From: Escherichia phage CMSTMSU
Length of the DNA: 64,000 nucleotides
Sequence record: MH494197.1
Strand: one strand, 5' to 3'
Part shown: in pieces, positions 1 through 64,000 of the stretch
Layout: each line of letters starts with the position of its first letter
Position numbering within the stretch: the first letter of the stretch is position 1
Position numbers and translations under genes: made by a program
Notes under the pieces: model-generated
Told to the model about the DNA's origin: nothing
Databases searched by the model: none
What the model saw: the letters and a program-made list of their open reading frames with translations, nothing else

Positions 1-221
1 AATATATAGATTTGATACTAAACGGTTAGTTGGGAATAATGTAATTCTAATCTTTGATAAATCTGGACTTACGTTTGCTTGTATATTATAATCTGTATAA
101 TCTGAATATTCAACTCGTGTAACTGGTGAAGTGCATTCAAATAATGAATCATTACTAGTTCCAACTGAATATAATCTTTCATAAATTTTCAAATTATTAG
201 CACTTGTGTAGTTAACACTTC

Positions 222-1456
222 TTAAGGTTTGACCAGAAAACCAGTAACCTTAGCAAAAGTACTCATAGTACCATCTTTAATACTACTTGTATTAACAGTA
301 TATAATGTTAAAGCCAAACCATAGTTTGCTATAGTAGTGTCTTTGCACCACACAAATACTTTATCATTGACGATATGTGCATATAATGGTTTATCTGTAC
401 CAAATGATGTAGCAGCGATAGAAGCGTGAATATGTGCAACTTCGTTAAATGTACCATTTGTTAAAGTGAAAATATAATTACTTGCACTAGATAGGCTAAC
501 TAGTAATTCATAACCATTCGTTCCGATAAACTGTTTAACATTTTCAGTACTTGGAAGAATTCTAGGATGATATTTTGATGTAGTACTGATAACACTACTT
601 TGTGTTAGTGCATCAATATTACGCAAATCACGAATGAATGCATAGTAATATCCTTCAGTACTACCATTTGTACCAGCACGTAATACCACACCAGTACCAT
701 CATCTTCGACTATTGTTGGTTGCATACGGTATACATCTGAAAGCGACGTTGCCTTCGTATGAACCATTAACGTTTAATGGTAGATAATCCATTTCTATAC
801 GGGAGATTGGTAACATATCAAGTATTTTTGAACTTCTGATCTTTTATAAATTGGATAGTCAACAATACCTGTATTTGCGTCTGGTGCTGTACCATTAAAA
901 GTACGCATAGCGTACTTTCCACCAATTGCCAAATTTCCAAGTATAGCAGCACTACCAATGATGCGTTTGGATGACATATTCTTTTCCTTTAATTACCAGC
1001 CTAATGTACCAGTTTGTGTTGGATTTCCAGTACTGACTGGGAAAGATGAACCTTTTGTGTTGTACTTGGTCTGTATGTATTGAATCGTGATACGCGTTCA
1101 ATGTTGATAGCAGTAATACCAGAAGTTCCAACGGTAATAGTCCCGATGAACATTATAATCTGTGATTCTTGTAATTGTGAAGTTGAGATTCTATAAATTG
1201 GCTCACCCAGTACTAAAGTAGCGTATACATATTGTGTTTGTGTGCCTGATGCCACTGTTGGTGCTGTCACTGCAACAACAGGGTAATTATAAAGATAGCC
1301 ACCGATGAATGCAGGTATCTCTCGGTTAAAACGTAATGAATAACCGCTTGATGTAATTGACAAACTAGATACATCATAAAGTTCACCATATTGTGATAAT
1401 GGTAAACCGTTAACAATAGAATCAACTTCATCTTTTGTTAAGAGGGGAATGTACAT
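222..1456 (-). CDS. putative tail fibre/adhesin-like structural protein (frameshift-fragmented)
   Basis: ORF fragments 1001-1456, 795-977, 222-767; S/T/N/G/Y-rich; N-terminal LPLSQYG motif and DGTGVVLRAGTNGSTEG segment paralogous to 3810-4169; function inferred from composition only. Confidence 0.3.
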
Positions 1457-1590
1457 TCCCCATTTGCGTCTGTTCGATACGATACGTCATTAATATCACT
1501 AATAGATAGTCCAGTGTTTTTATTCTGGACTACGATTTGTGACATAGCTTCGATATCGGATCTTATAATATATGCCATAAGATTAATCCT

Positions 1591-2673
1591 TTACCAATTA
1601 ATTGTTCCTGTTTGTGACGGTAGACCATAACTAACTGGGAATGAAGAACCAGCAGCTTCAAGAGACGCACCGAAAATATCCAATCTTGAACGTTTTTGTA
1701 TGTTAACATTTGATATTTGTATTGAGTTTGTTTGTATAGTACCTATCCAGAAAATATTATATGCTGTAGTACCAGTCTCTGAAATAACATCAGTTGTTAT
1801 TACATATTTTGCATTACCTTGTTCCATTTTAACATATACATGAAATAATGTGTTTGCTGGATTAGCCTTAACTGTAGTTAAGTTTATACTAGTAATCGGT
1901 AATGTAAATGCTTTACCAGAAAGAATTACTGGAGTTTCTTCTGTGAAGTACACAATAAAACCTTGAGCAACGTCTTGTGAAACTACGTTAATCGGTGCAC
2001 CTTGAGCAGTCCAGTTATTATAATCAGCAATTGTAGTACCACATTTTGGAAAGTCATTTTGTTTACATAGTCTATTGCTTGGAAATAACCAAAACCAATA
2101 CCGTAAAGCTGCTGGTTGAATACCTTGCTCATAACTTGCATGTGAACCACTGATAATAAAACTATCAAATTGTGCAGTTGCTTTTGTTACATATGCTCTG
2201 AATTGGTGTGTGTTTGTATTACCAATAGTTGGGTGAGATAATGGGTCAGAACCACCTATGAAGTAGAAAGAACCACCATCATATATTGTTAAACCAACAG
2301 AAGACGATGCAAAACTACCATTACCATTTGGTGTAAAGTTACTTCCGTAAACGTTTTCTAGTACTAAACGCTTGAAGGTAATTGTAGTGATATTACCTGA
2401 ACGTGTATTCACATTCACTTCAGCAATTCTAATATAGTTCTGATATGTATTTGTAACTGTACTTAGCATTACAAATGCAGGTATATCAGTTTGTTGTGGA
2501 ACAAACAATGTCATATCTTTATAAGCAGCAGGAGATAAGTTCCAGTCGCTTAGTACTTTGGCGTATTCAGCATTTCTGAAATTATCAAGTACAGATTGAG
2601 TAACACTAATGATACCAGTTCCGTTCATATTTTTATCATATGATAGTGATTGGGAATATCTCTGACCTACCAT
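1591..2673 (-). CDS. S/T/N/G-rich fibre-like structural protein
   Basis: intact 360 aa ORF, many NxT/S sites, Gly/Ser/Thr/Asn-rich, ends PVSYGLPSQTGTINW; no catalytic motifs. Confidence 0.35.
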   Translation of the reverse strand: MVGQRYSQSLSYDKNMNGTGIISVTQSVLDNFRNAEYAKVLSDWNLSPAAYKDMTLFVPQQTDIPAFVMLSTVTNTYQNYIRIAEVNVNTRSGNITTITFKRLVLENVYGSNFTPNGNGSFASSSVGLTIYDGGSFYFIGGSDPLSHPTIGNTNTHQFRAYVTKATAQFDSFIISGSHASYEQGIQPAALRYWFWLFPSNRLCKQNDFPKCGTTIADYNNWTAQGAPINVVSQDVAQGFIVYFTEETPVILSGKAFTLPITSINLTTVKANPANTLFHVYVKMEQGNAKYVITTDVISETGTTAYNIFWIGTIQTNSIQISNVNIQKRSRLDIFGASLEAAGSSFPVSYGLPSQTGTINW

Positions 2674-2817
2674 GAATATCCCACCATTTGTAGTAACATT
2701 ATTACCACTAATGGAACTAATAAAACTCTGTTGTTCGTGTTATCTGTCACATTAGCACGTTCTGTTGTTGGCTCATAACCTTGTATGGTTCCACGTGATA
2801 AAGAATTAAACGTAAAG

Positions 2818-4169
2818 TTAGAGTACTTTTATGAACTGCATAAGATGGACGGAATGCACCAGAACCAGTTGAACGAGAATACTGTTTAGTACTGTTCCCG
2901 GAAGCAATTCTACGCCGTTAATAAAAGAACCAACTGCTGAACCAAATGAAGGACGAACTATGCCATTTCTGAAATCAGTTGAAATGTTCGCACGTACATT
3001 AATCATGCTATATATTGATTGTGCAGTAAATTTAGCTTTCTGCATAAGTAATGGTTCTGCTAAGTTTGGACATGCAGTACAGAATACTTCACCTGTATTC
3101 AAATAATAATATGAACTGTAAATGTTTCTTGCACCGCTATGGTCATATAACGGATCGTTGTTGAGAACATTACCAGTAGCAACCAATGCCGAACCTGTGT
3201 TTGTAACAACAAATGGTGCAGCAAATGTACCAATATCGTTCCCATTATCCAAGTTACATTGTTTAGTACTCATGTTAAAATTGAAACTATAACTATGCTG
3301 TGGTCGGGTATTGTAGTTTGCCATAGTGAACCATGCGTCACCATTCATTCTGAATCGGAAGTTCTGCGTTCCGGCTCCTGAGCAACATATAAATCGATAG
3401 ATGTCATATAAATCCCCATACCAGCCAAATTTTGTGGTACATAGACATAGGGCTTATCAGCAATATTAGTTGAGTTAACATGGTCAGTAATGATCATATT
3501 ATTCTGAGCAGTATATGTAGTATTGTAAAAGTTTTTGTTGTCCACCCCGTGATTCGGGTAGCAGTATAAGTACCGTTTGCAATATTCAACACAACACGAA
3601 CAACAACAATCTGTAGTTTGTTATTTTCATTAAGGACGTTGAATACATAAACTGAACCGTCTTCTGCCATCATAGCATACTCAATCCCACCTTCAGGTGA
3701 AATATCAGCTTGGTTCACAAAAGACCACTATGTTGAGTATCATCCAATGTACCATTCGTTACTGATATAAACAACCCATTAGTATTGGTAGATGTGTCAT
3801 TGTAACGACCTAACAGTATTTTTGAATCGGTATTGTATAAACCAATAGCAACACGGTTTGCCCCAAAATAGCCGGCTTATACTGACGGCTTGTATTAACA
3901 GTACGGCTCATATCGGTAACGGATAATGCGTTCGCTAGGTAAGAATAAAATAAACCTTCAACACTACCGTTTGTACCACTACGTAATAGTACTAATGTGC
4001 CATCGTTTTCTAAAAGTATTTTGTTTCTACGTTGGGATTGGTTTTCTGATGCACCATTAAAATCACCAGATACCCCAGCAGGTAGATAGTTATGTGTACC
4101 ATAATGCGAGATTGGAAGTAAACTAATTACATCAAGTAATTCTTCTTTGGAATATGTATCAATTTCCAT
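2818..4169 (-). CDS. putative tail fibre/adhesin-like protein (frameshift-fragmented)
   Basis: fragments 3810-4169, 3494-3718, 3345-3545, 2818-3348; N-terminal LLPISHYG and DGTLVLLRSGTNGSVEG paralogous to 222-1456. Confidence 0.3.
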
Positions 4170-4322
4170 ATTACCATTAGCATCAAATACTTGATCATTG
4201 ATACCCTGTACTGTTCTTTTCCTTTAACTGTCACATTATGAGTGACGTCTAAGCCACCATATATTTTCTTTGACATACATATCCCTTGTAATTTAGATAT
4301 TAGTTACTGTATTTATGAATGT

Positions 4323-4346
4323 AATAAAAAGCACCCATTGGGTGCT
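4323..4346 (-). terminator. rho-independent terminator-like hairpin downstream of nrdG
   Basis: plus-strand AGCACCC-att-GGGTGCT stem-loop preceded by A-run (U-tract on minus strand) directly after nrdG stop. Confidence 0.5.
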
Positions 4347-4351
4347 TGTGT

Positions 4352-4820
4352 TTAAAAGTCTTTATTTTTATATAAAATTCGTTGGTTATTTGAACCACGA
4401 AATGGTAATGTTAAATTCTTTTCTTCTGAAACAAATTTACCATCAACTAATACATCTAAGTACTGAAGAATGTCTTTAGCATGATTATTCATAATCTCTT
4501 CTAAAGTATATCCACTCCAGCACCAAATAGTTTTATTGGGATAAGTTTCTTTTACAATCTTACATAGTTCTAAAATTGTTTCTATGTTCTTTTTCATTAG
4601 AGGATCTCCACCAAGGAGGGATAATCCACTAACGTAAGGCTTACTGAGTTCAGCTAAAATTATATCAATTGTATCAGTACTGAACTCTTGTCCACTTCTA
4701 TAATCCCATGCTTCTTCGTTGAAGCATCCGGCACACCCATGACTGCACCCACTAACAAAAGGGAGCATCTTACTCCCTCCCATTAATAAGGTCGTCTTTA
4801 ATTATCGTCTGGTAATTCAT
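4352..4820 (-). CDS. nrdG: anaerobic ribonucleotide reductase activating protein (radical SAM)
   Basis: CSHGCAGC radical-SAM cysteine cluster, GGDPL, IWCWSGY, DGKF, RGSNNQR motifs matching T4 NrdG; N-terminus MNYQ... recovered upstream of a 1-nt frameshift near 4785. Confidence 0.85.
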
Positions 4821-4873
4821 CTAATATTGCACTCACTATCTCAACGAGAACATCACCATGACATGATTTCGGT

Positions 4874-5104
4874 TTACAGAAACAGCCAAGACGTTTCTGC
4901 TAACTCAAGTAAATCATCAATCTTAACTTCTCCATTAGAAATACGCTCAATAATGTATTCTCTGAACTTTTCGATTGATTCTTCCCTTGTAGCAACAATG
5001 AACTCGGCTTTGGTCTGTTTATCACTGATATGGGTAAATGGGTTTCCATTTAGACCCACGCCCGATATACACATCATACGGTTCTTTATATTTGTTAACC
5101 ACAA
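4874..5104 (-). CDS. hypothetical protein
   Basis: 76 aa ORF between nrdD and nrdG on the same strand. Confidence 0.3.
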   Translation of the reverse strand: MWLTNIKNRMMCISGVGLNGNPFTHISDKQTKAEFIVATREESIEKFREYIIERISNGEVKIDDLLELAETSWLFL

Positions 5105-6956
5105 TTGGCTTTAAATCCATAATGTACCTTATTTGTGTTGTATACGCTCACAACATTCTTGTTGTTTTCCTTTGTTGAATCCACGAGACGATGGGTTCCC
5201 AAATATCCAGAAACACGACGAATCACTGAGATTGTCTTCTCATTGCGATTATCACATACTGGACAATGAAAACCGTGTTTATCTACACTGAACTCACCTT
5301 TATACCCACACTCGTAACACTGGTCAATTGGCTGGTTGATGCCAAAATATGGAATCTTTGTGTAAGCGTAATTGACTAAAGTCTCAAGTGCTTGAATATT
5401 GTTACTTAGGTTGGGTGATTCAACATAACTGATGTTTCCACCATTACTGAGGTAAGCAAATCCCTCTTCGTAACTCCACTTATCAAATGGTGAACTTTCT
5501 ACCCATACTGGTTGATGGAAGGAATTTGTGATGTAATCACGTTTTAGTACTGAAGGGTATTTAGATTCGATGCAACGTGCAAATTTGTAGCAAAGTGACT
5601 CTGCTGGGGTTCCATATAGACTAAAAGCTATATTACTCTCTTTTTGAACTCATCGCATTTTACTTTCATATAATTCAGTACTGACATACAGAACTCCTTA
5701 CTGATAGAACCAGTCAGAATTTCTGAACATTCAACTAAACCAACGTAACCAATACTAATACTAGCATATCCGTTATAAAATAGCTTGTCAATCGTTTCTT
5801 CTGCCCCTAAACGTGAAAGTGCACCTTCCATGAACAAAATCGGATTCTGCTTCGCTTTTGTGCCTTTTAAACGCTCTACGCGGTTCATCTGAGCACGATA
5901 TGCAATATTCATATGCTCGTCTATTTTATCAAAAACTCTCCATCTGAGGCACTTTCAAGAGCAATTAGAGGTAAATTGATAGAAACTACGCCTAAGTTGA
6001 AACGACCGTTATATTGCTCATTTCCATTGGAATCTTCCCATTTTCCCAAAATGAACGACAGCCCATCGGGGTTACTGCTGTACTGCTACTTCCTGTAACT
6101 TTGTGATTTAACGGCACAGAAACGAAGTCTGGGTAGATTCTCTTCGATGCACAACGCATTGCCAACTGTTTCATGTCATAGTTGCAATCATCGCTATTCA
6201 TGTTGATTCCGTCCTGTAAAAAGAAAATTACTTTAGGAAACACAGGAGTAATCTTATCTTTACCTAAACCATTCTCATGTACTTTTAAGTACTGTTCAGT
6301 GATTAATTTGCCAAATTTTGAAGTATTCAGTCCTAAACTAAGAGAAATGAATGCTGCTTGTCCGTTTGTACTAATCATTGAATTTGTCTGGTAAAGTAAG
6401 GTTTGACACCCATCATAGACTTCTTTTCGTAATTCTTCCTCAATGTATTCAGTACTGAGATTATATGCCTTTTGCTTCGCTAATAGCTTATCCCACGACT
6501 TTTGGACGTAAGGTTCAAGACCAACGTCGATATGAGCCAACGATTGACCACCGTACTGGGAACTTGCAACAGCTTGTACAATTTGTGTCAGTACTGTACA
6601 TGCTACACTAAAACTCTTTGGTTCTTCAATTTTGGCACAACCAATGGTAAATCCATTTTTAGCATATCTGGATAGTTAACCAAGCAACAGTTAGTTAATG
6701 GGCTGATATAGTAGTCTAAATCATGAATGTGACCATAACCATCATTATGCCACTGCATTAGCTCCTTTGGAATAACATCTTGTGAATAATGCTTAGATAG
6801 GATACCAGCAAGTAAATCCCTGTGTGTATTGACGCATTTCGCATCTTTGTTTGCATTTTCATTTGTAAGATCAGTATTGCTCTGATTTAGGAAATTTGTT
6901 ACGTCAGTATATAATTTATCTAATTGCATTTTACTTTCCTTGTATTTTGAAATCAT
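5095..6956 (-). CDS. nrdD: anaerobic ribonucleoside-triphosphate reductase (frameshift-fragmented)
   Basis: fragments 6603-6956, 5992-6540, 5628-5912 plus C-terminal region; glycyl-radical motif RRVSGYLG translated from about 5190-5215; total about 620 codons; frame changes at about 6540-6603 and 5912-5992. Confidence 0.85.
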
Positions 6957-7060
6957 CTGGGGTGAAGTTATTTAACATCACCAGACACCATTATAGCGTC
7001 AGAACAGGGTATTTCTATTGATCTATATCAAGGAAAGGTCACATTGCTTTTATTTGCACA

Positions 7061-7088
7061 AATAGAAAAAGCACCTCTAGGTGCTTTA
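7061..7088 (-). terminator. rho-independent terminator-like hairpin upstream of nrdD
   Basis: GCACC-tcta-GGTGC stem-loop with flanking A-run on plus strand (U-tract on minus). Confidence 0.5.
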
Positions 7089-7089
7089 A

Positions 7090-7127
7090 AGTACTGCTAA
7101 TATAAAACTGCCCAAATTAGCAGTACT
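7090..7127 (-). repeat. perfect 12-bp inverted repeat anchored on AGTACT
   Basis: AGTACTGCTAAT ... 14 nt loop ... ATTAGCAGTACT, next to the terminator at 7061-7088. Confidence 0.45.
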
Positions 7128-7209
7128 ACATTGGTTGGAGCGGCAAAAACATATATGCAGCAATAGCACTGCATCCGATTACAAGTTTAGCTAGTCTCAT
7201 CTGGACTCC

Positions 7210-7770
7210 ATGTAATAGTCACAGTAAATGTGCCTTCTTGGAAACCAAACTCATCTTGTGGGATTTGACCAGCTAATGGGTTAAATCTTGAATCGAATGC
7301 TTCATGTACGTCTCGCTGAATATCATAGAGACTTTCACCATCGTATTCTTTTTAAAGATTTCATTCTGCATTTATACGTAACGACCCTCGTATTCTGTCT
7401 GGATATCCATCAAATAGATCAATGAATTGGTTTAACGCATAAGTACTGATGAATGGATTATTCTTTGCAAGTTCTATGCGTTTTTCAAAATCCATTAATA
7501 TAATCTCTGGTCTACTGAAATTTCCTTTACGTCTATATGTTAGTAAACGCTCGGTATGACCACTGAACTGAAATTCAAAATATGTTGATGCTGCATAATC
7601 ACTTCCATCAGGAACCGGAATTGAAAAATCAACATTGAACTTATTACCAAATGCGAAAAATACCCACCATCTTCGTGTGGTATAGTTTTATCATTTAGAT
7701 GGAAATCTATTTCATCACCTAATATATCAAATATCTTGATACTTAGAGACATAAAATCATCGGCTAACAT
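7210..7770 (-). CDS. hypothetical protein (frameshift-fragmented)
   Basis: ORF 7540-7770 continues in another frame to about 7210; about 186 aa when merged. Confidence 0.3.
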
Positions 7771-7994
7771 TTTTTTACCTTATTTTATAGCTCTACAATA
7801 GAAATGAATAATATACGGAAATATAGGATTATCGACGTATGTTGCAAAATTAGCTATGGTAATTTTTTATAGTACGAGTTATGTATGGATATAATGGTTT
7901 GTGGGTCGATTGCTTCTCTATTTGATAGTTCAACAAAACGACCACACTTCATATAAGCCTTACCATAATAATCGTAAGTTATCTCATATTGATC

Positions 7995-8352
7995 CATTTA
8001 TTCTGGTTCTTTGTTTTATCTACAGTATTGTTTTGTTTAGATCAATTTGTAACGCCATTGCAGCTTCAGTATTTTCTTCATGTGTACCATTGAATTTATA
8101 CCCATTCTTGATGAGATTCACAGTGTAGTACTTATTATAAAGAAATGCCCACGACCATTGCAATTGTACCCACAATCCAAAAAGACACTGCGTTGAGGAT
8201 GAAGTAAATTACAAATGCACCGATGAACGTAATAAAGTCACCACGAAACAATGCAGGAACGGACCAAAGAACAATGTTGTCCATGAGAATCCAAAGAACC
8301 CATCTTTGCGTTGTCCTACATTTTCATTTTTAAAGAAATAGTTTTAGCCATT
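7995..8352 (-). CDS. predicted membrane protein
   Basis: manual translation MAKTIFFKNENVGQRKDGFFGFSWTTLFFGPF... with hydrophobic helices; one frameshift. Confidence 0.3.
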
Positions 8353-8578
8353 GTTGACTCCTTACATGTTATGATTTGGTATACAGTACACAAATACTAA
8401 ATTGGAAAAGTGTTCAGTACTGGAATATTTTGCTAAATCTGTTATATGGAAGTAGACATCTTTGAAATTATCATTCTCAAATGTCGTTATTTGTAAACAG
8501 TGTGTGGGTCTGAAAATATAATAATAAAATATATCATCTTCAGCCACAACTGTATGGTTTTGTAGCGTTCAATTTTTT

Positions 8579-8943
8579 TCATGTGTGAATAATTTCTTTG
8601 ACCCCATATTCCATAATTGCCAACGTACAAATCTCACAAGGCTTGGCAGGGACTGGAATACCATCTTTACTTACCCGTGCAATCAACAAAGTATGAACTT
8701 CAGCACGAGAAGCCAGCAAACATGAGATTTCAGCATGAAGAAATTCACCTTGTGGACGACCAGCACGGATTGCAAAACCTTTCTGTACTGGGTGAGTATG
8801 TGTGTAAGAATTAGTACGTGTTGCCAATACACGACCTTTCTTATCTAGTGCACGAGCAATCACACGATAACGTTTGTAGCTCCCACTTGCTCGATTGGTG
8901 GCATCCGTCGCAATTCTTCAATTAGTTTCTCAAGTTTACGATT
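8579..8943 (-). CDS. CDA-fold zinc-dependent (deoxy)cytidine/nucleotide deaminase-like protein
   Basis: HAE ... PCEIC zinc-binding signature in ORF 8579-8863; N-terminus MNRKLEKL upstream of a frameshift. Confidence 0.5.
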
Positions 8944-9135
8944 CATAAGTCTAAGTCTATACCCTTTTCAAATGATTTCTCTAGAACCCAAAGTTTACAT
9001 TCTTCACTCTCCAAATGCATCTTTGCCTCTTTCTGTTGTTCTATTGTACAAGACTTTATAAATTCACGCAAGGCTTCTATTGTACTTTTTATATTTTTAT
9101 GTCTTCCAGAATTGTTTCTTTGGCTTCAGCATCAA

Positions 9136-9558
9136 TTACAGATGAACTCCACCCGTGACGTTCTTCCCAAACTGTTTTGCTGGATTGTAAATTGATGATG
9201 TAGAAATGACTGCATGGATCTTATTAAACGTATCGTCTGCTTCTTGTTGGGTGTAATCACCATAAGTGTTTAGCACATTTTTGTATAGTTCATCGATTGC
9301 CTCATCATAAGTATCACCACCGCAATCTAACTCATAATCATGTGCTTGTACCCATTCATCATCTTGCTCAATGTACATAGGTGAGATGAATTCTACCCAA
9401 AATTGTGTCTTTGTATTCAGAGCTTTAAATGATTCAATGCGGTTTGTGATTGGACACACATCATGTGGTTCGATATCAATCCTTGGGGAACCATATCTCT
9501 GTTGATGAATTTAGGATGACCCAAAATCCACCAGTACTTTTCAGATGTAGTCATAGTA
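9136..9558 (-). CDS. hypothetical protein
   Basis: ORF 9136-9459 plus N-terminal extension MTTSEKYWWILGHPKF; acidic. Confidence 0.3.
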
Positions 9559-9956
9559 ATCTCCAATTAAAAGTACTGCCACTATAACAGTACTGATATT
9601 AAATGTAACGTTTCTTTTATAATCATACCCTACTGCTTTGTAAAAGTCAAACAAAGAAGCATGTTCAAATGTAGGTAATAGATCATATGGGTGCTGATAG
9701 TTCGCAATACCAACAATAGCCATCATTGATTCAGCCGTTCTGGAATTTTCACTATCCCATTCATCTAAACGCCAAAGTGAGCAAAGTACCTCGCGTTCAT
9801 GTTGCTTACCCAGAAAGAATTCAGCTTCACGGTCACGAAATGCACCTGCACTGATAGTACTTTTGTACCAGTCTTCTTCACCATAAGCTGGCATACGGAT
9901 AATATGTTTTCTTGAGCTTCACCAAAGCGGTGAAGAAATGCCACATAATCACTCAT
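9541..9956 (-). CDS. hypothetical protein
   Basis: ORFs 9765-9956 and 9541-9894 joined by a frameshift. Confidence 0.3.
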
Positions 9957-10117
9957 AATTTATAACCCATTACAGGTTTGGTATGATCCGGTTCGTAAGA
10001 CTTTTCAGTACTGAACCCTCTGAAATTACCACGACGGCTTCGGACAAGCCATCCCTTCTACACCGTGCTTACCCTGAACCTTTCCGCAGTTTTTGCATTT
10101 GTATCCAATAACTTCTT

Positions 10118-10351
10118 TCATTGTGCATCCTTTGGAATAGTGTTAAGGCGTGTACGGTTTACAATCTTCCTGCACATGAGATTAAGATCTTGCCCATGAC
10201 GCATCTCATGGCAAGCATACAATGTGCCATCATAGTTAAGTTTAGTCAAATTCTGGCGAATGAACTCTGCATCAGCCTCCTGAACTTTAGGTGCACAGCC
10301 TGTTACTAACATCATGAGTGCTGAAACAATTGCAATAGAAATAAATTTCAT
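10118..10351 (-). CDS. putative lipoprotein
   Basis: 77 aa, signal peptide with lipobox-like LVTGC. Confidence 0.45.
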   Translation of the reverse strand: MKFISIAIVSALMMLVTGCAPKVQEADAEFIRQNLTKLNYDGTLYACHEMRHGQDLNLMCRKIVNRTRLNTIPKDAQ

Positions 10352-10356
10352 AATTT

Positions 10357-10536
10357 AATCACCTATACATAAGTACTCGATTGATGGTTTACCATTAACT
10401 AACACAATACCAGTGTGAGTTAATACACAGTTCGTTGGTGCTTCTTCAAATACTGATACGTAAATGTATGAACCATTACTAACTGAACAAGATAATACCA
10501 TAAGAACGGCGATTAGTACAAGTAAAATTTTCATAT
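10357..10536 (-). CDS. small secreted/membrane protein
   Basis: 59 aa manual ORF MKILLVLIAVLMVLSCSVSNG... with N-terminal signal peptide. Confidence 0.3.
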
Positions 10537-10592
10537 GAACCTACTTTTTGATTTATGTAATGCAATTTGTACTCGCGTAATGAACTCACGCT

Positions 10593-11186
10593 CTACTTCA
10601 TCTGAATTAACACCATCATATTGTGTTTTGAATAGTTCCATAGCTTTGATAGCCATCTGAACTGAAAGATCAGCAATACTTTCAGTACTGGTACTTTCAA
10701 ATACATTTTGAGGCTTAGTTCACCATCATCAATACATTCTTTTGGTTTGTTGATTTCTGGTACTTGGATGTATCGCAATGCTTTGTATTCTGCTTTGGTC
10801 AGATTCCCAGTCCATCTTGGTTCATTGAACAAGTCATGCATTGTAATGCCAGCTTCACCCATTAGGTGTACTAACTCTTCATTTCGGCGAATATGCTTTT
10901 CTTCATCTTTGAAATTTTTGTAAGTGTAAGCACAACGCATGATAGCCAAACGTACTTCACCACTTTTAGTAATTGTATACGTATGAATTGCATTATCGTA
11001 GTCACTTTCCCATTGTTGACCCGCATATTCGTACCAAAGGTCATTTGTCTCCCAACGGAGCATTTTACCTTCTAGTAGCTCGTCAATCATTTTAGCCATG
11101 TTACCATGATATTCACAACTGGTAATATTAAATCCACCATTGTACTTTGCAAGGTATAGAATCTTTTCTTGTGATACATTTTTCAT
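10593..11186 (-). CDS. hypothetical protein
   Basis: 197 aa ORF, C-terminus likely frameshifted. Confidence 0.35.
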   Translation of the reverse strand: MKNVSQEKILYLAKYNGGFNITSCEYHGNMAKMIDELLEGKMLRWETNDLWYEYAGQQWESDYDNAIHTYTITKSGEVRLAIMRCAYTYKNFKDEEKHIRRNEELVHLMGEAGITMHDLFNEPRWTGNLTKAEYKALRYIQVPEINKPKECIDDGELSLKMYLKVPVLKVLLIFQFRWLSKLWNYSKHNMMVLIQMK

Positions 11187-11524
11187 TACATGTAATCCTT
11201 GATGTATTTTAGCAGTTTAGATTTCTCTTCGGTACTTAATGATTTCTTGTTCATCAAGTGTTTCATTTCTTGACGTTCAATTTCTTCACATATTTTAGAT
11301 TCAGCTTCAATTCGTGCATGGTATTCTTCGTCAGTTTCTTCTCTGGTCCAAATTACATTGTATCCATGAAAACCGCCGTAACCACCGTCTGGTGTAAGAC
11401 TAATGTGACCGTTATATTCAGCACGATACTTATTAAGAGTGTCAATAAAGGTATCAATGCCACACGGTTCAATTTCAATATAACCAATCACTACAGTAAC
11501 TTCAATTTTGTTCATAAAGTTCAC
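11186..11524 (-). CDS. hypothetical protein
   Basis: 112 aa ORF, acidic/Lys-rich C-terminus. Confidence 0.4.
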   Translation of the reverse strand: MNFMNKIEVTVVIGYIEIEPCGIDTFIDTLNKYRAEYNGHISLTPDGGYGGFHGYNVIWTREETDEEYHARIEAESKICEEIERQEMKHLMNKKSLSTEEKSKLLKYIKDYM

Positions 11525-11911
11525 CTATAAAATTAGGAGCATTAGCTCCTTTGTATTGATGTTTACGTTTTGTACTGTATTTCCAGCCAGTACTGTGTCT
11601 TGTTCTGATATCGTCCCAATACGATGGTAATGAACGCATCTTACGTCTTCCACGTATTTCAGGTTCCCCTCATCCTTCAGTACTGCACAAGCCATACGAC
11701 GCTCTTGTTGGGTCTTAGGACGTTTGTATCGGGAGTGGTTATGTTTGTACATATACGAACGCTTGTGTCGCCATTCAGTGTCACGAGCATTTCGTTTATG
11801 CTCCCAGTACTCATTATAGAGTATCATGTATTCACCCATAAGTAAATCAGGAGATACAAGTAATCCTTTTTCAGTACAAAGATAATAACCTACGAACTTT
11901 TCTGGATACAT
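11525..11911 (-). CDS. hypothetical basic protein
   Basis: 128 aa ORF rich in R/K/H/Y. Confidence 0.35.
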   Translation of the reverse strand: MYPEKFVGYYLCTEKGLLVSPDLLMGEYMILYNEYWEHKRNARDTEWRHKRSYMYKHNHSRYKRPKTQQERRMACAVLKDEGNLKYVEDVRCVHYHRIGTISEQDTVLAGNTVQNVNINTKELMLLIL

Positions 11912-12186
11912 TTCGTAATAGAAACGGTTCTTCCAAAATGTTTCACGATTCTTTTGTTGAATTCAGCTAAATCGAATTTCATCTTACTGTGGAAACGGTC
12001 TATACCATCATGTTCCGCAATGTACTCTAACAGATTATCAATAATCTCAACTTTACCTGAATCATGGTACAACGTAAATGTTTGGTCAAAAACATATATT
12101 TCTCCTTTAAGTTAAACTAACCTAATGGAATGTCATTCTTCCTTTACTACATGTTCTCATGGTTTAATCCTTTTGTCAATATCTAG

Positions 12187-12216
12187 AAAGAAAAATCCCT
12201 GCCAAAAGACAGGGAT
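12187..12216 (-). terminator. terminator-like hairpin
   Basis: TCCCTG-ccaaaaga-CAGGGA stem-loop flanked by A-runs on plus strand. Confidence 0.4.
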
Positions 12217-12317
12217 GAAAAACTGAAATAACACATGGAGTTCTTTTAAATTAATAAAAGTATTATTATTCTTATGAAAGTATTTATCATGAACTCCAGT
12301 TTATTGCTTCAAATGAA

Positions 12318-12505
12318 TCAATAACCTTTTTGTGCTACTAGCTCACGGTATTGAGCACGAGTTAGAACACCTTGTTTACGTAGAGCTTGAAGACCTGTTA
12401 GGGTTTCTGCTTTACGTAGTTCGAAAATACGTTGTTCTTTAGATTGAATAACTTTAACTTTCTTAACTTTTGCTACTGGTTCTTTTTCTTAGGTTGCTTT
12501 GCCAT
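12318..12505 (-). CDS. small basic protein (frameshifted)
   Basis: RBS GGAGA 8 nt upstream of ATG; MAKQPKKKEPVAKVKKVKV...LRKQGVLTRAQYRELVAQKGY after correcting one indel. Confidence 0.3.
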
Positions 12506-12569
12506 GAGTATTTCTCCTTTGTTGTTAACAATATTATTATATCATGTATGGGACGAATGTCCCACATTA

Positions 12570-14010
12570 TTACATATTTTCTTCAGCAAATTCTGCCAGT
12601 GGTGAACGAACAACACCTTCTAGTTCGATTACACGACAACCGTCCCAGTTCTTGAACTTCTCGGTAACATAAGTTAGACCGCTGTTTACTGGACTAATGA
12701 ACTTAGAGTCAATCTGACTCAAGTTACCCATAATAACCACTTTACAGTTCATTCCTGCACGAGTCAAGATTGTTTTGCCTGAGCAGGTGTGATGTTCTGG
12801 AATTCATCAACTACTAGGATAGTATTTGTGAAAGAACGACCACGAACGAAGTTTAGTGCTTTGAACTGGATAACATTGCGTTTCATGATTTCTTCGATAC
12901 TGCCTTGTGGGTTAGCATCATCTTTGTGTAGGAATTCCAACGCATCAATTGCTGCACCACAGAAAGGAATCACTTTCTCTGCTTCAGATCCGGTAAGAAA
13001 CCAATGTCTTCGAATTGGGAATCTTGTGTTTTGGAGAAGATGATACGGTCGTATTTTTCTTCTCTAGTACTAGCTCAGTGCAGTTGCAATAGTGATTAGT
13101 GTTTTACCAGTACCTGCTGAACCTAACAGTACTGTTAGATGAACATCAGGATCTAAAATACTGTTGATTGCTAGTGCTTGCTGAATATTCTTAGCCTTGA
13201 TATCCCACACTTTAGCACGTAAAGCAACTGATTGTCCAACGTCTTGGAATACAAGAATATCTTCTGGTGTTAAAGTACCATCATCTTCTTCAATTGCAGA
13301 TTGACCTTCGTACACAAATAGAACATCAGCATTATCATATAGGTAATCACCGATGCAAATATTTTGTGGCATGATATGTTCAATCAAGCTTTTGGAATGT
13401 AGTGGTACAAACGACGACCAACTTGTTCAGACTGAATAGATACATCAGTCAGATTACTATACACATCCCAGAAATGTAGATCAAGGTGATGTTGACCAAT
13501 GTGAATCAAATCACTATCACCAATCACGATATCATGACGGTAATCTTGAACTTCCACCCCGTAGCTTAGAGCCTTGATACGCATATTGATATCACGGGTA
13601 ACCAGTACTGAATCAGTTGCTAATGCTACTAAAATGATTTTATCATCTGGTACTGTGCTTTTTAGAAGAGTTTGAACTTTCTCTTCGTTACCAGCAGTAC
13701 GAATTAGTGCTTCCGCTTCTTCGCTTGTAATAACAAACAATTTGCTTTCAGGACTCATATTAGTATGAACATCAGCAATATTAACACCAGTACTACTAAT
13801 TTCTTCATGTGATGCATCAGAAAGGATAGCTTCAATGTTACGGATTGCAACACGAGCATCACGGGAAACATCCACATTACGACTTTTGATTGAATCCAAT
13901 TCTTCAAGTACTGTGAACGGTAGAATGATAGCTGCTCCATCAAAAGCAATGGTAGCATTTGGATCAGATAGTAGTACGTTTGTGTCAATTGTATATTTTT
14001 CATAAAACAT
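12570..14010 (-). CDS. phoH: PhoH-like ATPase with N-terminal PIN domain (frameshift-fragmented)
   Basis: Walker A GSAGTGKTLITIAT; PIN-like N-terminus DTNVLLSDP ... TVLEELD; fragments 13384-14010, 13070-13387, 12764-12973, 12570-12767. Confidence 0.8.
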
Positions 14011-14082
14011 CCTTGAGTTATGAGTACATCCTTGTACTCGACTAATGGTTAGTGACTCGAATATTACATGCTCGGTTCGTAT

Positions 14083-14364
14083 TCAACATAACATCTTGAA
14101 CCACGAGCCTTTTCCTCCCAGCATTCCGTAAACTAGTTGACCAATTGATACTGGATCTCTTGATAACCCATTACGAACTTCACCAGTACTGGTTTTATAA
14201 GTAAATGAGCATTTATTTTCATTACATTGACCTAATCCTGTTACAGTCGCTGTATTGTAATGAATATTGTAACGTTTAGTGTTCTCATGATATGAACTGA
14301 ACCATAGAACACCTATACCTAACAGTGTTGTGCAAATAAGACTCTTGATATGTGTTGAAATCAT
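14083..14364 (-). CDS. small secreted/membrane protein
   Basis: 93 aa with N-terminal hydrophobic signal segment and Cys pairs. Confidence 0.4.
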   Translation of the reverse strand: MISTHIKSLICTTLLGIGVLWFSSYHENTKRYNIHYNTATVTGLGQCNENKCSFTYKTSTGEVRNGLSRDPVSIGQLVYGMLGGKGSWFKMLC

Positions 14365-14369
14365 AGTGC

Positions 14370-14678
14370 ATTAAATCCATTAGTTAAGTAAGTTTCAATA
14401 TTAACTTTCCTACTGGATTACTACTATGTACATAGTATTTAAATGGTTCTTTAATATTATGCTCAAACATATAATCAATTAGAAATTTGGCAAAAGTGTA
14501 TCCAGTTTTCTCATCTGTACTCAAGTCACCCAAGTCATGGTCAAATGAGACAAATGCTGGAATTCCATTTTGATTACGTATTCACATGCACTTTCGTAGT
14601 CACGACACAATACCATCTCTTGGTCAGGATAATATTTTGATAATCACGAATATCATCCAAGAACATTGAGTACGACAT
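14370..14678 (-). CDS. hypothetical protein (frameshifted)
   Basis: RBS AGGAG then MSYSMFLDDIRDYQNIILTKRW...; continues in a second frame with FDHDLGD. Confidence 0.3.
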
Positions 14679-14833
14679 TTTAAACTCCTATAGATAGCTG
14701 ATTAGTAAGTTTTCTTTTTGTACAAGATACTCTAATTCTTGTTTCGCAGTTCCGATGAAGTTCTGTGTCATAAGATTATTATATCCTGCTTCTCGATTTT
14801 GTCCCTTCGAATAACGAGAGATGTGACATAAAT

Positions 14834-15238
14834 TTACACCAGCCACCTCTGCACTAGCATGTTTGCCATATGCATAATTATCACGAAGTTTTTAAGTTCA
14901 GCATAAGTCATTTCATAACTATAGCTATGTGAGTGACCCTCTGGAAACAATTCAAGTGATTTTAATGGAGACAGGCGACTTTTGTCAATGATATAGTTCA
15001 TTTCTTCTTGAACTTCACGCTGTAACGCATCTTCTAATGACTTATCAGTACTTTCAACTGTTCCACCACATGCACCCAACAATCCATCCCAACGCACTTG
15101 TAGGAGTACTAAGTTAACCACTGGGATATCATTTAGTTCATAACCAGCGTATGGGGTACATTCTTTTGCATAAAAGAAACAGAATACAAAATTTGCACGT
15201 TTCCCCATTTGCCCCAGTGGTACTTCCGCTTTACTCAT
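14834..15238 (-). CDS. possible Nudix-like hydrolase
   Basis: GGTVESTDKSLEDALQREVQEE resembles a Nudix box but spacing is non-canonical. Confidence 0.3.
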   Translation of the reverse strand: MSKAEVPLGQMGKRANFVFCFFYAKECTPYAGYELNDIPVVNLVLLQVRWDGLLGACGGTVESTDKSLEDALQREVQEEMNYIIDKSRLSPLKSLELFPEGHSHSYSYEMTYAELKNFVIIMHMANMLVQRWLV

Positions 15239-15307
15239 CGCATTCGTTCCTTAATTATAGTTTCAACCTGTGGAATTGCTTTCGTCGCAGGTTTGATGAC
15301 CTTCTCA

Positions 15308-15709
15308 TTAAAAGAAAATCATTATCATTTTTCGGATGTTAACATTTACACTATAGCATGGAAGTGCACCAGCTAGTCTGGACCATACCAGTACTGTATC
15401 ACTACTTCCAATAACTACAACTGTATCATTTTCTGTGAGACTTTTCAACACTTCATTTCGTTCTTCATAAATGGGGAGACGTACCCCATCAACGTAGCGA
15501 TGATACTCACCAATCATCACTACATTTGGTTTTGCAAAAACATCAGCTTTAGGAATATATGGTTCATAACCACAATTAATGACATTGTAATCATCAGTAT
15601 TAATAGAAAAGTTCTCAATTACTTCACATAAATTGCCGTGTAGTTTGAGTTCGGTTCCACCAATTCTAGTATATAGATCATCCATATTAGAAGTCATGTG
15701 TAAAAACAA
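15308..15709 (-). CDS. hypothetical protein
   Basis: 133 aa ORF. Confidence 0.3.
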   Translation of the reverse strand: MFLHMTSNMDDLYTRIGGTELKLHGNLCEVIENFSINTDDYNVINCGYEPYIPKADVFAKPNVVMIGEYHRYVDGVRLPIYEERNEVLKSLTENDTVVVIGSSDTVLVWSRLAGALPCYSVNVNIRKMIMIFF

Positions 15710-15900
15710 TCACCATACAAATCTTCTAATGATTTAATAAAGTAATGCATTTCATTAGGATGACATTCACCTAATTTTACACGCAATGTATTATAAAATG
15801 AATGAACTACATGATACTTAGAACTAAGTCGTGCAATGTTACAAACATCATTAATTTTGAAATTGTCCCACAACCCATCATCAAAGCGGAATGGTTCCAT
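15694..15900 (-). CDS. hypothetical protein
   Basis: 68 aa ORF, may extend upstream by frameshift. Confidence 0.25.
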   Translation of the reverse strand: MEPFRFDDGLWDNFKINDVCNIARLSSKYHVVHSFYNTLRVKLGECHPNEMHYFIKSLEDLYGDCFYT

Positions 15901-16214
15901 CCCGCTCTCAACTGAAAGACCTGCCCTGAAATTATAAGTAATCTTTTGTTCCCAGCATTTTGTATAAATTTATCTGATATCACATTTACTCCTTATATAA
16001 AAAGTATCAAGTTTAATACTAAAAATACAATGATAGCAATATGATAGACATACATCCACTTATTGTGTCCATGTTTATTACCATTCCTGAATTCTCGGTA
16101 TAAACATTTAGTGTGATTGTATAACACCACACAAATAAACACAACTATGAAACAAAAATCCACTCGTAAATTATGTATGCCATCAGATACACTCTCTCTT
16201 TATAATTATTATTC

Positions 16215-16804
16215 TCAGTATTTCAAAATATCAAACTCTGGACTAACACTTGTTACATTATCACTAACAATTTTGAAAATAGACTCAACACGTTCATGTA
16301 ACTGAACATTGGTTTCTTCTTGAACTTCAATATACGCTGACATGGATGCAATTGCATGATAAGTCCCACTTCCGACAGCAGTAATTTGTGTTTTAGGTTG
16401 CAGTACTGAAAAGTCTTCTTGAACTTCATAAATCGTATGATTATGAAGAATAATGAACTGACCACCACCAACATCTTGTGATGCATCACGAGCACCCATT
16501 CATCTTTAAACATTTGACGAATGATAGGAATAACTTTCAGTACTAGATACTGTGAAAAGGTTTCCTGCAACTTGTTCTGGTAGAGTTAGGTTGTAATTCA
16601 ACAACTGTCCCATGCGGAACGAGGTAGTATACCCAACGCCATTACTTCTTTAGTGCGAGAAAGACCATCCTCATTGAGTTTAATGAACTCTTTCTCAAAC
16701 ACTTTAGGCTCAGTTTGAACTGCTTTAGTGAAACCATTGCTTCCTAATTTATCACCAGCGATGAAGGAAGATGTGCCATTTGTGTGAGCGATAATACAAG
16801 TCAT
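16215..16804 (-). CDS. HslV-like Ntn-hydrolase peptidase (frameshift-fragmented)
   Basis: N-terminus MTCIIAHTNGTSSFIAGDKLGSNG parallels HslV [24 protein letters not shown] with Thr2 nucleophile; C-part ITAVGSGTYHAIASMSAY parallels IAIGSGGPYAQAAARAL. Confidence 0.55.
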
Positions 16805-17070
16805 GAAATAACTCCTTGTGCAAAAGTGCCGTATACAACCAGTATATCAGCAACCCTAGTGTAAGTAAACATGCTCCATAAGAAATTGATAGAACATAGT
16901 AAATTCCTGCTTCGAACTTGGATGCAAATTTGTGTGTACTGGAATCCATAAAACCACGTTTGTAGTCTTTATAGATGAAACATGTTAAAACTAATGTAAT
17001 GCAATATACTATAGTTGTTGCATAAAAACAAGAGATGTTAAGTTTTGTAAATTTGTCATAGTTTATACAC
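16752..17070 (-). CDS. predicted membrane protein
   Basis: ORF 16752-16949 with hydrophobic helices, N-terminal extension in another frame. Confidence 0.3.
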
Positions 17071-17150
17071 TCTAGTGTATGTGAACTTATAACAAAGGAT
17101 GTACCACTTTATCATCCTCTTATTATAATATTATTATTTTGTATCTAATA

Positions 17151-17522
17151 CTAATGAATGATACTACCTAATTCGAGCAACTGATCTGGTGTAAGTCTCA
17201 CAACTTCATTACCACGAACCTTACTAACCTCCACTAACAATTCTGGAGGAATACCATTCGCTGCATATAACGCAAATAGAACACCAACCTTAGTTGATAG
17301 CTGTTCAGCAAAAATAGTCATTTGGCGAACTGATATGTATGTGTCATCACTATTTCGTGCTTTACTTTCGATTGACACATTATGTAGACCTAGAATTGAG
17401 TCCTTCATCATGTATCTGTTTTCTATATTAGCACTAAAGAATGCGATAGTGCAAGAAGAATTACAATATCTTTCAACAATAATTGTTAAATTGTTATCAT
17501 TGACAAAATTTCCTAGTGCCAC
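17151..17522 (-). CDS. hypothetical protein
   Basis: 123 aa ORF. Confidence 0.3.
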   Translation of the reverse strand: MALGNFVNDNNLTIIVERYCNSSCTIAFFSANIENRYMMKDSILGLHNVSIESKARNSDDTYISVRQMTIFAEQLSTKVGVLFALYAANGIPPELLVEVSKVRGNEVVRLTPDQLLELGSIIH

Positions 17523-17880
17523 TCCGCATCAAAATCACCACCGTGACGTAATGATGATAGTGTCAAATGGGTGTGTTTCTCTAAAACCATCAAACGGTTT
17601 ACAGTATTTTCAGTTAAAGTTGAAATGAACTGAACTGTCTGTTTAGATTCATCATATCTAATGATACTTTTCTTTCAACACCTGCACTTGCAGGAAAGTT
17701 AATTAAGAAAATAATAATAATAGATTGGATGATTTCTTTACATAATCGTACCACTGGTTAACCCTCTTAGTTGATTGTTGATTACATAAATAATATTATA
17801 GGAAGATTTAACTTAAGTCAAATTGTTTTTATATCACTTCACAAATTCCCTCACAGAATCACCCGCCTTTTTACCTTCTT

Positions 17881-17910
17881 TTGAATGATTATATCACACT
17901 AATGTATAAT
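17881..17910 (+). promoter_or_regulatory. sigma70-like promoter candidate on plus strand
   Basis: TTGAAT - 18 nt - TG TATAAT in a roughly 400 bp gene-free intergenic region. Confidence 0.25.
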
Positions 17911-18003
17911 GTCTATGCTTTTGTCAACAAATAACGTGGTAGTACTGAACTCGTTGTTGGTTCTAAGAGTTTTCCTGAAATTCAAACAAGTTGTGTACTA
18001 ACA

Positions 18004-18030
18004 AAGAAAAAGGAGCCTTATGGCTCTTTT
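18004..18030. terminator. bidirectional terminator-like hairpin
   Basis: GAGCC-ttat-GGCTC stem flanked by A-run upstream and T-run downstream, at the 3' end of minus gene 18035-18295. Confidence 0.5.
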
Positions 18031-18034
18031 TATT

Positions 18035-18295
18035 CTACGTATTAAGTTTCTGACAAATCATGTCAGCTTCAACACGGTCTTTATAATAAATGGTAAAACC
18101 AAATTTACCAGTTACTTTATACTCTTTACAAGTTAAACAATTTACAATGTAGTACTTGTTGTTTTGTGCTGAAAATCGTACTTCATGATTACGCATCACT
18201 GGTGGAGTAGTATTATCATTTAATACCATCATCACTAAGAGTACAAGAATCACAACTGCAAATGGAATACCTAAAATCAAGAAAGTCAAAGTCAC
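18035..18295 (-). CDS. small membrane-anchored protein
   Basis: 86 aa, N-terminal transmembrane helix, GTG start overlapping the cd stop. Confidence 0.4.
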   Translation of the reverse strand: MTLTFLILGIPFAVVILVLLVMMVLNDNTTPPVMRNHEVRFSAQNNKYYIVNCLTCKEYKVTGKFGFTIYYKDRVEADMICQKLNT

Positions 18296-18767
18296 AACCC
18301 CTTATCATAAATGCAATTTACAATAATCCCAGCATCTTCCAGTACTTTAATAGCTTCTGGTGGAGTGCGAGGATAACTTTGTGATAAATCACGCGAGCAA
18401 TACCACTTCCCGCGATCAACTTAGAACAAGTATAGCATGGTTGCAGCGTTGTGTAAAGTGTTGCTCCCTGACGTTCGGTAGGTGAACTGTATAACAATGC
18501 ATTCATTTCAGCATGGATTTCATGGATATTACTCCATTCATGGTGTTCATGCTTTGCGTCATCGCTAACCCAGTCTTGGAAACGTCCACCATTAACTAAG
18601 TGCTCATTAGCGTCACAGCAGTTAGGTTGTTTAGATGGAGTGCCATTATAACCAGTACTCAATACTCGGTTATTTTTAACAATAACACAACCAACTTTCT
18701 GTGAAATGCATTTACTCTCTTCAGCCACGACTTCGGCTATCTTCAACCACGTCAAGTGTTTCATCAT
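18292..18767 (-). CDS. cd: deoxycytidylate (dCMP) deaminase
   Basis: ESKCISQKVGCVI, STGYNG, HAEMNAL and PCYTCSKLI zinc motifs with a T4 Cd-like insert; C-terminus frameshifted. Confidence 0.8.
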
Positions 18768-19085
18768 ATACTCCTAGGGATTGTAATTTGGTTTTACAGT
18801 TCGAATGTATTTTAAGAACACGAAGGTAGTTTAGCACATCTGATTCTTCAATGTCAAATGGTTTCGCTGCATAAACGTCCCATGCTCCCATTAATTCTGT
18901 ACAGAACTTGATATCACCCGAACCCAGCAACTTGTCACGGAATTGTTTAAACTCGATTTCTTCATCGGATAATGAAAACCCAAATCCATAAAGCACATAC
19001 CACCAGCACTGAAGCATGACCCAGATGATGTACCAATTAAAATATCATCCATCCCATATAAGCCGTAAAAATATTGGAGTACCAA
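18721..19085 (-). CDS. hypothetical protein
   Basis: overlapping ORFs 18891-19085 and 18721-19017, probably one gene. Confidence 0.3.
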
Positions 19086-19246
19086 GTACTAAGTTTACTT
19101 CGGTGATGATATTTAAGAACATTCTTCTTGATATTTACATCTAATGAATTAGCTGTTGATATCACTTTTTGGTTAAAATAATAGTTTTGTTCAAATTACT
19201 CAACCATACTTTAGTATCAGTTGGGCTAAGAGCAGTGTATTTCATA

Positions 19247-19612
19247 TTAATCCTCTAAATTCCATTCATCAACCATAGTTGAGCATAATTCCATGTGTCG
19301 GAAATATTTCTCATTAAGTGAATATGGACTCTTATAAAATTGTCTTACATCAGTGAATATATCATAGTTTCTATATATAAATGACATATTTTTATTCATG
19401 AATTCTATAATCTTCCATAACTTTTCTGTATCGTTTTGTATAGTTTCTGCACTCAATCCCGTCAATTTCATTAGACGCTTGATTTTAAAGCCAGACTCTA
19501 TTGACGTATTGTTATGCTTGGTTAAGTAACTATAGCCAATGGAACTATATATTAGTTCAATACTATCAGTACTGGTTATTGTTCCTAGAAATGATTTTAA
19601 ATTTCTATTCAA
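19247..19612 (-). CDS. hypothetical protein
   Basis: 121 aa ORF. Confidence 0.35.
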   Translation of the reverse strand: MNRNLKSFLGTITSTDSIELIYSSIGYSYLTKHNNTSIESGFKIKRLMKLTGLSAETIQNDTEKLWKIIEFMNKNMSFIYRNYDIFTDVRQFYKSPYSLNEKYFRHMELCSTMVDEWNLED

Positions 19613-19881
19613 CCAATACCATTTTTGTTCTTGTTATAGCAAGAATACCACTTTTAACTATAGCTATTGCCTCTGAATTTAAACTTTCGGCAAATTCATC
19701 AATTAAAACATGTGATTGTAAAATAAATCACTTTGATCTTCAGATAATTTATATTGCTGCATATCCACCTACCCTATTAACAATTACACCTTGGGTATTT
19801 ACCTTGTATGGATCAATTTTTGATCAATAATTTTTGATATACAGCAAATAAAATGGGAATCATTAAAGATTCCCTAAGTAA

Positions 19882-20656
19882 TTATTTCTGGAATGGAGTG
19901 TACTGGTACTGCTCACAATCAGATACAGTTAGTACACCTTCATCATAACCGTACTGGAGAATAAGATCAAATGCTTTATCAACCATAGCTACAACGTCTT
20001 TGTAACGAACGATGGTGTGTGCCTGTTTCTCAACTGCTTTCATAATACCCATCAGCATCCAGCGGCCTTCATCAGTGTGAAGTTTAGCAAAACGAGGACG
20101 TTTAGTTGCTGCCATAATGTCAGTCCATTCTGCTTTAAACACTGATGGACGTTTAGGAATATCATACAGAGTTGTTGGGAATGTTACGTTGTTTTTCTTC
20201 ATAGCTTCAGCTTGTGCAGCACGATAACCTTGACGGAATAGTGGGTGCTGTGATTTTAGCTGTTCATTGTTAAAAACTACTTTGTTTTAAACGCGTCATA
20301 ACCTTCTTTGTATTGTGCATTAGACATATTATTCTTTCCCTCGTCAGTACTGATGAATTTTTTATCTGAGAATGTGCCGTGTTCTTGACGCATAGCTTCT
20401 GCGTGTTGAACTGCGTTAATTGGATTAATGTTCTTTTAATAAGAACTTCTTGCATTAATTCGAGAACAATAGAAAAACCATTGAGTACTCGTTCTGCCTC
20501 GTCAACACCTTTCAATTCAATAGCCACTGCACTAATCTGATCTAATGCGGTATTAATAAACTCTGAATCATCTAACACATCATTGACTTCAGTATTATTA
20601 CGTACAAGAACTTTCATATAATCTCCAGAAATAAGATGCCCCAAATGAGGCATCAA
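19882..20656 (-). CDS. hypothetical protein(s) (frameshift-fragmented)
   Basis: ORFs 20270-20656 and 19882-20202 joined by readable sequence in alternative frames. Confidence 0.3.
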
Positions 20657-20668
20657 ATGAAATTCAAA

Positions 20669-21363
20669 TTAGACCCACTCTTCCACGCCACCGCGACGTT
20701 TGACGAGATACTTACCTTCTTCGTTGCGTGGACCAAGGATGATACCATCAATGAAACCATGTTCACCGTATTCGAGTGCTTCTTCAGCGTTCAACCACAA
20801 GTCACGGTCTGCATCTTTCAGTAGTTGTTCGTGCGATACACCAACTGCTTCAGCAATTTCTTTCGTCAATAGTGTGTTCAATGCGTCAGAGTGTTTCAAA
20901 GAAATCTTCTGATCGGTAATCAGACCCTGAGTACCGGAACTCACTTGGTGACACATGAAGTAAGAACGCTTACCACCTAGACGGAAACCTTTAGTTCCAA
21001 CTACTGATTGTGTATAGCAACCCATTGATGCTGCATAACCCATTACTACTGTACGGATAGGAGATACACAAGACTTAGCAATGTCAGCGATACCCAAACC
21101 TGCGTGTACTGAACCACCGGAGAACTAATGTAGAAGGTAATTGGTTCAGAACCCTGAGAATCCAACCACACCAATTGTTGCTTGATGATATGTGCCATTT
21201 GGTCATTGAAGTCAGTATCAAGGAAAATGATACGGTCTTGCATCATACGAGATGCTAGGTCATAAGTACGTTCTGCACCATTAACTTTTTCAACTACATA
21301 AGGAATAGAAATGTTGCGAACTTCACCACCAGCATAACCACCAAAATTGAATTGTTCAACCAT
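20669..21363 (-). CDS. clpP: ClpP-like ATP-dependent protease proteolytic subunit
   Basis: GAERTYDLASRMMQDRIIFL, YISSP and GYAASMGCY match ClpP; a 1-nt deletion near 21100 splits the frame. Confidence 0.8.
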
Positions 21364-21399
21364 TGTTATTTTCCTCTATTGTTTCATTGTTGTGAGTAT

Positions 21400-21805
21400 T
21401 ATATCACAGTGTTCGTATTTGTCTACAAGTTTCTTAAAAATCTAGTAAACCGCAAATTGTATGTTTATTAAACATATCGTGGTCAATCTTTAACAACTTA
21501 ACCATAGCATTATCATACACCGTAGAGTCGGTAATGTCAAACAAAGAATTTGTGTAATAACGTTCATTTTCTACATAAATGTATAAATCATTTGATTTGT
21601 CAAGATCTTCATAGAAGTTAGCATCAAAGTACTCTGCATTTCCATCAATCCAAACCTCAACTGAATCATCATCTAAGCAGTAGTTTCTTGCTTCTTTGAA
21701 TATATTTCCAGCTTTCTGGCTGCACTGGAGTAATGTTTATAACCATTAATCACGTACTTGATTTCATCATTGTACTCAATTATATATACAACAACATTTT
21801 CCATC
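21400..21805 (-). CDS. hypothetical protein (frameshifted)
   Basis: manual translation MENVVVYIIEYNDEIKYVINGYK... continuing in a second frame. Confidence 0.25.
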
Positions 21806-22199
21806 AGTACACTCCTATTGACGCAAGAGCATGAAGAAATTCATATCGTATACCAACTGGGATGTCATCAAAATCAATCTCAATCATTCTTAGTGAATTT
21901 GAAAATTGTTCGTATTTAAAGAACATATTAATTGATAAAGTACTGAATGGTAACACACCACCACGTCTATCATCATTAATTAGAACATACACCTTTCCCA
22001 CAAATGAATCTAAATCGTCTGCTTGTTTTACATCACTGGTGAAGTGATGCCTATCTTTCATCACAGTACCAGTACCATCAGGATTGTAGTATTGGGTTTT
22101 GTCACAAGAGTATAGCATACGCATACCCAATCGTCGAAACATATGACAACTACCCAATATAACAAGCATTTTATCATCAATGTGAAGTGTATGTATCAT
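21804..22199 (-). CDS. hypothetical protein
   Basis: 131 aa ORF. Confidence 0.35.
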   Translation of the reverse strand: MIHTLHIDDKMLVILGSCHMFRRLGMRMLYSCDKTQYYNPDGTGTVMKDRHHFTSDVKQADDLDSFVGKVYVLINDDRRGGVLPFSTLSINMFFKYEQFSNSLRMIEIDFDDIPVGIRYEFLHALASIGVY

Positions 22200-22208
22200 A
22201 ACATTACC

Positions 22209-22997
22209 TTAGATTTCAAATACAAATTTAGGATCGTAATCGAAGTTCTCACATGCACCACTGTAAGATTCATAACCTCTTGGATTACAAATGATACGAG
22301 TTTTCCCAATGTTGTAGTCAAAGCTACTATGAACGTGACCATGAATCCAAACATCAGCACCCAAATCTTCGATGTACTGGTCCATATCAGAACAATAACA
22401 TCCATTCAGTGAGTCATTCTTGTATCTCGGAGATACACTCTGATAACTTGGTGCATGATGTGTTACCACCACAACCTTGAAATCATTATCATTCATTAGA
22501 CGAACTGTGTTAACTGAATTTTTGATAAATTGTTTATCCTGATGATGCATGAACTCAACATCATCAGGTTTGAGCTTACGTTTCCACGGTTCTGATGTTG
22601 TTCCATGACGAATGTGTTTATAATCATTCATCTTTTGTTGAGCATCAAACTTAACCAGTGCGTTGCCTTTATCAAAGTCAGTCCACAGTGTACTACCAAC
22701 CAGCAGTACACCATCCAGCCATACAAATTTGTTTTGTAAAAGATGAAATTTGGAATCTCATCTTGCATATCGGACAGTACTTTATTAGTCTTGTGAATGT
22801 TTGAACCGTAGTACTCATGATTACGGAACCAGTACTACATTCTTGAACTGCTTGCACAGGGATTCGATGCCAGTACGATAACGACTACGTTTAACTTCAT
22901 CAAAATCCCCAGCAATAATCAGTACTGTATCACTGTAATCACCACTATGGAGGTAATCAGTGCCACCGTGTACGTCTGACGTTACAACAAATTTCAT
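22209..22997 (-). CDS. calcineurin-like metallophosphoesterase (frameshift-fragmented)
   Basis: DVHG, GDFD, GNHE, HH and GHVH motifs in order; RBS GGAGG before ATG at 22997. Confidence 0.75.
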
Positions 22998-23016
22998 AAT
23001 TACCTCCTATAAATGA

Positions 23017-24431
23017 TTAACCGAGTGATTCAAGAATACTATTAGAGAACACCTCAACAGCACTATCACGAATTTCTAAGATACGAGTATAGTCGTCACA
23101 GGTGTTTTTGTCAAATCTAAATTCAATAAACACTGGTAAAAATAGTGATGGCTCACCAGTACGCTTATCGAATACAATATCATTGCACTCTACGGTCACT
23201 ACTTGACCAATGAGTTCTTGCATTCTTTCCCAAATGGTTTTAAACGTCCATTCTGCGTCTTTCTCTTTAATTCCAGTACCTACATTAACTTTCAATGTAC
23301 CACAAGCACTTTCCAGTTGTAAAGAACCAAGGCTACCTTTACGCTTACCTTCACCTTCATTGAAACCAACAATACGCAAGTCCAATTGCATTTTAAGTTT
23401 CATTTTCAATTGCTTAGGAGAAGTGTGAGATTTCCAGATACCATCTTCACATTTCAGTACTGAACCCTCTTCACCTTCGTTCATTAGTTCACTATTGTAC
23501 TCAAATGCTTCTTTGATGTTTAGAACTTTACGGAATCCAACCATACGAACAAAATCACTACCGAGTTCGTTAATTGCATCTACTAAGATCTCGCGGCGTT
23601 CTTTGCGTTTTACATTCCATACACCTTCACAAAATGCATCATATGGAACAACATCCCAGAGAACGAATACAGTACGCATTGCTTCATTCTGACTGATGCT
23701 ATCTTTACCAGCTTTCTGAATGATACCGTTACCAGTAGTGCGTGGGAGAATGGTTTCTCCATCATTGTCCAGTACTACACCTTCACCCATAAAGACTACA
23801 CCACTACTAAAACGTTCATCTTTACTTTGGATGATGTGAGCAAGACCTGCCATTTCACCATCACGACAACCCGAAGTCGTATAGTTTGCCATTACGGGAT
23901 GTAGAAGTTAATGAACCATTAATGACAACGTGGTTCAAGTACTGACCATCCATTTTAACTTCTGATATAGCATAACCATAATCTTTGAAGTTAATGTTCT
24001 TTGCAGTCTTTTGTCAATCAAAGAACAACGCATGTATGGTTCGTCTTTGATGAAACCTTTCCCGAACACATCATTACAGTTCTTTTCTTGGATACCACAA
24101 TCAAGGTTCTTCGTGAGCATTTTACGAAGAACTTCTTGGTCATCTTCTGATACAGAACCCAGTACTGAAGCAATGAAGTCACGTCCAGCATTTCCGGTCA
24201 CACCACGTTTGTAAATGCATTCTAGCTTATCAATTGCTTCGTCTAATGTCATATGTTGGTATAGATCATCAGCTTGTGGTAGCTTTTTATATCCACTTAC
24301 AATTGAAGGGTCTAGTGTATATTTCAGTACTTTTTGTAATGTTTGGTTATCTTTGTTTTGTTCAAGGATAGCTTTTTACCCAGAGTACTGCTAGTATTTT
24401 TAATGCTTTCAAGAATTGCTAAAATGCTCAT
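23017..24431 (-). CDS. ATP-dependent DNA ligase, T4 gp30-like (frameshift-fragmented)
   Basis: N-terminus MSILAILESIKNTSSTLGKK, KMDG nucleotidyl-transferase motif I, EGSVLK motif, about 471 codons; fragments 23935-24252 and 23017-23892. Confidence 0.85.
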
Positions 24432-24442
24432 TGTATATTCCC

Positions 24443-25643
24443 TTATAGATAATACTTTCCAATGTAAAGTTTATTACTTAGTGATAGCTGGACGTGACAA
24501 GGTTTTTCTTGGTAGTAACGAGTTGATGATGTTTTATTTTCAGTCGGTGGGAAGAAAGGAGAACGGTATCCGTTCCATGTACCAAATGATACATGTTCGT
24601 TTAAATCCACATCCATTGTCATAATACCATTAGCATCAATTTCAACTGGATACGCACTGTATCGTTCAAATACATCAGTGTATTGAAGAATATAATCACC
24701 ATTACGACCATAATAACTTCTGGTTGTATTGTTCTTTACACCAAAGAACACACGATATGCTTGGTCACCAACTTTAGACATGAACGGTACGTTCTCGTTG
24801 AATCGTCCATTACTCATTATATCATCAGGATTGATTTCTTCGTACTTTACTTTCAAATCTTGTGCTTTAAACGACTTATCACTTATCAGTACTGGAATAT
24901 TGCTTTCACATAATGGGTTACTGCGATTTCGTTGGATATTTTGCCAAAATGCATTAGCTTTAACAATTTCATCTTGAACTGTAGTTTTTACATTCAGTGC
25001 AGCACTTGGTTCTAACGCATAAGTTTCAAGACGAGCATTAAGAGCATATGTCCACGAGTAGTATTATATACTAAGTGATATTTGGAACTCTTATCAGAAA
25101 ATGAAAACTCTTTAGTTTTCTTGATACAAATAGCATTTACTTTACCACAATAATAGTAATCTTCTTTATTGTGTCTAAAACCATCACCTACTTTCAATTT
25201 AGAAACAACTTCTTTTTGTTGTTCTTTCTTATTCTCCTTCTCAACCAATTTAGCAAAGGTTTTAGTTTTACCGTTAATTAGTTCTAAACTATTATTGAAG
25301 AACATAGGTTCAACAAATACACCCTTAACAATATCATTGTTGATGATAAGGTCGTTCATGTTTTTAGCACTCACCAAGAACTCGAAACCTTCAGGGTGAC
25401 GTATGGTGAAGTATGTTTCATGAGCATGAACAGTGAGCTTATGTACCACAGAAAATCCAATTGTAGGCACATTATCAATCCACAGTGAAGGTAGATTGTT
25501 TTTCTTAGCCCAGTACTCGGCCTTTTCTTTTTAGTCTCAAACGCTTTTGTGTGTGATTTTGTAGCATCTATAATGTAACCAGTAACTTGGTTATGATTTA
25601 CATATGAACGAGCCACAAATAACTTCTCTGGAAAATCCATCAA
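24443..25643 (-). CDS. hypothetical protein(s) (frameshift-fragmented)
   Basis: ORFs 25371-25643, 25012-25470, 24443-24856 linked through alternative frames. Confidence 0.3.
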
Positions 25644-25704
25644 ACAGTCCTCATTGTGCTAATTGCTTTTAATGTGTTAAACAATGCACCATATTTTACT
25701 TGCA

Positions 25705-26058
25705 TTAGTTGATCCCAGCAGGAAGATTCATACGCATAACAGACATGTCTTCAACCATTTCAGATGTACATAGTACTGCTACACATGTAGTTGCATCATT
25801 TAATCCGGCTTCATTGAATTTAGCGAATGGCACTTTTCCCTGCTTACAAAGGTCATCATAATAAGAATTTAACTTATCATGACCACCAGCATTTAGTACT
25901 ACAATAGTTTCGTGGTCATAATACCATTCATCAATAATAGTACTGAAAGCAGTACCTTCATATTCTTTAATTAGTTTTATGCCAGCATGAAATGCTTGAA
26001 TGCCAGCTTGTACACCTTGGCAGTACATGTTTGTTAAGCAATATAATTTCATTTCCAT
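25705..26058 (-). CDS. hypothetical protein
   Basis: 117 aa ORF. Confidence 0.4.
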   Translation of the reverse strand: MEMKLYCLTNMYCQGVQAGIQAFHAGIKLIKEYEGTAFSTIIDEWYYDHETIVVLNAGGHDKLNSYYDDLCKQGKVPFAKFNEAGLNDATTCVAVLCTSEMVEDMSVMRMNLPAGIN

Positions 26059-26071
26059 ACCTCTTGTTTTT

Positions 26072-26275
26072 CTACAAACCCTTTACCATCACAATGTGGA
26101 CAAGCATAATAACTGCGATAGTCTTCAGATGGAACTTGTTGTGTACCATTACATGTAGGGCACACTTTACGTGCTCCAGAAATAATACGTTCATGGTGTT
26201 CAGCTTGTTTTGCTGAATCAAAATACGACCATCTTCAGTTTGGTATTTTTCTACCATAACTTGAATTACTTTCAT
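26072..26275 (-). CDS. small zinc-ribbon protein (frameshifted)
   Basis: CPTCNG ... CPHCDGKG double CxxC in an alternative frame of ORF 26072-26275. Confidence 0.3.
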   Translation of the reverse strand: MKVIQVMVEKYQTEDGRILIQQNKLNTMNVLFLEHVKCALHVMVHNKFHLKTIAVIMLVHIVMVKGL

Positions 26276-26557
26276 TTCTATTTCCTTATAAAAATGTTAA
26301 ATCTTCAGTACTTAATTGTAATAATTTACCATCATATTCAATTTCAACATATACATTTTGGTCATAAACAGCAACTACACGACTAATAACTCCACTCTTC
26401 ACCACATTCTTTTGTAGTTGAATTCAACTGAGCAACCAATAAGTTTCTTTGATAGAATCTCACGTATTTGATTAGCATGGTCTTTTAGGATAGAATTAAT
26501 AGATTTTTTCACAACATATCTATCATTTAAGTATTTTTAACTACATCATGCATATTA

Positions 26558-27627
26558 TTACCTTTTGAAGCGGTTAAATGAGTACTCATCTTTTTCTTTA
26601 CGTAAGTATCTCATCCCACCACTTTGGGGAGTTGCAAGAGTCAAATCACCAGTTAAGAACTGACTATCAATCCAGATACGATTACCATAAATGAGTGGGT
26701 CGGATACTGCGGTATGACCACTAAAGACGCAATGGATACCATCAAGTCTAGGGACGTAATATGTGTTATTTTTCTTGCAGTAGTCGAATGTATCACGTTC
26801 CCACAAGCACTTCTCAATTATATCAGCACTAAGTGATTTTGTCCCACTAACGAAACGTTCCCATGTTGTATATTCCAATGGAACACCAGCATGAACTAGT
26901 CCAATCTTCAATCCTCGGTGATTGATTTGGATAATCATAGGGAGTTCCTTTAAGTACTGACGAAAGAACTGTATACCTGTCTCACCAACTTCATCAAGAA
27001 ATTTATCACCACCATTACTTTGCCAGCAATGATACCAATCCCTCATTGTTTCGGAGTCCACACACATCATCTCGTGGTTCCCAGCAATCATAAAACGGTT
27101 TTCACCGAAAAGGAATTCAAACAGTAGTTTGGAATTCTGGTCACCACGGTCAATAACATCACCTACACAAAAACATAGTCATTATTGGTAATGCCAAATT
27201 CTTTCTTGGTAGCATCCCACAGTTTTCCATTACCGTGTAAATCACCAACGATATATAAATCTTTATCATCCGGTACTGTAACTTCCAAAAATGTTTCATT
27301 ATTGTTCCAACCATATAATGTTAGTGTGTTTTGTAACTTGTGTACCTGCAAAAGAACCATCTTTAAGATACGTATTAACTTTGAAACGCCATTCACCACC
27401 GCTAATATACATATCAGCGATAATGTACTTCCCATAACCCTTGAGTTTATCAAACGTACTTCTTGTCCAATATACTTCGGCTTCAAATCATTAATAAAAT
27501 CATCAGCCAAAGACATAAGATATCGCAAATGTGAATAGTCGGTGTTGAACATTATTTCTTTCTCTTGAAGTGGGATATGATATCTTTTGTTATTGAGATA
27601 AAAAGATACACCATAGTTACAGGCCAA
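26558..27627 (-). CDS. Ser/Thr protein phosphatase-family metallophosphatase with N-terminal extension
   Basis: GDLHGN, GDVIDRG (alternative frame), GNHE and GH motifs; fragments 27163-27627 and 26558-27091. Confidence 0.65.
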
Positions 27628-27782
27628 ATTATAGCCATTAGTGCTGCTGATTGTAGACTCATTGCAGTTATGATTTCATCTTTGAAACATTTCCAATTCA
27701 GTACTAGAAAGTTACATATAAATGAGCAAAACGCAACAAATCCATATATTGCAAAAAGGTAGTCATTATTATTCCTCATCAA
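27552..27782 (-). CDS. small hydrophobic membrane protein
   Basis: 76 aa with two predicted transmembrane helices. Confidence 0.35.
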   Translation of the reverse strand: MMRNNNDYLFAIYGFVAFCSFICNFLVLNWKCFKDEIITAMSLQSAALMAIIWPVTMVYLFISITKDIISHFKRKK

Positions 27783-28101
27783 CTTGAATAAGATATTCTA
27801 AACTTATTTCATCACCAAAGGCAGCGGCATCAATTGCATCGTGATTGATGTATTCTACTTGTGCAATTAAACGTATACCGTATTTCATAATTTCAATAAT
27901 TCTCATTCTTGTATTGGGATTTATGTACTGGTAGTATGATTCATACTCTGGATCATCGTCCATTTCCGCATATCGGTTGATGTACTCGTCAGTAAATTTT
28001 ACTATCTTACCGACGAGTTCTGTTTCTGCACTTTTATAGAAATCATCTTTCATTTGATGCAACGCAATCAAGTACTGATTATATTGTGCAAGATGTTTCA
28101 T
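27769..28101 (-). CDS. hypothetical acidic protein
   Basis: 110 aa, D/E-rich. Confidence 0.4.
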   Translation of the reverse strand: MKHLAQYNQYLIALHQMKDDFYKSAETELVGKIVKFTDEYINRYAEMDDDPEYESYYQYINPNTRMRIIEIMKYGIRLIAQVEYINHDAIDAAAFGDEISLEYLIQVDEE

Positions 28102-28103
28102 TG

Positions 28104-28697
28104 TTAATCACAGCTACCGGAACTTGAACTAGAGCTTGAATCACAGCTAGAGCTATCATATGAACCAGTATCAGCAGAAGAGATATATGGCGTTACGATT
28201 GCTGCGGTGGTGGCTGCTGTAATAATATGGGAAGTATGGTCGTGTACCTTGTTGTGGTTCATCTTGGACTTTGTTTTATTCTTCCCTTTAGTATAGCGAG
28301 CTTTCTTTGTAGTTTTGGTGTTCTTTGGTGCTTTAGTACTTTTCGGTGCTGCTTTAGGCTTTACTTCATTAACTAAAGGAACAACAGTAACATTAACTTT
28401 AGGGTCAGATTCATCAAGTGCATTGTGAACATTCACTTGCATTTGAACTTCAACTTTAAGTTCTTCTTGTTCTTCAGGAATAACTTTTTCAGGTTCTGGT
28501 GTAACCTGATCACGTTTATCATTAATCATGAAGTTGATATTACGTTCACCTAGCACTAATAAAGTAACGATGGTGAGTACTGGGGTTAGTACTAGACTAA
28601 GTAGTACATAGCCGATGACACTACGATTGTAATTGTATGCAAGCATACCTGCAATAACTACACCAAGTACACTAATAACTGCTGCGATTGTTAACAT
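28104..28697 (-). CDS. membrane protein with Lys-rich region and Ser/Cys-rich C-terminal tail
   Basis: 197 aa intact ORF; two N-terminal TM helices, K/T/P-rich linker, C-terminus SSCDSSSSSSSGSCD. Confidence 0.45.
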   Translation of the reverse strand: MLTIAAVISVLGVVIAGMLAYNYNRSVIGYVLLSLVLTPVLTIVTLLVLGERNINFMINDKRDQVTPEPEKVIPEEQEELKVEVQMQVNVHNALDESDPKVNVTVVPLVNEVKPKAAPKSTKAPKNTKTTKKARYTKGKNKTKSKMNHNKVHDHTSHIITAATTAAIVTPYISSADTGSYDSSSCDSSSSSSSGSCD

Positions 28698-28977
28698 ATT
28701 CTACTCCTTTGTATATAAATTTACCAATATCTTCGATGTATAAACAGATTCCACCTCGATCATTTAACACAAGCCAATCACCAAAACCACAACTGATGTT
28801 GCATATATTAAATTCTTCAATACCATCCGGTGAATACGCAATGAATGGACATATTTCATCTGATATACCATTTACATAGTTATTACATATTAAATCAAAT
28901 GTATGTGAACTATAAGAATTATCAGTACTGAAAATGTGCATTAATGAACTAGATAGAATTACTATTGTTTTTCCCAC
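28672..28977 (-). CDS. hypothetical Cys-rich protein
   Basis: 101 aa ORF. Confidence 0.35.
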   Translation of the reverse strand: MGKTIVILSSSLMHIFSTDNSYSSHTFDLICNNYVNGISDEICPFIAYSPDGIEEFNICNISCGFGDWLVLNDRGGICLYIEDIGKFIYKGVEYVNNRSSY

Positions 28978-29360
28978 ATTTTTAAAAATCGTTATTCACA
29001 ACAACTACTCCATGTCAGTGTTGTAATGAAATTATATCACCGAATCAAGATATGTCTCATGAGATTCGCATTTCATCCAGATATAAACTACATGCTTCGA
29101 AATTGTTGTCAGCACTTAAACCTAAATCAACCATCAGACCACAATGCGTTCCACAGAATTTCTTTATGTATAGTTTCTTATTGTTTGTACTTAAGTCGTA
29201 TACATATTCATTTTCGAAAATAGTTTTAAATCATTACAAATACTTTTACTATCTTCATTACATCATTATGATACTCATATGGTATTCCATCTAGTTCATC
29301 AATGATAATAGCAAAACCATTGTCATAGTACTTTAGTTTATTGAATGTTTGTATATCCAT

Positions 29361-29657
29361 TTAATATATAATCTCACTTACTTCTATGGTGTAGACACCA
29401 TCATCAGTCATTAATCTAACTGCAACTTTAATATTACTAGACATTCGTGTAACTATCAATCCAATAATTATACCATTCTTTAAAGTACCATTATGGTATC
29501 TAACTTTTACTTCAGTTTTATTATCAATTAAGTATCTTCTAATTATGTGTATTTCCGTTCTAAACAGTTCTAAATAAACTTCACTATACTCCTTATCAGA
29601 ACCATCAGCACAGCTATACAATAAATGTACCTGTTCTAACAAAAGTTTTAAATTCAT
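29361..29657 (-). CDS. hypothetical protein
   Basis: 98 aa ORF. Confidence 0.35.
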   Translation of the reverse strand: MNLKLLLEQVHLLYSCADGSDKEYSEVYLELFRTEIHIIRRYLIDNKTEVKVRYHNGTLKNGIIIGLIVTRMSSNIKVAVRLMTDDGVYTIEVSEIIY

Positions 29658-30194
29658 AAGAACCTCACAGATTTAATATTACTTGTTACATGTTTAAACA
29701 CAGTGTTATCGAACTTGTAAACAATTGTATTAAGTGATTTATGAAAATTAACCTCACACTAATGCCTTGGAACCATTGATTGTACAGACCGTGGATGGTA
29801 AGTTGTTTGCTAATATCTCTTTTCATCTAAACATAGTGAACTAATACAATCATAATAGAGAGGTTCAAGAACTTTTCAGTACTAAGAAAATCGAAAGCAA
29901 GATCATCTATTTGTTTTATGTAATTGAATAAATTTTGATAGTACTCATTCATTGTCAATCCTCTTGAATTTAGCATTATTCGAATAAGTATATGAATGTC
30001 CAAAATCATTTACACCATGCACATTCAATACACCGTCGATGAAATAGATTCGGTCAATGGTGAGTTCACGTTTATAATCCGAATCATCATACCAGCACAG
30101 AACACGAATACCTTTATACTTTGTAGTTAGCTCTTTTCTAATGTAACTAAGTACTCGATATAACTTTTGAATAGCTCTAAGTCCTGCTCAAACA

Positions 30195-30455
30195 TCATTG
30201 TTCCTCGTATAATTCCATGTCATCAACTCCAACTTGGCGAATTGCAGTACTTCTTTTAAATGTACCTTTTTCATATAAACATACAGTTAAACGTATTTCA
30301 CACTTCAATGCACTGTAATAAATCATATCAATAACACCATATGTTTCATACATTTCTAAGTATACATTTCGTCCTAAGTACTTTTCTTCTAAATCAGTAA
30401 TTAGACTATTGATAAGATTACCTATCTGTGTTATATCTGTGTGAAATTTATCCAT
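30195..30455 (-). CDS. hypothetical protein
   Basis: 86 aa ORF. Confidence 0.35.
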   Translation of the reverse strand: MDKFHTDITQIGNLINSLITDLEEKYLGRNVYLEMYETYGVIDMIYYSALKCEIRLTVCLYEKGTFKRSTAIRQVGVDDMELYEEQ

Positions 30456-30644
30456 TACAATAATCCTCTCACATAAAACATTGATGAAAATAGATAATCT
30501 TCAGTACTGGAATTTAGTAGTTTATCAAAACTATAATTTTTATGCTTATTTTCATACAAAGACATTCTATAGTATCGTTCTATATTTTCTAAGTAGTCTT
30601 TTCGTAATAACATCTGTGTTGTTACATTCACTATAATGTACCTT

Positions 30645-30678
30645 AAAAGAAAAAGGGACCAATATATGATCCCTTTGT
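30645..30678 (-). terminator. terminator-like hairpin after pseT
   Basis: AAAGGGA - 11 nt loop - TCCCTTT with flanking A/T runs. Confidence 0.4.
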
Positions 30679-30679
30679 A

Positions 30680-31606
30680 TTAGAAATTTCCTTCAGCCAC
30701 TTGGAAAACTTTCAACCCAAGTAGCTTACGCCACATGAACACAACTTGATTGCGGTCATCATATACCTTTTAACATCGTAATGATCAACCACATTTTTCA
30801 TGTACAGGTCGAATTTGACAACATCATCAGGACGTTTATCATCAATGTCTCGCATAAACAATGCATCGTAAGGAATACCCCAATTCTTAAGCCACTGTTC
30901 GGTATCAGCACGACACCCTTCAGTACGCCCACTCATGACGATAATCTTGCGTTTATGAAAACTGCTTCTGCGATAATAGACAAAATAACTTCTTCGTCTG
31001 GTGTATCCGAGTACAGTACTTTCATCGAACGGGTTACGTCCCCATTTATGAGCAAGAGTACCGTCGATATCAACGATAATAGCAGCTTCTCGTGAATTAC
31101 CATAGTAACCAATGTGTAATGCCTTACTATAATAGTACGTATCTGCCATAGTGTCAATGATATTATCTTGTACTGAACGCTCACGCTGGAGGTTATATTT
31201 CTTACAAAGTTTTACGAACTCTTTAATCTTAAAGAATTCATGAACATCTGCACCACGGTCTTCATTAGGTACAAAATCATCATAGAAGTTCTTTTCTTTG
31301 TAATCATAACCATTATCTATAGCCCATACTTTCCATAGATTACGGAAATGTTGTTTAAGGTTTGTATCGGATATGATGATGTTCCAACCATTCTCTGCTG
31401 CTGAATTTGCTGCACTGAACTGTAAATTAGTTACGTACTGCTCATTAGCATCGTTGAATTTGTAAGCATCATGTGACCCAGCCATAGATTCACGAATATC
31501 ATCACGGTTGATGTTGATAGTCTTGGATTTGGCTTTTTAATCTCTTGCACTGCCCATGTAGTTTTACCACACCGTGCAATCCAACTGTTAGTGTGATAGT
31601 TGGCAT
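30680..31606 (-). CDS. pseT: polynucleotide 5'-kinase/3'-phosphatase
   Basis: P-loop region TLTVGLHG..GKTTWA (1-nt deletion), IISDTNL, HAD motif IVDIDGTLA, VMSGR, RKDDVVK all parallel T4 Pnk; RBS GAGGA. Confidence 0.85.
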
Positions 31607-31635
31607 CCTTTAATCCTCTAAAAATTTAACATGCT

Positions 31636-32055
31636 CTATATTATGATAGGTGAGCCATTCCTGTGGTGTTCCTTGCGTATTAAAACACCAATATACGCAA
31701 TACCATTAATTAGACCATTACTATCAGTATTCACATCAACTTTCACAATCTCGGAATCGTACCAGTGTTTGAATGTGTAATCCCAACATCTGACTTTCTT
31801 TCCAATAAGATTGCTCTTGTATTTGTCAATCATTTCATCGACGATAGTTTGTACTGAATTTTTAATTTCATCTTCTACTGACTTTATATATAGTAAATTA
31901 CTTTGTGCATTGTTTATCATTGTATTTCCCAATCCCAAATCGCTTGAGATTTTCACAAGTACAGATTCATCACAACGAATACTAGCAGTATCATTGGATG
32001 AACTGTACTTTAATGGGTCCACTGTAATTGAGATTCTTCTAGGAACTTGATACAT
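31636..32055 (-). CDS. hypothetical protein
   Basis: 139 aa ORF. Confidence 0.35.
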   Translation of the reverse strand: MYQVPRRISITVDPLKYSSSNDTASIRCDESVLVKISSDLGLGNTMINNAQSNLLYIKSVEDEIKNSVQTIVDEMIDKYKSNLIGKKVRCWDYTFKHWYDSEIVKVDVNTDSNGLINGIAYIGVLIRKEHHRNGSPIII

Positions 32056-32414
32056 CTGAAATAATCTTTCAAGGAAAGAAATTTAACTACTGACATATCC
32101 TGAACAATACTATGCTGAACTTCAACTTTCATATGAACTCCTTATAGTGGGTCGAATTTATTTTCACGTTTTGATGTATAGCGAGTTACATCATGTATTC
32201 TCGGCTTAACACCTTTTGGTTTCCTTTTCTTCTTGTATTCAGTACTACTACACCCGAAAGTATTCTCGATTCGTTTCTTACTAATCTTCACACCTTTCTT
32301 AGAGCGTTTGTGCTGTAATTCATCGATTTCTTCTTGTATTTTCCTGAATTCTGTCGGAGAAAGGGAACCGTCATTTTATACTTAGGTTTAGCCATCACTT
32401 CTCCTTGTGCTAGG

Positions 32415-33566
32415 CTAGATAGTACTAAAATCCTTTAGTACAATTTTCATGTACTTAATAAGAGTCTCTTTGTAATCGACTTTCTTATTGTTGTACATTG
32501 CAAAGGCCAAGCCCTGACGATTCAGTTCATTAGTTAAACACTCCTGAACCTTCTTAGCGAATTCCTTTCGCTCCAAGTGCTTGTGTTCCTTGACGAAGCT
32601 TTCAACTTCATCTTGTAAAGCATTATAGCACGAAAAGACTAGTTGTTCCATTCTTAATATCTTTTGGGTAGCATATTCGTCAGTACTGAACAACTGTTTT
32701 AAATCATCACTCGAACCATTTAATACAGCTTCATATAAATGGGAATCGATTATAATACTGTCTTTCGTTAAATGCAAAGAACAATACCAGTCGGTTTTGA
32801 TTTTGCACATTGTACCATTATTTAGGATGCACACAAAACCTTCAATGTCAAGCATTTTCTTAACTTCTTCAACACTTTCTTTGAATGTAGCACGAACAGG
32901 GAAAGTGTAATGAATATCTTTACCTGTCATGTTAGTACTGTACTGTGCAAGGCATGGGAACTTATTACGTAATGCAGAACCACATAATAGTTCACCACTC
33001 TTGCGATGGCGAACGTTTAGTACAAATATTTGTTCAACCCGGTATGGTAATACAATACGGTACTCTGGACTTGTATACTCCAGATTAACAGTATAGCCCA
33101 AACGGTCTGCTTCGTCAATGTATTGATACAAATTTTGGTTCTCATTGAGAAGACGAGTACTGTTAATCGCATGGTCTGAATACAATGCAGTATGTGATTT
33201 ACAACGAATTACACCATCATTATCACGGTAAGTACTGATTACTGAACCATCCAACTTAGGCATCACTACTGCAATGTCATCGAATGTGGTATCAGCAGGG
33301 AACATTGTAGTAGGATTTTCGTAAGCATTGAAGAACTTTTTCATAGTACGAGCAGCACAACGAATCATATCACCGTCTTCATCAATTTCCCACATAGAAC
33401 CACGGGTTTCTAATGCATTGGGTTGCATGAAATCGGTATATGATGCTAGACGATAACTGAATACACGATATGTTCCACCAGCAGGACTTTTATGATCCAC
33501 ATAAAAGAAAGCCTCACGAGTATTACATAAGTGCATTAAATCTTCATATATTTGTAAAAGGGTCAT
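32415..33566 (-). CDS. rnlA: RNA ligase 1 (T4 gp63-like)
   Basis: intact 383 aa ORF; FFY, YRVFSY, LETRGSMWE, KFFN..ENP, DGSVISTY, NRIVL, LNVRH, EGFV, KIKTDWY.SLH and GSSDDLK co-linear with T4 Rnl1. Confidence 0.88.
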   Translation of the reverse strand: MTLLQIYEDLMHLCNTREAFFYVDHKSPAGGTYRVFSYRLASYTDFMQPNALETRGSMWEIDEDGDMIRCAARTMKKFFNAYENPTTMFPADTTFDDIAVVMPKLDGSVISTYRDNDGVIRCKSHTALYSDHAINSTRLLNENQNLYQYIDEADRLGYTVNLEYTSPEYRIVLPYRVEQIFVLNVRHRKSGELLCGSALRNKFPCLAQYSTNMTGKDIHYTFPVRATFKESVEEVKKMLDIEGFVCILNNGTMCKIKTDWYCSLHLTKDSIIIDSHLYEAVLNGSSDDLKQLFSTDEYATQKILRMEQLVFSCYNALQDEVESFVKEHKHLERKEFAKKVQECLTNELNRQGLAFAMYNNKKVDYKETLIKYMKIVLKDFSTI

Positions 33567-33826
33567 TTTATTACCTCTATATCTACATCTGTGCCATAGT
33601 AGGAAACGTAACCATTATCTGAATTACATTGAATTGATAACTCTGATTCATAGTATGTTACTTTGATCACTGTTAGAACTTTTTCATCAATTTTTCCCGT
33701 TAAATAATCCATTTCACGAACACGAACTTTGGTTCCTTTTGGGAGTTCTTGTGCAATTTTATTAACAAGTTCAAAAGCAGCTTCTTCAAGTGTGTGCAAC
33801 AATTGCAATCTATCTTGGATATTCAT
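33563..33826 (-). CDS. hypothetical protein
   Basis: ORF 33563-33871, likely start MNIQDRLQLL. Confidence 0.3.
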   Translation of the reverse strand: MNIQDRLQLLHTLEEAAFELVNKIAQELPKGTKVRVREMDYLTGKIDEKVLTVIKVTYYESELSIQCNSDNGYVSYYGTDVDIEVIK

Positions 33827-33827
33827 G

Positions 33828-34274
33828 TTATTTCCACCAAGTTGTATCACGACCACCAGACAAAGATTCATTGTACTGATGCCTGAAATTAGTATTTGGA
33901 TTATTTGTCATTGTACTAATAAAATCAAATTTAACATTCTCTTGAATGTAATTAATAACATTATCTTTAAATTTAATAGTACTGAAATCTAAATCCAAAT
34001 GTTCATACAATACCGGATGACAAAACTCATGTGTACGCAACGATGGCATGGTATCCTTAATGTATTGCACAGTGTTAATCATTGCATTGTATTCAGGCAT
34101 AGCACGCATCATCATTAGCTGAAAGTGTTCTTCCTCTGACATTGACTCATCCAAATCAATAACGACTTCATCATTTTTAGAGTCATATACTTTAATGGAA
34201 CTCTTGGTTGGATCAAGCATAGCCCACTCTGGATACAGGCATGTTTTCCAAAAAGGATTATTGCACTGAAACAT
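33828..34274 (-). CDS. hypothetical protein with HExxH motif
   Basis: 148 aa; HEFCH may indicate a zinc metallopeptidase-like fold; single-motif evidence. Confidence 0.3.
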   Translation of the reverse strand: MFQCNNPFWKTCLYPEWAMLDPTKSSIKVYDSKNDEVVIDLDESMSEEEHFQLMMMRAMPEYNAMINTVQYIKDTMPSLRTHEFCHPVLYEHLDLDFSTIKFKDNVINYIQENVKFDFISTMTNNPNTNFRHQYNESLSGGRDTTWWK

Positions 34275-34518
34275 ACTAATTAGATTTTGATTTTTATCAA
34301 AATAGCAAACCCAAGATCCGAACTTGGCTGTACTTCACATACACAAATATCATAAGGAGTCTTCAGTACTGAATGAACCAACTACATTTGATATATGTGA
34401 ATATGGAGTTTCTCTTGATTTTAATTCAAAGGCTCTCTCCATACGATTAACCTGTGGTTGTAATGTAATTACACCCCTCAGTACATATAAAATTCTATCT
34501 AAATCTTTAATCAAAATT

Positions 34519-34854
34519 CTATCCTCTTAGTTTAATAGTACTGGCTGGGTAATCTACCATAGTACTATCTGGTAATCCTATACAGTAATAAGGAAAATAT
34601 CCCATCATATTAATACCAATTAACATTCCTGTTTTATATGAAGTATTAATTTCATAGTGGTCGTCTATATCAACCGCCAGTCCATATAAGGATATGTTAC
34701 AATCCTTGATGTATCGTTCAAAGATTTTATACATTGATGGGTATACAGTTCCATTGGATTCTCTCACTACATCAGCCAACAACTTTATAGTACTGTTAAT
34801 CAAATCTATACTAATCATCTTTGTACTGAAAAGACCAGCAAACGCTGGCCTCAA
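34519..34854 (-). CDS. hypothetical protein
   Basis: 111 aa ORF. Confidence 0.35.
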   Translation of the reverse strand: MRPAFAGLFSTKMISIDLINSTIKLLADVVRESNGTVYPSMYKIFERYIKDCNISLYGLAVDIDDHYEINTSYKTGMLIGINMMGYFPYYCIGLPDSTMVDYPASTIKLRG

Positions 34855-34857
34855 AAT

Positions 34858-35139
34858 TTAAATTATTTCATATAGACAATATACACCATCAACGCCATCA
34901 CAAGGAAAATCAACATAGAAATTCACACTAACAGTATCATAATCAATCTCAGTGATGCGTCCGGTTTTACCTACACTCTTCACGAATAGGTCAGAGCCAA
35001 GATATACAAACTCAAACTCATCTGCATACTCTTTTATAATATCAGCAAAATCACAACCATATCTGGGATCAGTATTAATAATCTCAAGATATAATGTAAT
35101 GTATTGTTCGTATGACCATGTGTGTAGGTAAAAATCCAT
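34858..35139 (-). CDS. hypothetical acidic protein
   Basis: 93 aa ORF. Confidence 0.35.
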   Translation of the reverse strand: MDFYLHTWSYEQYITLYLEIINTDPRYGCDFADIIKEYADEFEFVYLGSDLFVKSVGKTGRITEIDYDTVSVNFYVDFPCDGVDGVYCLYEII

Positions 35140-35148
35140 AACAGTTCC

Positions 35149-35886
35149 TTAGAAATATACCATACCCATCAATTCTGAATCTTCAGGGCGAGTATAGCCT
35201 TGTTTCTTAACTTTAAAGTAGAAGGATTCATTGTCTTCTAAATTATAACGTTTCTTCAAGCAACGGGTATATGTCTGGCAATTAGGATGAACCCATTCAT
35301 ATATATGAACACCATCTTCATTATAACCATTTATACTACAACGGTTGCCTTCATGTTTCTTGTAGTTCTTGCTTTTCTCGGTAAATTCTTTTACAGCAGT
35401 AGTACTTGGTGATTTATATTCAAAAGGAACTTCAGTCATACGGAAATAATAATATTGATCGTCTTCATCATATCCCAAGAGCACTGTGTTAGTTTCACGT
35501 ACATTGTAATGATTCTTACTTTTCAATTCATTTTCATATATATCTTGAAGTACTTCTTCAAATACTGTAGTACTGTCAGCATTTGGGTTGGATACACCTG
35601 ATACTCTTCGTTCAATAATAAAATCAGTATATTTGCGGTCTTCTGCAATGTCTTCATTCATATAAAGACTAACGAACTTATCCTTGTACGTCTTTACACT
35701 GTATTGTTTACTTTGAACTTCGCTATATACATCTGCTAACATATTCTCCTGACCGCACTGCACACCACTTACAGAATAAGCACATGCATGTTCAGCCATT
35801 ACTGATGTTAACATTTGAAAATTTGCCATGTTTAATTCATTCGCCATCTCTGTAGCGAAACGGATACGGTCAAGCACTTTACACAC
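35149..35886 (-). CDS. hypothetical protein
   Basis: intact 245 aa ORF. Confidence 0.4.
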   Translation of the reverse strand: MCKVLDRIRFATEMANELNMANFQMLTSVMAEHACAYSVSGVQCGQENMLADVYSEVQSKQYSVKTYKDKFVSLYMNEDIAEDRKYTDFIIERRVSGVSNPNADSTTVFEEVLQDIYENELKSKNHYNVRETNTVLLGYDEDDQYYYFRMTEVPFEYKSPSTTAVKEFTEKSKNYKKHEGNRCSINGYNEDGVHIYEWVHPNCQTYTRCLKKRYNLEDNESFYFKVKKQGYTRPEDSELMGMVYF

Positions 35887-35935
35887 TCCTTGTGTTAGTT
35901 ATTGTTCCTCATCCAATATTATATCACTACTTGAG

Positions 35936-36238
35936 CTATTGTCCCGCTTTGTAACAATAAAGATTCTCAAATTTAAAGTTTTCTATATCACATTCCGAAC
36001 GAACTCGATTCTTGTTCCAGAACAAAATGCGAATCCTTTCATAGTCACGATAAACATTAATAATACTTTTGTGTTTAGATTTGTAGTACTGCTGTATAAC
36101 CTGAAGAGTTATATCCCTCAACTTGGACTTAATTGGGTAAGACATATCATTACTAGTTGTTATGGTATAAACCATCTTCATCGTTTCAGCAACAAGTACT
36201 TCATTCGATTTATTTGCCATTAAAATCCTTACAAACAC
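35936..36238 (-). CDS. hypothetical protein
   Basis: 100 aa ORF. Confidence 0.3.
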   Translation of the reverse strand: MFVRILMANKSNEVLVAETMKMVYTITTSNDMSYPIKSKLRDITLQVIQQYYKSKHKSIINVYRDYERIRILFWNKNRVRSECDIENFKFENLYCYKAGQ

Positions 36239-36663
36239 TATGTAAAGTAAATCCTAAACCTACACCTACGAATGGGAATAGTAAATTAATGTACCAGACA
36301 TTCATTGTCGAAAGGAAACAAATCCCACTTACTGTCAGTACTGCTAGTGAGAAAAGACTCCAGATAAAAATAATGCTCTCATAAAAATGTTACCTCGTTA
36401 GATGAGTAGTTACGATATATTTGTGAATTATGTTCCACACCATGAATTGTTATATGCCCGTTGTAGAAAAAAGTAATATCTACAACTTTGAGTTCTTTAC
36501 GTTTTTAGTACTGAAATATCTACCCACTAACGCAGCATATATATAATCCCTGTACTCTTGAGTAATGAATTTATACATATTATGATTTGCACTACACTTT
36601 TCATCATAAGTATTAGTATATTCTTTCATCAATAACGCATATGTTTTTGTATCAATATAATAT

Positions 36664-36930
36664 TCATCTATAGTTTAATATTGAAATGGGTAGACTATAT
36701 ATATGTACGTAAAGTTTATCAACTCTTTCCATATTCACTTTTAAAGTACTTCCAAGACGACTGATGCTATCTATACGATAAAGCACGTCATTCAGCATCA
36801 TTACGGTATCGGTGTAATCTTCACTAAGAGATTCAATGTAGATATCTTCAAGTTTCACATCCATGCGTGGGATATCTAAATCCCTCAATAAACGCAGTGT
36901 TTGCACGATCAGTTCAGCTTTAGTCATGGA
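36664..36930 (-). CDS. hypothetical protein
   Basis: 88 aa from internal ATG of ORF 36664-37050; start overlaps stop of upstream gene (ATGACTAA). Confidence 0.35.
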   Translation of the reverse strand, partial: SMTKAELIVQTLRLLRDLDIPRMDVKLEDIYIESLSEDYTDTVMMLNDVLYRIDSISRLGSTLKVNMERVDKLYVHIYSLPISILNYR

Positions 36931-37120
36931 TACGCTCACAATTAAGGCAATAAATGCACTCAATGTCAGGTCGCCATGATTTATCGAAATCTTTGTGCTG
37001 TTCTTCAGTGTATTCCGAATCATCATTGATGGGAAAGAAATCACCAGCACCAGTGGCCCAGTCTGAATCTAAACGGAAACGAGCTAATTGAGTACTGTTG
37101 CAATATGGACATTTATTCAA
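36920..37120 (-). CDS. small zinc-ribbon protein
   Basis: 66 aa, CPYC ... CIYCLNC. Confidence 0.4.
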   Translation of the reverse strand: MNKCPYCNSTQLARFRLDSDWATGAGDFFPINDDSEYTEEQHKDFDKSWRPDIECIYCLNCERIHD

Positions 37121-37358
37121 AATTTATTCCTTCTAACTGATATACGTTTAATGAAAATGACCCACTATTATTATCGCATCTGAAACACAGTGTTAAAGAA
37201 CCATTAAAACTAACAACATCAGTACATATACATTTTTCACCATTGGATATGATAGATTTTCCTATATATAAATCTCTTACTATAGTACGGTAATGTTGCC
37301 ATAAAAATAATACACACTTTCATAGTACTCATCTTTTACATATGACAAGTATAAGAAT

Positions 37359-37568
37359 TTATAAAATACTTGTATTTCCTTTAAGTTGTTTTTCATTCTC
37401 CAACTCCAGTAAATTTACACCAATCCAATCAACATCACTATCAGTACTTAATTCCAATCGTAGCTTACCGCTATGACTAACAATATCGCGGAATTTGTAT
37501 ATTTTATTATCACGAACTATACACAAATCATGGTAATATTCATGTAATTCATCCAAAACTTTATCCAT
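37359..37568 (-). CDS. small hypothetical protein, member of small tandem paralog set
   Basis: 69 aa; neighbouring small genes share MN(Y/L)(K/N)(D/H)(I/F)QFTYK N-termini. Confidence 0.3.
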   Translation of the reverse strand: MDKVLDELHEYYHDLCIVRDNKIYKFRDIVSHSGKLRLELSTDSDVDWIGVNLLELENEKQLKGNTSIL

Positions 37569-37982
37569 ACCGAACGATAGATTTCACCGTAGAGATATTC
37601 TCCAGCATCAACCGTAGCGTATTGGATATACAAAAATTTGTATGTGAATTGTATATCATTAAGATTCATATGTCAATCCTTATAGGTCTGTCAACTTCAA
37701 AACTTTGATCTCCATAAATTCCTATCAGTTTTTCAAGAAATTCAACATGGATAATACCTTGATAAGATTTGACACCTGAGTATTCGAATATATCATCGCC
37801 ATCAGTGTAAGTACTGTAATTCTTTTTATATATTCAGCAATAGAATCTAAGTAATCATAGTAATTATTAATAAATGGTGATTCTTTTGATTCGACATGTT
37901 CACCAATCTTCCCACTAAAAGATACATGTCATACAAACCATATATATTTTATACGTGAATTGAACATCATTCAAATTTAATT

Positions 37983-38243
37983 TCAAGGGAATATCTCCAG
38001 AGGAACACTCGTAAATCCAAAATCAGTGTAGAACTGTACCTCTACTTTACCATCGAGCTTAATGATTATATCTGAAAATTCTGCATGATCGTTGTTGATC
38101 ATTACAGTACTGAATTTTTCTTTAATCCTCTCACGCACAATATTAATCATTTCAATACATGTATCTTCTAAAAATATACTATTATTTTTATTTGCTAGGT
38201 CACGAATGCACTTGAATGTTAATTGGAAATCTTTATAATTCAT
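37983..38243 (-). CDS. small hypothetical protein (MNYKDFQLTFK family)
   Basis: 86 aa, N-terminus MNYKDFQLTFK. Confidence 0.35.
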   Translation of the reverse strand: MNYKDFQLTFKCIRDLANKNNSIFLEDTCIEMINIVRERIKEKFSTVMINNDHAEFSDIIIKLDGKVEVQFYTDFGFTSVPLEIFP

Positions 38244-38321
38244 ATATTCACCAAATCAACAGAGAATAAGTCGTTATCAAATTTATATGAAAGTACTAAT
38301 CTACCACCAAAACTATCGACT

Positions 38322-38507
38322 CTAAGTATCTTTCGTTTTTCCATTAATGAAAATTTCAGTATCAACAAAATACTCACGTAATTCTTCTAGGTAATTTGAC
38401 CATAATTTATGAGTAAACGCATTTTTATTAATTGTATTAGTACTTCTATTATTGTGGTGTAATTTAAATAATTCCATATAAGTGAATTGTATATGTTTGT
38501 AATTCAT
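38322..38507 (-). CDS. small hypothetical protein (MNYKHIQFTYM family)
   Basis: 61 aa, N-terminus MNYKHIQFTYM. Confidence 0.35.
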   Translation of the reverse strand: MNYKHIQFTYMELFKLHHNNRSTNTINKNAFTHKLWSNYLEELREYFVDTEIFINGKTKDT

Positions 38508-38549
38508 ATTTCTTACAAAAAGCCCGAACTTATGTCGGGCTATATGTAT

Positions 38550-39341
38550 TATTCATCGTCATCATCGTCGTCGAGATCAGGTAAATGTCACTATCACCAT
38601 CATCGAAGTACTCAACCACTACACGGAATGTTCAGTGCTGTGAACATCGCATCATATTTTTCATCAGATGGGATAAGAACAAACTCATCAATGCTTTGAA
38701 TTTCAGGCATACGATCTTCAGGAATACCCATTTGCAACAAGGATTGGATGATTTTTCTTTGTATTCTTGGAACTTCTCTTCTGATTCAAAATCCATAATA
38801 AGTTGTGCTACATAACCATCTTCGTTACCAAATGCGATTGACATTTGTGCATCAGTACCGACATATGACCATGTACGCTTGCCAGTATTTTTCTCAATGA
38901 AGTTCTGAATTTCAAGAACGATTTCATGACGAGAACTATTGGCAATGTTGTTAAGGTTAGCAACACCAGCAATAATTTCTGAACTGTCATTGATTCTTCG
39001 AATGTGCCATAGTCACCTAATACATATTGAACACCATCACAATGTAATGCATATGCATAATCCAAATCAGCAAGTGAATCACACTTACCACGGATTGGGC
39101 GTAGGGAAAGCCCTAGGCGAAGATAACGAAAGTATGTATTAGTATTTGTATTTGTCAACGTAATGCTCCTTAACAATATAAAAGTAGTTGCTGTTGTTGT
39201 CAAAAAGATGACTAATCCTTTGTAGACATTTACACCAATCTTGATTTGGCATATTTTATTCGATTTACAAGCCTCAGTCAATAACATTTTGTGCTCTTTA
39301 CTGAAAGTGTGGAAGAGTGGTTTTACATGCCACATCTCCAC
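38550..39341 (-). CDS. hypothetical protein(s) with possible poly-Asp C-terminus (frameshift-fragmented)
   Basis: ORFs 38808-39341 and 38632-38844; one frame ends DLDDDDDDE just before a hairpin at 38521-38541; frame assignment uncertain. Confidence 0.25.
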
Positions 39342-39401
39342 ACCATCTAGTACTGGAAATGTTCACTGAATTTGATCATTGATTCTTGCAAAAATAACCT
39401 G

Positions 39402-39707
39402 TTAGATTCGAATCATCAGACATGTAAGTTCGCCGAAGTCAATTACTTCGTCATGTGTTAACTTATCACTACGCTCTAGAACATTGATGATGAATGGTGT
39501 TTGACTATATAATTCAGCCAGAAACGCAACTTCATCAGATGTATAAGAATATCCCATAGGAACAACTTGTGCAGTCCAGTTTCCTAAAGTTTTGTTTGCA
39601 ATGATTGCAACCACCGTATTACCTTTGAATTCAACATGGATTGAACGGAAACCCGAATCCTCATTCTGATCCCAAAGTACTGGGTTAGTTTTAAACAGTA
39701 CTGACAT
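39402..39707 (-). CDS. hypothetical protein
   Basis: 101 aa ORF; ATG 2 nt after the stop of the upstream nucleotidyltransferase gene. Confidence 0.35.
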   Translation of the reverse strand: MSVLFKTNPVLWDQNEDSGFRSIHVEFKGNTVVAIIANKTLGNWTAQVVPMGYSYTSDEVAFLAELYSQTPFIINVLERSDKLTHDEVIDFGELTCLMIRI

Positions 39708-39709
39708 AG

Positions 39710-40238
39710 TTATTTCCTCATGTATTTTATTACATCTTCAAATAGTTTAGTTTTCAGTGCATCATCATTACGTAGAAAAGTACTGAAGCTATTAAAATCT
39801 TCATTCTTGGCAAACTCACGCATCTGTGTGGAACTGTAGCGACTTACATTTCGGTCAATTCCAGCTTGAACTGCCTTGATTGAACAAAAATTATATAACT
39901 TCCCATTGTACGTGTCAAGCGTTTTTGGAATGGTTCAAGTCTGTCTGAACCACATATGAAAAGAACATCTAAGTACTTTCCATCCAGTTCTCTCATTATA
40001 TCAAACAGATTATCTTCTGTATAGATATTTTCTTGTACAGATGGGTAAAATCCTTCTGTATAGTACATTTTCAGTTCAGGAGGTAATGGGTTTTGATGGC
40101 ATCAGTACTGGTACTAAGGAATATTTTCAAATCAGCATTGTACTGTTCTTGTAGTGCTTGAGCTTTTTCAAACACTAAACCATGACCTCGATGTACAGGG
40201 TTAATTCTTCCGAATGTCACTACGCATGTTTCTTTCAT
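39710..40238 (-). CDS. NadM-type nicotinamide-nucleotide adenylyltransferase-like protein (frameshift-fragmented)
   Basis: manual translation MKETCVVTFGRINPVHRGHGL (GRxxPxHxGH signature) and C-terminal SRYSSTQMR (ISxTxxR-like); includes ORF 39844-40068. Confidence 0.55.
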
Positions 40239-40311
40239 ATGTTCTTCATCACCTGACCAATAGATTTAAGATGGTTGATTTTAGCTGGAGTCAAATACTT
40301 ATCCAGTACTA

Positions 40312-40760
40312 TTAAACAACTAGGGAATGGAGCACTGTCAGTCTTTTATCTGGTTCTTCAGGGATACCGAACTTTAAGCGACCTTTTATAAAACAAATAC
40401 AATCACAAACTTTCGCAGCATAATCCTGAAAGGCTATAGTATCAGTTCTTGATGGTACGAGAATCAGTACTGTAGCACCTTTGTTATATGCATCAACTGC
40501 CTTAGATAACCACGTTTTCAAATCACTGTACGGTGGGTTGAGCCACACGATATTGTTTCCCAGTCCTGTTCAAGTGAATTGTCTTCTGGTGTAAAGAACT
40601 TATCACACAATGCAGTTTCTTTGACACACGCTGCATCTAGTGTAAATTCCCAGAGTTCATCCAAATCTTCAAAGAAATCCTTTGGAGTAGTCCAGTTATC
40701 TTTTCCAGTACTGAAATGTACTGATTGTTTTTCTTCGAAGCATCCTTCTTCGACATACAT
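40312..40760 (-). CDS. Dam-like DNA N6-adenine methyltransferase (frameshift-fragmented)
   Basis: WTTPKDFFEDL, FTLDAAC, CDKFFT and NPPY (motif IV) arranged as in small phage Dam MTases; ORFs 40518-40760 and 40312-40548. Confidence 0.65.
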
Positions 40761-40772
40761 AATTTCCTTTGA

Positions 40773-41174
40773 TTATAGACAGTTAAGTACTATGTCATCA
40801 AAAGTACTACTGTCAATGTTGTATTCATATAAAAATTTAAAATGTGATCCATAACGCATCATCAGATTAAACTCTTCTTCAGTATTAAATTTGTAATCAT
40901 GAAGAGTTTCAAGGGTACATGTTAAACCTAAAAACTCAATAATTTCTGATGTTACATCATTTCCTGAATTGAAGTATTTAACCCAAACACATTTTCCTTG
41001 TGGGTTGAATTTTCTATATTCTCCTTCTAGTTCTCCATTGACGATATGTGCTTTCGCACTGATTAGATTATTACTATAACGCTCTTCGTAGTAGTTCCCA
41101 TAACGAGCTTTAAGAATTGTAGGCTTCTTGGTTGGGAATAACTTAATGGAAGTTAATTCAAAACCGCACTGCAA
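40773..41174 (-). CDS. hypothetical protein
   Basis: 133 aa ORF. Confidence 0.35.
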   Translation of the reverse strand: MQCGFELTSIKLFPTKKPTILKARYGNYYEERYSNNLISAKAHIVNGELEGEYRKFNPQGKCVWVKYFNSGNDVTSEIIEFLGLTCTLETLHDYKFNTEEEFNLMMRYGSHFKFLYEYNIDSSTFDDIVLNCL

Positions 41175-41421
41175 CTCTTTGATGTACGAAATACATCCTT
41201 TTCTTTAATCACAACAAAACCAGTAAAATTCTCGGTCTTGTTTCTGATTTTCTGAATCAACAAATTCTAGTGTTTTATAAGTGACGCTTTTAGATTTTTA
41301 ATAAATGACATCATTATTCCTATGGAAACATCAATGACTGTACATGGCGTTGACTTCATCAACACCAGTCGAATTATACACGCTTCGCATGTCTAATTCA
41401 ACGAAAGTACTATGATTTGTT

Positions 41422-41661
41422 TTAATTAATATTGACGGGTTTGCTTGAGCATATTTCATCCCCAGAAAGAACAAAAAGTTTGACGCTGGTGGCCTTCACA
41501 TAGTTCATATCACGAATTCTCTTACGAGGCGAAAGCGGGTTGCTCTGTTTCTCTCTATCGCGGTTCTTGTAGCAACGGTCGTCGGTCTTAAACATCCCGA
41601 CACATAATACAAATACCATATGACCAGTACTTGTATTTGATTTCACGAATTTTGGACGCAA
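41422..41661 (-). CDS. hypothetical basic protein
   Basis: 79 aa ORF; an upstream ATG with RBS TAAGGAG at about 41699 is in another frame. Confidence 0.3.
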   Translation of the reverse strand: MRPKFVKSNTSTGHMVFVLCVGMFKTDDRCYKNRDREKQSNPLSPRKRIRDMNYVKATSVKLFVLSGDEICSSKPVNIN

Positions 41662-41920
41662 CTATTTTGTATAAATTACGACCGCAAATTTCTCATGAAA
41701 TCTCCTTAGATAATTGGTAAGGTGCGATCCTTATATGTCTATCGAGGAACTCTCTTTATCCTATTGGAGTTCTTTATACAGCCGCATTGCCGTGAGTGGT
41801 TCAAACTATGCCATCATCTAACGGGTTTCATTTGCTGTTCGTACTGAAAGGACTACTCATCTACCCTCTACTTTTCGAGTGGATTAGGCTTTAATCATTT
41901 CCATATGGAACCTTTCAGGA

Positions 41921-41953
41921 TTAAAAAAGGCGACAACATATTCTGCTGTCACC
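41921..41953 (-). terminator. rho-independent terminator
   Basis: minus-strand RNA GGUGACAGC-agaauau-GUUGUCGCC followed by UUUUUU. Confidence 0.55.
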
Positions 41954-42038
41954 TTACATTATATCATAAACTTATGGTATGTCTCAGTTGTATTCTGTTT
42001 TTCAGTGAAATTAGTTAAGATATCTGCACTTAAGCTTC

Positions 42039-42830
42039 TCATAACCTCAATCTTACTTGGCATGAACCTGTGCTTGTTTTTACATACAACTCATCATCTT
42101 CAATGAAAGATGTGAACATGAATACCATATCTTCACGTGGAATTGAGAGAATATTACAGTTTTCATTTTCAGCAACAGGGGAATCATTGTAGTACTTAGA
42201 GAATGCAGTACTTTGACGACCGATTATGATAGAATTTCGGATTAGAAAATTACTACAGTACTGAAAATCTTTGTAGTACTTGTCAAGGATATATGGCATT
42301 ATCGCTTCTTTCACTTCTTCATATCCATTTGAACTATCAATTGCAGTACAATAATCTTCTCGGTCTTTATTCCCTCGATGATTATCAAACTCGTACTCAA
42401 AGAATAAATTTTCATTTAATGAATTATTTGAACCAACTGATCCACTATAGTATGATTTTCTATCATTCATTCGATCATCGGGGCATGATGCATACATAGA
42501 AATGTCATGTGTTGACGTACCGATATAAATTTTCTTAGTAATGTGATTGTACGCGATGTAATCATAATCTTGTACTCCAGTGAGCATTAACTGGAACATC
42601 AATTCATCAGGAACATCAATTAACGGGTACTCAAACTTCGAATATCTACTACGACAGAAATTCTTTTCAAATGCTCGATATGCGATGAAATCTTTTAGGT
42701 TTGTAATAGATTCATGCTCATGTGTATTACTTGTGCGTACATTGACATTAGTAGACGAGCAATACCCTTCAGATTCTTCTGCGTAGTCATAATAACCCTT
42801 ACTGTAGTCAACGATTAGATAAAGTTTCAT
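42039..42830 (-). CDS. hypothetical protein
   Basis: intact 263 aa ORF; contains DELMFQLML segment. Confidence 0.45.
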   Translation of the reverse strand: MKLYLIVDYSKGYYDYAEESEGYCSSTNVNVRTSNTHEHESITNLKDFIAYRAFEKNFCRSRYSKFEYPLIDVPDELMFQLMLTGVQDYDYIAYNHITKKIYIGTSTHDISMYASCPDDRMNDRKSYYSGSVGSNNSLNENLFFEYEFDNHRGNKDREDYCTAIDSSNGYEEVKEAIMPYILDKYYKDFQYCSNFLIRNSIIIGRQSTAFSKYYNDSPVAENENCNILSIPREDMVFMFTSFIEDDELYVKTSTGSCQVRLRL

Positions 42831-42841
42831 ATATCTCCAGA

Positions 42842-42878
42842 CAAAAAGGACGAGATATTATATCCCGTCCTTTGGTTT
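42842..42878. terminator. terminator-like hairpin
   Basis: AGGACG - 13 nt loop - CGTCCT flanked by A-run and T-rich tract. Confidence 0.4.
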
Positions 42879-42938
42879 ATTAGTGGCTTGCCCAGCAGTA
42901 AACAGGACGTAGATTTTCCATTGGGTTTACTTCAGGCT

Positions 42939-43184
42939 TCAGTACTGTAACACGAACTTCATACGGAGTACCATCTGCATGATGGAACGTTTCGTAATGA
43001 ATACTCTCAATGAAGGTTTCATATTCTTCTTGAGAACGTGAACGAACTGATGGGGAATATTTCTTTTGGTATCTGATTTTAGTGTAACACTTACTAGTTC
43101 TGATTCTTCACCATTTTCAAGTTTATTGAAATCGAACTCTGGTACACCTTCAAACATATCAAATTTCATTCCGTTGTCTTCCAT
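42939..43184 (-). CDS. hypothetical protein
   Basis: 81 aa ORF, C-terminus probably extended by frameshift. Confidence 0.3.
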   Translation of the reverse strand: MEDNGMKFDMFEGVPEFDFNKLENGEESELVSVTLKSDTKRNIPHQFVHVLKKNMKPSLRVFITKRSIMQMVLRMKFVLQY

Positions 43185-43233
43185 TTTAAATTCCTTTTAT
43201 ATAATGTTAGTTAGATAGTTTTAATAAATCAGA

Positions 43234-43572
43234 TTAGATTACGTCATACGGTAGAGTACCGTGACGGAATTTATCAAGTTGTGCAAGAACTTCTTTACGT
43301 TCGACAATCTCTGGCACATCTTCTTGCAGTTGGTCACATACTTCAACGATGAAATCCCAATCGCTCTCACAACTCACACGTACTGCTTCAATTGTTTTCC
43401 AATCAGCACTAATTTCACCTTCAGGATTTACATACGAAGGCCATACCTTTCCATAGTCTTGTACTGATTTGTCGTTAAGAACACGAATAGCATTGAAAAT
43501 CTGTCCAGTACTGAAGTGTTTAGTATTCTTCATGTCTTCTAAGCAACATAGCTTAGGTTCACCCGACTTCAA
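43234..43572 (-). CDS. hypothetical protein
   Basis: 112 aa ORF. Confidence 0.35.
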   Translation of the reverse strand: MKSGEPKLCCLEDMKNTKHFSTGQIFNAIRVLNDKSVQDYGKVWPSYVNPEGEISADWKTIEAVRVSCESDWDFIVEVCDQLQEDVPEIVERKEVLAQLDKFRHGTLPYDVI

Positions 43573-43687
43573 TCAGAAGTACACCACCAATAGCTTTTAG
43601 AACAGAACTTGTATTCATCTATATCTCCATTTATCAAAAAGATGTGAACATTATATCACAAGGAATTGTCATGTCCACAATATTTTA

Positions 43688-43978
43688 TCAAATAGTCAAA
43701 CTTTCGTGCCAGTTATTGAAATCGTTAATAGCCAGCATAAACATATTCTCATCATTAAATTCTAGAATATGTTCATTGTATAAGTAGCTAATGTACTTAT
43801 TACTACAGTGTTTGCTATTCATAATTAGCATTTCAACTGCACGTTCATACGAACATGGGCTGAGATACAATTTTGTTCCATCAGGATGCTCAATCTCCAC
43901 TGCACGTGGAATAAAACGTTCACCAGTATAAGGGATATACGGCTCTGTTTTGAAAATAAGTTTGAATTTAGTATCCAT
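43688..43978 (-). CDS. hypothetical protein
   Basis: 96 aa ORF. Confidence 0.35.
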   Translation of the reverse strand: MDTKFKLIFKTEPYIPYTGERFIPRAVEIEHPDGTKLYLSPCSYERAVEMLIMNSKHCSNKYISYLYNEHILEFNDENMFMLAINDFNNWHESLTI

Positions 43979-44048
43979 ACCAAATCCTCCATAATTACAT
44001 TGTTTCTTTTATGTTGCGTAACATAGTATTAACTATGTTCATCTTCCC

Positions 44049-44756
44049 CTAACTTGAAGTAATATTCCAATTTATTAATAATATTACTTTTAATATCTCA
44101 AATATTTGATATTCATTTGTTTCGAAACTAAGTTCGAATTGGAAAGTATATAAATTGTTGAATAGATGTACCAACGATGCATCAGGTGATTCCATTGTAA
44201 ATGTGTAGTTGGCACGATAACCAGTACTAATCACCACTTCCGATGATTCACCTTTCATGGATATGTCAATATTATACATCATTGGGCGACCAGTTGCAAT
44301 ATCTTTCATTCGGAAGAATGCAGTACTGCGATACACAACACCATCTTCGGTAACCTTTTCTTGTATAGTGATATTTGAAACTTCACTCTCTTTGAATTTG
44401 GATTCGAATGAATGAATACGATTTGATTTTTCATCATCCGTATACATAGTGCATGTATATTTTCCAAAATCATCTCTAGATGTATATGATTTATCGCTGG
44501 CGGTTTTATAAAACGAAACCCCATTGATGTGTTCTTCTTTGTACATCATTGTGTCATTGGATTTGTAGTATGAACAATTAGGTGTTGAAAGAGATTCAAA
44601 ATTGTTCACATCATGACAGTAAGAAATAGAAGAATCGCTATACAGTACTACATCACGAATTGCAACTTCTTTTGAAGTACCTTTTGACAGAAATTTGAAA
44701 GTCATTGCATGGGAAGATTCTATATCCATCGTATGTATCTGATGTACTGATACCAA
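44049..44756 (-). CDS. hypothetical protein
   Basis: intact 235 aa ORF. Confidence 0.4.
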   Translation of the reverse strand: MVSVHQIHTMDIESSHAMTFKFLSKGTSKEVAIRDVVLYSDSSISYCHDVNNFESLSTPNCSYYKSNDTMMYKEEHINGVSFYKTASDKSYTSRDDFGKYTCTMYTDDEKSNRIHSFESKFKESEVSNITIQEKVTEDGVVYRSTAFFRMKDIATGRPMMYNIDISMKGESSEVVISTGYRANYTFTMESPDASLVHLFNNLYTFQFELSFETNEYQIFEILKVILLINWNITSS

Positions 44757-44991
44757 ATGGTGTTGGGGAATTCAGAAATTCGTTGATATGTTCAAGTACT
44801 GAATACTTTTGAAATTACGAAAATCTGTTGTATCCATAGTAATACAATCTCCTAAATTTCGGACAAAATTAGTCGAGAATAAATCTCGACTTGTGTTTTA
44901 CTTTACCATTCTTCATTGCTTTTTACGGTCCACATGTGTTTGAGGTTTATTAAACTCATTCATATGCTTTTGTACAAAGTTGTTTACATTT

Positions 44992-45372
44992 TTAGCCATA
45001 CTTACTCCAAATCGGATCTTTAACTGTTAGGCTTTCAATATCACTTGCGTAAAGAACTACATTAGTTTGTGTCTCTGATACTTTAAAATCATGATAACTA
45101 TCTTTCACTTTAAAATTATCCAAAATAAACCCTTTACTACAACACATCATGATTTTATCATCTTTGATAGTGTATGTATTCTTTTTCTTACGTACTTCAG
45201 ATTGTGGGGTAATATTATCATTGTTACGAATAACACAATCAATGTACTCGTCATTTGTACTCATAGGCATACCCATGATAAACGAATTGCTAGTACTGAT
45301 TGTTAGTATGAAAACATTAGTATTTGGATTGTGAAAGAAGTCGTGCATAGTTTTACTGCATAAAACAAGCAC
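44992..45372 (-). CDS. hypothetical protein
   Basis: 126 aa ORF with likely N-terminal extension to about 45480. Confidence 0.3.
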   Translation of the reverse strand: MLVLCSKTMHDFFHNPNTNVFILTISTSNSFIMGMPMSTNDEYIDCVIRNNDNITPQSEVRKKKNTYTIKDDKIMMCCSKGFILDNFKVKDSYHDFKVSETQTNVVLYASDIESLTVKDPIWSKYG

Positions 45373-45556
45373 TGAATTATGTCCTTTACATTGAACATTA
45401 TATCATGAACTTTGAATGCGTCCAACTCTAAAATGTCATCTATCTTTCCATTCTCAACAGTTTTAATCTCCATGATCTATCCTTGATCTTCAAAGGCACT
45501 CCATGTGCACATATATTAGGTCACAGCTTTGTATTTCTCCATTGCTTCGGTGATAT

Positions 45557-46015
45557 TCAATACTGCTTGCGGTACGTCATTTTGTTGTATGCAGTGGTTA
45601 GTTTTTCCATGTTATTGAGAAGACTTAGAAACAATGGAAGTACTTCTGCATTGTCACTGAAGTTACAATCATTGACAGTACTCAATTGGAATAACTCACC
45701 AGCATCAACATTGAGTGTGTTGTATTCTTTAACAATGTTTTCTTCAGTATTGAAGATGTAGAATACAGTCCCCATGTGGTGTAAGTATACACCAGTATCA
45801 TTCTGAATATGACATGGGGTGATTACAATTGCTGTGTTATCAATATTATTTACTATTGTCAAACGCAGACTATGTAACCCAAAGATTACAGTACAATCCT
45901 TTGTACTGTGTTGGATCTGGTCACTAGTAAAGGAAGACCCACTATGATTTTTAGATCCATTTAGTATTTCTTTGATAATTTTAAATGAATACTTCATAGA
46001 ATTAGTTAAAAGCAT
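45557..46015 (-). CDS. FQxS-module multigene family protein
   Basis: 152 aa; motif DAGELFQLSTV. Confidence 0.45.
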   Translation of the reverse strand: MLLTNSMKYSFKIIKEILNGSKNHSGSSFTSDQIQHSTKDCTVIFGLHSLRLTIVNNIDNTAIVITPCHIQNDTGVYLHHMGTVFYIFNTEENIVKEYNTLNVDAGELFQLSTVNDCNFSDNAEVLPLFLSLLNNMEKLTTAYNKMTYRKQY

Positions 46016-46359
46016 GAACTTTACCTTTAAGTAAATTAATTAATGTTCGCATAGATTCAGTACTGACAGTACCAAAATCAACACCTAAGCACTCGTATTG
46101 AAAGAACTCAATAGAATCAATTGAGTCCAAAGGAATCTCAACAACCTGATTCCCTATACCAGACATAGTAACATTGCTTTTATTAATCGTCAAGAAGTTT
46201 TTGAATAAGTATTAAATTTTAGTGAAATCGCATCGGGTGCTTTGTAACAATGCAGTACTGGGAGCCATACACATATAGTACTTTACTTTCACTAAGATCC
46301 GTTTTAAAAAATGAATCCCATTGAAGTATTTCTCATTGGCTCCCATCGCCGCGATTAGT

Positions 46360-46686
46360 TCATCTGTTGTTGTTAACCTTGTTTCGTTCTTCGTTAAACT
46401 GTTGAAAAGCATAGAATACTACCTTAACCATTTGTAGTGTTTCAGACATTACTTCTGATGAAAATTCAACATCATTGAATTTCAGCATAGTGTTCTGTGT
46501 AAAGAAAGTTGCTTCTAAGTCTTCCAGATTGAAGGGTTCATCAAACAAATTAGTACTGAACATGTCAGTCTTCTTCTTGTATGTGAACAAGAATTTGGAA
46601 TTATAACGAAGAACTATTTCATCTTTATTAACCAAAATACGTGCAATGTTCTGACGTGTCAATGTGGTAATGTTTAAATTGAACAC
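46360..46686 (-). CDS. FQxS-module family protein (variant motif)
   Basis: 108 aa; EATFFTQNTML. Confidence 0.35.
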   Translation of the reverse strand: MFNLNITTLTRQNIARILVNKDEIVLRYNSKFLFTYKKKTDMFSTNLFDEPFNLEDLEATFFTQNTMLKFNDVEFSSEVMSETLQMVKVVFYAFQQFNEERNKVNNNR

Positions 46687-46911
46687 GTTCTTGCGTGTTT
46701 CAGTGATATCAACAAAATACCCATCTCCTGATGGATATTACATCGTACATCCAACCCTTTCTGTACTGTATTGAACAGTGCATCTTGAATAAAATAATTT
46801 GCTGTATCGATGTTTCCTAAAATGTCTAACATAACTTCTCCTTGATTGCTGTCATATTTAGAAGAAATTCTTCAAGCAATTCCTCTGTAACATACTCAAC
46901 ATACCAGAATA

Positions 46912-47343
46912 TCACAATATCTTTGAAAGTCGAGTATTCTTAAAAATATCTACTAACTCTTTGTAGTACTCAAGATCATATACATCTTTTATAATTAGTG
47001 AGTACTGAAATAGTGATTCTTCAGTTAACTTAAATTCTGGATATAGTAAGTCATTAAATTCTAATGATTCTGATTGTACTTTTATTTTAGTGAAGTCATT
47101 TGTTAATCCACCATTATATCCATATAATGCAGCGTAATTCACGAACTTGGCTTTTGGATTAAAATCAAGAACAGTTTCACCTTTATATGACAATCGGTGG
47201 AACGCCGTGAACTTTGTAATTTGCCACGGTTGCTTAATGCCTAAGTCATTTATGTCTTTATTATTGTACATAAGAACTGTGAATATTTCAGCAATCTTCA
47301 ATAATAATTTAGTACGTGCTAGTACTGTCATAGGTTCAATCAT
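46912..47343 (-). CDS. FQxS-module family protein
   Basis: 143 aa; EESLFQYSLI. Confidence 0.45.
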   Translation of the reverse strand: MIEPMTVLARTKLLLKIAEIFTVLMYNNKDINDLGIKQPWQITKFTAFHRLSYKGETVLDFNPKAKFVNYAALYGYNGGLTNDFTKIKVQSESLEFNDLLYPEFKLTEESLFQYSLIIKDVYDLEYYKELVDIFKNTRLSKIL

Positions 47344-47813
47344 TATACACCTTCATATTCATCAAGGAAATCTTCGATGATCATTTCTGCATCATCCATA
47401 TGCATAGCATCTACTTCAACAATGCGAACCTTAGATGCATCCCAAATCATATAGCTAGGAACTGTATCTGGTTCGTAATCGTTCTTGTACTGAACTGCAT
47501 CATAGCCGTTAATTTCGCAGTACTCAATCACTCCACGCCATTCGTCGTCACTGCCCATATCCGTCCACAGAAGCACGTTATCAACATCAACTTCTAAGGT
47601 ATGTAAGTATACTGTATCAGCGTCAACAACGTTCAGTGGGCTTCTCAGCTTGCGTAATGCAGCTTCTAAAGCACTGTGTTTACCTCCCATATGAAGGCCA
47701 CCATACGGGATATAAAAGTTATCAATTTTACAGTACTCGCATGATACAGTTTCATTATTCATTCCTATTTCAGTACTTTGACCGGGCTTTAACCGCTGTT
47801 TCAAGTTGTGCAA
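47343..47813 (-). CDS. hypothetical protein
   Basis: 156 aa ORF, acidic C-terminus. Confidence 0.35.
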   Translation of the reverse strand: MHNLKQRLKPGQSTEIGMNNETVSCEYCKIDNFYIPYGGLHMGGKHSALEAALRKLRSPLNVVDADTVYLHTLEVDVDNVLLWTDMGSDDEWRGVIEYCEINGYDAVQYKNDYEPDTVPSYMIWDASKVRIVEVDAMHMDDAEMIIEDFLDEYEGV

Positions 47814-48219
47814 AGTCGTTGATTGTAAGATAATGAATACCCAATGTACTCATTTCTGAATCTATTTTACTATACAAATCGAACATGTCAAGTAGATATT
47901 GATATGTATATGACTCCGATGACACACATGATTCTTGAAATAGACGTTCTTCCATATCATTTACTACTTCATCATTTACGTCTCGAATCACACCATCTTT
48001 GTATGTGTAGTAAATCTCATCCCATTCATCTGATAAGCGGAATAGTAAAGGCTTACCATTAAACATCTCAAGGTCATATGCATTGACTTCACTCAATAAC
48101 ATATCATCAGGATCAGGTGTGAAATCGAATTGAGCGAGTGAAGAACCATCATAATCCTTAAGGAATACACCAATAGCATTCAATTTAACTTCGCCATAAT
48201 TGCCATTCTTGAACTTCAC
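47770..48219 (-). CDS. FQxS-module family protein
   Basis: 149 aa; EERLFQESCV. Confidence 0.45.
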   Translation of the reverse strand: MKFKNGNYGEVKLNAIGVFLKDYDGSSLAQFDFTPDPDDMLLSEVNAYDLEMFNGKPLLFRLSDEWDEIYYTYKDGVIRDVNDEVVNDMEERLFQESCVSSESYTYQYLLDMFDLYSKIDSEMSTLGIHYLTINDFAQLETAVKARSKY

Positions 48220-48336
48220 ACGAATATTAATATCAATGCTTTGAACCGTATCATCATCTTGGAACTGATAATCAATTTTATACTTTTCCCAAAGTTTTTA
48301 ATATCTTTGAAGTACTTAATTTTACTTTCTATTTCT

Positions 48337-48833
48337 TTAAAGTTCATCTGGAACCACCATCTCTTGTATGTTCTTGCATTTTATCATTGCACAATTAGTA
48401 TGTAAAATGATAGAGTACTTATGTAATGATTTAATTTTATAACACTCATTAAGTACTGAAATGATGCCCCATAACTCTTCTACATCAATAGTGATAGGTT
48501 CACTAGTACTAAGTTGCATTAGTGCTGCTTCCACATCATCTTTGTTATTGATTTTGAACTGCATACCACGTTTCAGTATTTTGGTTTTGGATTATACTCT
48601 GCCATTACATCACCTTCAGGGTAACCCTCGTGTAATAATAATGTAGTCTCATAATCTCCACAATTGAAATTAATTTCATCATAGTCAGGAACACAAATCA
48701 TTCCTTCACCATATTGATTATCTACTGATTCGATTGTTAAAATACGCTGATGTTCATTACTCAGGATAATAGAATCGTGCCAGTACTGCGTAGTGAATTT
48801 ACTACGTTTCTTTTGACAGCACATACTTGACAT
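48337..48833 (-). CDS. hypothetical protein (frameshift-fragmented)
   Basis: ORFs 48573-48833 and 48337-48564. Confidence 0.3.
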
Positions 48834-48930
48834 GGGACCATACTTTTATATAGGGACTTCTTGAATGCTATCGCACGAGCCACCTTAATAACTTCTCGAA
48901 TTAGGTCAATAGCTTCTTGATAACTTTTTC

Positions 48931-49137
48931 TCATTTGTCGTACCCATATAAAATATGATCTAGTGTGCATTGTACTTCTTCATGGAAGAACAATGGGTAA
49001 ATTTGTATTAATTTTTCTTTAAGTTCAAGTGAATGGCATAATTCTAATGCTTTGATACAATCTTCATATTGAACTAAGCTATGTATTGTACTTAACTGGA
49101 AATGTTGTTCTTCAGAGTAAGCTAAATCATATACCAA
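48931..49137 (-). CDS. FQxS-module family protein
   Basis: EEQHFQLSTI; likely extends upstream by frameshift. Confidence 0.4.
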   Translation of the reverse strand: MVYDLAYSEEQHFQLSTIHSLVQYEDCIKALELCHSLELKEKLIQIYPLFFHEEVQCTLDHILYGYDK

Positions 49138-49224
49138 ATTATCATCTAAAAGGTTTGATTTCTTTGAAGGATCAAGTACTGTGTTGCTATGACCTACCCA
49201 GAAAAAGCATTGGTGTTCATATTA

Positions 49225-49479
49225 TTACAACCCCAACCTGCCCCATTTTTGGTGAATAGCAAAGACACAACTATCATAGAGATTAATACCAAGACGCTCT
49301 TCGTTGACATAAATCGTAACACCATCGATTGTCATGGTTATTTGGAAACGCATTGAACCTTCACTTCGTGATCGTGCACAGAAGCCAAGATAACGGTTGA
49401 TAATTGTATTGATTTTATCTGCCCATCCTTCCACATCTTTGGATGCACATAATTTAAAAAGATCATGACTTTGATTCAT
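49225..49479 (-). CDS. hypothetical protein
   Basis: 84 aa ORF. Confidence 0.3.
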   Translation of the reverse strand: MNQSHDLFKLCASKDVEGWADKINTIINRYLGFCARSRSEGSMRFQITMTIDGVTIYVNEERLGINLYDSCVFAIHQKWGRLGL

Positions 49480-49539
49480 GTAGTTCTCCGTTAATCAAGC
49501 ATAAGTGGCATCATCGCCCATATCTTTTCATAATCATAT

Positions 49540-49951
49540 CTTCAGTAAAACAAACGTTTTAGGTGCAGTATATGATATTGACAACCCAAATGGAAGTACG
49601 ATTGCATCATCAATTATATTATGAATATCAAACCATGTTTTACACAATCATATGGTGGAAGTTCATGTATTGTACTTAACTGAAAGTATTGTTCTTCACC
49701 AAATGTACTGCAATCAATATCACAAATTTTAGTGAATTGATGATTCCATTTAGATATAATACTGTTTTATTATTGAACATATTAGTTCTATGCATGAAAC
49801 CATTTCTGCTAATATGATTTGATATTGCGTTTTCTTCAATATCATTGCTTATTTTAAAATTCATGTCAAAGTTGTAGTGCGAACTCGACGATTCTTTGAA
49901 TTTTAAATGAAAATAACGATTGTTATTAATTTCCATTTCAATACAAAACAC
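49540..49951 (-). CDS. FQxS-module family protein (frameshifted)
   Basis: alternative frame of ORF 49676-49951 reads GEEQYFQLSTIHELPP. Confidence 0.35.
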
Positions 49952-50053
49952 ATCTGAATCAAAACGATTAAACTTGTAATCGTTGTCTTCAGGTAGAGTT
50001 TGTAATTTTTCATAACACCAAGCATAGGGTGCACTAAGCTTCTAATAAAATCA

Positions 50054-50446
50054 TTAGTTATTTTCATAGTATTCCTTTAGAACTTTAAATGATTCAACAA
50101 TACTATCTTGTGTGTAATTAGAACTATATACAATTGCATTTGATTTGATTGACCACAGATATGACATAAAGGTTATAACACTACTACATGAACTTAATGT
50201 ATTGTTTTGGAATTCATTTTCTTCAATGTTATCAGTACTGGTATTGATGAATTGGATAGTATCTTGTTTCTGATTAGACATTGAAACTAAAGTACAATCA
50301 GTATAAGGAGTGTACAAAAACGTCTCATTACTAATTGAACTATCATTAGTATATGATGGTTTGGTAATATAAATCAAACGCATGATATCACGCTCAATAC
50401 CCGATTTACGACTTTCCACTAAAGAAATCATATCTATATTTTTCAT
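50054..50446 (-). CDS. FQxS-module family protein (variant)
   Basis: 130 aa; EENEFQNNTL. Confidence 0.4.
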   Translation of the reverse strand: MKNIDMISLVESRKSGIERDIMRLIYITKPSYTNDSSISNETFLYTPYTDCTLVSMSNQKQDTIQFINTSTDNIEENEFQNNTLSSCSSVITFMSYLWSIKSNAIVYSSNYTQDSIVESFKVLKEYYENN

Positions 50447-50555
50447 ATGATCAACATTGACATGGAACTTTTGTTTAGAATTACATCTTTTGGGGAATTT
50501 TTATATGAAGATAAGATCTCATACATCTCAACTAATTCTCGTGCATTTAATAAAC

Positions 50556-50981
50556 TCATGTTTTGTCTCTTAATGAAAGAATATCCTTAGTATAAACTGA
50601 TACAGAAATGTGATTATATTTCATCATTAATTTATACACATAAGAAGCTAGTACTAAATCGTAAATTAATTTAGTATCATACAGTACTCCGTATTGTAAA
50701 GCAAGTGAATCAATATCATCTTTACTTTCAATATCCAGAAATGTGCCGAAATATGTAGTACCGTGGAGATGAAAATTGGAATTAATGCAATCAATGCATT
50801 CATTGTCCAACAGAGTAGATGATGATGCCCTCGGTGAATCCCAAATAGTCACTGCGTGTATGCCCTCAACGAACAAATCTATCCATATTTTGTGTCGTTG
50901 TCTTTTTGTTTTATAATTTTCTGGATTTGAAAGTGTAGTTTCAATTATATCCCATATGTATAAGCATTCATCTCTTGTCAT
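50556..50981 (-). CDS. hypothetical protein
   Basis: 141 aa ORF. Confidence 0.35.
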   Translation of the reverse strand: MTRDECLYIWDIIETTLSNPENYKTKRQRHKIWIDLFVEGIHAVTIWDSPRASSSTLLDNECIDCINSNFHLHGTTYFGTFLDIESKDDIDSLALQYGVLYDTKLIYDLVLASYVYKLMMKYNHISVSVYTKDILSLRDKT

Positions 50982-51099
50982 TATAGCACCTTATCCATTG
51001 CTGCATTTAATGCTTTTAAACGATCAACATTCAAAGTATTGAAGATGTACGTTCCTAAAATGTGGAAATCGAACTGGTTCTTTTTGTATGTGTGATAAA

Positions 51100-51555
51100 T
51101 TAAACTACAAAAACAACAGTACTAAGAACCTCTTCCGGTATAACGGTGCTCATCTGAAACAGTTCTTCATCAACTGTACTTGATTCTGGATTGATAGCTT
51201 TTAACTCATACTCTTTATCACCGAATAGTACTTTAATATTATATAAAACACCAACAGTACTAATATGAAATGGATGGTGTGAAAAACTTCCATCATCATT
51301 AATTTGGATATCGGATCTAATCTCGCACTCTTCATTACTTTTACTATTATTTTTACAATACAAATATTCCGCACCAGAAATAGTAAGAATACCGTGATCG
51401 TAATATTCTTTGGACAAACATTTAGATGAAAATGACACATCACGAATGAGGTAATGTTTGTTAATTTCTTTGGCACTACCAACAATGTGTAGCATCTTTG
51501 TGCTGATATCATATAGCTGTTGGTGTCGGGCTGTCATATAACTATAAGCGTTCAT
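51100..51555 (-). CDS. FQxS-module family protein
   Basis: 151 aa; DEELFQMSTVIPEE. Confidence 0.45.
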   Translation of the reverse strand: MNAYSYMTARHQQLYDISTKMLHIVGSAKEINKHYLIRDVSFSSKCLSKEYYDHGILTISGAEYLYCKNNSKSNEECEIRSDIQINDDGSFSHHPFHISTVGVLYNIKVLFGDKEYELKAINPESSTVDEELFQMSTVIPEEVLSTVVFVV

Positions 51556-52122
51556 ATGTATCCTTGATGTTTTGATTGCCGTGTAGCTCTTTTAATGTAT
51601 CGGATTCACAGTTAATGAACTTACTATACATTACCAATTCACCAGTGTCAATAGCTTTTGCAGTTTCATAGCAAAGCATCATGTACTCAAACTCCTTGAA
51701 GTTGTCAAGTACTGATCTCTGGAAAATGTATGCTTCACGAATGTCTTCACTTTGATCTAGTTCTGGTGGAATTTCCAAATATGTATCATTCTCTACGTCA
51801 TCAAAATTAGATTCAACAATTCGATTAATATCTTCGTGTAAAGCATTGACAAATATCATGTTTGGAGTAATGGAACCGATTTGCTCACTATGCCTTGATG
51901 TGCGGATATACATTGCCATAGTATCCCATGAACCTTTTTCGTCGTTCCATAATCGTAAACTTTATAAGACTCCAGTACTACTGAACCAAAACGATATGGT
52001 GATTTGCATTCAACTTTAAGACGATAATTTCCAATAGGCTCATGTTCAGTAATGTTGTGCTTTTCAGATAGTTCTGCAATGTCATGCATCAATTTCATAA
52101 TTTGAATGTGTTCAGCTTGCAT
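51542..52122 (-). CDS. FQxS-module family protein (frameshift-fragmented)
   Basis: ORFs 51856-52122 and 51542-51919; EAYIFQRSVLD. Confidence 0.4.
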
Positions 52123-52270
52123 TATAAGTCCTCTAATTTAACAGGTACATGTTCATTGATGAACGTCTTAAGAGCCAGTACTAGATCTTCTAATTCTTCT
52201 GTACTGAATTTTAATATAGTTTTAAAGATTATCAATTCATTTCTTTCTATAATCTTTGGAATTTCATATG

Positions 52271-52684
52271 CTAACATAAGATTGCGAACAGTACCAGCGT
52301 TGTGTATGAGGTTCGCATTGAATAAAAGTACATCGTACTCGTCTTTTTAATTTTATAATTGTACTCTTCAATTACTTCATGTGTGTATGTATTCTTATAG
52401 GCAATTTTATTTTTATGAAATTTATAACCAACAGTAACACTATCATCATAAAATGTAGAACGATAATCTTGTTTTCTATCGCCGGACGAAATGATGTGTA
52501 ATGCTGTGTATTTGTCCTCAACATCTAACTCAATGTTTGCATAACTGTTAACGGTTTCATTCTTTAGGACGTTAATGTTATATTTCTCATTAACTTTAAT
52601 GTACTGGCGTGAACCATTATCATCAATGAACTTAAAACAATGCTTTACCAACAATGTGATTTCTTTAATTAATTCAGTACTCAT
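52271..52684 (-). CDS. hypothetical protein
   Basis: 137 aa ORF, C-terminus continues in another frame to about 52130. Confidence 0.3.
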   Translation of the reverse strand: MSTELIKEITLLVKHCFKFIDDNGSRQYIKVNEKYNINVLKNETVNSYANIELDVEDKYTALHIISSGDRKQDYRSTFYDDSVTVGYKFHKNKIAYKNTYTHEVIEEYNYKIKKTSTMYFYSMRTSYTTLVLFAILC

Positions 52685-52747
52685 ATCTTCTCCTGTACTC
52701 TGTTAAAAGCGATTATAACACACCTGAATGCTCATGTAAAGCACTAA

Positions 52748-52778
52748 ACACAAAAAGACCCATAAGGGTCTTTATTTT
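52748..52778. terminator. rho-independent terminator-like hairpin
   Basis: AGACCC-ataa-GGGTCT followed by TTATTTTGG and preceded by an A-run. Confidence 0.5.
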
Positions 52779-53049
52779 GGTAAAACGCTGTCAATGTACG
52801 CTAGAGCCTCATCTCGGAGGTACGTTCCATCTATTGTTATGTAATAGTTCTTAGGATATCACTCCCAATCTTCTCGTAAATTTTCATACATGATATCACA
52901 TCTTCATCACAAATGGTACTCAATTGAAACTGTACTTCATCAGTTAAAGGTACGATATCATGTTTAGATGGGGTTGGTATTTTCATTCAAAACAATATCA
53001 AACAAATTAGGAGTATTCTTTGACGAAATGTAACGATGTTTACTACGAA

Positions 53050-53842
53050 TTACCATTCTCGACAGAGAAATACTGGAACTCCATCTTGGTCCACATCTTC
53101 GTATGTTAACGCAATTAACATTTCATAATAATCTTGGAATTTCATTGATGCATAATATGTTTTGTCCTCACCGTACATTCCAAATGATTTGAATTCAATG
53201 TCACCTACATTGTGTGTATCGCTATCACTATTCACGAATTTTAACAGACTGTTGATTAGTCTGATTAGAATATCATCTTTATTCATTATCAGATAACTCC
53301 CTGTGCATGTTGTATAAATCTCTAAAGTCCTGATAGAAATCTTTTCTTCAAGAATATCTTTTAAACTAGGAATCTCATCCATAATCTCATCGATATCAGT
53401 TTCAATAGTAAAACCTGATTTATAATTTTGTAAGAGATAACTAAAAGCAACAAGATAAAGAATTTCATTTGGTTTATGGATTAACATGTGTTGGAACATA
53501 ACTGATTCTAAATCAGATTCAGTACTAAGGTCAGCATAACATGTATCGTTGGTGTCAATTCGTACTTTACTTGAATTTGGATTCCATGTAAAGCAATGTG
53601 TTCCAACTGTTCCCAAACATCCTACTCTTGTACTATCATTTGTTCCCAAAAGATATCAAAATACGTTTCATCTGTATAATCGTATTTTTGTACTTTACCT
53701 TTTTAAGGCATAAATCATTATCCTTTCGAAAAGTTTTAGATGATAGTGTATCAATGATGCACATTAATGTTTTTGCAAATGCAATACAATGACGTAATTC
53801 AAGTCTATGGAAATTATAATTAGTAAAATTCATAAAATTCAT
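53050..53842 (-). CDS. FQxS-module family protein (variant, frameshift-fragmented)
   Basis: ORFs 53636-53842 and 53050-53649; LESVMFQHMLI. Confidence 0.35.
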
Positions 53843-54032
53843 AATTGTACCTTCAATATTTTATCAGCAATTGATATAACCTTGTCATTGAATACATTAC
53901 CAATCTCAATTCTTATATACATCGCAGGTGGAATCTTTCCCTGAAGTGCATAATATGTTTGTATACCTAAGTACTCATTATTTGATAATGAAAATTTGAT
54001 TCTCTCCATATCTATGTCTGATTTTGGTAAAT

Positions 54033-54381
54033 CTAGTAGTTCATGGTGGTAGTCAACATTTTCAGTGTATATTGATTTAAGTAATTTGAATGATCACTAC
54101 TAATGTAGATGCTATCATCACGAATAATTACTTTATAATCAGAAGGTTCAAACTTATCTTTAGGAGAAAAGAAGACATCATCTATCTTCTTCTCGTATAC
54201 CGAATAACAATTTACCATCGTACTTTACATCAAGCATATTACCTAGAATAGTAATTACACAATGTTCATCAATGTCATGACGTAATGAACGAGTCTTGTA
54301 TTTTGGGTTAATGAAAATTTTCATTAATTTTATACAAATGTCGGCAATGCATTTTACATTATCATTTTCTATGTACATCAA
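54033..54381 (-). CDS. hypothetical protein (frameshift-fragmented)
   Basis: ORFs 54178-54381 and 54033-54218. Confidence 0.3.
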
Positions 54382-54418
54382 AACCCTCTTTAATTCTTTT
54401 ACATTTTAATGAATACTT

Positions 54419-54853
54419 TCATTGCAGAGATCTCAAAAGATAATGATTTAAAATTGCAGTACTTTTAAAGTACGACATAATGAATAGCATTTTGAGTTCT
54501 TTTTCTGTGTAAATTAAACTATTTTGAAAGTAACTTTCTTCTGATAAATCATCAAGAAAAGGATATACAACTCCATTTGGAGTCAAGAACATGACACGTT
54601 CACTCCAAGATCTAAATGAAATGTAATCAGTCTTACCACATTCATATAAGGAGTTTATCATTCCATCAATCATTAAGGAGAACTCAATACTGTATCCTAA
54701 TCTTTGACACTTGTATCTCTTATCTTCTTTCTTTGTAATTACGAAGTGACGACCCAATGAGTCTTTGTTATCGAAAATGAAATCAACTGTCTCTAAACAC
54801 TCCTTAGCGAACTTCATAGTTTCTCTGTACTTTCGGTTCATTAGTCTCTCCAA
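54419..54853 (-). CDS. FQxS-module family protein
   Basis: 144 aa; SEESYFQNSLIYTEKELKMLFIMSYFK. Confidence 0.5.
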   Translation of the reverse strand: MERLMNRKYRETMKFAKECLETVDFIFDNKDSLGRHFVITKKEDKRYKCQRLGYSIEFSLMIDGMINSLYECGKTDYISFRSWSERVMFLTPNGVVYPFLDDLSEESYFQNSLIYTEKELKMLFIMSYFKSTAILNHYLLRSLQ

Positions 54854-54859
54854 ACTTTA

Positions 54860-55250
54860 CGGAAGTGTTTCTCGTAGAACTCATCATCACTTAACATATA
54901 ATCAGGTGTTTCTACTTCTATGGGTTTGTAGAATGTTTCTGGAATGTGTGTAATTTTATTTGGTTGTACTTTATGTTCGCGTAAAACCTTCTGTATAGCT
55001 CCTAGGCGTTGTAAATCAATACAGGTGGGCAGAACTAAGCTGTACTGAAATAGCTCATCAGGGTCATTATAGATACATCCTTGGCTTGTTTGATTTTATT
55101 GTTGGCATCAATGAATATATCAAATCCAAGTACTGCATTATAGCTTACATATGTTGTTTTGTTTTTGTCAATAGCTGCACTTAAACTATATCCATATATT
55201 CCATGTTGGTCAACAATGCATCGTTGCATAATTTTAATCATTTCGAACAT
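54860..55250 (-). CDS. FQxS-module family protein (frameshifted)
   Basis: ORF 55035-55250; alternative frame reads DPDELFQYSLVLPTCIDLQ. Confidence 0.35.
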
Positions 55251-55259
55251 AATTTACCT

Positions 55260-55595
55260 CGTATGTGTTATAATTCCACGTTTTAACACTATCCATTTGT
55301 ATATCCTGAACTTCATGGAAATATTTAAGTACCTTCTGGTATTCCATTAGTTCGTACACATCTTCAGTATTGACAGTGCTCTCCTGAAACAATTCCTCTT
55401 CTGATAAAGTACTATAATCAGGATTTTTATTTCAGAATATATCTCATTCATATATGAATCATTTTGGTAAATCTGTAGATAAAACTGATTATATTCAGGG
55501 ATATAGGTTACGAAATGGTTCTTGATGAATTCATATCTTGAAGCAAAGCAATCATTGCCATCCGTCATGTACTGAATTGTTGTTGTATTATGCAT
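55260..55595 (-). CDS. FQxS-module family protein (frameshifted)
   Basis: ORF 55347-55595; alternative frame reads LSEEELFQESTVNTEDVYEL. Confidence 0.35.
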
Positions 55596-56070
55596 TCAAA
55601 TAATCCACGCATTTATGGTATACATCTAAATCTAAAAAGAATCGTTGTTTGTATTTGTAATGATGAAGTAGTGCACCATAAAGTAATATAGCATTAAGTA
55701 CTTTTGCATCATGAATACAAGACCCTTGGAAGTACATTTCTTCAGTCATGAAAACTAACTCATTGTAAGGGATAAGCACTGAATCTCTAAATGTATCAAT
55801 GTTAATCTTCAAATCGGACCCTTGGCAATATGAAATATATTCACCTCTGTAATGAAAGTCATTATCGTCAAAGTACTCAGCATATACTTGATTGTTCCTA
55901 TTATTTTTAAAGGCAAGTCTTCCTTTGGTTGAACTGAATTGGTCATATTGGAACATTCCACCAAAAGGCATTCCACCGAAAGGTTGGGGACTTCTGAACT
56001 CCTTTGCAATGCGATGAATGTTAGATGCAAATTCTAAAACACCATCGTAATCATATTCTGTTGTAATCAT
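55588..56070 (-). CDS. FQxS-module family protein
   Basis: 160 aa; TEEMYFQGSCIHDAKVLNAILLYG. Confidence 0.5.
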   Translation of the reverse strand: MITTEYDYDGVLEFASNIHRIAKEFRSPQPFGGMPFGGMFQYDQFSSTKGRLAFKNNRNNQVYAEYFDDNDFHYRGEYISYCQGSDLKINIDTFRDSVLIPYNELVFMTEEMYFQGSCIHDAKVLNAILLYGALLHHYKYKQRFFLDLDVYHKCVDYLNA

Positions 56071-56113
56071 AGACCATTTTTCTCCATGTACTCAATGATT
56101 TCATCTACGAAGT

Positions 56114-56400
56114 TTAAATCCATATAGAATCTATCATTTGCGTCATTGAGTTCATCTTTAAGTACTGTAAAAATTGTAGAACTAAACACGATTCTCTCAT
56201 TGTACAAAGTACTGTACTGGAAGAATTCTTCTTCTGATCTAACATTAAATGTGTCATATTCATCATCAACATCAGATCAGGATGATAGTACTTAAAACTA
56301 TCAGATGTATGGAAACAATATGAGATAAAATCCTGATGGTGCATCGTCAAGTACACGAATACCACAGAAATTCTCATCTGTAGTATGCAACAAATTGCTA
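56114..56400 (-). CDS. FQxS-module family protein (frameshifted)
   Basis: alternative frame of ORF 56114-56377 reads SEEEFFQYSTLYNERIVF. Confidence 0.35.
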
Positions 56401-56601
56401 TTCATTGACAAATAATTTTTGTACGCATAAAGTGTGCATCTTGGGAGAATTATATTCTCTTTAACTGTTACAAGGAACTTATGAAGTTTAATGATATTTT
56501 GTGCGATTTTTTGTGCATTGCTAAATGATAGGTCTTTGACATTGTGATATAACCCTTTACAATTAATATAAAGAGATTATATCACAAAGATTTGGAGGGT
56601 G

Positions 56602-57134
56602 TCAAGAGTTCTCACGAAGTTCTACCATTTCTTTCCATACTAAATGGTAATCTTCTAAGTCCAGATAGAAGTCTTCATTTAAGTGCTCATATAAGTACTT
56701 GTACATGAATAGTACACCTAAATTATATTCAGTATTAAGTAATGATTGTTGGAAGTAGTTTTCTTCATTTAGTTCTATATCCATGAACTCAAATCTACCT
56801 AGACCTTTTAATGTACGTATCTCAACATGTGAAGTATCTGTTTTACTGAAGCACATGAATCCACCTCTAAATTCGGATCATATTCACATTCATACTGTCC
56901 ACTGTTATTATAGAAATCTCTATTACCATCCTTATCTTTTGGCTTAACAACTGATACGTGAAGGTCGTCATCTTTGTACATTGTACGTTCTGGCGTTTTC
57001 ACACATTTTAACTTATTTTCTTTAATGTACTTGATAATATCAATTATATCTTGTGCAGTACTGATTGCTGCCTCAAACGTATCCAACTTAAGATGATTGT
57101 ATAGAGTTCCCTCGTTCTTTATTTTATCTAACAT
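56602..57134 (-). CDS. FQxS-module family protein (frameshift-fragmented)
   Basis: ORFs 56808-57134 and 56602-56856; NEENYFQQSLLNTEY ... FYLDLEDYH. Confidence 0.45.
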
Positions 57135-57140
57135 AAAACC

Positions 57141-57479
57141 TCATAGTTCATACATCTTTGATTTGAATTGCATTGGTCCACCAACTTCACATGGATAATT
57201 TTCCATAATACGATTCAAAAGTATCTGGTACTGTTGTAGTACTTCAATTTCCAAATGTATACTACTATCCAGTACTAATGACTCCTGAAACAATTCACCT
57301 CTATCTAAACCTGAAAAATCATTTATAGTTAGCATTGGCTTATCATTTGTACGCAATGTAAATGATTCCTCATTTCGGATTAATGTACAGAATTCATTAT
57401 GTTTTCTGTTGTAATCCATTTTAACCAATAATAACTTGGTGTGAGTTGCGTACATTATTTTTACTAATTCAGTCTTCAT
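57141..57479 (-). CDS. FQxS-module family protein
   Basis: 112 aa; DRGELFQESLVLDSS. Confidence 0.5.
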   Translation of the reverse strand: MKTELVKIMYATHTKLLLVKMDYNRKHNEFCTLIRNEESFTLRTNDKPMLTINDFSGLDRGELFQESLVLDSSIHLEIEVLQQYQILLNRIMENYPCEVGGPMQFKSKMYEL

Positions 57480-57750
57480 AACGGAATAAAATTCTCCTGT
57501 ACTGCTCCGGCTTAGTACTCAATCTCTTCACTGGATAATTGTCGAAGATCCTTTTCATTTCTTTCTGGATTAAACAAAGAAAATCAAAATCACAATAGTA
57601 TTTTTTATCCCATACTAAACTTTCTTGAAACAACTCATCTTCTTGCATTAGCGTAGTATCAATTGTATCTTCACGTGTATTTGAGTACGCTTCATGACAT
57701 TGAAAACCATCCTCGGATAATCCTAATGTATATGCCGCCATTTCAAACAT
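57469..57750 (-). CDS. FQxS-module family protein
   Basis: 93 aa; QEDELFQESLVWDKKYY. Confidence 0.5.
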   Translation of the reverse strand: MFEMAAYTLGLSEDGFQCHEAYSNTREDTIDTTLMQEDELFQESLVWDKKYYCDFDFLCLIQKEMKRIFDNYPVKRLSTKPEQYRRILFRYED

Positions 57751-57832
57751 ATCATCATTTGTCTTTAACGAAAGTAAACAACAAACGTATTTTTCGTTGT
57801 GTAGTAAGTAATGCTAATGGTATTCATTGGAT

Positions 57833-58435
57833 TTAAACCTCAGTATAAAGCTTACAATAGCTTTCATCGAAATCAAAAATACTTCTCAAGAACTGACAAA
57901 GGTCAGTAAAAATATTTACATTTGCTATATACACATTATCAAATTCTGTTCTTTCGAAGAATGTATGCATAGAATTTGTAATATATCTCATTGCAGATTC
58001 ACGCTGCATTGTTATATCATTTGTGAACATCGCATCTTCATCAGTACTGACTAATTCAATATCAAATGATTGCATATATGGGATACTCTTCCCTAGTGCA
58101 AAGCTATCACCGTATGATGCTTCAACTGCACCTTTAGAATACACCAATTGATATAAGTCCGAAATAGGGTTATAAAAAGTACGACATATTGATGAACATA
58201 ATTTATTATCTATCCAAAAGAAAACCCTATTTGTATTACCGTCAAATGCTATACGCAATCCATCACCATCTAACGATATATCACCATCGAGATTAAAAGA
58301 GAACTGAACTAATGCTTTTTCTAAGTCCATTCTTTTGTGATAAATGATTTCTTGCATATAGATAATATCATTTACTAATTTCTTAAAATACAAATGAACC
58401 TCAGTACTACAACATTTATTTGCATTTAATAACAT
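57833..58435 (-). CDS. hypothetical protein
   Basis: intact 200 aa ORF. Confidence 0.4.
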   Translation of the reverse strand: MLLNANKCCSTEVHLYFKKLVNDIIYMQEIIYHKRMDLEKALVQFSFNLDGDISLDGDGLRIAFDGNTNRVFFWIDNKLCSSICRTFYNPISDLYQLVYSKGAVEASYGDSFALGKSIPYMQSFDIELVSTDEDAMFTNDITMQRESAMRYITNSMHTFFERTEFDNVYIANVNIFTDLCQFLRSIFDFDESYCKLYTEV

Positions 58436-58484
58436 AGTAGATCCTTATACATTGCATGTATTCTTACAATGTCTCTGTAATAAC

Positions 58485-58918
58485 TCATATCTTCACGATT
58501 ATCATTAAAACAGTAACACTGAATACAGCAGTACTAATTGAACTATCAACAATGTACTCTTTTAATTTATTATAAAGATATATGCACTTAGTAGATGTAT
58601 CATCCCACATAAGACTATTTTGAAAGATGTTTTCTTCTGTGTTAGGATATAAGTACTGCTCAATCTTGTACCCCAATGAACTATCACAGTTTTTATATAC
58701 AGAAATAGATGGACATTCATATTGCACATAATACTAATAACATTATCATTGTATGTAGAAATTAAACTGGTACTGGATGCTACACTTTCATCGTAATTCA
58801 GTACTGAAATTCTTGCATTATCTGTGCAGTACAGATGTTTCATTCCACCTCTCATAGCTAGAGTAAGAAATTTATCAGTGAACCATATTCCTTTTGTTTT
58901 CAGTATAGTTTCATGCAT
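58485..58918 (-). CDS. FQxS-module family protein (frameshift-fragmented)
   Basis: ORFs 58562-58918 and 58485-58727; TEENIFQNSLMWDD. Confidence 0.45.
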
Positions 58919-58966
58919 AAGATAAGTTTCAATGAAGATTTTACACGCTCAAATGCCAAGTCAAGT

Positions 58967-59158
58967 TCATTGTACATAACGAATATCCTTCTGTAAGGAA
59001 TCAATATATTCTTTAACAACTTGTTCCTGATACTGTGTGCCCAAATACATCAGTACTTTTAACTCTTTGAATTCAGTACTATATGAGTCGGTTTGCATCA
59101 TTTTAGAAGAATATATATTGAATAGTTTAGCAATATCATCTTGGTCTATTATTTTCAT
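58967..59158 (-). CDS. hypothetical protein
   Basis: 63 aa ORF. Confidence 0.3.
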   Translation of the reverse strand: MKIIDQDDIAKLFNIYSSKMMQTDSYSTEFKELKVLMYLGTQYQEQVVKEYIDSLQKDIRYVQ

Positions 59159-59203
59159 TAACCCTCTTCTGAATAAGTTCCTGTAAGTGCTGAATATAAC
59201 CCT

Positions 59204-59841
59204 TCATTGCAACATCCTGTTTGTTAGAGCCAACGAAGAACAAGAGCTTAAAGTCATGGTAATCCATTTTGGTTTAGTAGTGAACCATATGTCCCACACT
59301 GCACTCACAGTTCTCATGTATTCAATTCGATTAAATGTTTTGAATACTTCATCGAAATCAACCTTTAATAAATTGATATTTAAATTACTGTTAAATGCCA
59401 TCTGCAATTCCATATAGAACTGAATAATAGCATAGTCAGGATCAGTACAAGATAGTTGAAAGCACTGTTCTTCAAATGAATTGTAATTGTACTTAGGAAT
59501 ATTAATAGTACGATATAACTCTGGATAACCCCATATCATAGTGTACACGTCAATTTCAGTACACTTTTTCTTAAAAGTCATCTGTCGAATAGTTTCAGAT
59601 CTGGATTCAAGGTATACAACATTCTTATGAACTGCTGAACCAATTGAAATCAATGATGTATCAATGACGTGTTTTCCACGTATCTCACACTTCTGGAATG
59701 CACCATTCCCTGTAAAAGTTTATGGAAATCGTACTTCTCACTAATAACTGTACTAGGATCGATTAAACCAGTACTGCATTTTTCAGTACTGGTACGATAG
59801 TGCGAATCTTTTTGATAAATCTTGTAATGCATCATAATCAT
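59204..59841 (-). CDS. FQxS-module family protein (frameshift-fragmented)
   Basis: ORFs 59650-59841 and 59204-59653; FEEQCFQLSCTDPDY. Confidence 0.45.
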
Positions 59842-59914
59842 TAATGTTAATTTTTCTCAAAGGATGCCTCTTCTATAGTAACGAAATCAACTAACCTATC
59901 AAGTTTTTCAGTGT

Positions 59915-60298
59915 CTAGATAAAATATATCCAGTACTGACTTCTGATATAGTACACTAAATGTACATAGATTGTCAAGTGTTCCTTCATTATAAACAGTA
60001 CTTCGAAGTACCCTTCTTCTGTACTCAGAGATAAAATATCAGAAATTTTAAAAGATTCTTCATTCTCATGACGCTCTATCGTAACTTCATCATATTTTCT
60101 GTTCAATGAAATATAATCGTATGCTAATTCAATAGTACTACAGTTGTTGTTGCTAGTGTCAAATAAAGAATCAATTGTAATCTTCGTGCCATTAGAAACT
60201 TCTCTTCGTTCATCATCTACGTATTCAGGATTTTCTTTGAAGAACTTAACAACTTTTAGAATATCATTTGCTTTCTTGATTGCACTTTCGTAACTCAT
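59915..60298 (-). CDS. FQxS-module family protein (variant)
   Basis: 127 aa; STEEGYFEVL. Confidence 0.4.
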   Translation of the reverse strand: MSYESAIKKANDILKVVKFFKENPEYVDDERREVSNGTKITIDSLFDTSNNNCSTIELAYDYISLNRKYDEVTIERHENEESFKISDILSLSTEEGYFEVLFIMKEHLTIYVHLVYYIRSQYWIYFI

Positions 60299-60382
60299 TT
60301 TTTCTGGACTCCATATATATCACCTGATTTAGTTCATATACATAATCTAAATCAATGAATATAGAATTATTAAAGTTCTCTT

Positions 60383-60565
60383 TCAGAAATGCATTAAAAC
60401 TACTAAAGCTCTTAATGCACTATTTGGGTATATAGTACTGTACTGGAAGTAAGCATCTTCTGAATTTAAGAATAGTACTTCTTCTTCGGTGAATTCAAAA
60501 TATTTTCCACTTTCATCGATTGAATAGAAAGTTCCAGAATCCCATACGAAGTACTTGAATTCCAA
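60383..60565 (-). CDS. FQxS-module family protein
   Basis: NSEDAYFQYSTIYPN; N-terminus likely further upstream. Confidence 0.4.
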   Translation of the reverse strand: MEFKYFVWDSGTFYSIDESGKYFEFTEEEVLFLNSEDAYFQYSTIYPNSALRALVVLMHF

Positions 60566-60734
60566 ATCATAATCATGGGACTCGTACTTATATTCATTAC
60601 CTAATCCTAGAATATCTGTACCAACACTTATAGTACTAATATATGCCCTTTATAGTCTAAGTACTTTACATTATTTTGAAAGAACTTTACTATATTAACT
60701 AATTCCTCAGCGTGCTTAAGATCACTTTCGTACA

Positions 60735-61109
60735 TTATATTTCAATCTCTATATATTTTTGGGTAATTAAGTAATCCCAGTAGTACTTCACATGTTTTTG
60801 TATCTCAAGTAAAGCATAAAAATTAATTCTCTTGTCCCATACAAGTGATTCCTGAAAAATAAATGATTCATGGTCATCTCTGTAATCACATTCAAGGAAG
60901 TCAGGAATATAATCACAATCGTGAAGATATTCAATCATTAAAGATTCATTACATCTTCTAACGGCAAGGTGCTGGAAATTATCATGATCGAAGAAATACA
61001 TTAAACTAATTGTACCGGAATGTACTGAATACTGTATAAGAATTTCATCGTTTGCCCTTATGTTCGGTACGTACATATTCATAATCCAAATAAAATCTTG
61101 TGCTATCAA
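60735..61109 (-). CDS. FQxS-module family protein
   Basis: 124 aa; DDHESFIFQESLVWDKRINFY. Confidence 0.45.
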   Translation of the reverse strand: MIAQDFIWIMNMYVPNIRANDEILIQYSVHSGTISLMYFFDHDNFQHLAVRRCNESLMIEYLHDCDYIPDFLECDYRDDHESFIFQESLVWDKRINFYALLEIQKHVKYYWDYLITQKYIEIEI

Positions 61110-61227
61110 TACTTTTAAAGTACCACATAATAACTAAAGTATCTAGTACTTCATCATCATACAAAGTACTATTCTGAAAGTAATACTCTTCACTATCCCA
61201 CGGACCTTTCAGTACTTCAAAGTTCAA
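61045..61227 (-). CDS. FQxS-module family protein
   Basis: VLKGPWDSEEYYFQNSTLYDDEVLDTLVIMWYFKS ... FYLDYEYV; may be fused to 60735-61109 by a frameshift. Confidence 0.45.
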   Translation of the reverse strand: MNFEVLKGPWDSEEYYFQNSTLYDDEVLDTLVIMWYFKSIDSTRFYLDYEYVRTEHKGKR

Positions 61228-61229
61228 TT

Positions 61230-61745
61230 TTAACGGTCTACTGCGATTATAAAACGGATTTCACCTCCATATGCATAACTAATAAATTCTGCATCTGGAT
61301 TGTATTGTGAAAAATCTGCTGGACTTTTGGAATTCAAACCAAGAATAACTGTAGTTGTAGCAAAATCACTATCCTTGTAGTAGTTACCATTCTCGGCTTT
61401 GTATACTTCTTCGAACTTCCCAGCCTTAATATCTTCAATATATGCCTGTAGTTCTTTTGCTTTATCAAGAGCACTTCGTAATGACATTATCTTCCCTACA
61501 GTATTCTCTACGTATTCATAATCGAAATAGAAACTACTAGAGCCAATACTTTTAAAGTACCACATAATTACAATAACATCTAATTCTTCTTCATTGTACA
61601 CAGTACTGTTCTGGAAGTAATATTCTTCACTATCCCACGGACCTTCCAGTACTGAATACGGAATGATTGTGTCATCATCATCGTAATCAGGGCTGTAAAT
61701 TATAATATCTTCATCTCTACAATAACTAATGTACTGATTGTACAT
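61230..61745 (-). CDS. FQxS-module family protein
   Basis: 171 aa; PYSVLEGPWDSEEYYFQNSTVYNEEELDVIVIMWYFKS ... FYFDYEYV. Confidence 0.5.
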   Translation of the reverse strand: MYNQYISYCRDEDIIIYSPDYDDDDTIIPYSVLEGPWDSEEYYFQNSTVYNEEELDVIVIMWYFKSIGSSSFYFDYEYVENTVGKIMSLRSALDKAKELQAYIEDIKAGKFEEVYKAENGNYYKDSDFATTTVILGLNSKSPADFSQYNPDAEFISYAYGGEIRFIIAVDR

Positions 61746-61905
61746 ATGATATTCACAGTCATCAGTATCACCCGTATCAGTGTGTAGTACTAACGTTTCT
61801 GCACATATCTCTGACTCATCATAATCGTCGCGGTCTTTTACAAAAATTCAGTATCAGATGTTTTATACACACGGCACTGAACCTTCTTGTACCATAATCA
61901 TGTAA

Positions 61906-62103
61906 TCATGAATCTTCTTTGCTTCTTTCAATGCACTTTCTAATGACATTACTAATCCCTGTACTTAAATATTCACATGCTCCCCAGTCAAGGAAGAAGG
62001 GTTCAAAATTCAATTCCTTAAAGTACCACAAAACAACCAAGGAATCAAGCATTTCTTGGTTAAAAATAAGACTCTGTTGGAAGTAATACTCTTCAGTACC
62101 CAC
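61906..62103 (-). CDS. FQxS-module family protein
   Basis: TEEYYFQQSLIFNQEMLDSLVVLWYFKE; N-terminal part in another frame to about 62350. Confidence 0.45.
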   Translation of the reverse strand: MGTEEYYFQQSLIFNQEMLDSLVVLWYFKELNFEPFFLDWGACEYLSTGISNVIRKCIERSKEDS

Positions 62104-62363
62104 GGCCCATCAAGTACCCGAAGTCAACAGGTGTATTTGATGTGTCAAAAGTAATCTTAGTACGGAATATATACAAAGAAACTAGTATATTGACTACATG
62201 AAGAGTACTGTATAGTATTGTCTTTATCATGGCCCATAAGTAAAATATCATCAGAGTATGTCTTTATACCTGATAGATAATACTCATTACCAAATGCACT
62301 TACTTTATCACCATAGAAACCACTTTTATGTTATCGTGGAAGTGATGTATTTTGTGTGCCAGT

Positions 62364-62738
62364 TTAAGTGCACTTGCTAAACTCATATATCCTCTTTAAT
62401 AACTCGTAGTAGATCCAAGTCCAGATAGAAGCTAGGACAATCGGTATTATTAAAGTACCACAGAATGACAAGCTTGTCAAGCACATATTCCTCGTAGATA
62501 GTATTCTGCTGGAAGTAGAACTCTTCACTTCCCAGTCATTATCCAGTACTGAATACGGAAGATGTTTCTCTGCTGCACCAGTTATAATGTCAGTATATTG
62601 TATTAAAATATCAGCATCACGACAGAAGTACATGTAATTATCTTCCAGATTAACATCACACCCAGTGAGTGTTGTTTCAGAAGAATCTAAGTTTTCTTCG
62701 TACATGTGAATGTACTCACTACTGTCATCGTATATCAT
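62364..62738 (-). CDS. FQxS-module family protein (frameshifted)
   Basis: LPYSVLDNDWE then, after a 1-nt shift, SEEFYFQQNTIYEEYVLDKLVILWYFNN ... FYLDLD. Confidence 0.45.
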   Translation of the reverse strand: MIYDDSSEYIHMYEENLDSSETTLTGCDVNLEDNYMYFCRDADILIQYTDIITGAAEKHLPYSVLDNDWEVKSSTSSRILSTRNMCLTSLSFCGTLIIPIVLASIWTWIYYELLKRIYEFSKCT

Positions 62739-63124
62739 TCGACAATAAGCTTTACCTTCCTTGAATAGATACCCATTGAGACGATTGAGTACTATTTCCT
62801 TTTACATAAATCAATTAACTTAGCAATTTCTAATGCTCTTGTAAAACTCATATCAACTCCTGTGTTGTGTCTTGATATAATCTCGGTACACCATGTGAAT
62901 ATTAGCTATATACAATTCACTAATATCATATGTACCGAAGTTCATGTCATTCCTAATGCTGTTGTTATGTCTAATATCAATTACGAATCGTCGAAGTATT
63001 GTATTCATGAATGATTCCATTTGTTCTTTTTATTCATAGCTTAAAACGATACCTATCTTTGAATCAGACTCTATACAGATTCTTCTATATTCTTTCATCT
63101 TCTGTTGGAGTTCAATTACTTCCT

Positions 63125-63448
63125 CTAGTGTACACAAGTACTTTTGTCAAATATTAATGACTCTTGAAATATTTCAGCCTCACCATGTACTGTTGTATAG
63201 TCTTTCATATTTTCTACAACTGTTCCTTTGGACTGATAATCAATGAAGCTAAAGTAAGCACCATTAAATTTAATGTACTGATCCATTTTGTGTTCATAAT
63301 CACCTTTGTTAAGATTGCAATACACTTCTAGCGAAGTACTAATCTTAGGTATAAACATAGAAAAATCATATTCCATATTACTCACCTGTATTGAAATAAT
63401 AATTACTTGTTGTTGGTGTAGATGTATCAAAGGTGTTTTCTTTAACAT
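63125..63448 (-). CDS. FQxS-module family protein
   Basis: N-domain MEYDFSMF ... CNLNKGDYEH and C-module HGEAEIFQESLIFDK. Confidence 0.45.
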   Translation of the reverse strand: MLKKTPLIHLHQQQVIIISIQVSNMEYDFSMFIPKISTSLEVYCNLNKGDYEHKMDQYIKFNGAYFSFIDYQSKGTVVENMKDYTTVHGEAEIFQESLIFDKSTCVH

Positions 63449-63743
63449 ATCTCTTCATTTCATTTTGTATAAAAATCATATCTTCTATTGTACATGAGTA
63501 CTTATTCTTGTCAAACACCAAAGAAGCTTGAAATAGTTCAGCATTATCTAGTACTGTATAATCTGTAATACTTTCAGAGTTATAGTCGAAGTCATCATGT
63601 AATACATCAATGAAATTAAAACACAAATCGGAGTACTGAATATATAAACTCAACTCATGTTCCGAATCACCCTTGATAAGATTACAGCATAAATCCCATC
63701 CTGTTCTGGACCTGCAAACGTACATTGAATAATCATATGTCAT
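63378..63743 (-). CDS. FQxS-module family protein
   Basis: 121 aa; N-domain MTYDYSMY ... CNLIKGDSEH; C-module YTVLDNAELFQASLVFDKNKY ... IQNEMKRY. Confidence 0.5.
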   Translation of the reverse strand: MTYDYSMYVCRSRTGWDLCCNLIKGDSEHELSLYIQYSDLCFNFIDVLHDDFDYNSESITDYTVLDNAELFQASLVFDKNKYSCTIEDMIFIQNEMKRYVKENTFDTSTPTTSNYYFNTGE

Positions 63744-64000
63744 TATGTAATTCCTATATTGAATTTGTATTCTTGATTAATACTTACATTGGATGTATTC
63801 AAAGCAGCATACTCTTTCATTTCATTTTGTATAGCAATTACTTCTTCTAGTGTACACAAGTACTTCTTATCAAATACTAATGCAGCTTGGAATAGTTCAG
63901 CGGCATCCATTACTGTATAATCCGGCATATCTTGATGTGGATACTGTAATGAATCGTAATCAATAAATGTAAATTTACCCTGAGTGTAATGAATATACTC
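63743..64000 (-). CDS. FQxS-module family protein (5' end beyond window)
   Basis: YTVMDAAELFQAALVFDKKY ... IQNEMKEY; upstream in-frame coding continues to the window edge. Confidence 0.45.
   Translation of the reverse strand, partial: EYIHYTQGKFTFIDYDSLQYPHQDMPDYTVMDAAELFQAALVFDKKYLCTLEEVIAIQNEMKEYAALNTSNVSINQEYKFNIGIT

What the first reader, a model, noticed from the sequence alone, without database searches (positions are those of the whole stretch)
45557..64000. Tandem array of 30 or more small paralogous genes sharing an E-E-x-[YFL]-F-Q-x-S-[LT]-[VIL] module
Nearly every ORF from about 45.5 kb to the window edge carries this module, e.g. EEYYFQNSTVY, EEYYFQQSLIF, EEMYFQGSCI, EESYFQNSLIY, EENYFQQSLL, DELFQESLVWDK, AELFQASLVFDK. 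Two subfamilies are visible: one continues ...LD.LVIMWYFK...FYLDYEY, the other ...SLVWDK...IQNEMK.Y. N-terminal regions are more variable, though adjacent copies can be homologous (MTYDYSMY / MEYDFSMF). I do not recognise the domain. An expansion this large in a phage suggests a diversifying host-interaction or anti-defence arsenal. The core superficially resembles a potyviral NIa/TEV cleavage site (E-x-x-Y-x-Q-S/G), which may be coincidence.
Basis: seen in the sequence. Interest (0 to 1): 0.85.

Follow-up and report, generated by a model that had tools for sequence, protein, structure and literature searches.

The report
Forty-copy FQ-motif gene family, jumbo phage
A giant E. coli virus gives about 8% of its genome to some 45 tandem copies of one small, mostly acidic protein with no recognisable relatives. 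All copies keep the same 14-residue core, so the family is real and undescribed, but its function is untested.

Summary
On the minus strand between 45.5 kb and the window edge, 26 matches to the motif occur where 0.4 are expected by chance, and none occur elsewhere on that strand. The window is a Rak2-like jumbo coliphage (Asteriusvirus; 98% identical to phage WPEC3). Its ORFs are broken by about 94 one-base homopolymer or CCWGG deletions, which look like sequencing errors; the genes are intact in relatives.

Profile searches give 29 family genes in the window and 44-45 in a 29-kb array in WPEC3. They also give 41 in PBECO4, at least 31 in a Klebsiella RaK2-like phage, and 18-24 in two metagenomic lineages. 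The consensus is [LM]-[ST]-E-E-x-[YLHF]-F-Q-x-S-[LT]-[VIL]-[YHW]-[DN], with F and Q invariant. Synonymous codons vary at these positions, so selection acts on the protein.

There is no Pfam, NCBIfam, PADLOC or PDB match. Only 173 clusters among 1.84 billion proteins match, all 55-202 aa. AlphaFold models (pLDDT 79 and 92) place the motif in a confident helix inside an alpha/beta domain, which argues against a TEV-like cleavage site.

Orthologues evolve faster than flanking genes (omega 0.25 against 0.12) but remain under purifying selection. My best reading is an early-expressed set of diversified binding proteins. Function is unproven.

The parts
45516..46015 (-). Family gene 1, long form, 166 aa in WPEC3; motif GELFQLSTVN; first copy of the array
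   Evidence: Mapped from WPEC3 CDS L001 2475-2975; HMM E=3e-16; 1-nt deletion in the window
46826..47343 (-). Family gene, long form, 172 aa; EESLFQYSLI
47765..48347 (-). Family gene, long form, 194 aa; EERLFQESCV
48931..49479 (-). Family gene, long form, 183 aa; EEQHFQLSTI
49491..50067 (-). Family gene, long form, 193 aa; EEQYFQLSTI
50054..50559 (-). Family gene, long form, 168 aa; EENEFQNNTL
50556..50981 (-). Possible degenerate member, 142 aa, no clear motif
   Evidence: hhalign probability 40%, P=3e-4, aligned over the motif columns; not found by the HMM
50981..51555 (-). Family gene, long form, 192 aa; DEELFQMSTV
51542..52122 (-). Possible divergent member, 194 aa; EAYIFQRSVL
   Evidence: Regex match; hhalign probability 39%; HMM not significant
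52712..52773 (-). Terminator-like hairpin (52773-52754) followed by a sigma-70-like promoter (52740-52712; TTTACA-17-TATAAT with TG) in an 87-nt gap
   Evidence: the gap is one of only 8 junctions longer than 40 nt
52772..53286 (-). Family gene, long form, 172 aa; DEVQFQLSTI
53279..53842 (-). Family gene, divergent motif ESVMFQHMLI, 185 aa
   Evidence: Iterated HMM E=1.8e-17
54362..54841 (-). Family gene, long form, 160 aa; EESYFQNSLI
   Evidence: orthologues range from 100% to 31% identity across 35 phage records
54841..55250 (-). Family gene, 137 aa; DELFQYSLV
55234..55595 (-). Family gene, short form, 120 aa; EEELFQESTV
55588..56070 (-). Family gene, long form, 160 aa, intact in the window; EEMYFQGSCI (fits the strict TEV consensus)
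56067..56542 (-). Family gene, long form, 159 aa; EEEFFQYSTL
56576..56605 (-). Perfect sigma-70-type promoter (TTGACA-18-TATAAT, TG extension) in the 59-nt gap before the gene that starts at 56542
   Evidence: 12 of 12 matches
56602..57134 (-). Family gene, long form, 177 aa; EENYFQQSLL
57141..57479 (-). Family gene, short form, 112 aa, intact in the window; GELFQESLVL
57469..57827 (-). Family gene, short form, 119 aa; EDELFQESLVWDK...IQKEMK
58426..58977 (-). Family gene, long form, 184 aa; EENIFQNSLMW
59331..59860 (-). Family gene, long form, 177 aa; EEQCFQLSCT
59857..60298 (-). Family gene, long form, 148 aa; EEGYFQGSTV in WPEC3. In the window a 4-nt deletion at a CCTGG site breaks the motif itself (reads EEGYFEVLF)
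60295..60735 (-). Family gene, long form, 147 aa; EDAYFQYSTI
60735..61048 (-). Family gene, short form, 104 aa; ESFIFQESLVWDK
61045..61487 (-). Family gene, long form, 147 aa; EEYYFQNSTLY...LVIMWYFK...FYLDYEY; the protein modelled with AlphaFold2
61462..61949 (-). Family gene, long form, 163 aa; EEYYFQNSTVY
61952..62386 (-). Family gene, long form, 146 aa; EEYYFQQSLIF
62383..62851 (-). Family gene, long form, 156 aa; EEFYFQQNTIY
63034..63448 (-). Family gene, short form, 138 aa; EAEIFQESLIFDK; N-terminus MEYDFSMF
63378..63743 (-). Family gene, short form, 121 aa, intact in the window; AELFQASLVFDK...IQNEMK; modelled with AlphaFold2
63743..64000 (-). Family gene, short form, cut by the window end; AELFQAALVFDK. 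The array runs on for another 10-11 kb in WPEC3

Best explanation
Shown: the region is a tandem, single-strand array of one lineage-specific multigene family in Rak2-like jumbo phages of enterobacteria. Each gene encodes a small (about 105-200 aa), mostly acidic protein. In the two models made, one long-form and one short-form copy, an antiparallel beta-sheet packs against helices.

The long form adds an N-terminal helix and an extra helix after the motif. The near-invariant stretch [ST]-E-E-x-[YF]-F-Q-x-S-[LT]-[VI]-[YW]-[DN] is a short N-capped helix, a tight linker and the N-cap of the next helix, at the centre of the fold.

Inferred mechanism: the proteins are non-enzymatic binding proteins, presumably cytoplasmic, made early or in the middle of infection from operon-like units read by the host sigma-70 polymerase. 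The motif is the structural keystone that lets the rest of the sequence drift. The variable sheet and termini give each paralogue its own target among host, defence or competitor proteins. The array grew by local tandem duplication and evolves by birth and death.

Which targets are bound, and whether the role is host takeover or anti-defence, is not known.
For: Family and array:
- 26 motif matches against 0.43 expected.
- 44-45 HMM members in one 29-kb block of WPEC3 and none in 59 kb of flanks.
- 41 copies in PBECO4, at least 31 in Klebsiella phage RCIP0023, 18-24 in two metagenomic lineages.

Protein-level selection: mixed synonymous codons at the invariant F, Q and S; median omega 0.25 in 38 orthologue pairs.

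Fold: AlphaFold2 gives pLDDT 78.9 / pTM 0.76 for the long form and 91.7 / 0.86 for the short form, with the motif helical at pLDDT above 90.

No enzyme or known-domain signal. All 173 relatives among 1.84 billion proteins are 55-202 aa, and the listed matches cover most of each protein, so there are no fusions.

Acidic: median pI 4.85, 61% below 5, against 5.76 and 29% for flanking ORFs.

Operon-like layout: 44 of 70 junctions overlap, only 8 gaps exceed 40 nt, two of them carrying strong sigma-70-type promoters. The array lies just downstream of, and co-directional with, the small spaced genes at the genome end. The equivalent region of the relative CBB was proposed to be early (PMC5259590).

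Tandem duplication: the best paralogue lies within 2 positions for 45%, against 9% by chance.

Faster evolution than neighbours: orthologue identity 0.79 against 0.88, omega 0.25 against 0.12. Cross-genus orthologues are 23-46% identical, against 64% for RNA ligase.
Against: - No direct evidence of expression time, location, partners or phenotype.
- Omega of 0.25 and collinear cross-genus orthologues fit stable, distinct functions as well as an arms race.
- Six conserved polar residues in 13 positions (S/T, E, E, Q, S, D) are more than a purely structural role usually needs. They could mark a shared binding site.
- I had no model coordinates, so burial of F, Q and S was not measured.
- The high-confidence short-form model could not be fold-searched (cap reached; afdb50 unavailable), so a remote structural relative is not excluded.
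Confidence: 0.45

Rival explanations
1. Hub-docking (adaptor) model. The invariant acidic-aromatic motif is an exposed, shared docking surface for one common partner, such as a host hub (RNA polymerase, ribosome, an AAA+ unfoldase) or a phage protein. The variable part recruits different targets, in the manner of viral F-box or BTB adaptor families. The phage ClpP homologue encoded about 25 kb downstream could be the effector.
For: F and Q are invariant and E-E and S are conserved at 83-92% across 143 clusters that are otherwise under 25% identical. The conserved polar residues cluster within 13 positions. A true ClpP homologue (PF00574, E=1e-41) and a second ClpP-like protein are encoded in the same co-directional gene block.
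Against: The motif is modelled as part of the folded core with the highest pLDDT in the protein. Its S/T-E-E start and D/N end are typical helix caps (general knowledge of helix capping). Co-occurrence with ClpP is confounded by shared ancestry and was not tested beyond synteny. No partner is known.
Confidence: 0.2
2. Co-assembly model. The paralogues associate with each other through the conserved module and build a hetero-oligomeric structure or scaffold in the infected cell.
For: Translationally coupled, operon-like arrangement suggests co-expression. One conserved module sits in otherwise divergent proteins.
Against: No evidence of oligomerisation. Copy number differs between relatives (45, 41, at least 31). 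Seven WPEC3 copies lack a PBECO4 orthologue, which is hard to square with a fixed-stoichiometry assembly. None is annotated as a virion protein in PBECO4, while small neighbours outside the array are.
Confidence: 0.1
3. Cleavage-site or degron model. E-E-x-Y-F-Q|x-S is recognised by a TEV/3C-like or other phage protease, which releases or destroys the C-terminal module.
For: The sequence resemblance to ENLYFQ/S is real. E at P6 occurs in 83% of clusters, Y at P3 in 41%, and F at P2 and Q at P1 in 100%. Two copies in the window region, EEMYFQG and EEGYFQG, fit the strict consensus.
Against: The motif is helical and confidently packed in both models, whereas protease sites are extended and accessible (general knowledge). 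The conserved Ser is at P2' and P1' is variable. In the about 30 kb of flank annotated by others, the protease-named genes I scanned with Pfam were ClpP-type or unassignable; no PA-clan protease was seen. The conserved stretch continues well past the putative scissile bond into the hydrophobic L-V-Y.
Confidence: 0.04
4. Enzyme family. E-E, Q and S form a catalytic or cofactor-binding site, and the paralogues act on different substrates.
For: Invariant polar residues.
Against: No similarity to any enzyme family or fold. The short form is only about 105 aa. Forty-five enzyme paralogues in one phage would be unprecedented. The T of S-T is replaced by L in half of the clusters, and the order of conserved residues does not fit the R-S-E ADP-ribosyltransferase pattern I considered from memory.
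Confidence: 0.05
5. Artefact or junk. The copies are a mis-assembled repeat, or decaying duplicates without function.
For: Almost every copy is frameshifted in the window.
Against: The frameshifts are homopolymer and CCWGG deletions typical of sequencing error. The genes are intact in independent genomes. Paralogues are only about 15-40% identical. Omega is 0.25. Synonymous codons differ at the invariant residues.
Confidence: 0.02

Closest known systems
Multigene families of large eukaryotic DNA viruses, such as African swine fever virus MGF110/360/505 and the poxvirus Bcl-2-like family (from general knowledge)
   Same: Dozens of divergent paralogues of one fold, arranged in tandem on one strand towards a genome end, with copy-number differences between strains and faster evolution than core genes.
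   Different: No sequence or fold relationship. The host is a bacterium. A role in host range or immune evasion, known for those families, is untested here. This family keeps a 14-residue near-invariant motif, which those families lack.
Lineage-specific expansion of about 35 zinc-ribbon proteins in Bacillus phage G (Iyer et al. 2021, PMC7824862)
   Same: A very large expansion of one small domain within a single jumbo phage, function unknown.
   Different: That domain is a recognisable Zn-ribbon, proposed to bind DNA. This family has no conserved Cys/His, no known fold, is acidic, and is conserved as an array across several phage genera.
TEV / potyviral NIa protease recognition site E-x-x-Y-x-Q-(S/G), canonical ENLYFQ/S
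   Same: E at P6, Y at P3 (41% of clusters), F at P2 and Q at P1.
   Different: Here the residues lie in a confidently modelled helix of a folded domain. The conserved Ser is at P2'. No cognate protease was found. The resemblance is best read as coincidence, with one practical consequence for TEV-cleavable tags.
PHROG families 9317, 12674, 34017, 28680, 28549, 13866, 15629 and others
   Same: These are the same proteins. Members hit them at E of 1e-41 to 1e-90 and cross-hit between PHROGs.
   Different: PHROGs splits the family into many separate groups, all labelled 'unknown function'. The unity of the family, its motif and its array structure are not recorded there, nor in the papers read.

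Membership tests
TEV/NIa-type protease cleavage site | Sequence fits E-x-x-Y-x-Q-(S/G) | tested here: inconclusive
   E(P6) 83%, Y(P3) 41%, Q(P1) 100%, but P1' is variable (Y, L, N, E, Q, K most common) and the conserved Ser is at P2'. Only 2 of the 43 aligned WPEC3 copies fit strictly.
TEV/NIa-type protease cleavage site | Site lies in an extended, accessible segment | tested here: not met
   DSSP helix 100-106 (long form) and 67-76 (short form), with block pLDDT 91-98. These are models, not structures.
TEV/NIa-type protease cleavage site | A cognate chymotrypsin-fold (PA clan) protease is encoded | tested here: inconclusive
   In the about 30 kb of flank, two of the four protease-named genes scanned matched ClpP and two matched nothing. 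The rest of the roughly 350-kb genome was not scanned.
TEV/NIa-type protease cleavage site | Proteins are cut after the Gln in infected cells | not testable with these tools
   Needs immunoblot or N-terminomics.
Any curated protein family or solved fold | Significant match to Pfam-A, NCBIfam, PADLOC, PDB sequences or PDB folds | tested here: not met
Viral multigene family formed by tandem duplication | Paralogues adjacent, on the same strand, in one block | tested here: met
   44-45 members in 29 kb, all on the minus strand, none in 59 kb of flanks.
Viral multigene family formed by tandem duplication | Closest paralogues are neighbours | tested here: met
   45% have their best paralogue within 2 positions, against 9% expected (maximum 25% in 2000 randomisations).
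Viral multigene family formed by tandem duplication | Copy number and content vary between related viruses | tested here: met
   45 (WPEC3) against 41 (PBECO4), with 7 WPEC3 copies lacking a reciprocal orthologue. Only 16 reciprocal pairs with the Klebsiella phage.
Viral multigene family formed by tandem duplication | Members modulate host range or host immunity | not testable with these tools
   Needs genetics.
Bacterial beta-clamp-binding motif (QL[SD]LF / QLxLxL; recalled from memory) | Q-L-x-L-x-[LF]-type peptide in a flexible terminus or loop | tested here: not met
   Q-x-S-[LT]-[VIL]-[YHW] matches positions 1, 4 and 6 only. Position 2 is L in 30 of 143 clusters. The segment is internal and modelled as folded.
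Acidic DNA-mimic anti-restriction proteins (Ocr/ArdA type; recalled from memory) | Strongly acidic surface, and sequence or fold similarity to known mimics | tested here: inconclusive
   Median pI is 4.85 but the range is 4.1-9.2. No sequence or fold similarity to any solved protein. Charge patterning was not analysed.

The most novel reading that the evidence does not exclude
The array is a bacteriophage counterpart of the multigene families of large eukaryotic DNA viruses. It would be a combinatorial arsenal in which each of about 45 paralogues neutralises a different host defence or host factor, so that gain, loss and divergence of copies set host range. In the bolder version, the invariant E-E-x-Y-F-Q-x-S module docks all of them onto one hub, for example an unfoldase working with the phage-encoded ClpP. 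That would make the family substrate adaptors that send diverse host proteins to degradation.
Probability: 0.3. Interest if true: 0.85.

Novelty: new variant of a known kind. Interest (0 to 1): 0.6.

Why it matters
About 29 kb, roughly 8% of a 350-380-kb phage genome and some 45 genes, is spent on one protein family. That family has no name, no Pfam entry, no detectable fold relative and no published description, yet it is conserved as an array across at least four lineages of Rak2-like jumbo phages that infect E. coli, Salmonella and Klebsiella.

Several of these phages are being characterised for therapy. Knowing what their largest gene family does bears on host range and safety.

The family is also a ready experimental system: about 170 natural variants of one scaffold with a fixed 14-residue core.

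One practical point: 41% of the variants carry E-x-x-Y-F-Q, so TEV-cleavable tags may cut the proteins if the motif becomes exposed.

Tried and rejected
1. Alternative genetic code or real pseudogenes as the cause of the fragmented ORFs. Rejected: the indels are homopolymer and CCWGG deletions relative to a 98%-identical genome with intact genes.

2. A DNA-level repeat or recombination signal. This was prompted by short nucleotide matches at the motif between distant phages. Rejected because synonymous codons and both serine codon boxes are used.

3. The search for related loci with the family alignment failed: no stretch was conserved enough to back-translate. The search for homologous proteins, with a single sequence and with the profile, returned only Asteriusvirus-type proteins. 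The exhaustive profile search was needed to see the breadth.

4. Single-protein tblastn did not reach the Klebsiella phages. Fetching the syntenic region through the RNA ligase did.

5. An R-S-E ADP-ribosyltransferase reading of 'F-Q-x-S-T' and 'E-E'. Rejected: the order of elements is wrong, T is often L, and there is no fold match.

6. The beta-clamp-binding motif reading. Rejected (see the membership test).

7. Whether the interspersed non-family genes are hidden members. hhalign gives only two weak candidates at about 40%.

8. Literature searches in jumbo-phage genome papers and reviews found only generic remarks on paralogues.

Full report
**What the window is.** Megablast places the window in the Asteriusvirus group of Rak2-like jumbo coliphages. 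It is 98% identical to phage WPEC3, 85% to PBECO4 and 83% to 121Q, with weaker matches to Klebsiella, Erwinia, Serratia and Pectobacterium jumbo phages. All genes of the region lie on the minus strand. G+C is about 32%.

**Sequence quality.** Aligning window 43-64 kb to WPEC3 gives 98.2% identity but 94 indels. Nearly all are 1-nt deletions that shorten runs of T, A, G or C, or small deletions inside CCWGG. This is the signature of uncorrected long-read errors.
- It explains why one search shows broken ORFs where WPEC3 and PBECO4 annotate intact genes of 100-200 aa.
- Only 3 of the 28 family genes that lie wholly inside the window are unbroken there.
- Frameshifted fragments identical to window ORFs are present in the public protein collection (P0079, P0113). 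P0004, a 171-aa protein of the unverified record 'Escherichia phage CMSTMSU', has the length of window ORF 61230-61745. That record is probably the source.
- I therefore used WPEC3 as the intact proxy and mapped its genes back to window coordinates.

- A regex for the motif gives 26 minus-strand matches between 45674 and 63898 and none on that strand in the first 45 kb. Block shuffles of the window give a mean of 0.43.
- A module HMM, then an iterated full-length HMM, finds 44 members in WPEC3 within one 29-kb block. It finds none in 59 kb of flanking sequence on either side. My own ORF calling adds one copy that the WPEC3 annotation missed.
- Twenty-nine members fall inside the window. The first starts at 45516 and the last is cut by the window end. 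The array continues for another 10-11 kb.
- Roughly two thirds of the genes in the stretch are members. Two others are weak profile-profile candidates and several carry what look like degenerate motifs.

**Not a DNA repeat or artefact.** Paralogues are mostly 15-40% identical. At the invariant positions the codons are mixed: TTT 27 / TTC 16; CAG 26 / CAA 17; serine AGT 14, TCA 12, AGC 5, TCT 2. Selection is on the protein.

**Anatomy of the family.**
- Across 143 clusters at 50% identity the consensus is [LM]-[ST]-E-E-x-[YLHF]-F-Q-x-S-[LT]-[VIL]-[YHW]-[DN]. F and Q are invariant, the two E are at 83-84% and S at 92%.
- Lengths are bimodal: 103-138 aa and 146-202 aa.
- The long-form AlphaFold2 model (pLDDT 78.9, pTM 0.76) has an N-terminal helix, six strands, a short helix at 100-106 that carries E-E-Y-Y-F-Q-N, a long helix at 112-126, a strand and a last helix.
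- The short-form model (pLDDT 91.7, pTM 0.86) has five strands, the motif helix at 67-76, two further helices and a final strand.
- In both models the motif region has the highest confidence.
- Read against general rules of helix capping, S/T-E-E is an N-cap with helix-favouring acidic residues. The D/N seven residues after the F is the N-cap of the next helix.
- The proteins tend to be acidic: median pI 4.85, median net charge -8. All 173 relatives are short, and the listed matches cover most of each protein, so none is a fusion to another domain.

**Comparison with known families.** Nothing matches.
- Pfam, NCBIfam and PADLOC, scanned with all 43 aligned members, give only scattered single-member hits.
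- A profile search of all PDB sequences gives no hit at E up to 10.
- Foldseek against predicted viral structures returns only family members from 121Q, SP27, RaK2 and GAP32, and weakly Serratia phage BF.
- PHROGs contains the proteins but splits them over many groups of unknown function.
- The genome papers and reviews I read mention paralogues only in general terms.

**Distribution.**
- An exhaustive profile search of 1.84 billion representative proteins returns only 173 hits at E up to 1e-3.
- Every named member comes from an E. coli jumbo phage, or from a roughly 350-kb contig labelled E. coli.
- Fetching the syntenic region of the Klebsiella phage RCIP0023 showed at least 31 copies with the same motif.
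- Two metagenomic contigs unrelated at the DNA level carry 18 and 24 copies in tandem.

**Evolution.**
- For WPEC3 against PBECO4, 38 of 45 copies have reciprocal orthologues. Median identity is 0.79 and median omega 0.25. The 57 flanking gene pairs give 0.88 and 0.12.
- dS varies from 0.02 to 2.7 between neighbouring genes, which indicates mosaic recombination.
- The best paralogue lies within two positions for 45% of copies, against 9% by chance.
- Sixteen copies have reciprocal, largely collinear partners in the Klebsiella phage at 23-46% identity. The RNA ligase nearby is 64% identical.
- So the expansion is old, evolves faster than enzymes, turns over by birth and death, and each retained copy is under purifying selection.

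**Expression context.**
- Of 70 gene junctions in the array, 44 overlap and 16 have gaps of 0-15 nt.
- The few long gaps include a perfect TTGACA-18-TATAAT promoter (56605-56576). Another holds a terminator-promoter pair (52773-52712).
- Upstream in the direction of transcription lie a second paralogue array and then small genes separated by about 90-nt spacers, running towards the end of the WPEC3 record. The corresponding region of phage CBB was proposed to be early on the basis of RpoD-like promoters.
- Early or middle expression by host polymerase is therefore an inference, not a result.

**The TEV resemblance.** It is real at the sequence level: E at P6, Y at P3 in 41% of clusters, F at P2, Q at P1. 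However:
- the motif is helical and confidently packed;
- P1' is variable and the conserved Ser is at P2';
- the proteases nearby are a true ClpP homologue (E=1e-41) and a divergent ClpP-like protein, not a chymotrypsin-fold enzyme.

I rate a cleavage role at about 4%.

**Most likely mechanism and rivals.** The evidence fits a set of non-enzymatic binding proteins on one scaffold. The motif would be the structural keystone and the variable surfaces would give each paralogue its own target (0.45).
- The main rival is that the motif is a shared docking surface for a hub (0.2). The number of conserved polar residues keeps this alive.
- Co-assembly (0.1), enzyme (0.05), cleavage site (0.04) and artefact (0.02) follow.
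- None of these can be separated further without experiments or model coordinates.

**Verdict.** The 'arsenal' reading is reasonable but unproven. Interest 0.6.

Noticed in passing
window 43000-64000 (probably the whole window): 94 indels against WPEC3 in 21 kb. Almost all are 1-nt deletions in homopolymers, and about 9 are 2-4-nt deletions inside CCWGG (Dcm) sites. This is typical of uncorrected nanopore assemblies and suggests the sequenced DNA carried Dcm methylation. Gene calls made on this record are unreliable.
   Followed up: partly
window 58967-59158; L002 1-6600 and L008 13000-21400 (beyond the window edge): A second large paralogue family of 60-90-aa proteins with a core L-G-T-[ND]-x-Q-E. 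There is one copy inside the FQ array in the window. About 32 copies lie in WPEC3 and 32 in PBECO4 immediately upstream in the direction of transcription, and 13 in the Klebsiella phage locus. Function unknown.
   Followed up: partly
L003 5093-5788, 1553-2161, 10076-10489, 10486-10713 (roughly window 17-26 kb): The co-directional block downstream of the array encodes four notable proteins. One is a true ClpP homologue (PF00574, E=1e-41), annotated elsewhere as 'head maturation protease'. The others are a second, divergent ClpP-like protein, a weak PTH2-like protein and a DnaJ-type zinc-finger / anti-TRAP-like 75-aa protein.
   Followed up: partly
L001 20424-20786 (window 63378-63743): The WPEC3 record annotates a 41-aa ORF in another frame here (L001 20528-20653). 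The real gene is a 120-aa family member, which is intact in the window.
   Followed up: yes
L001/L003 against L007/L008 (whole array and flank): Synonymous divergence between WPEC3 and PBECO4 swings from 0.02 to over 2 between adjacent genes. This indicates a fine-grained recombination mosaic among Asteriusvirus genomes.
   Followed up: no
L002 6800-28200 (beyond the window edge): Towards the end of the WPEC3 record the genes are very small (30-130 aa), each separated by spacers of about 60-100 nt. This differs from the overlapping genes of the two arrays and is consistent with individually promoted immediate-early genes.
   Followed up: no
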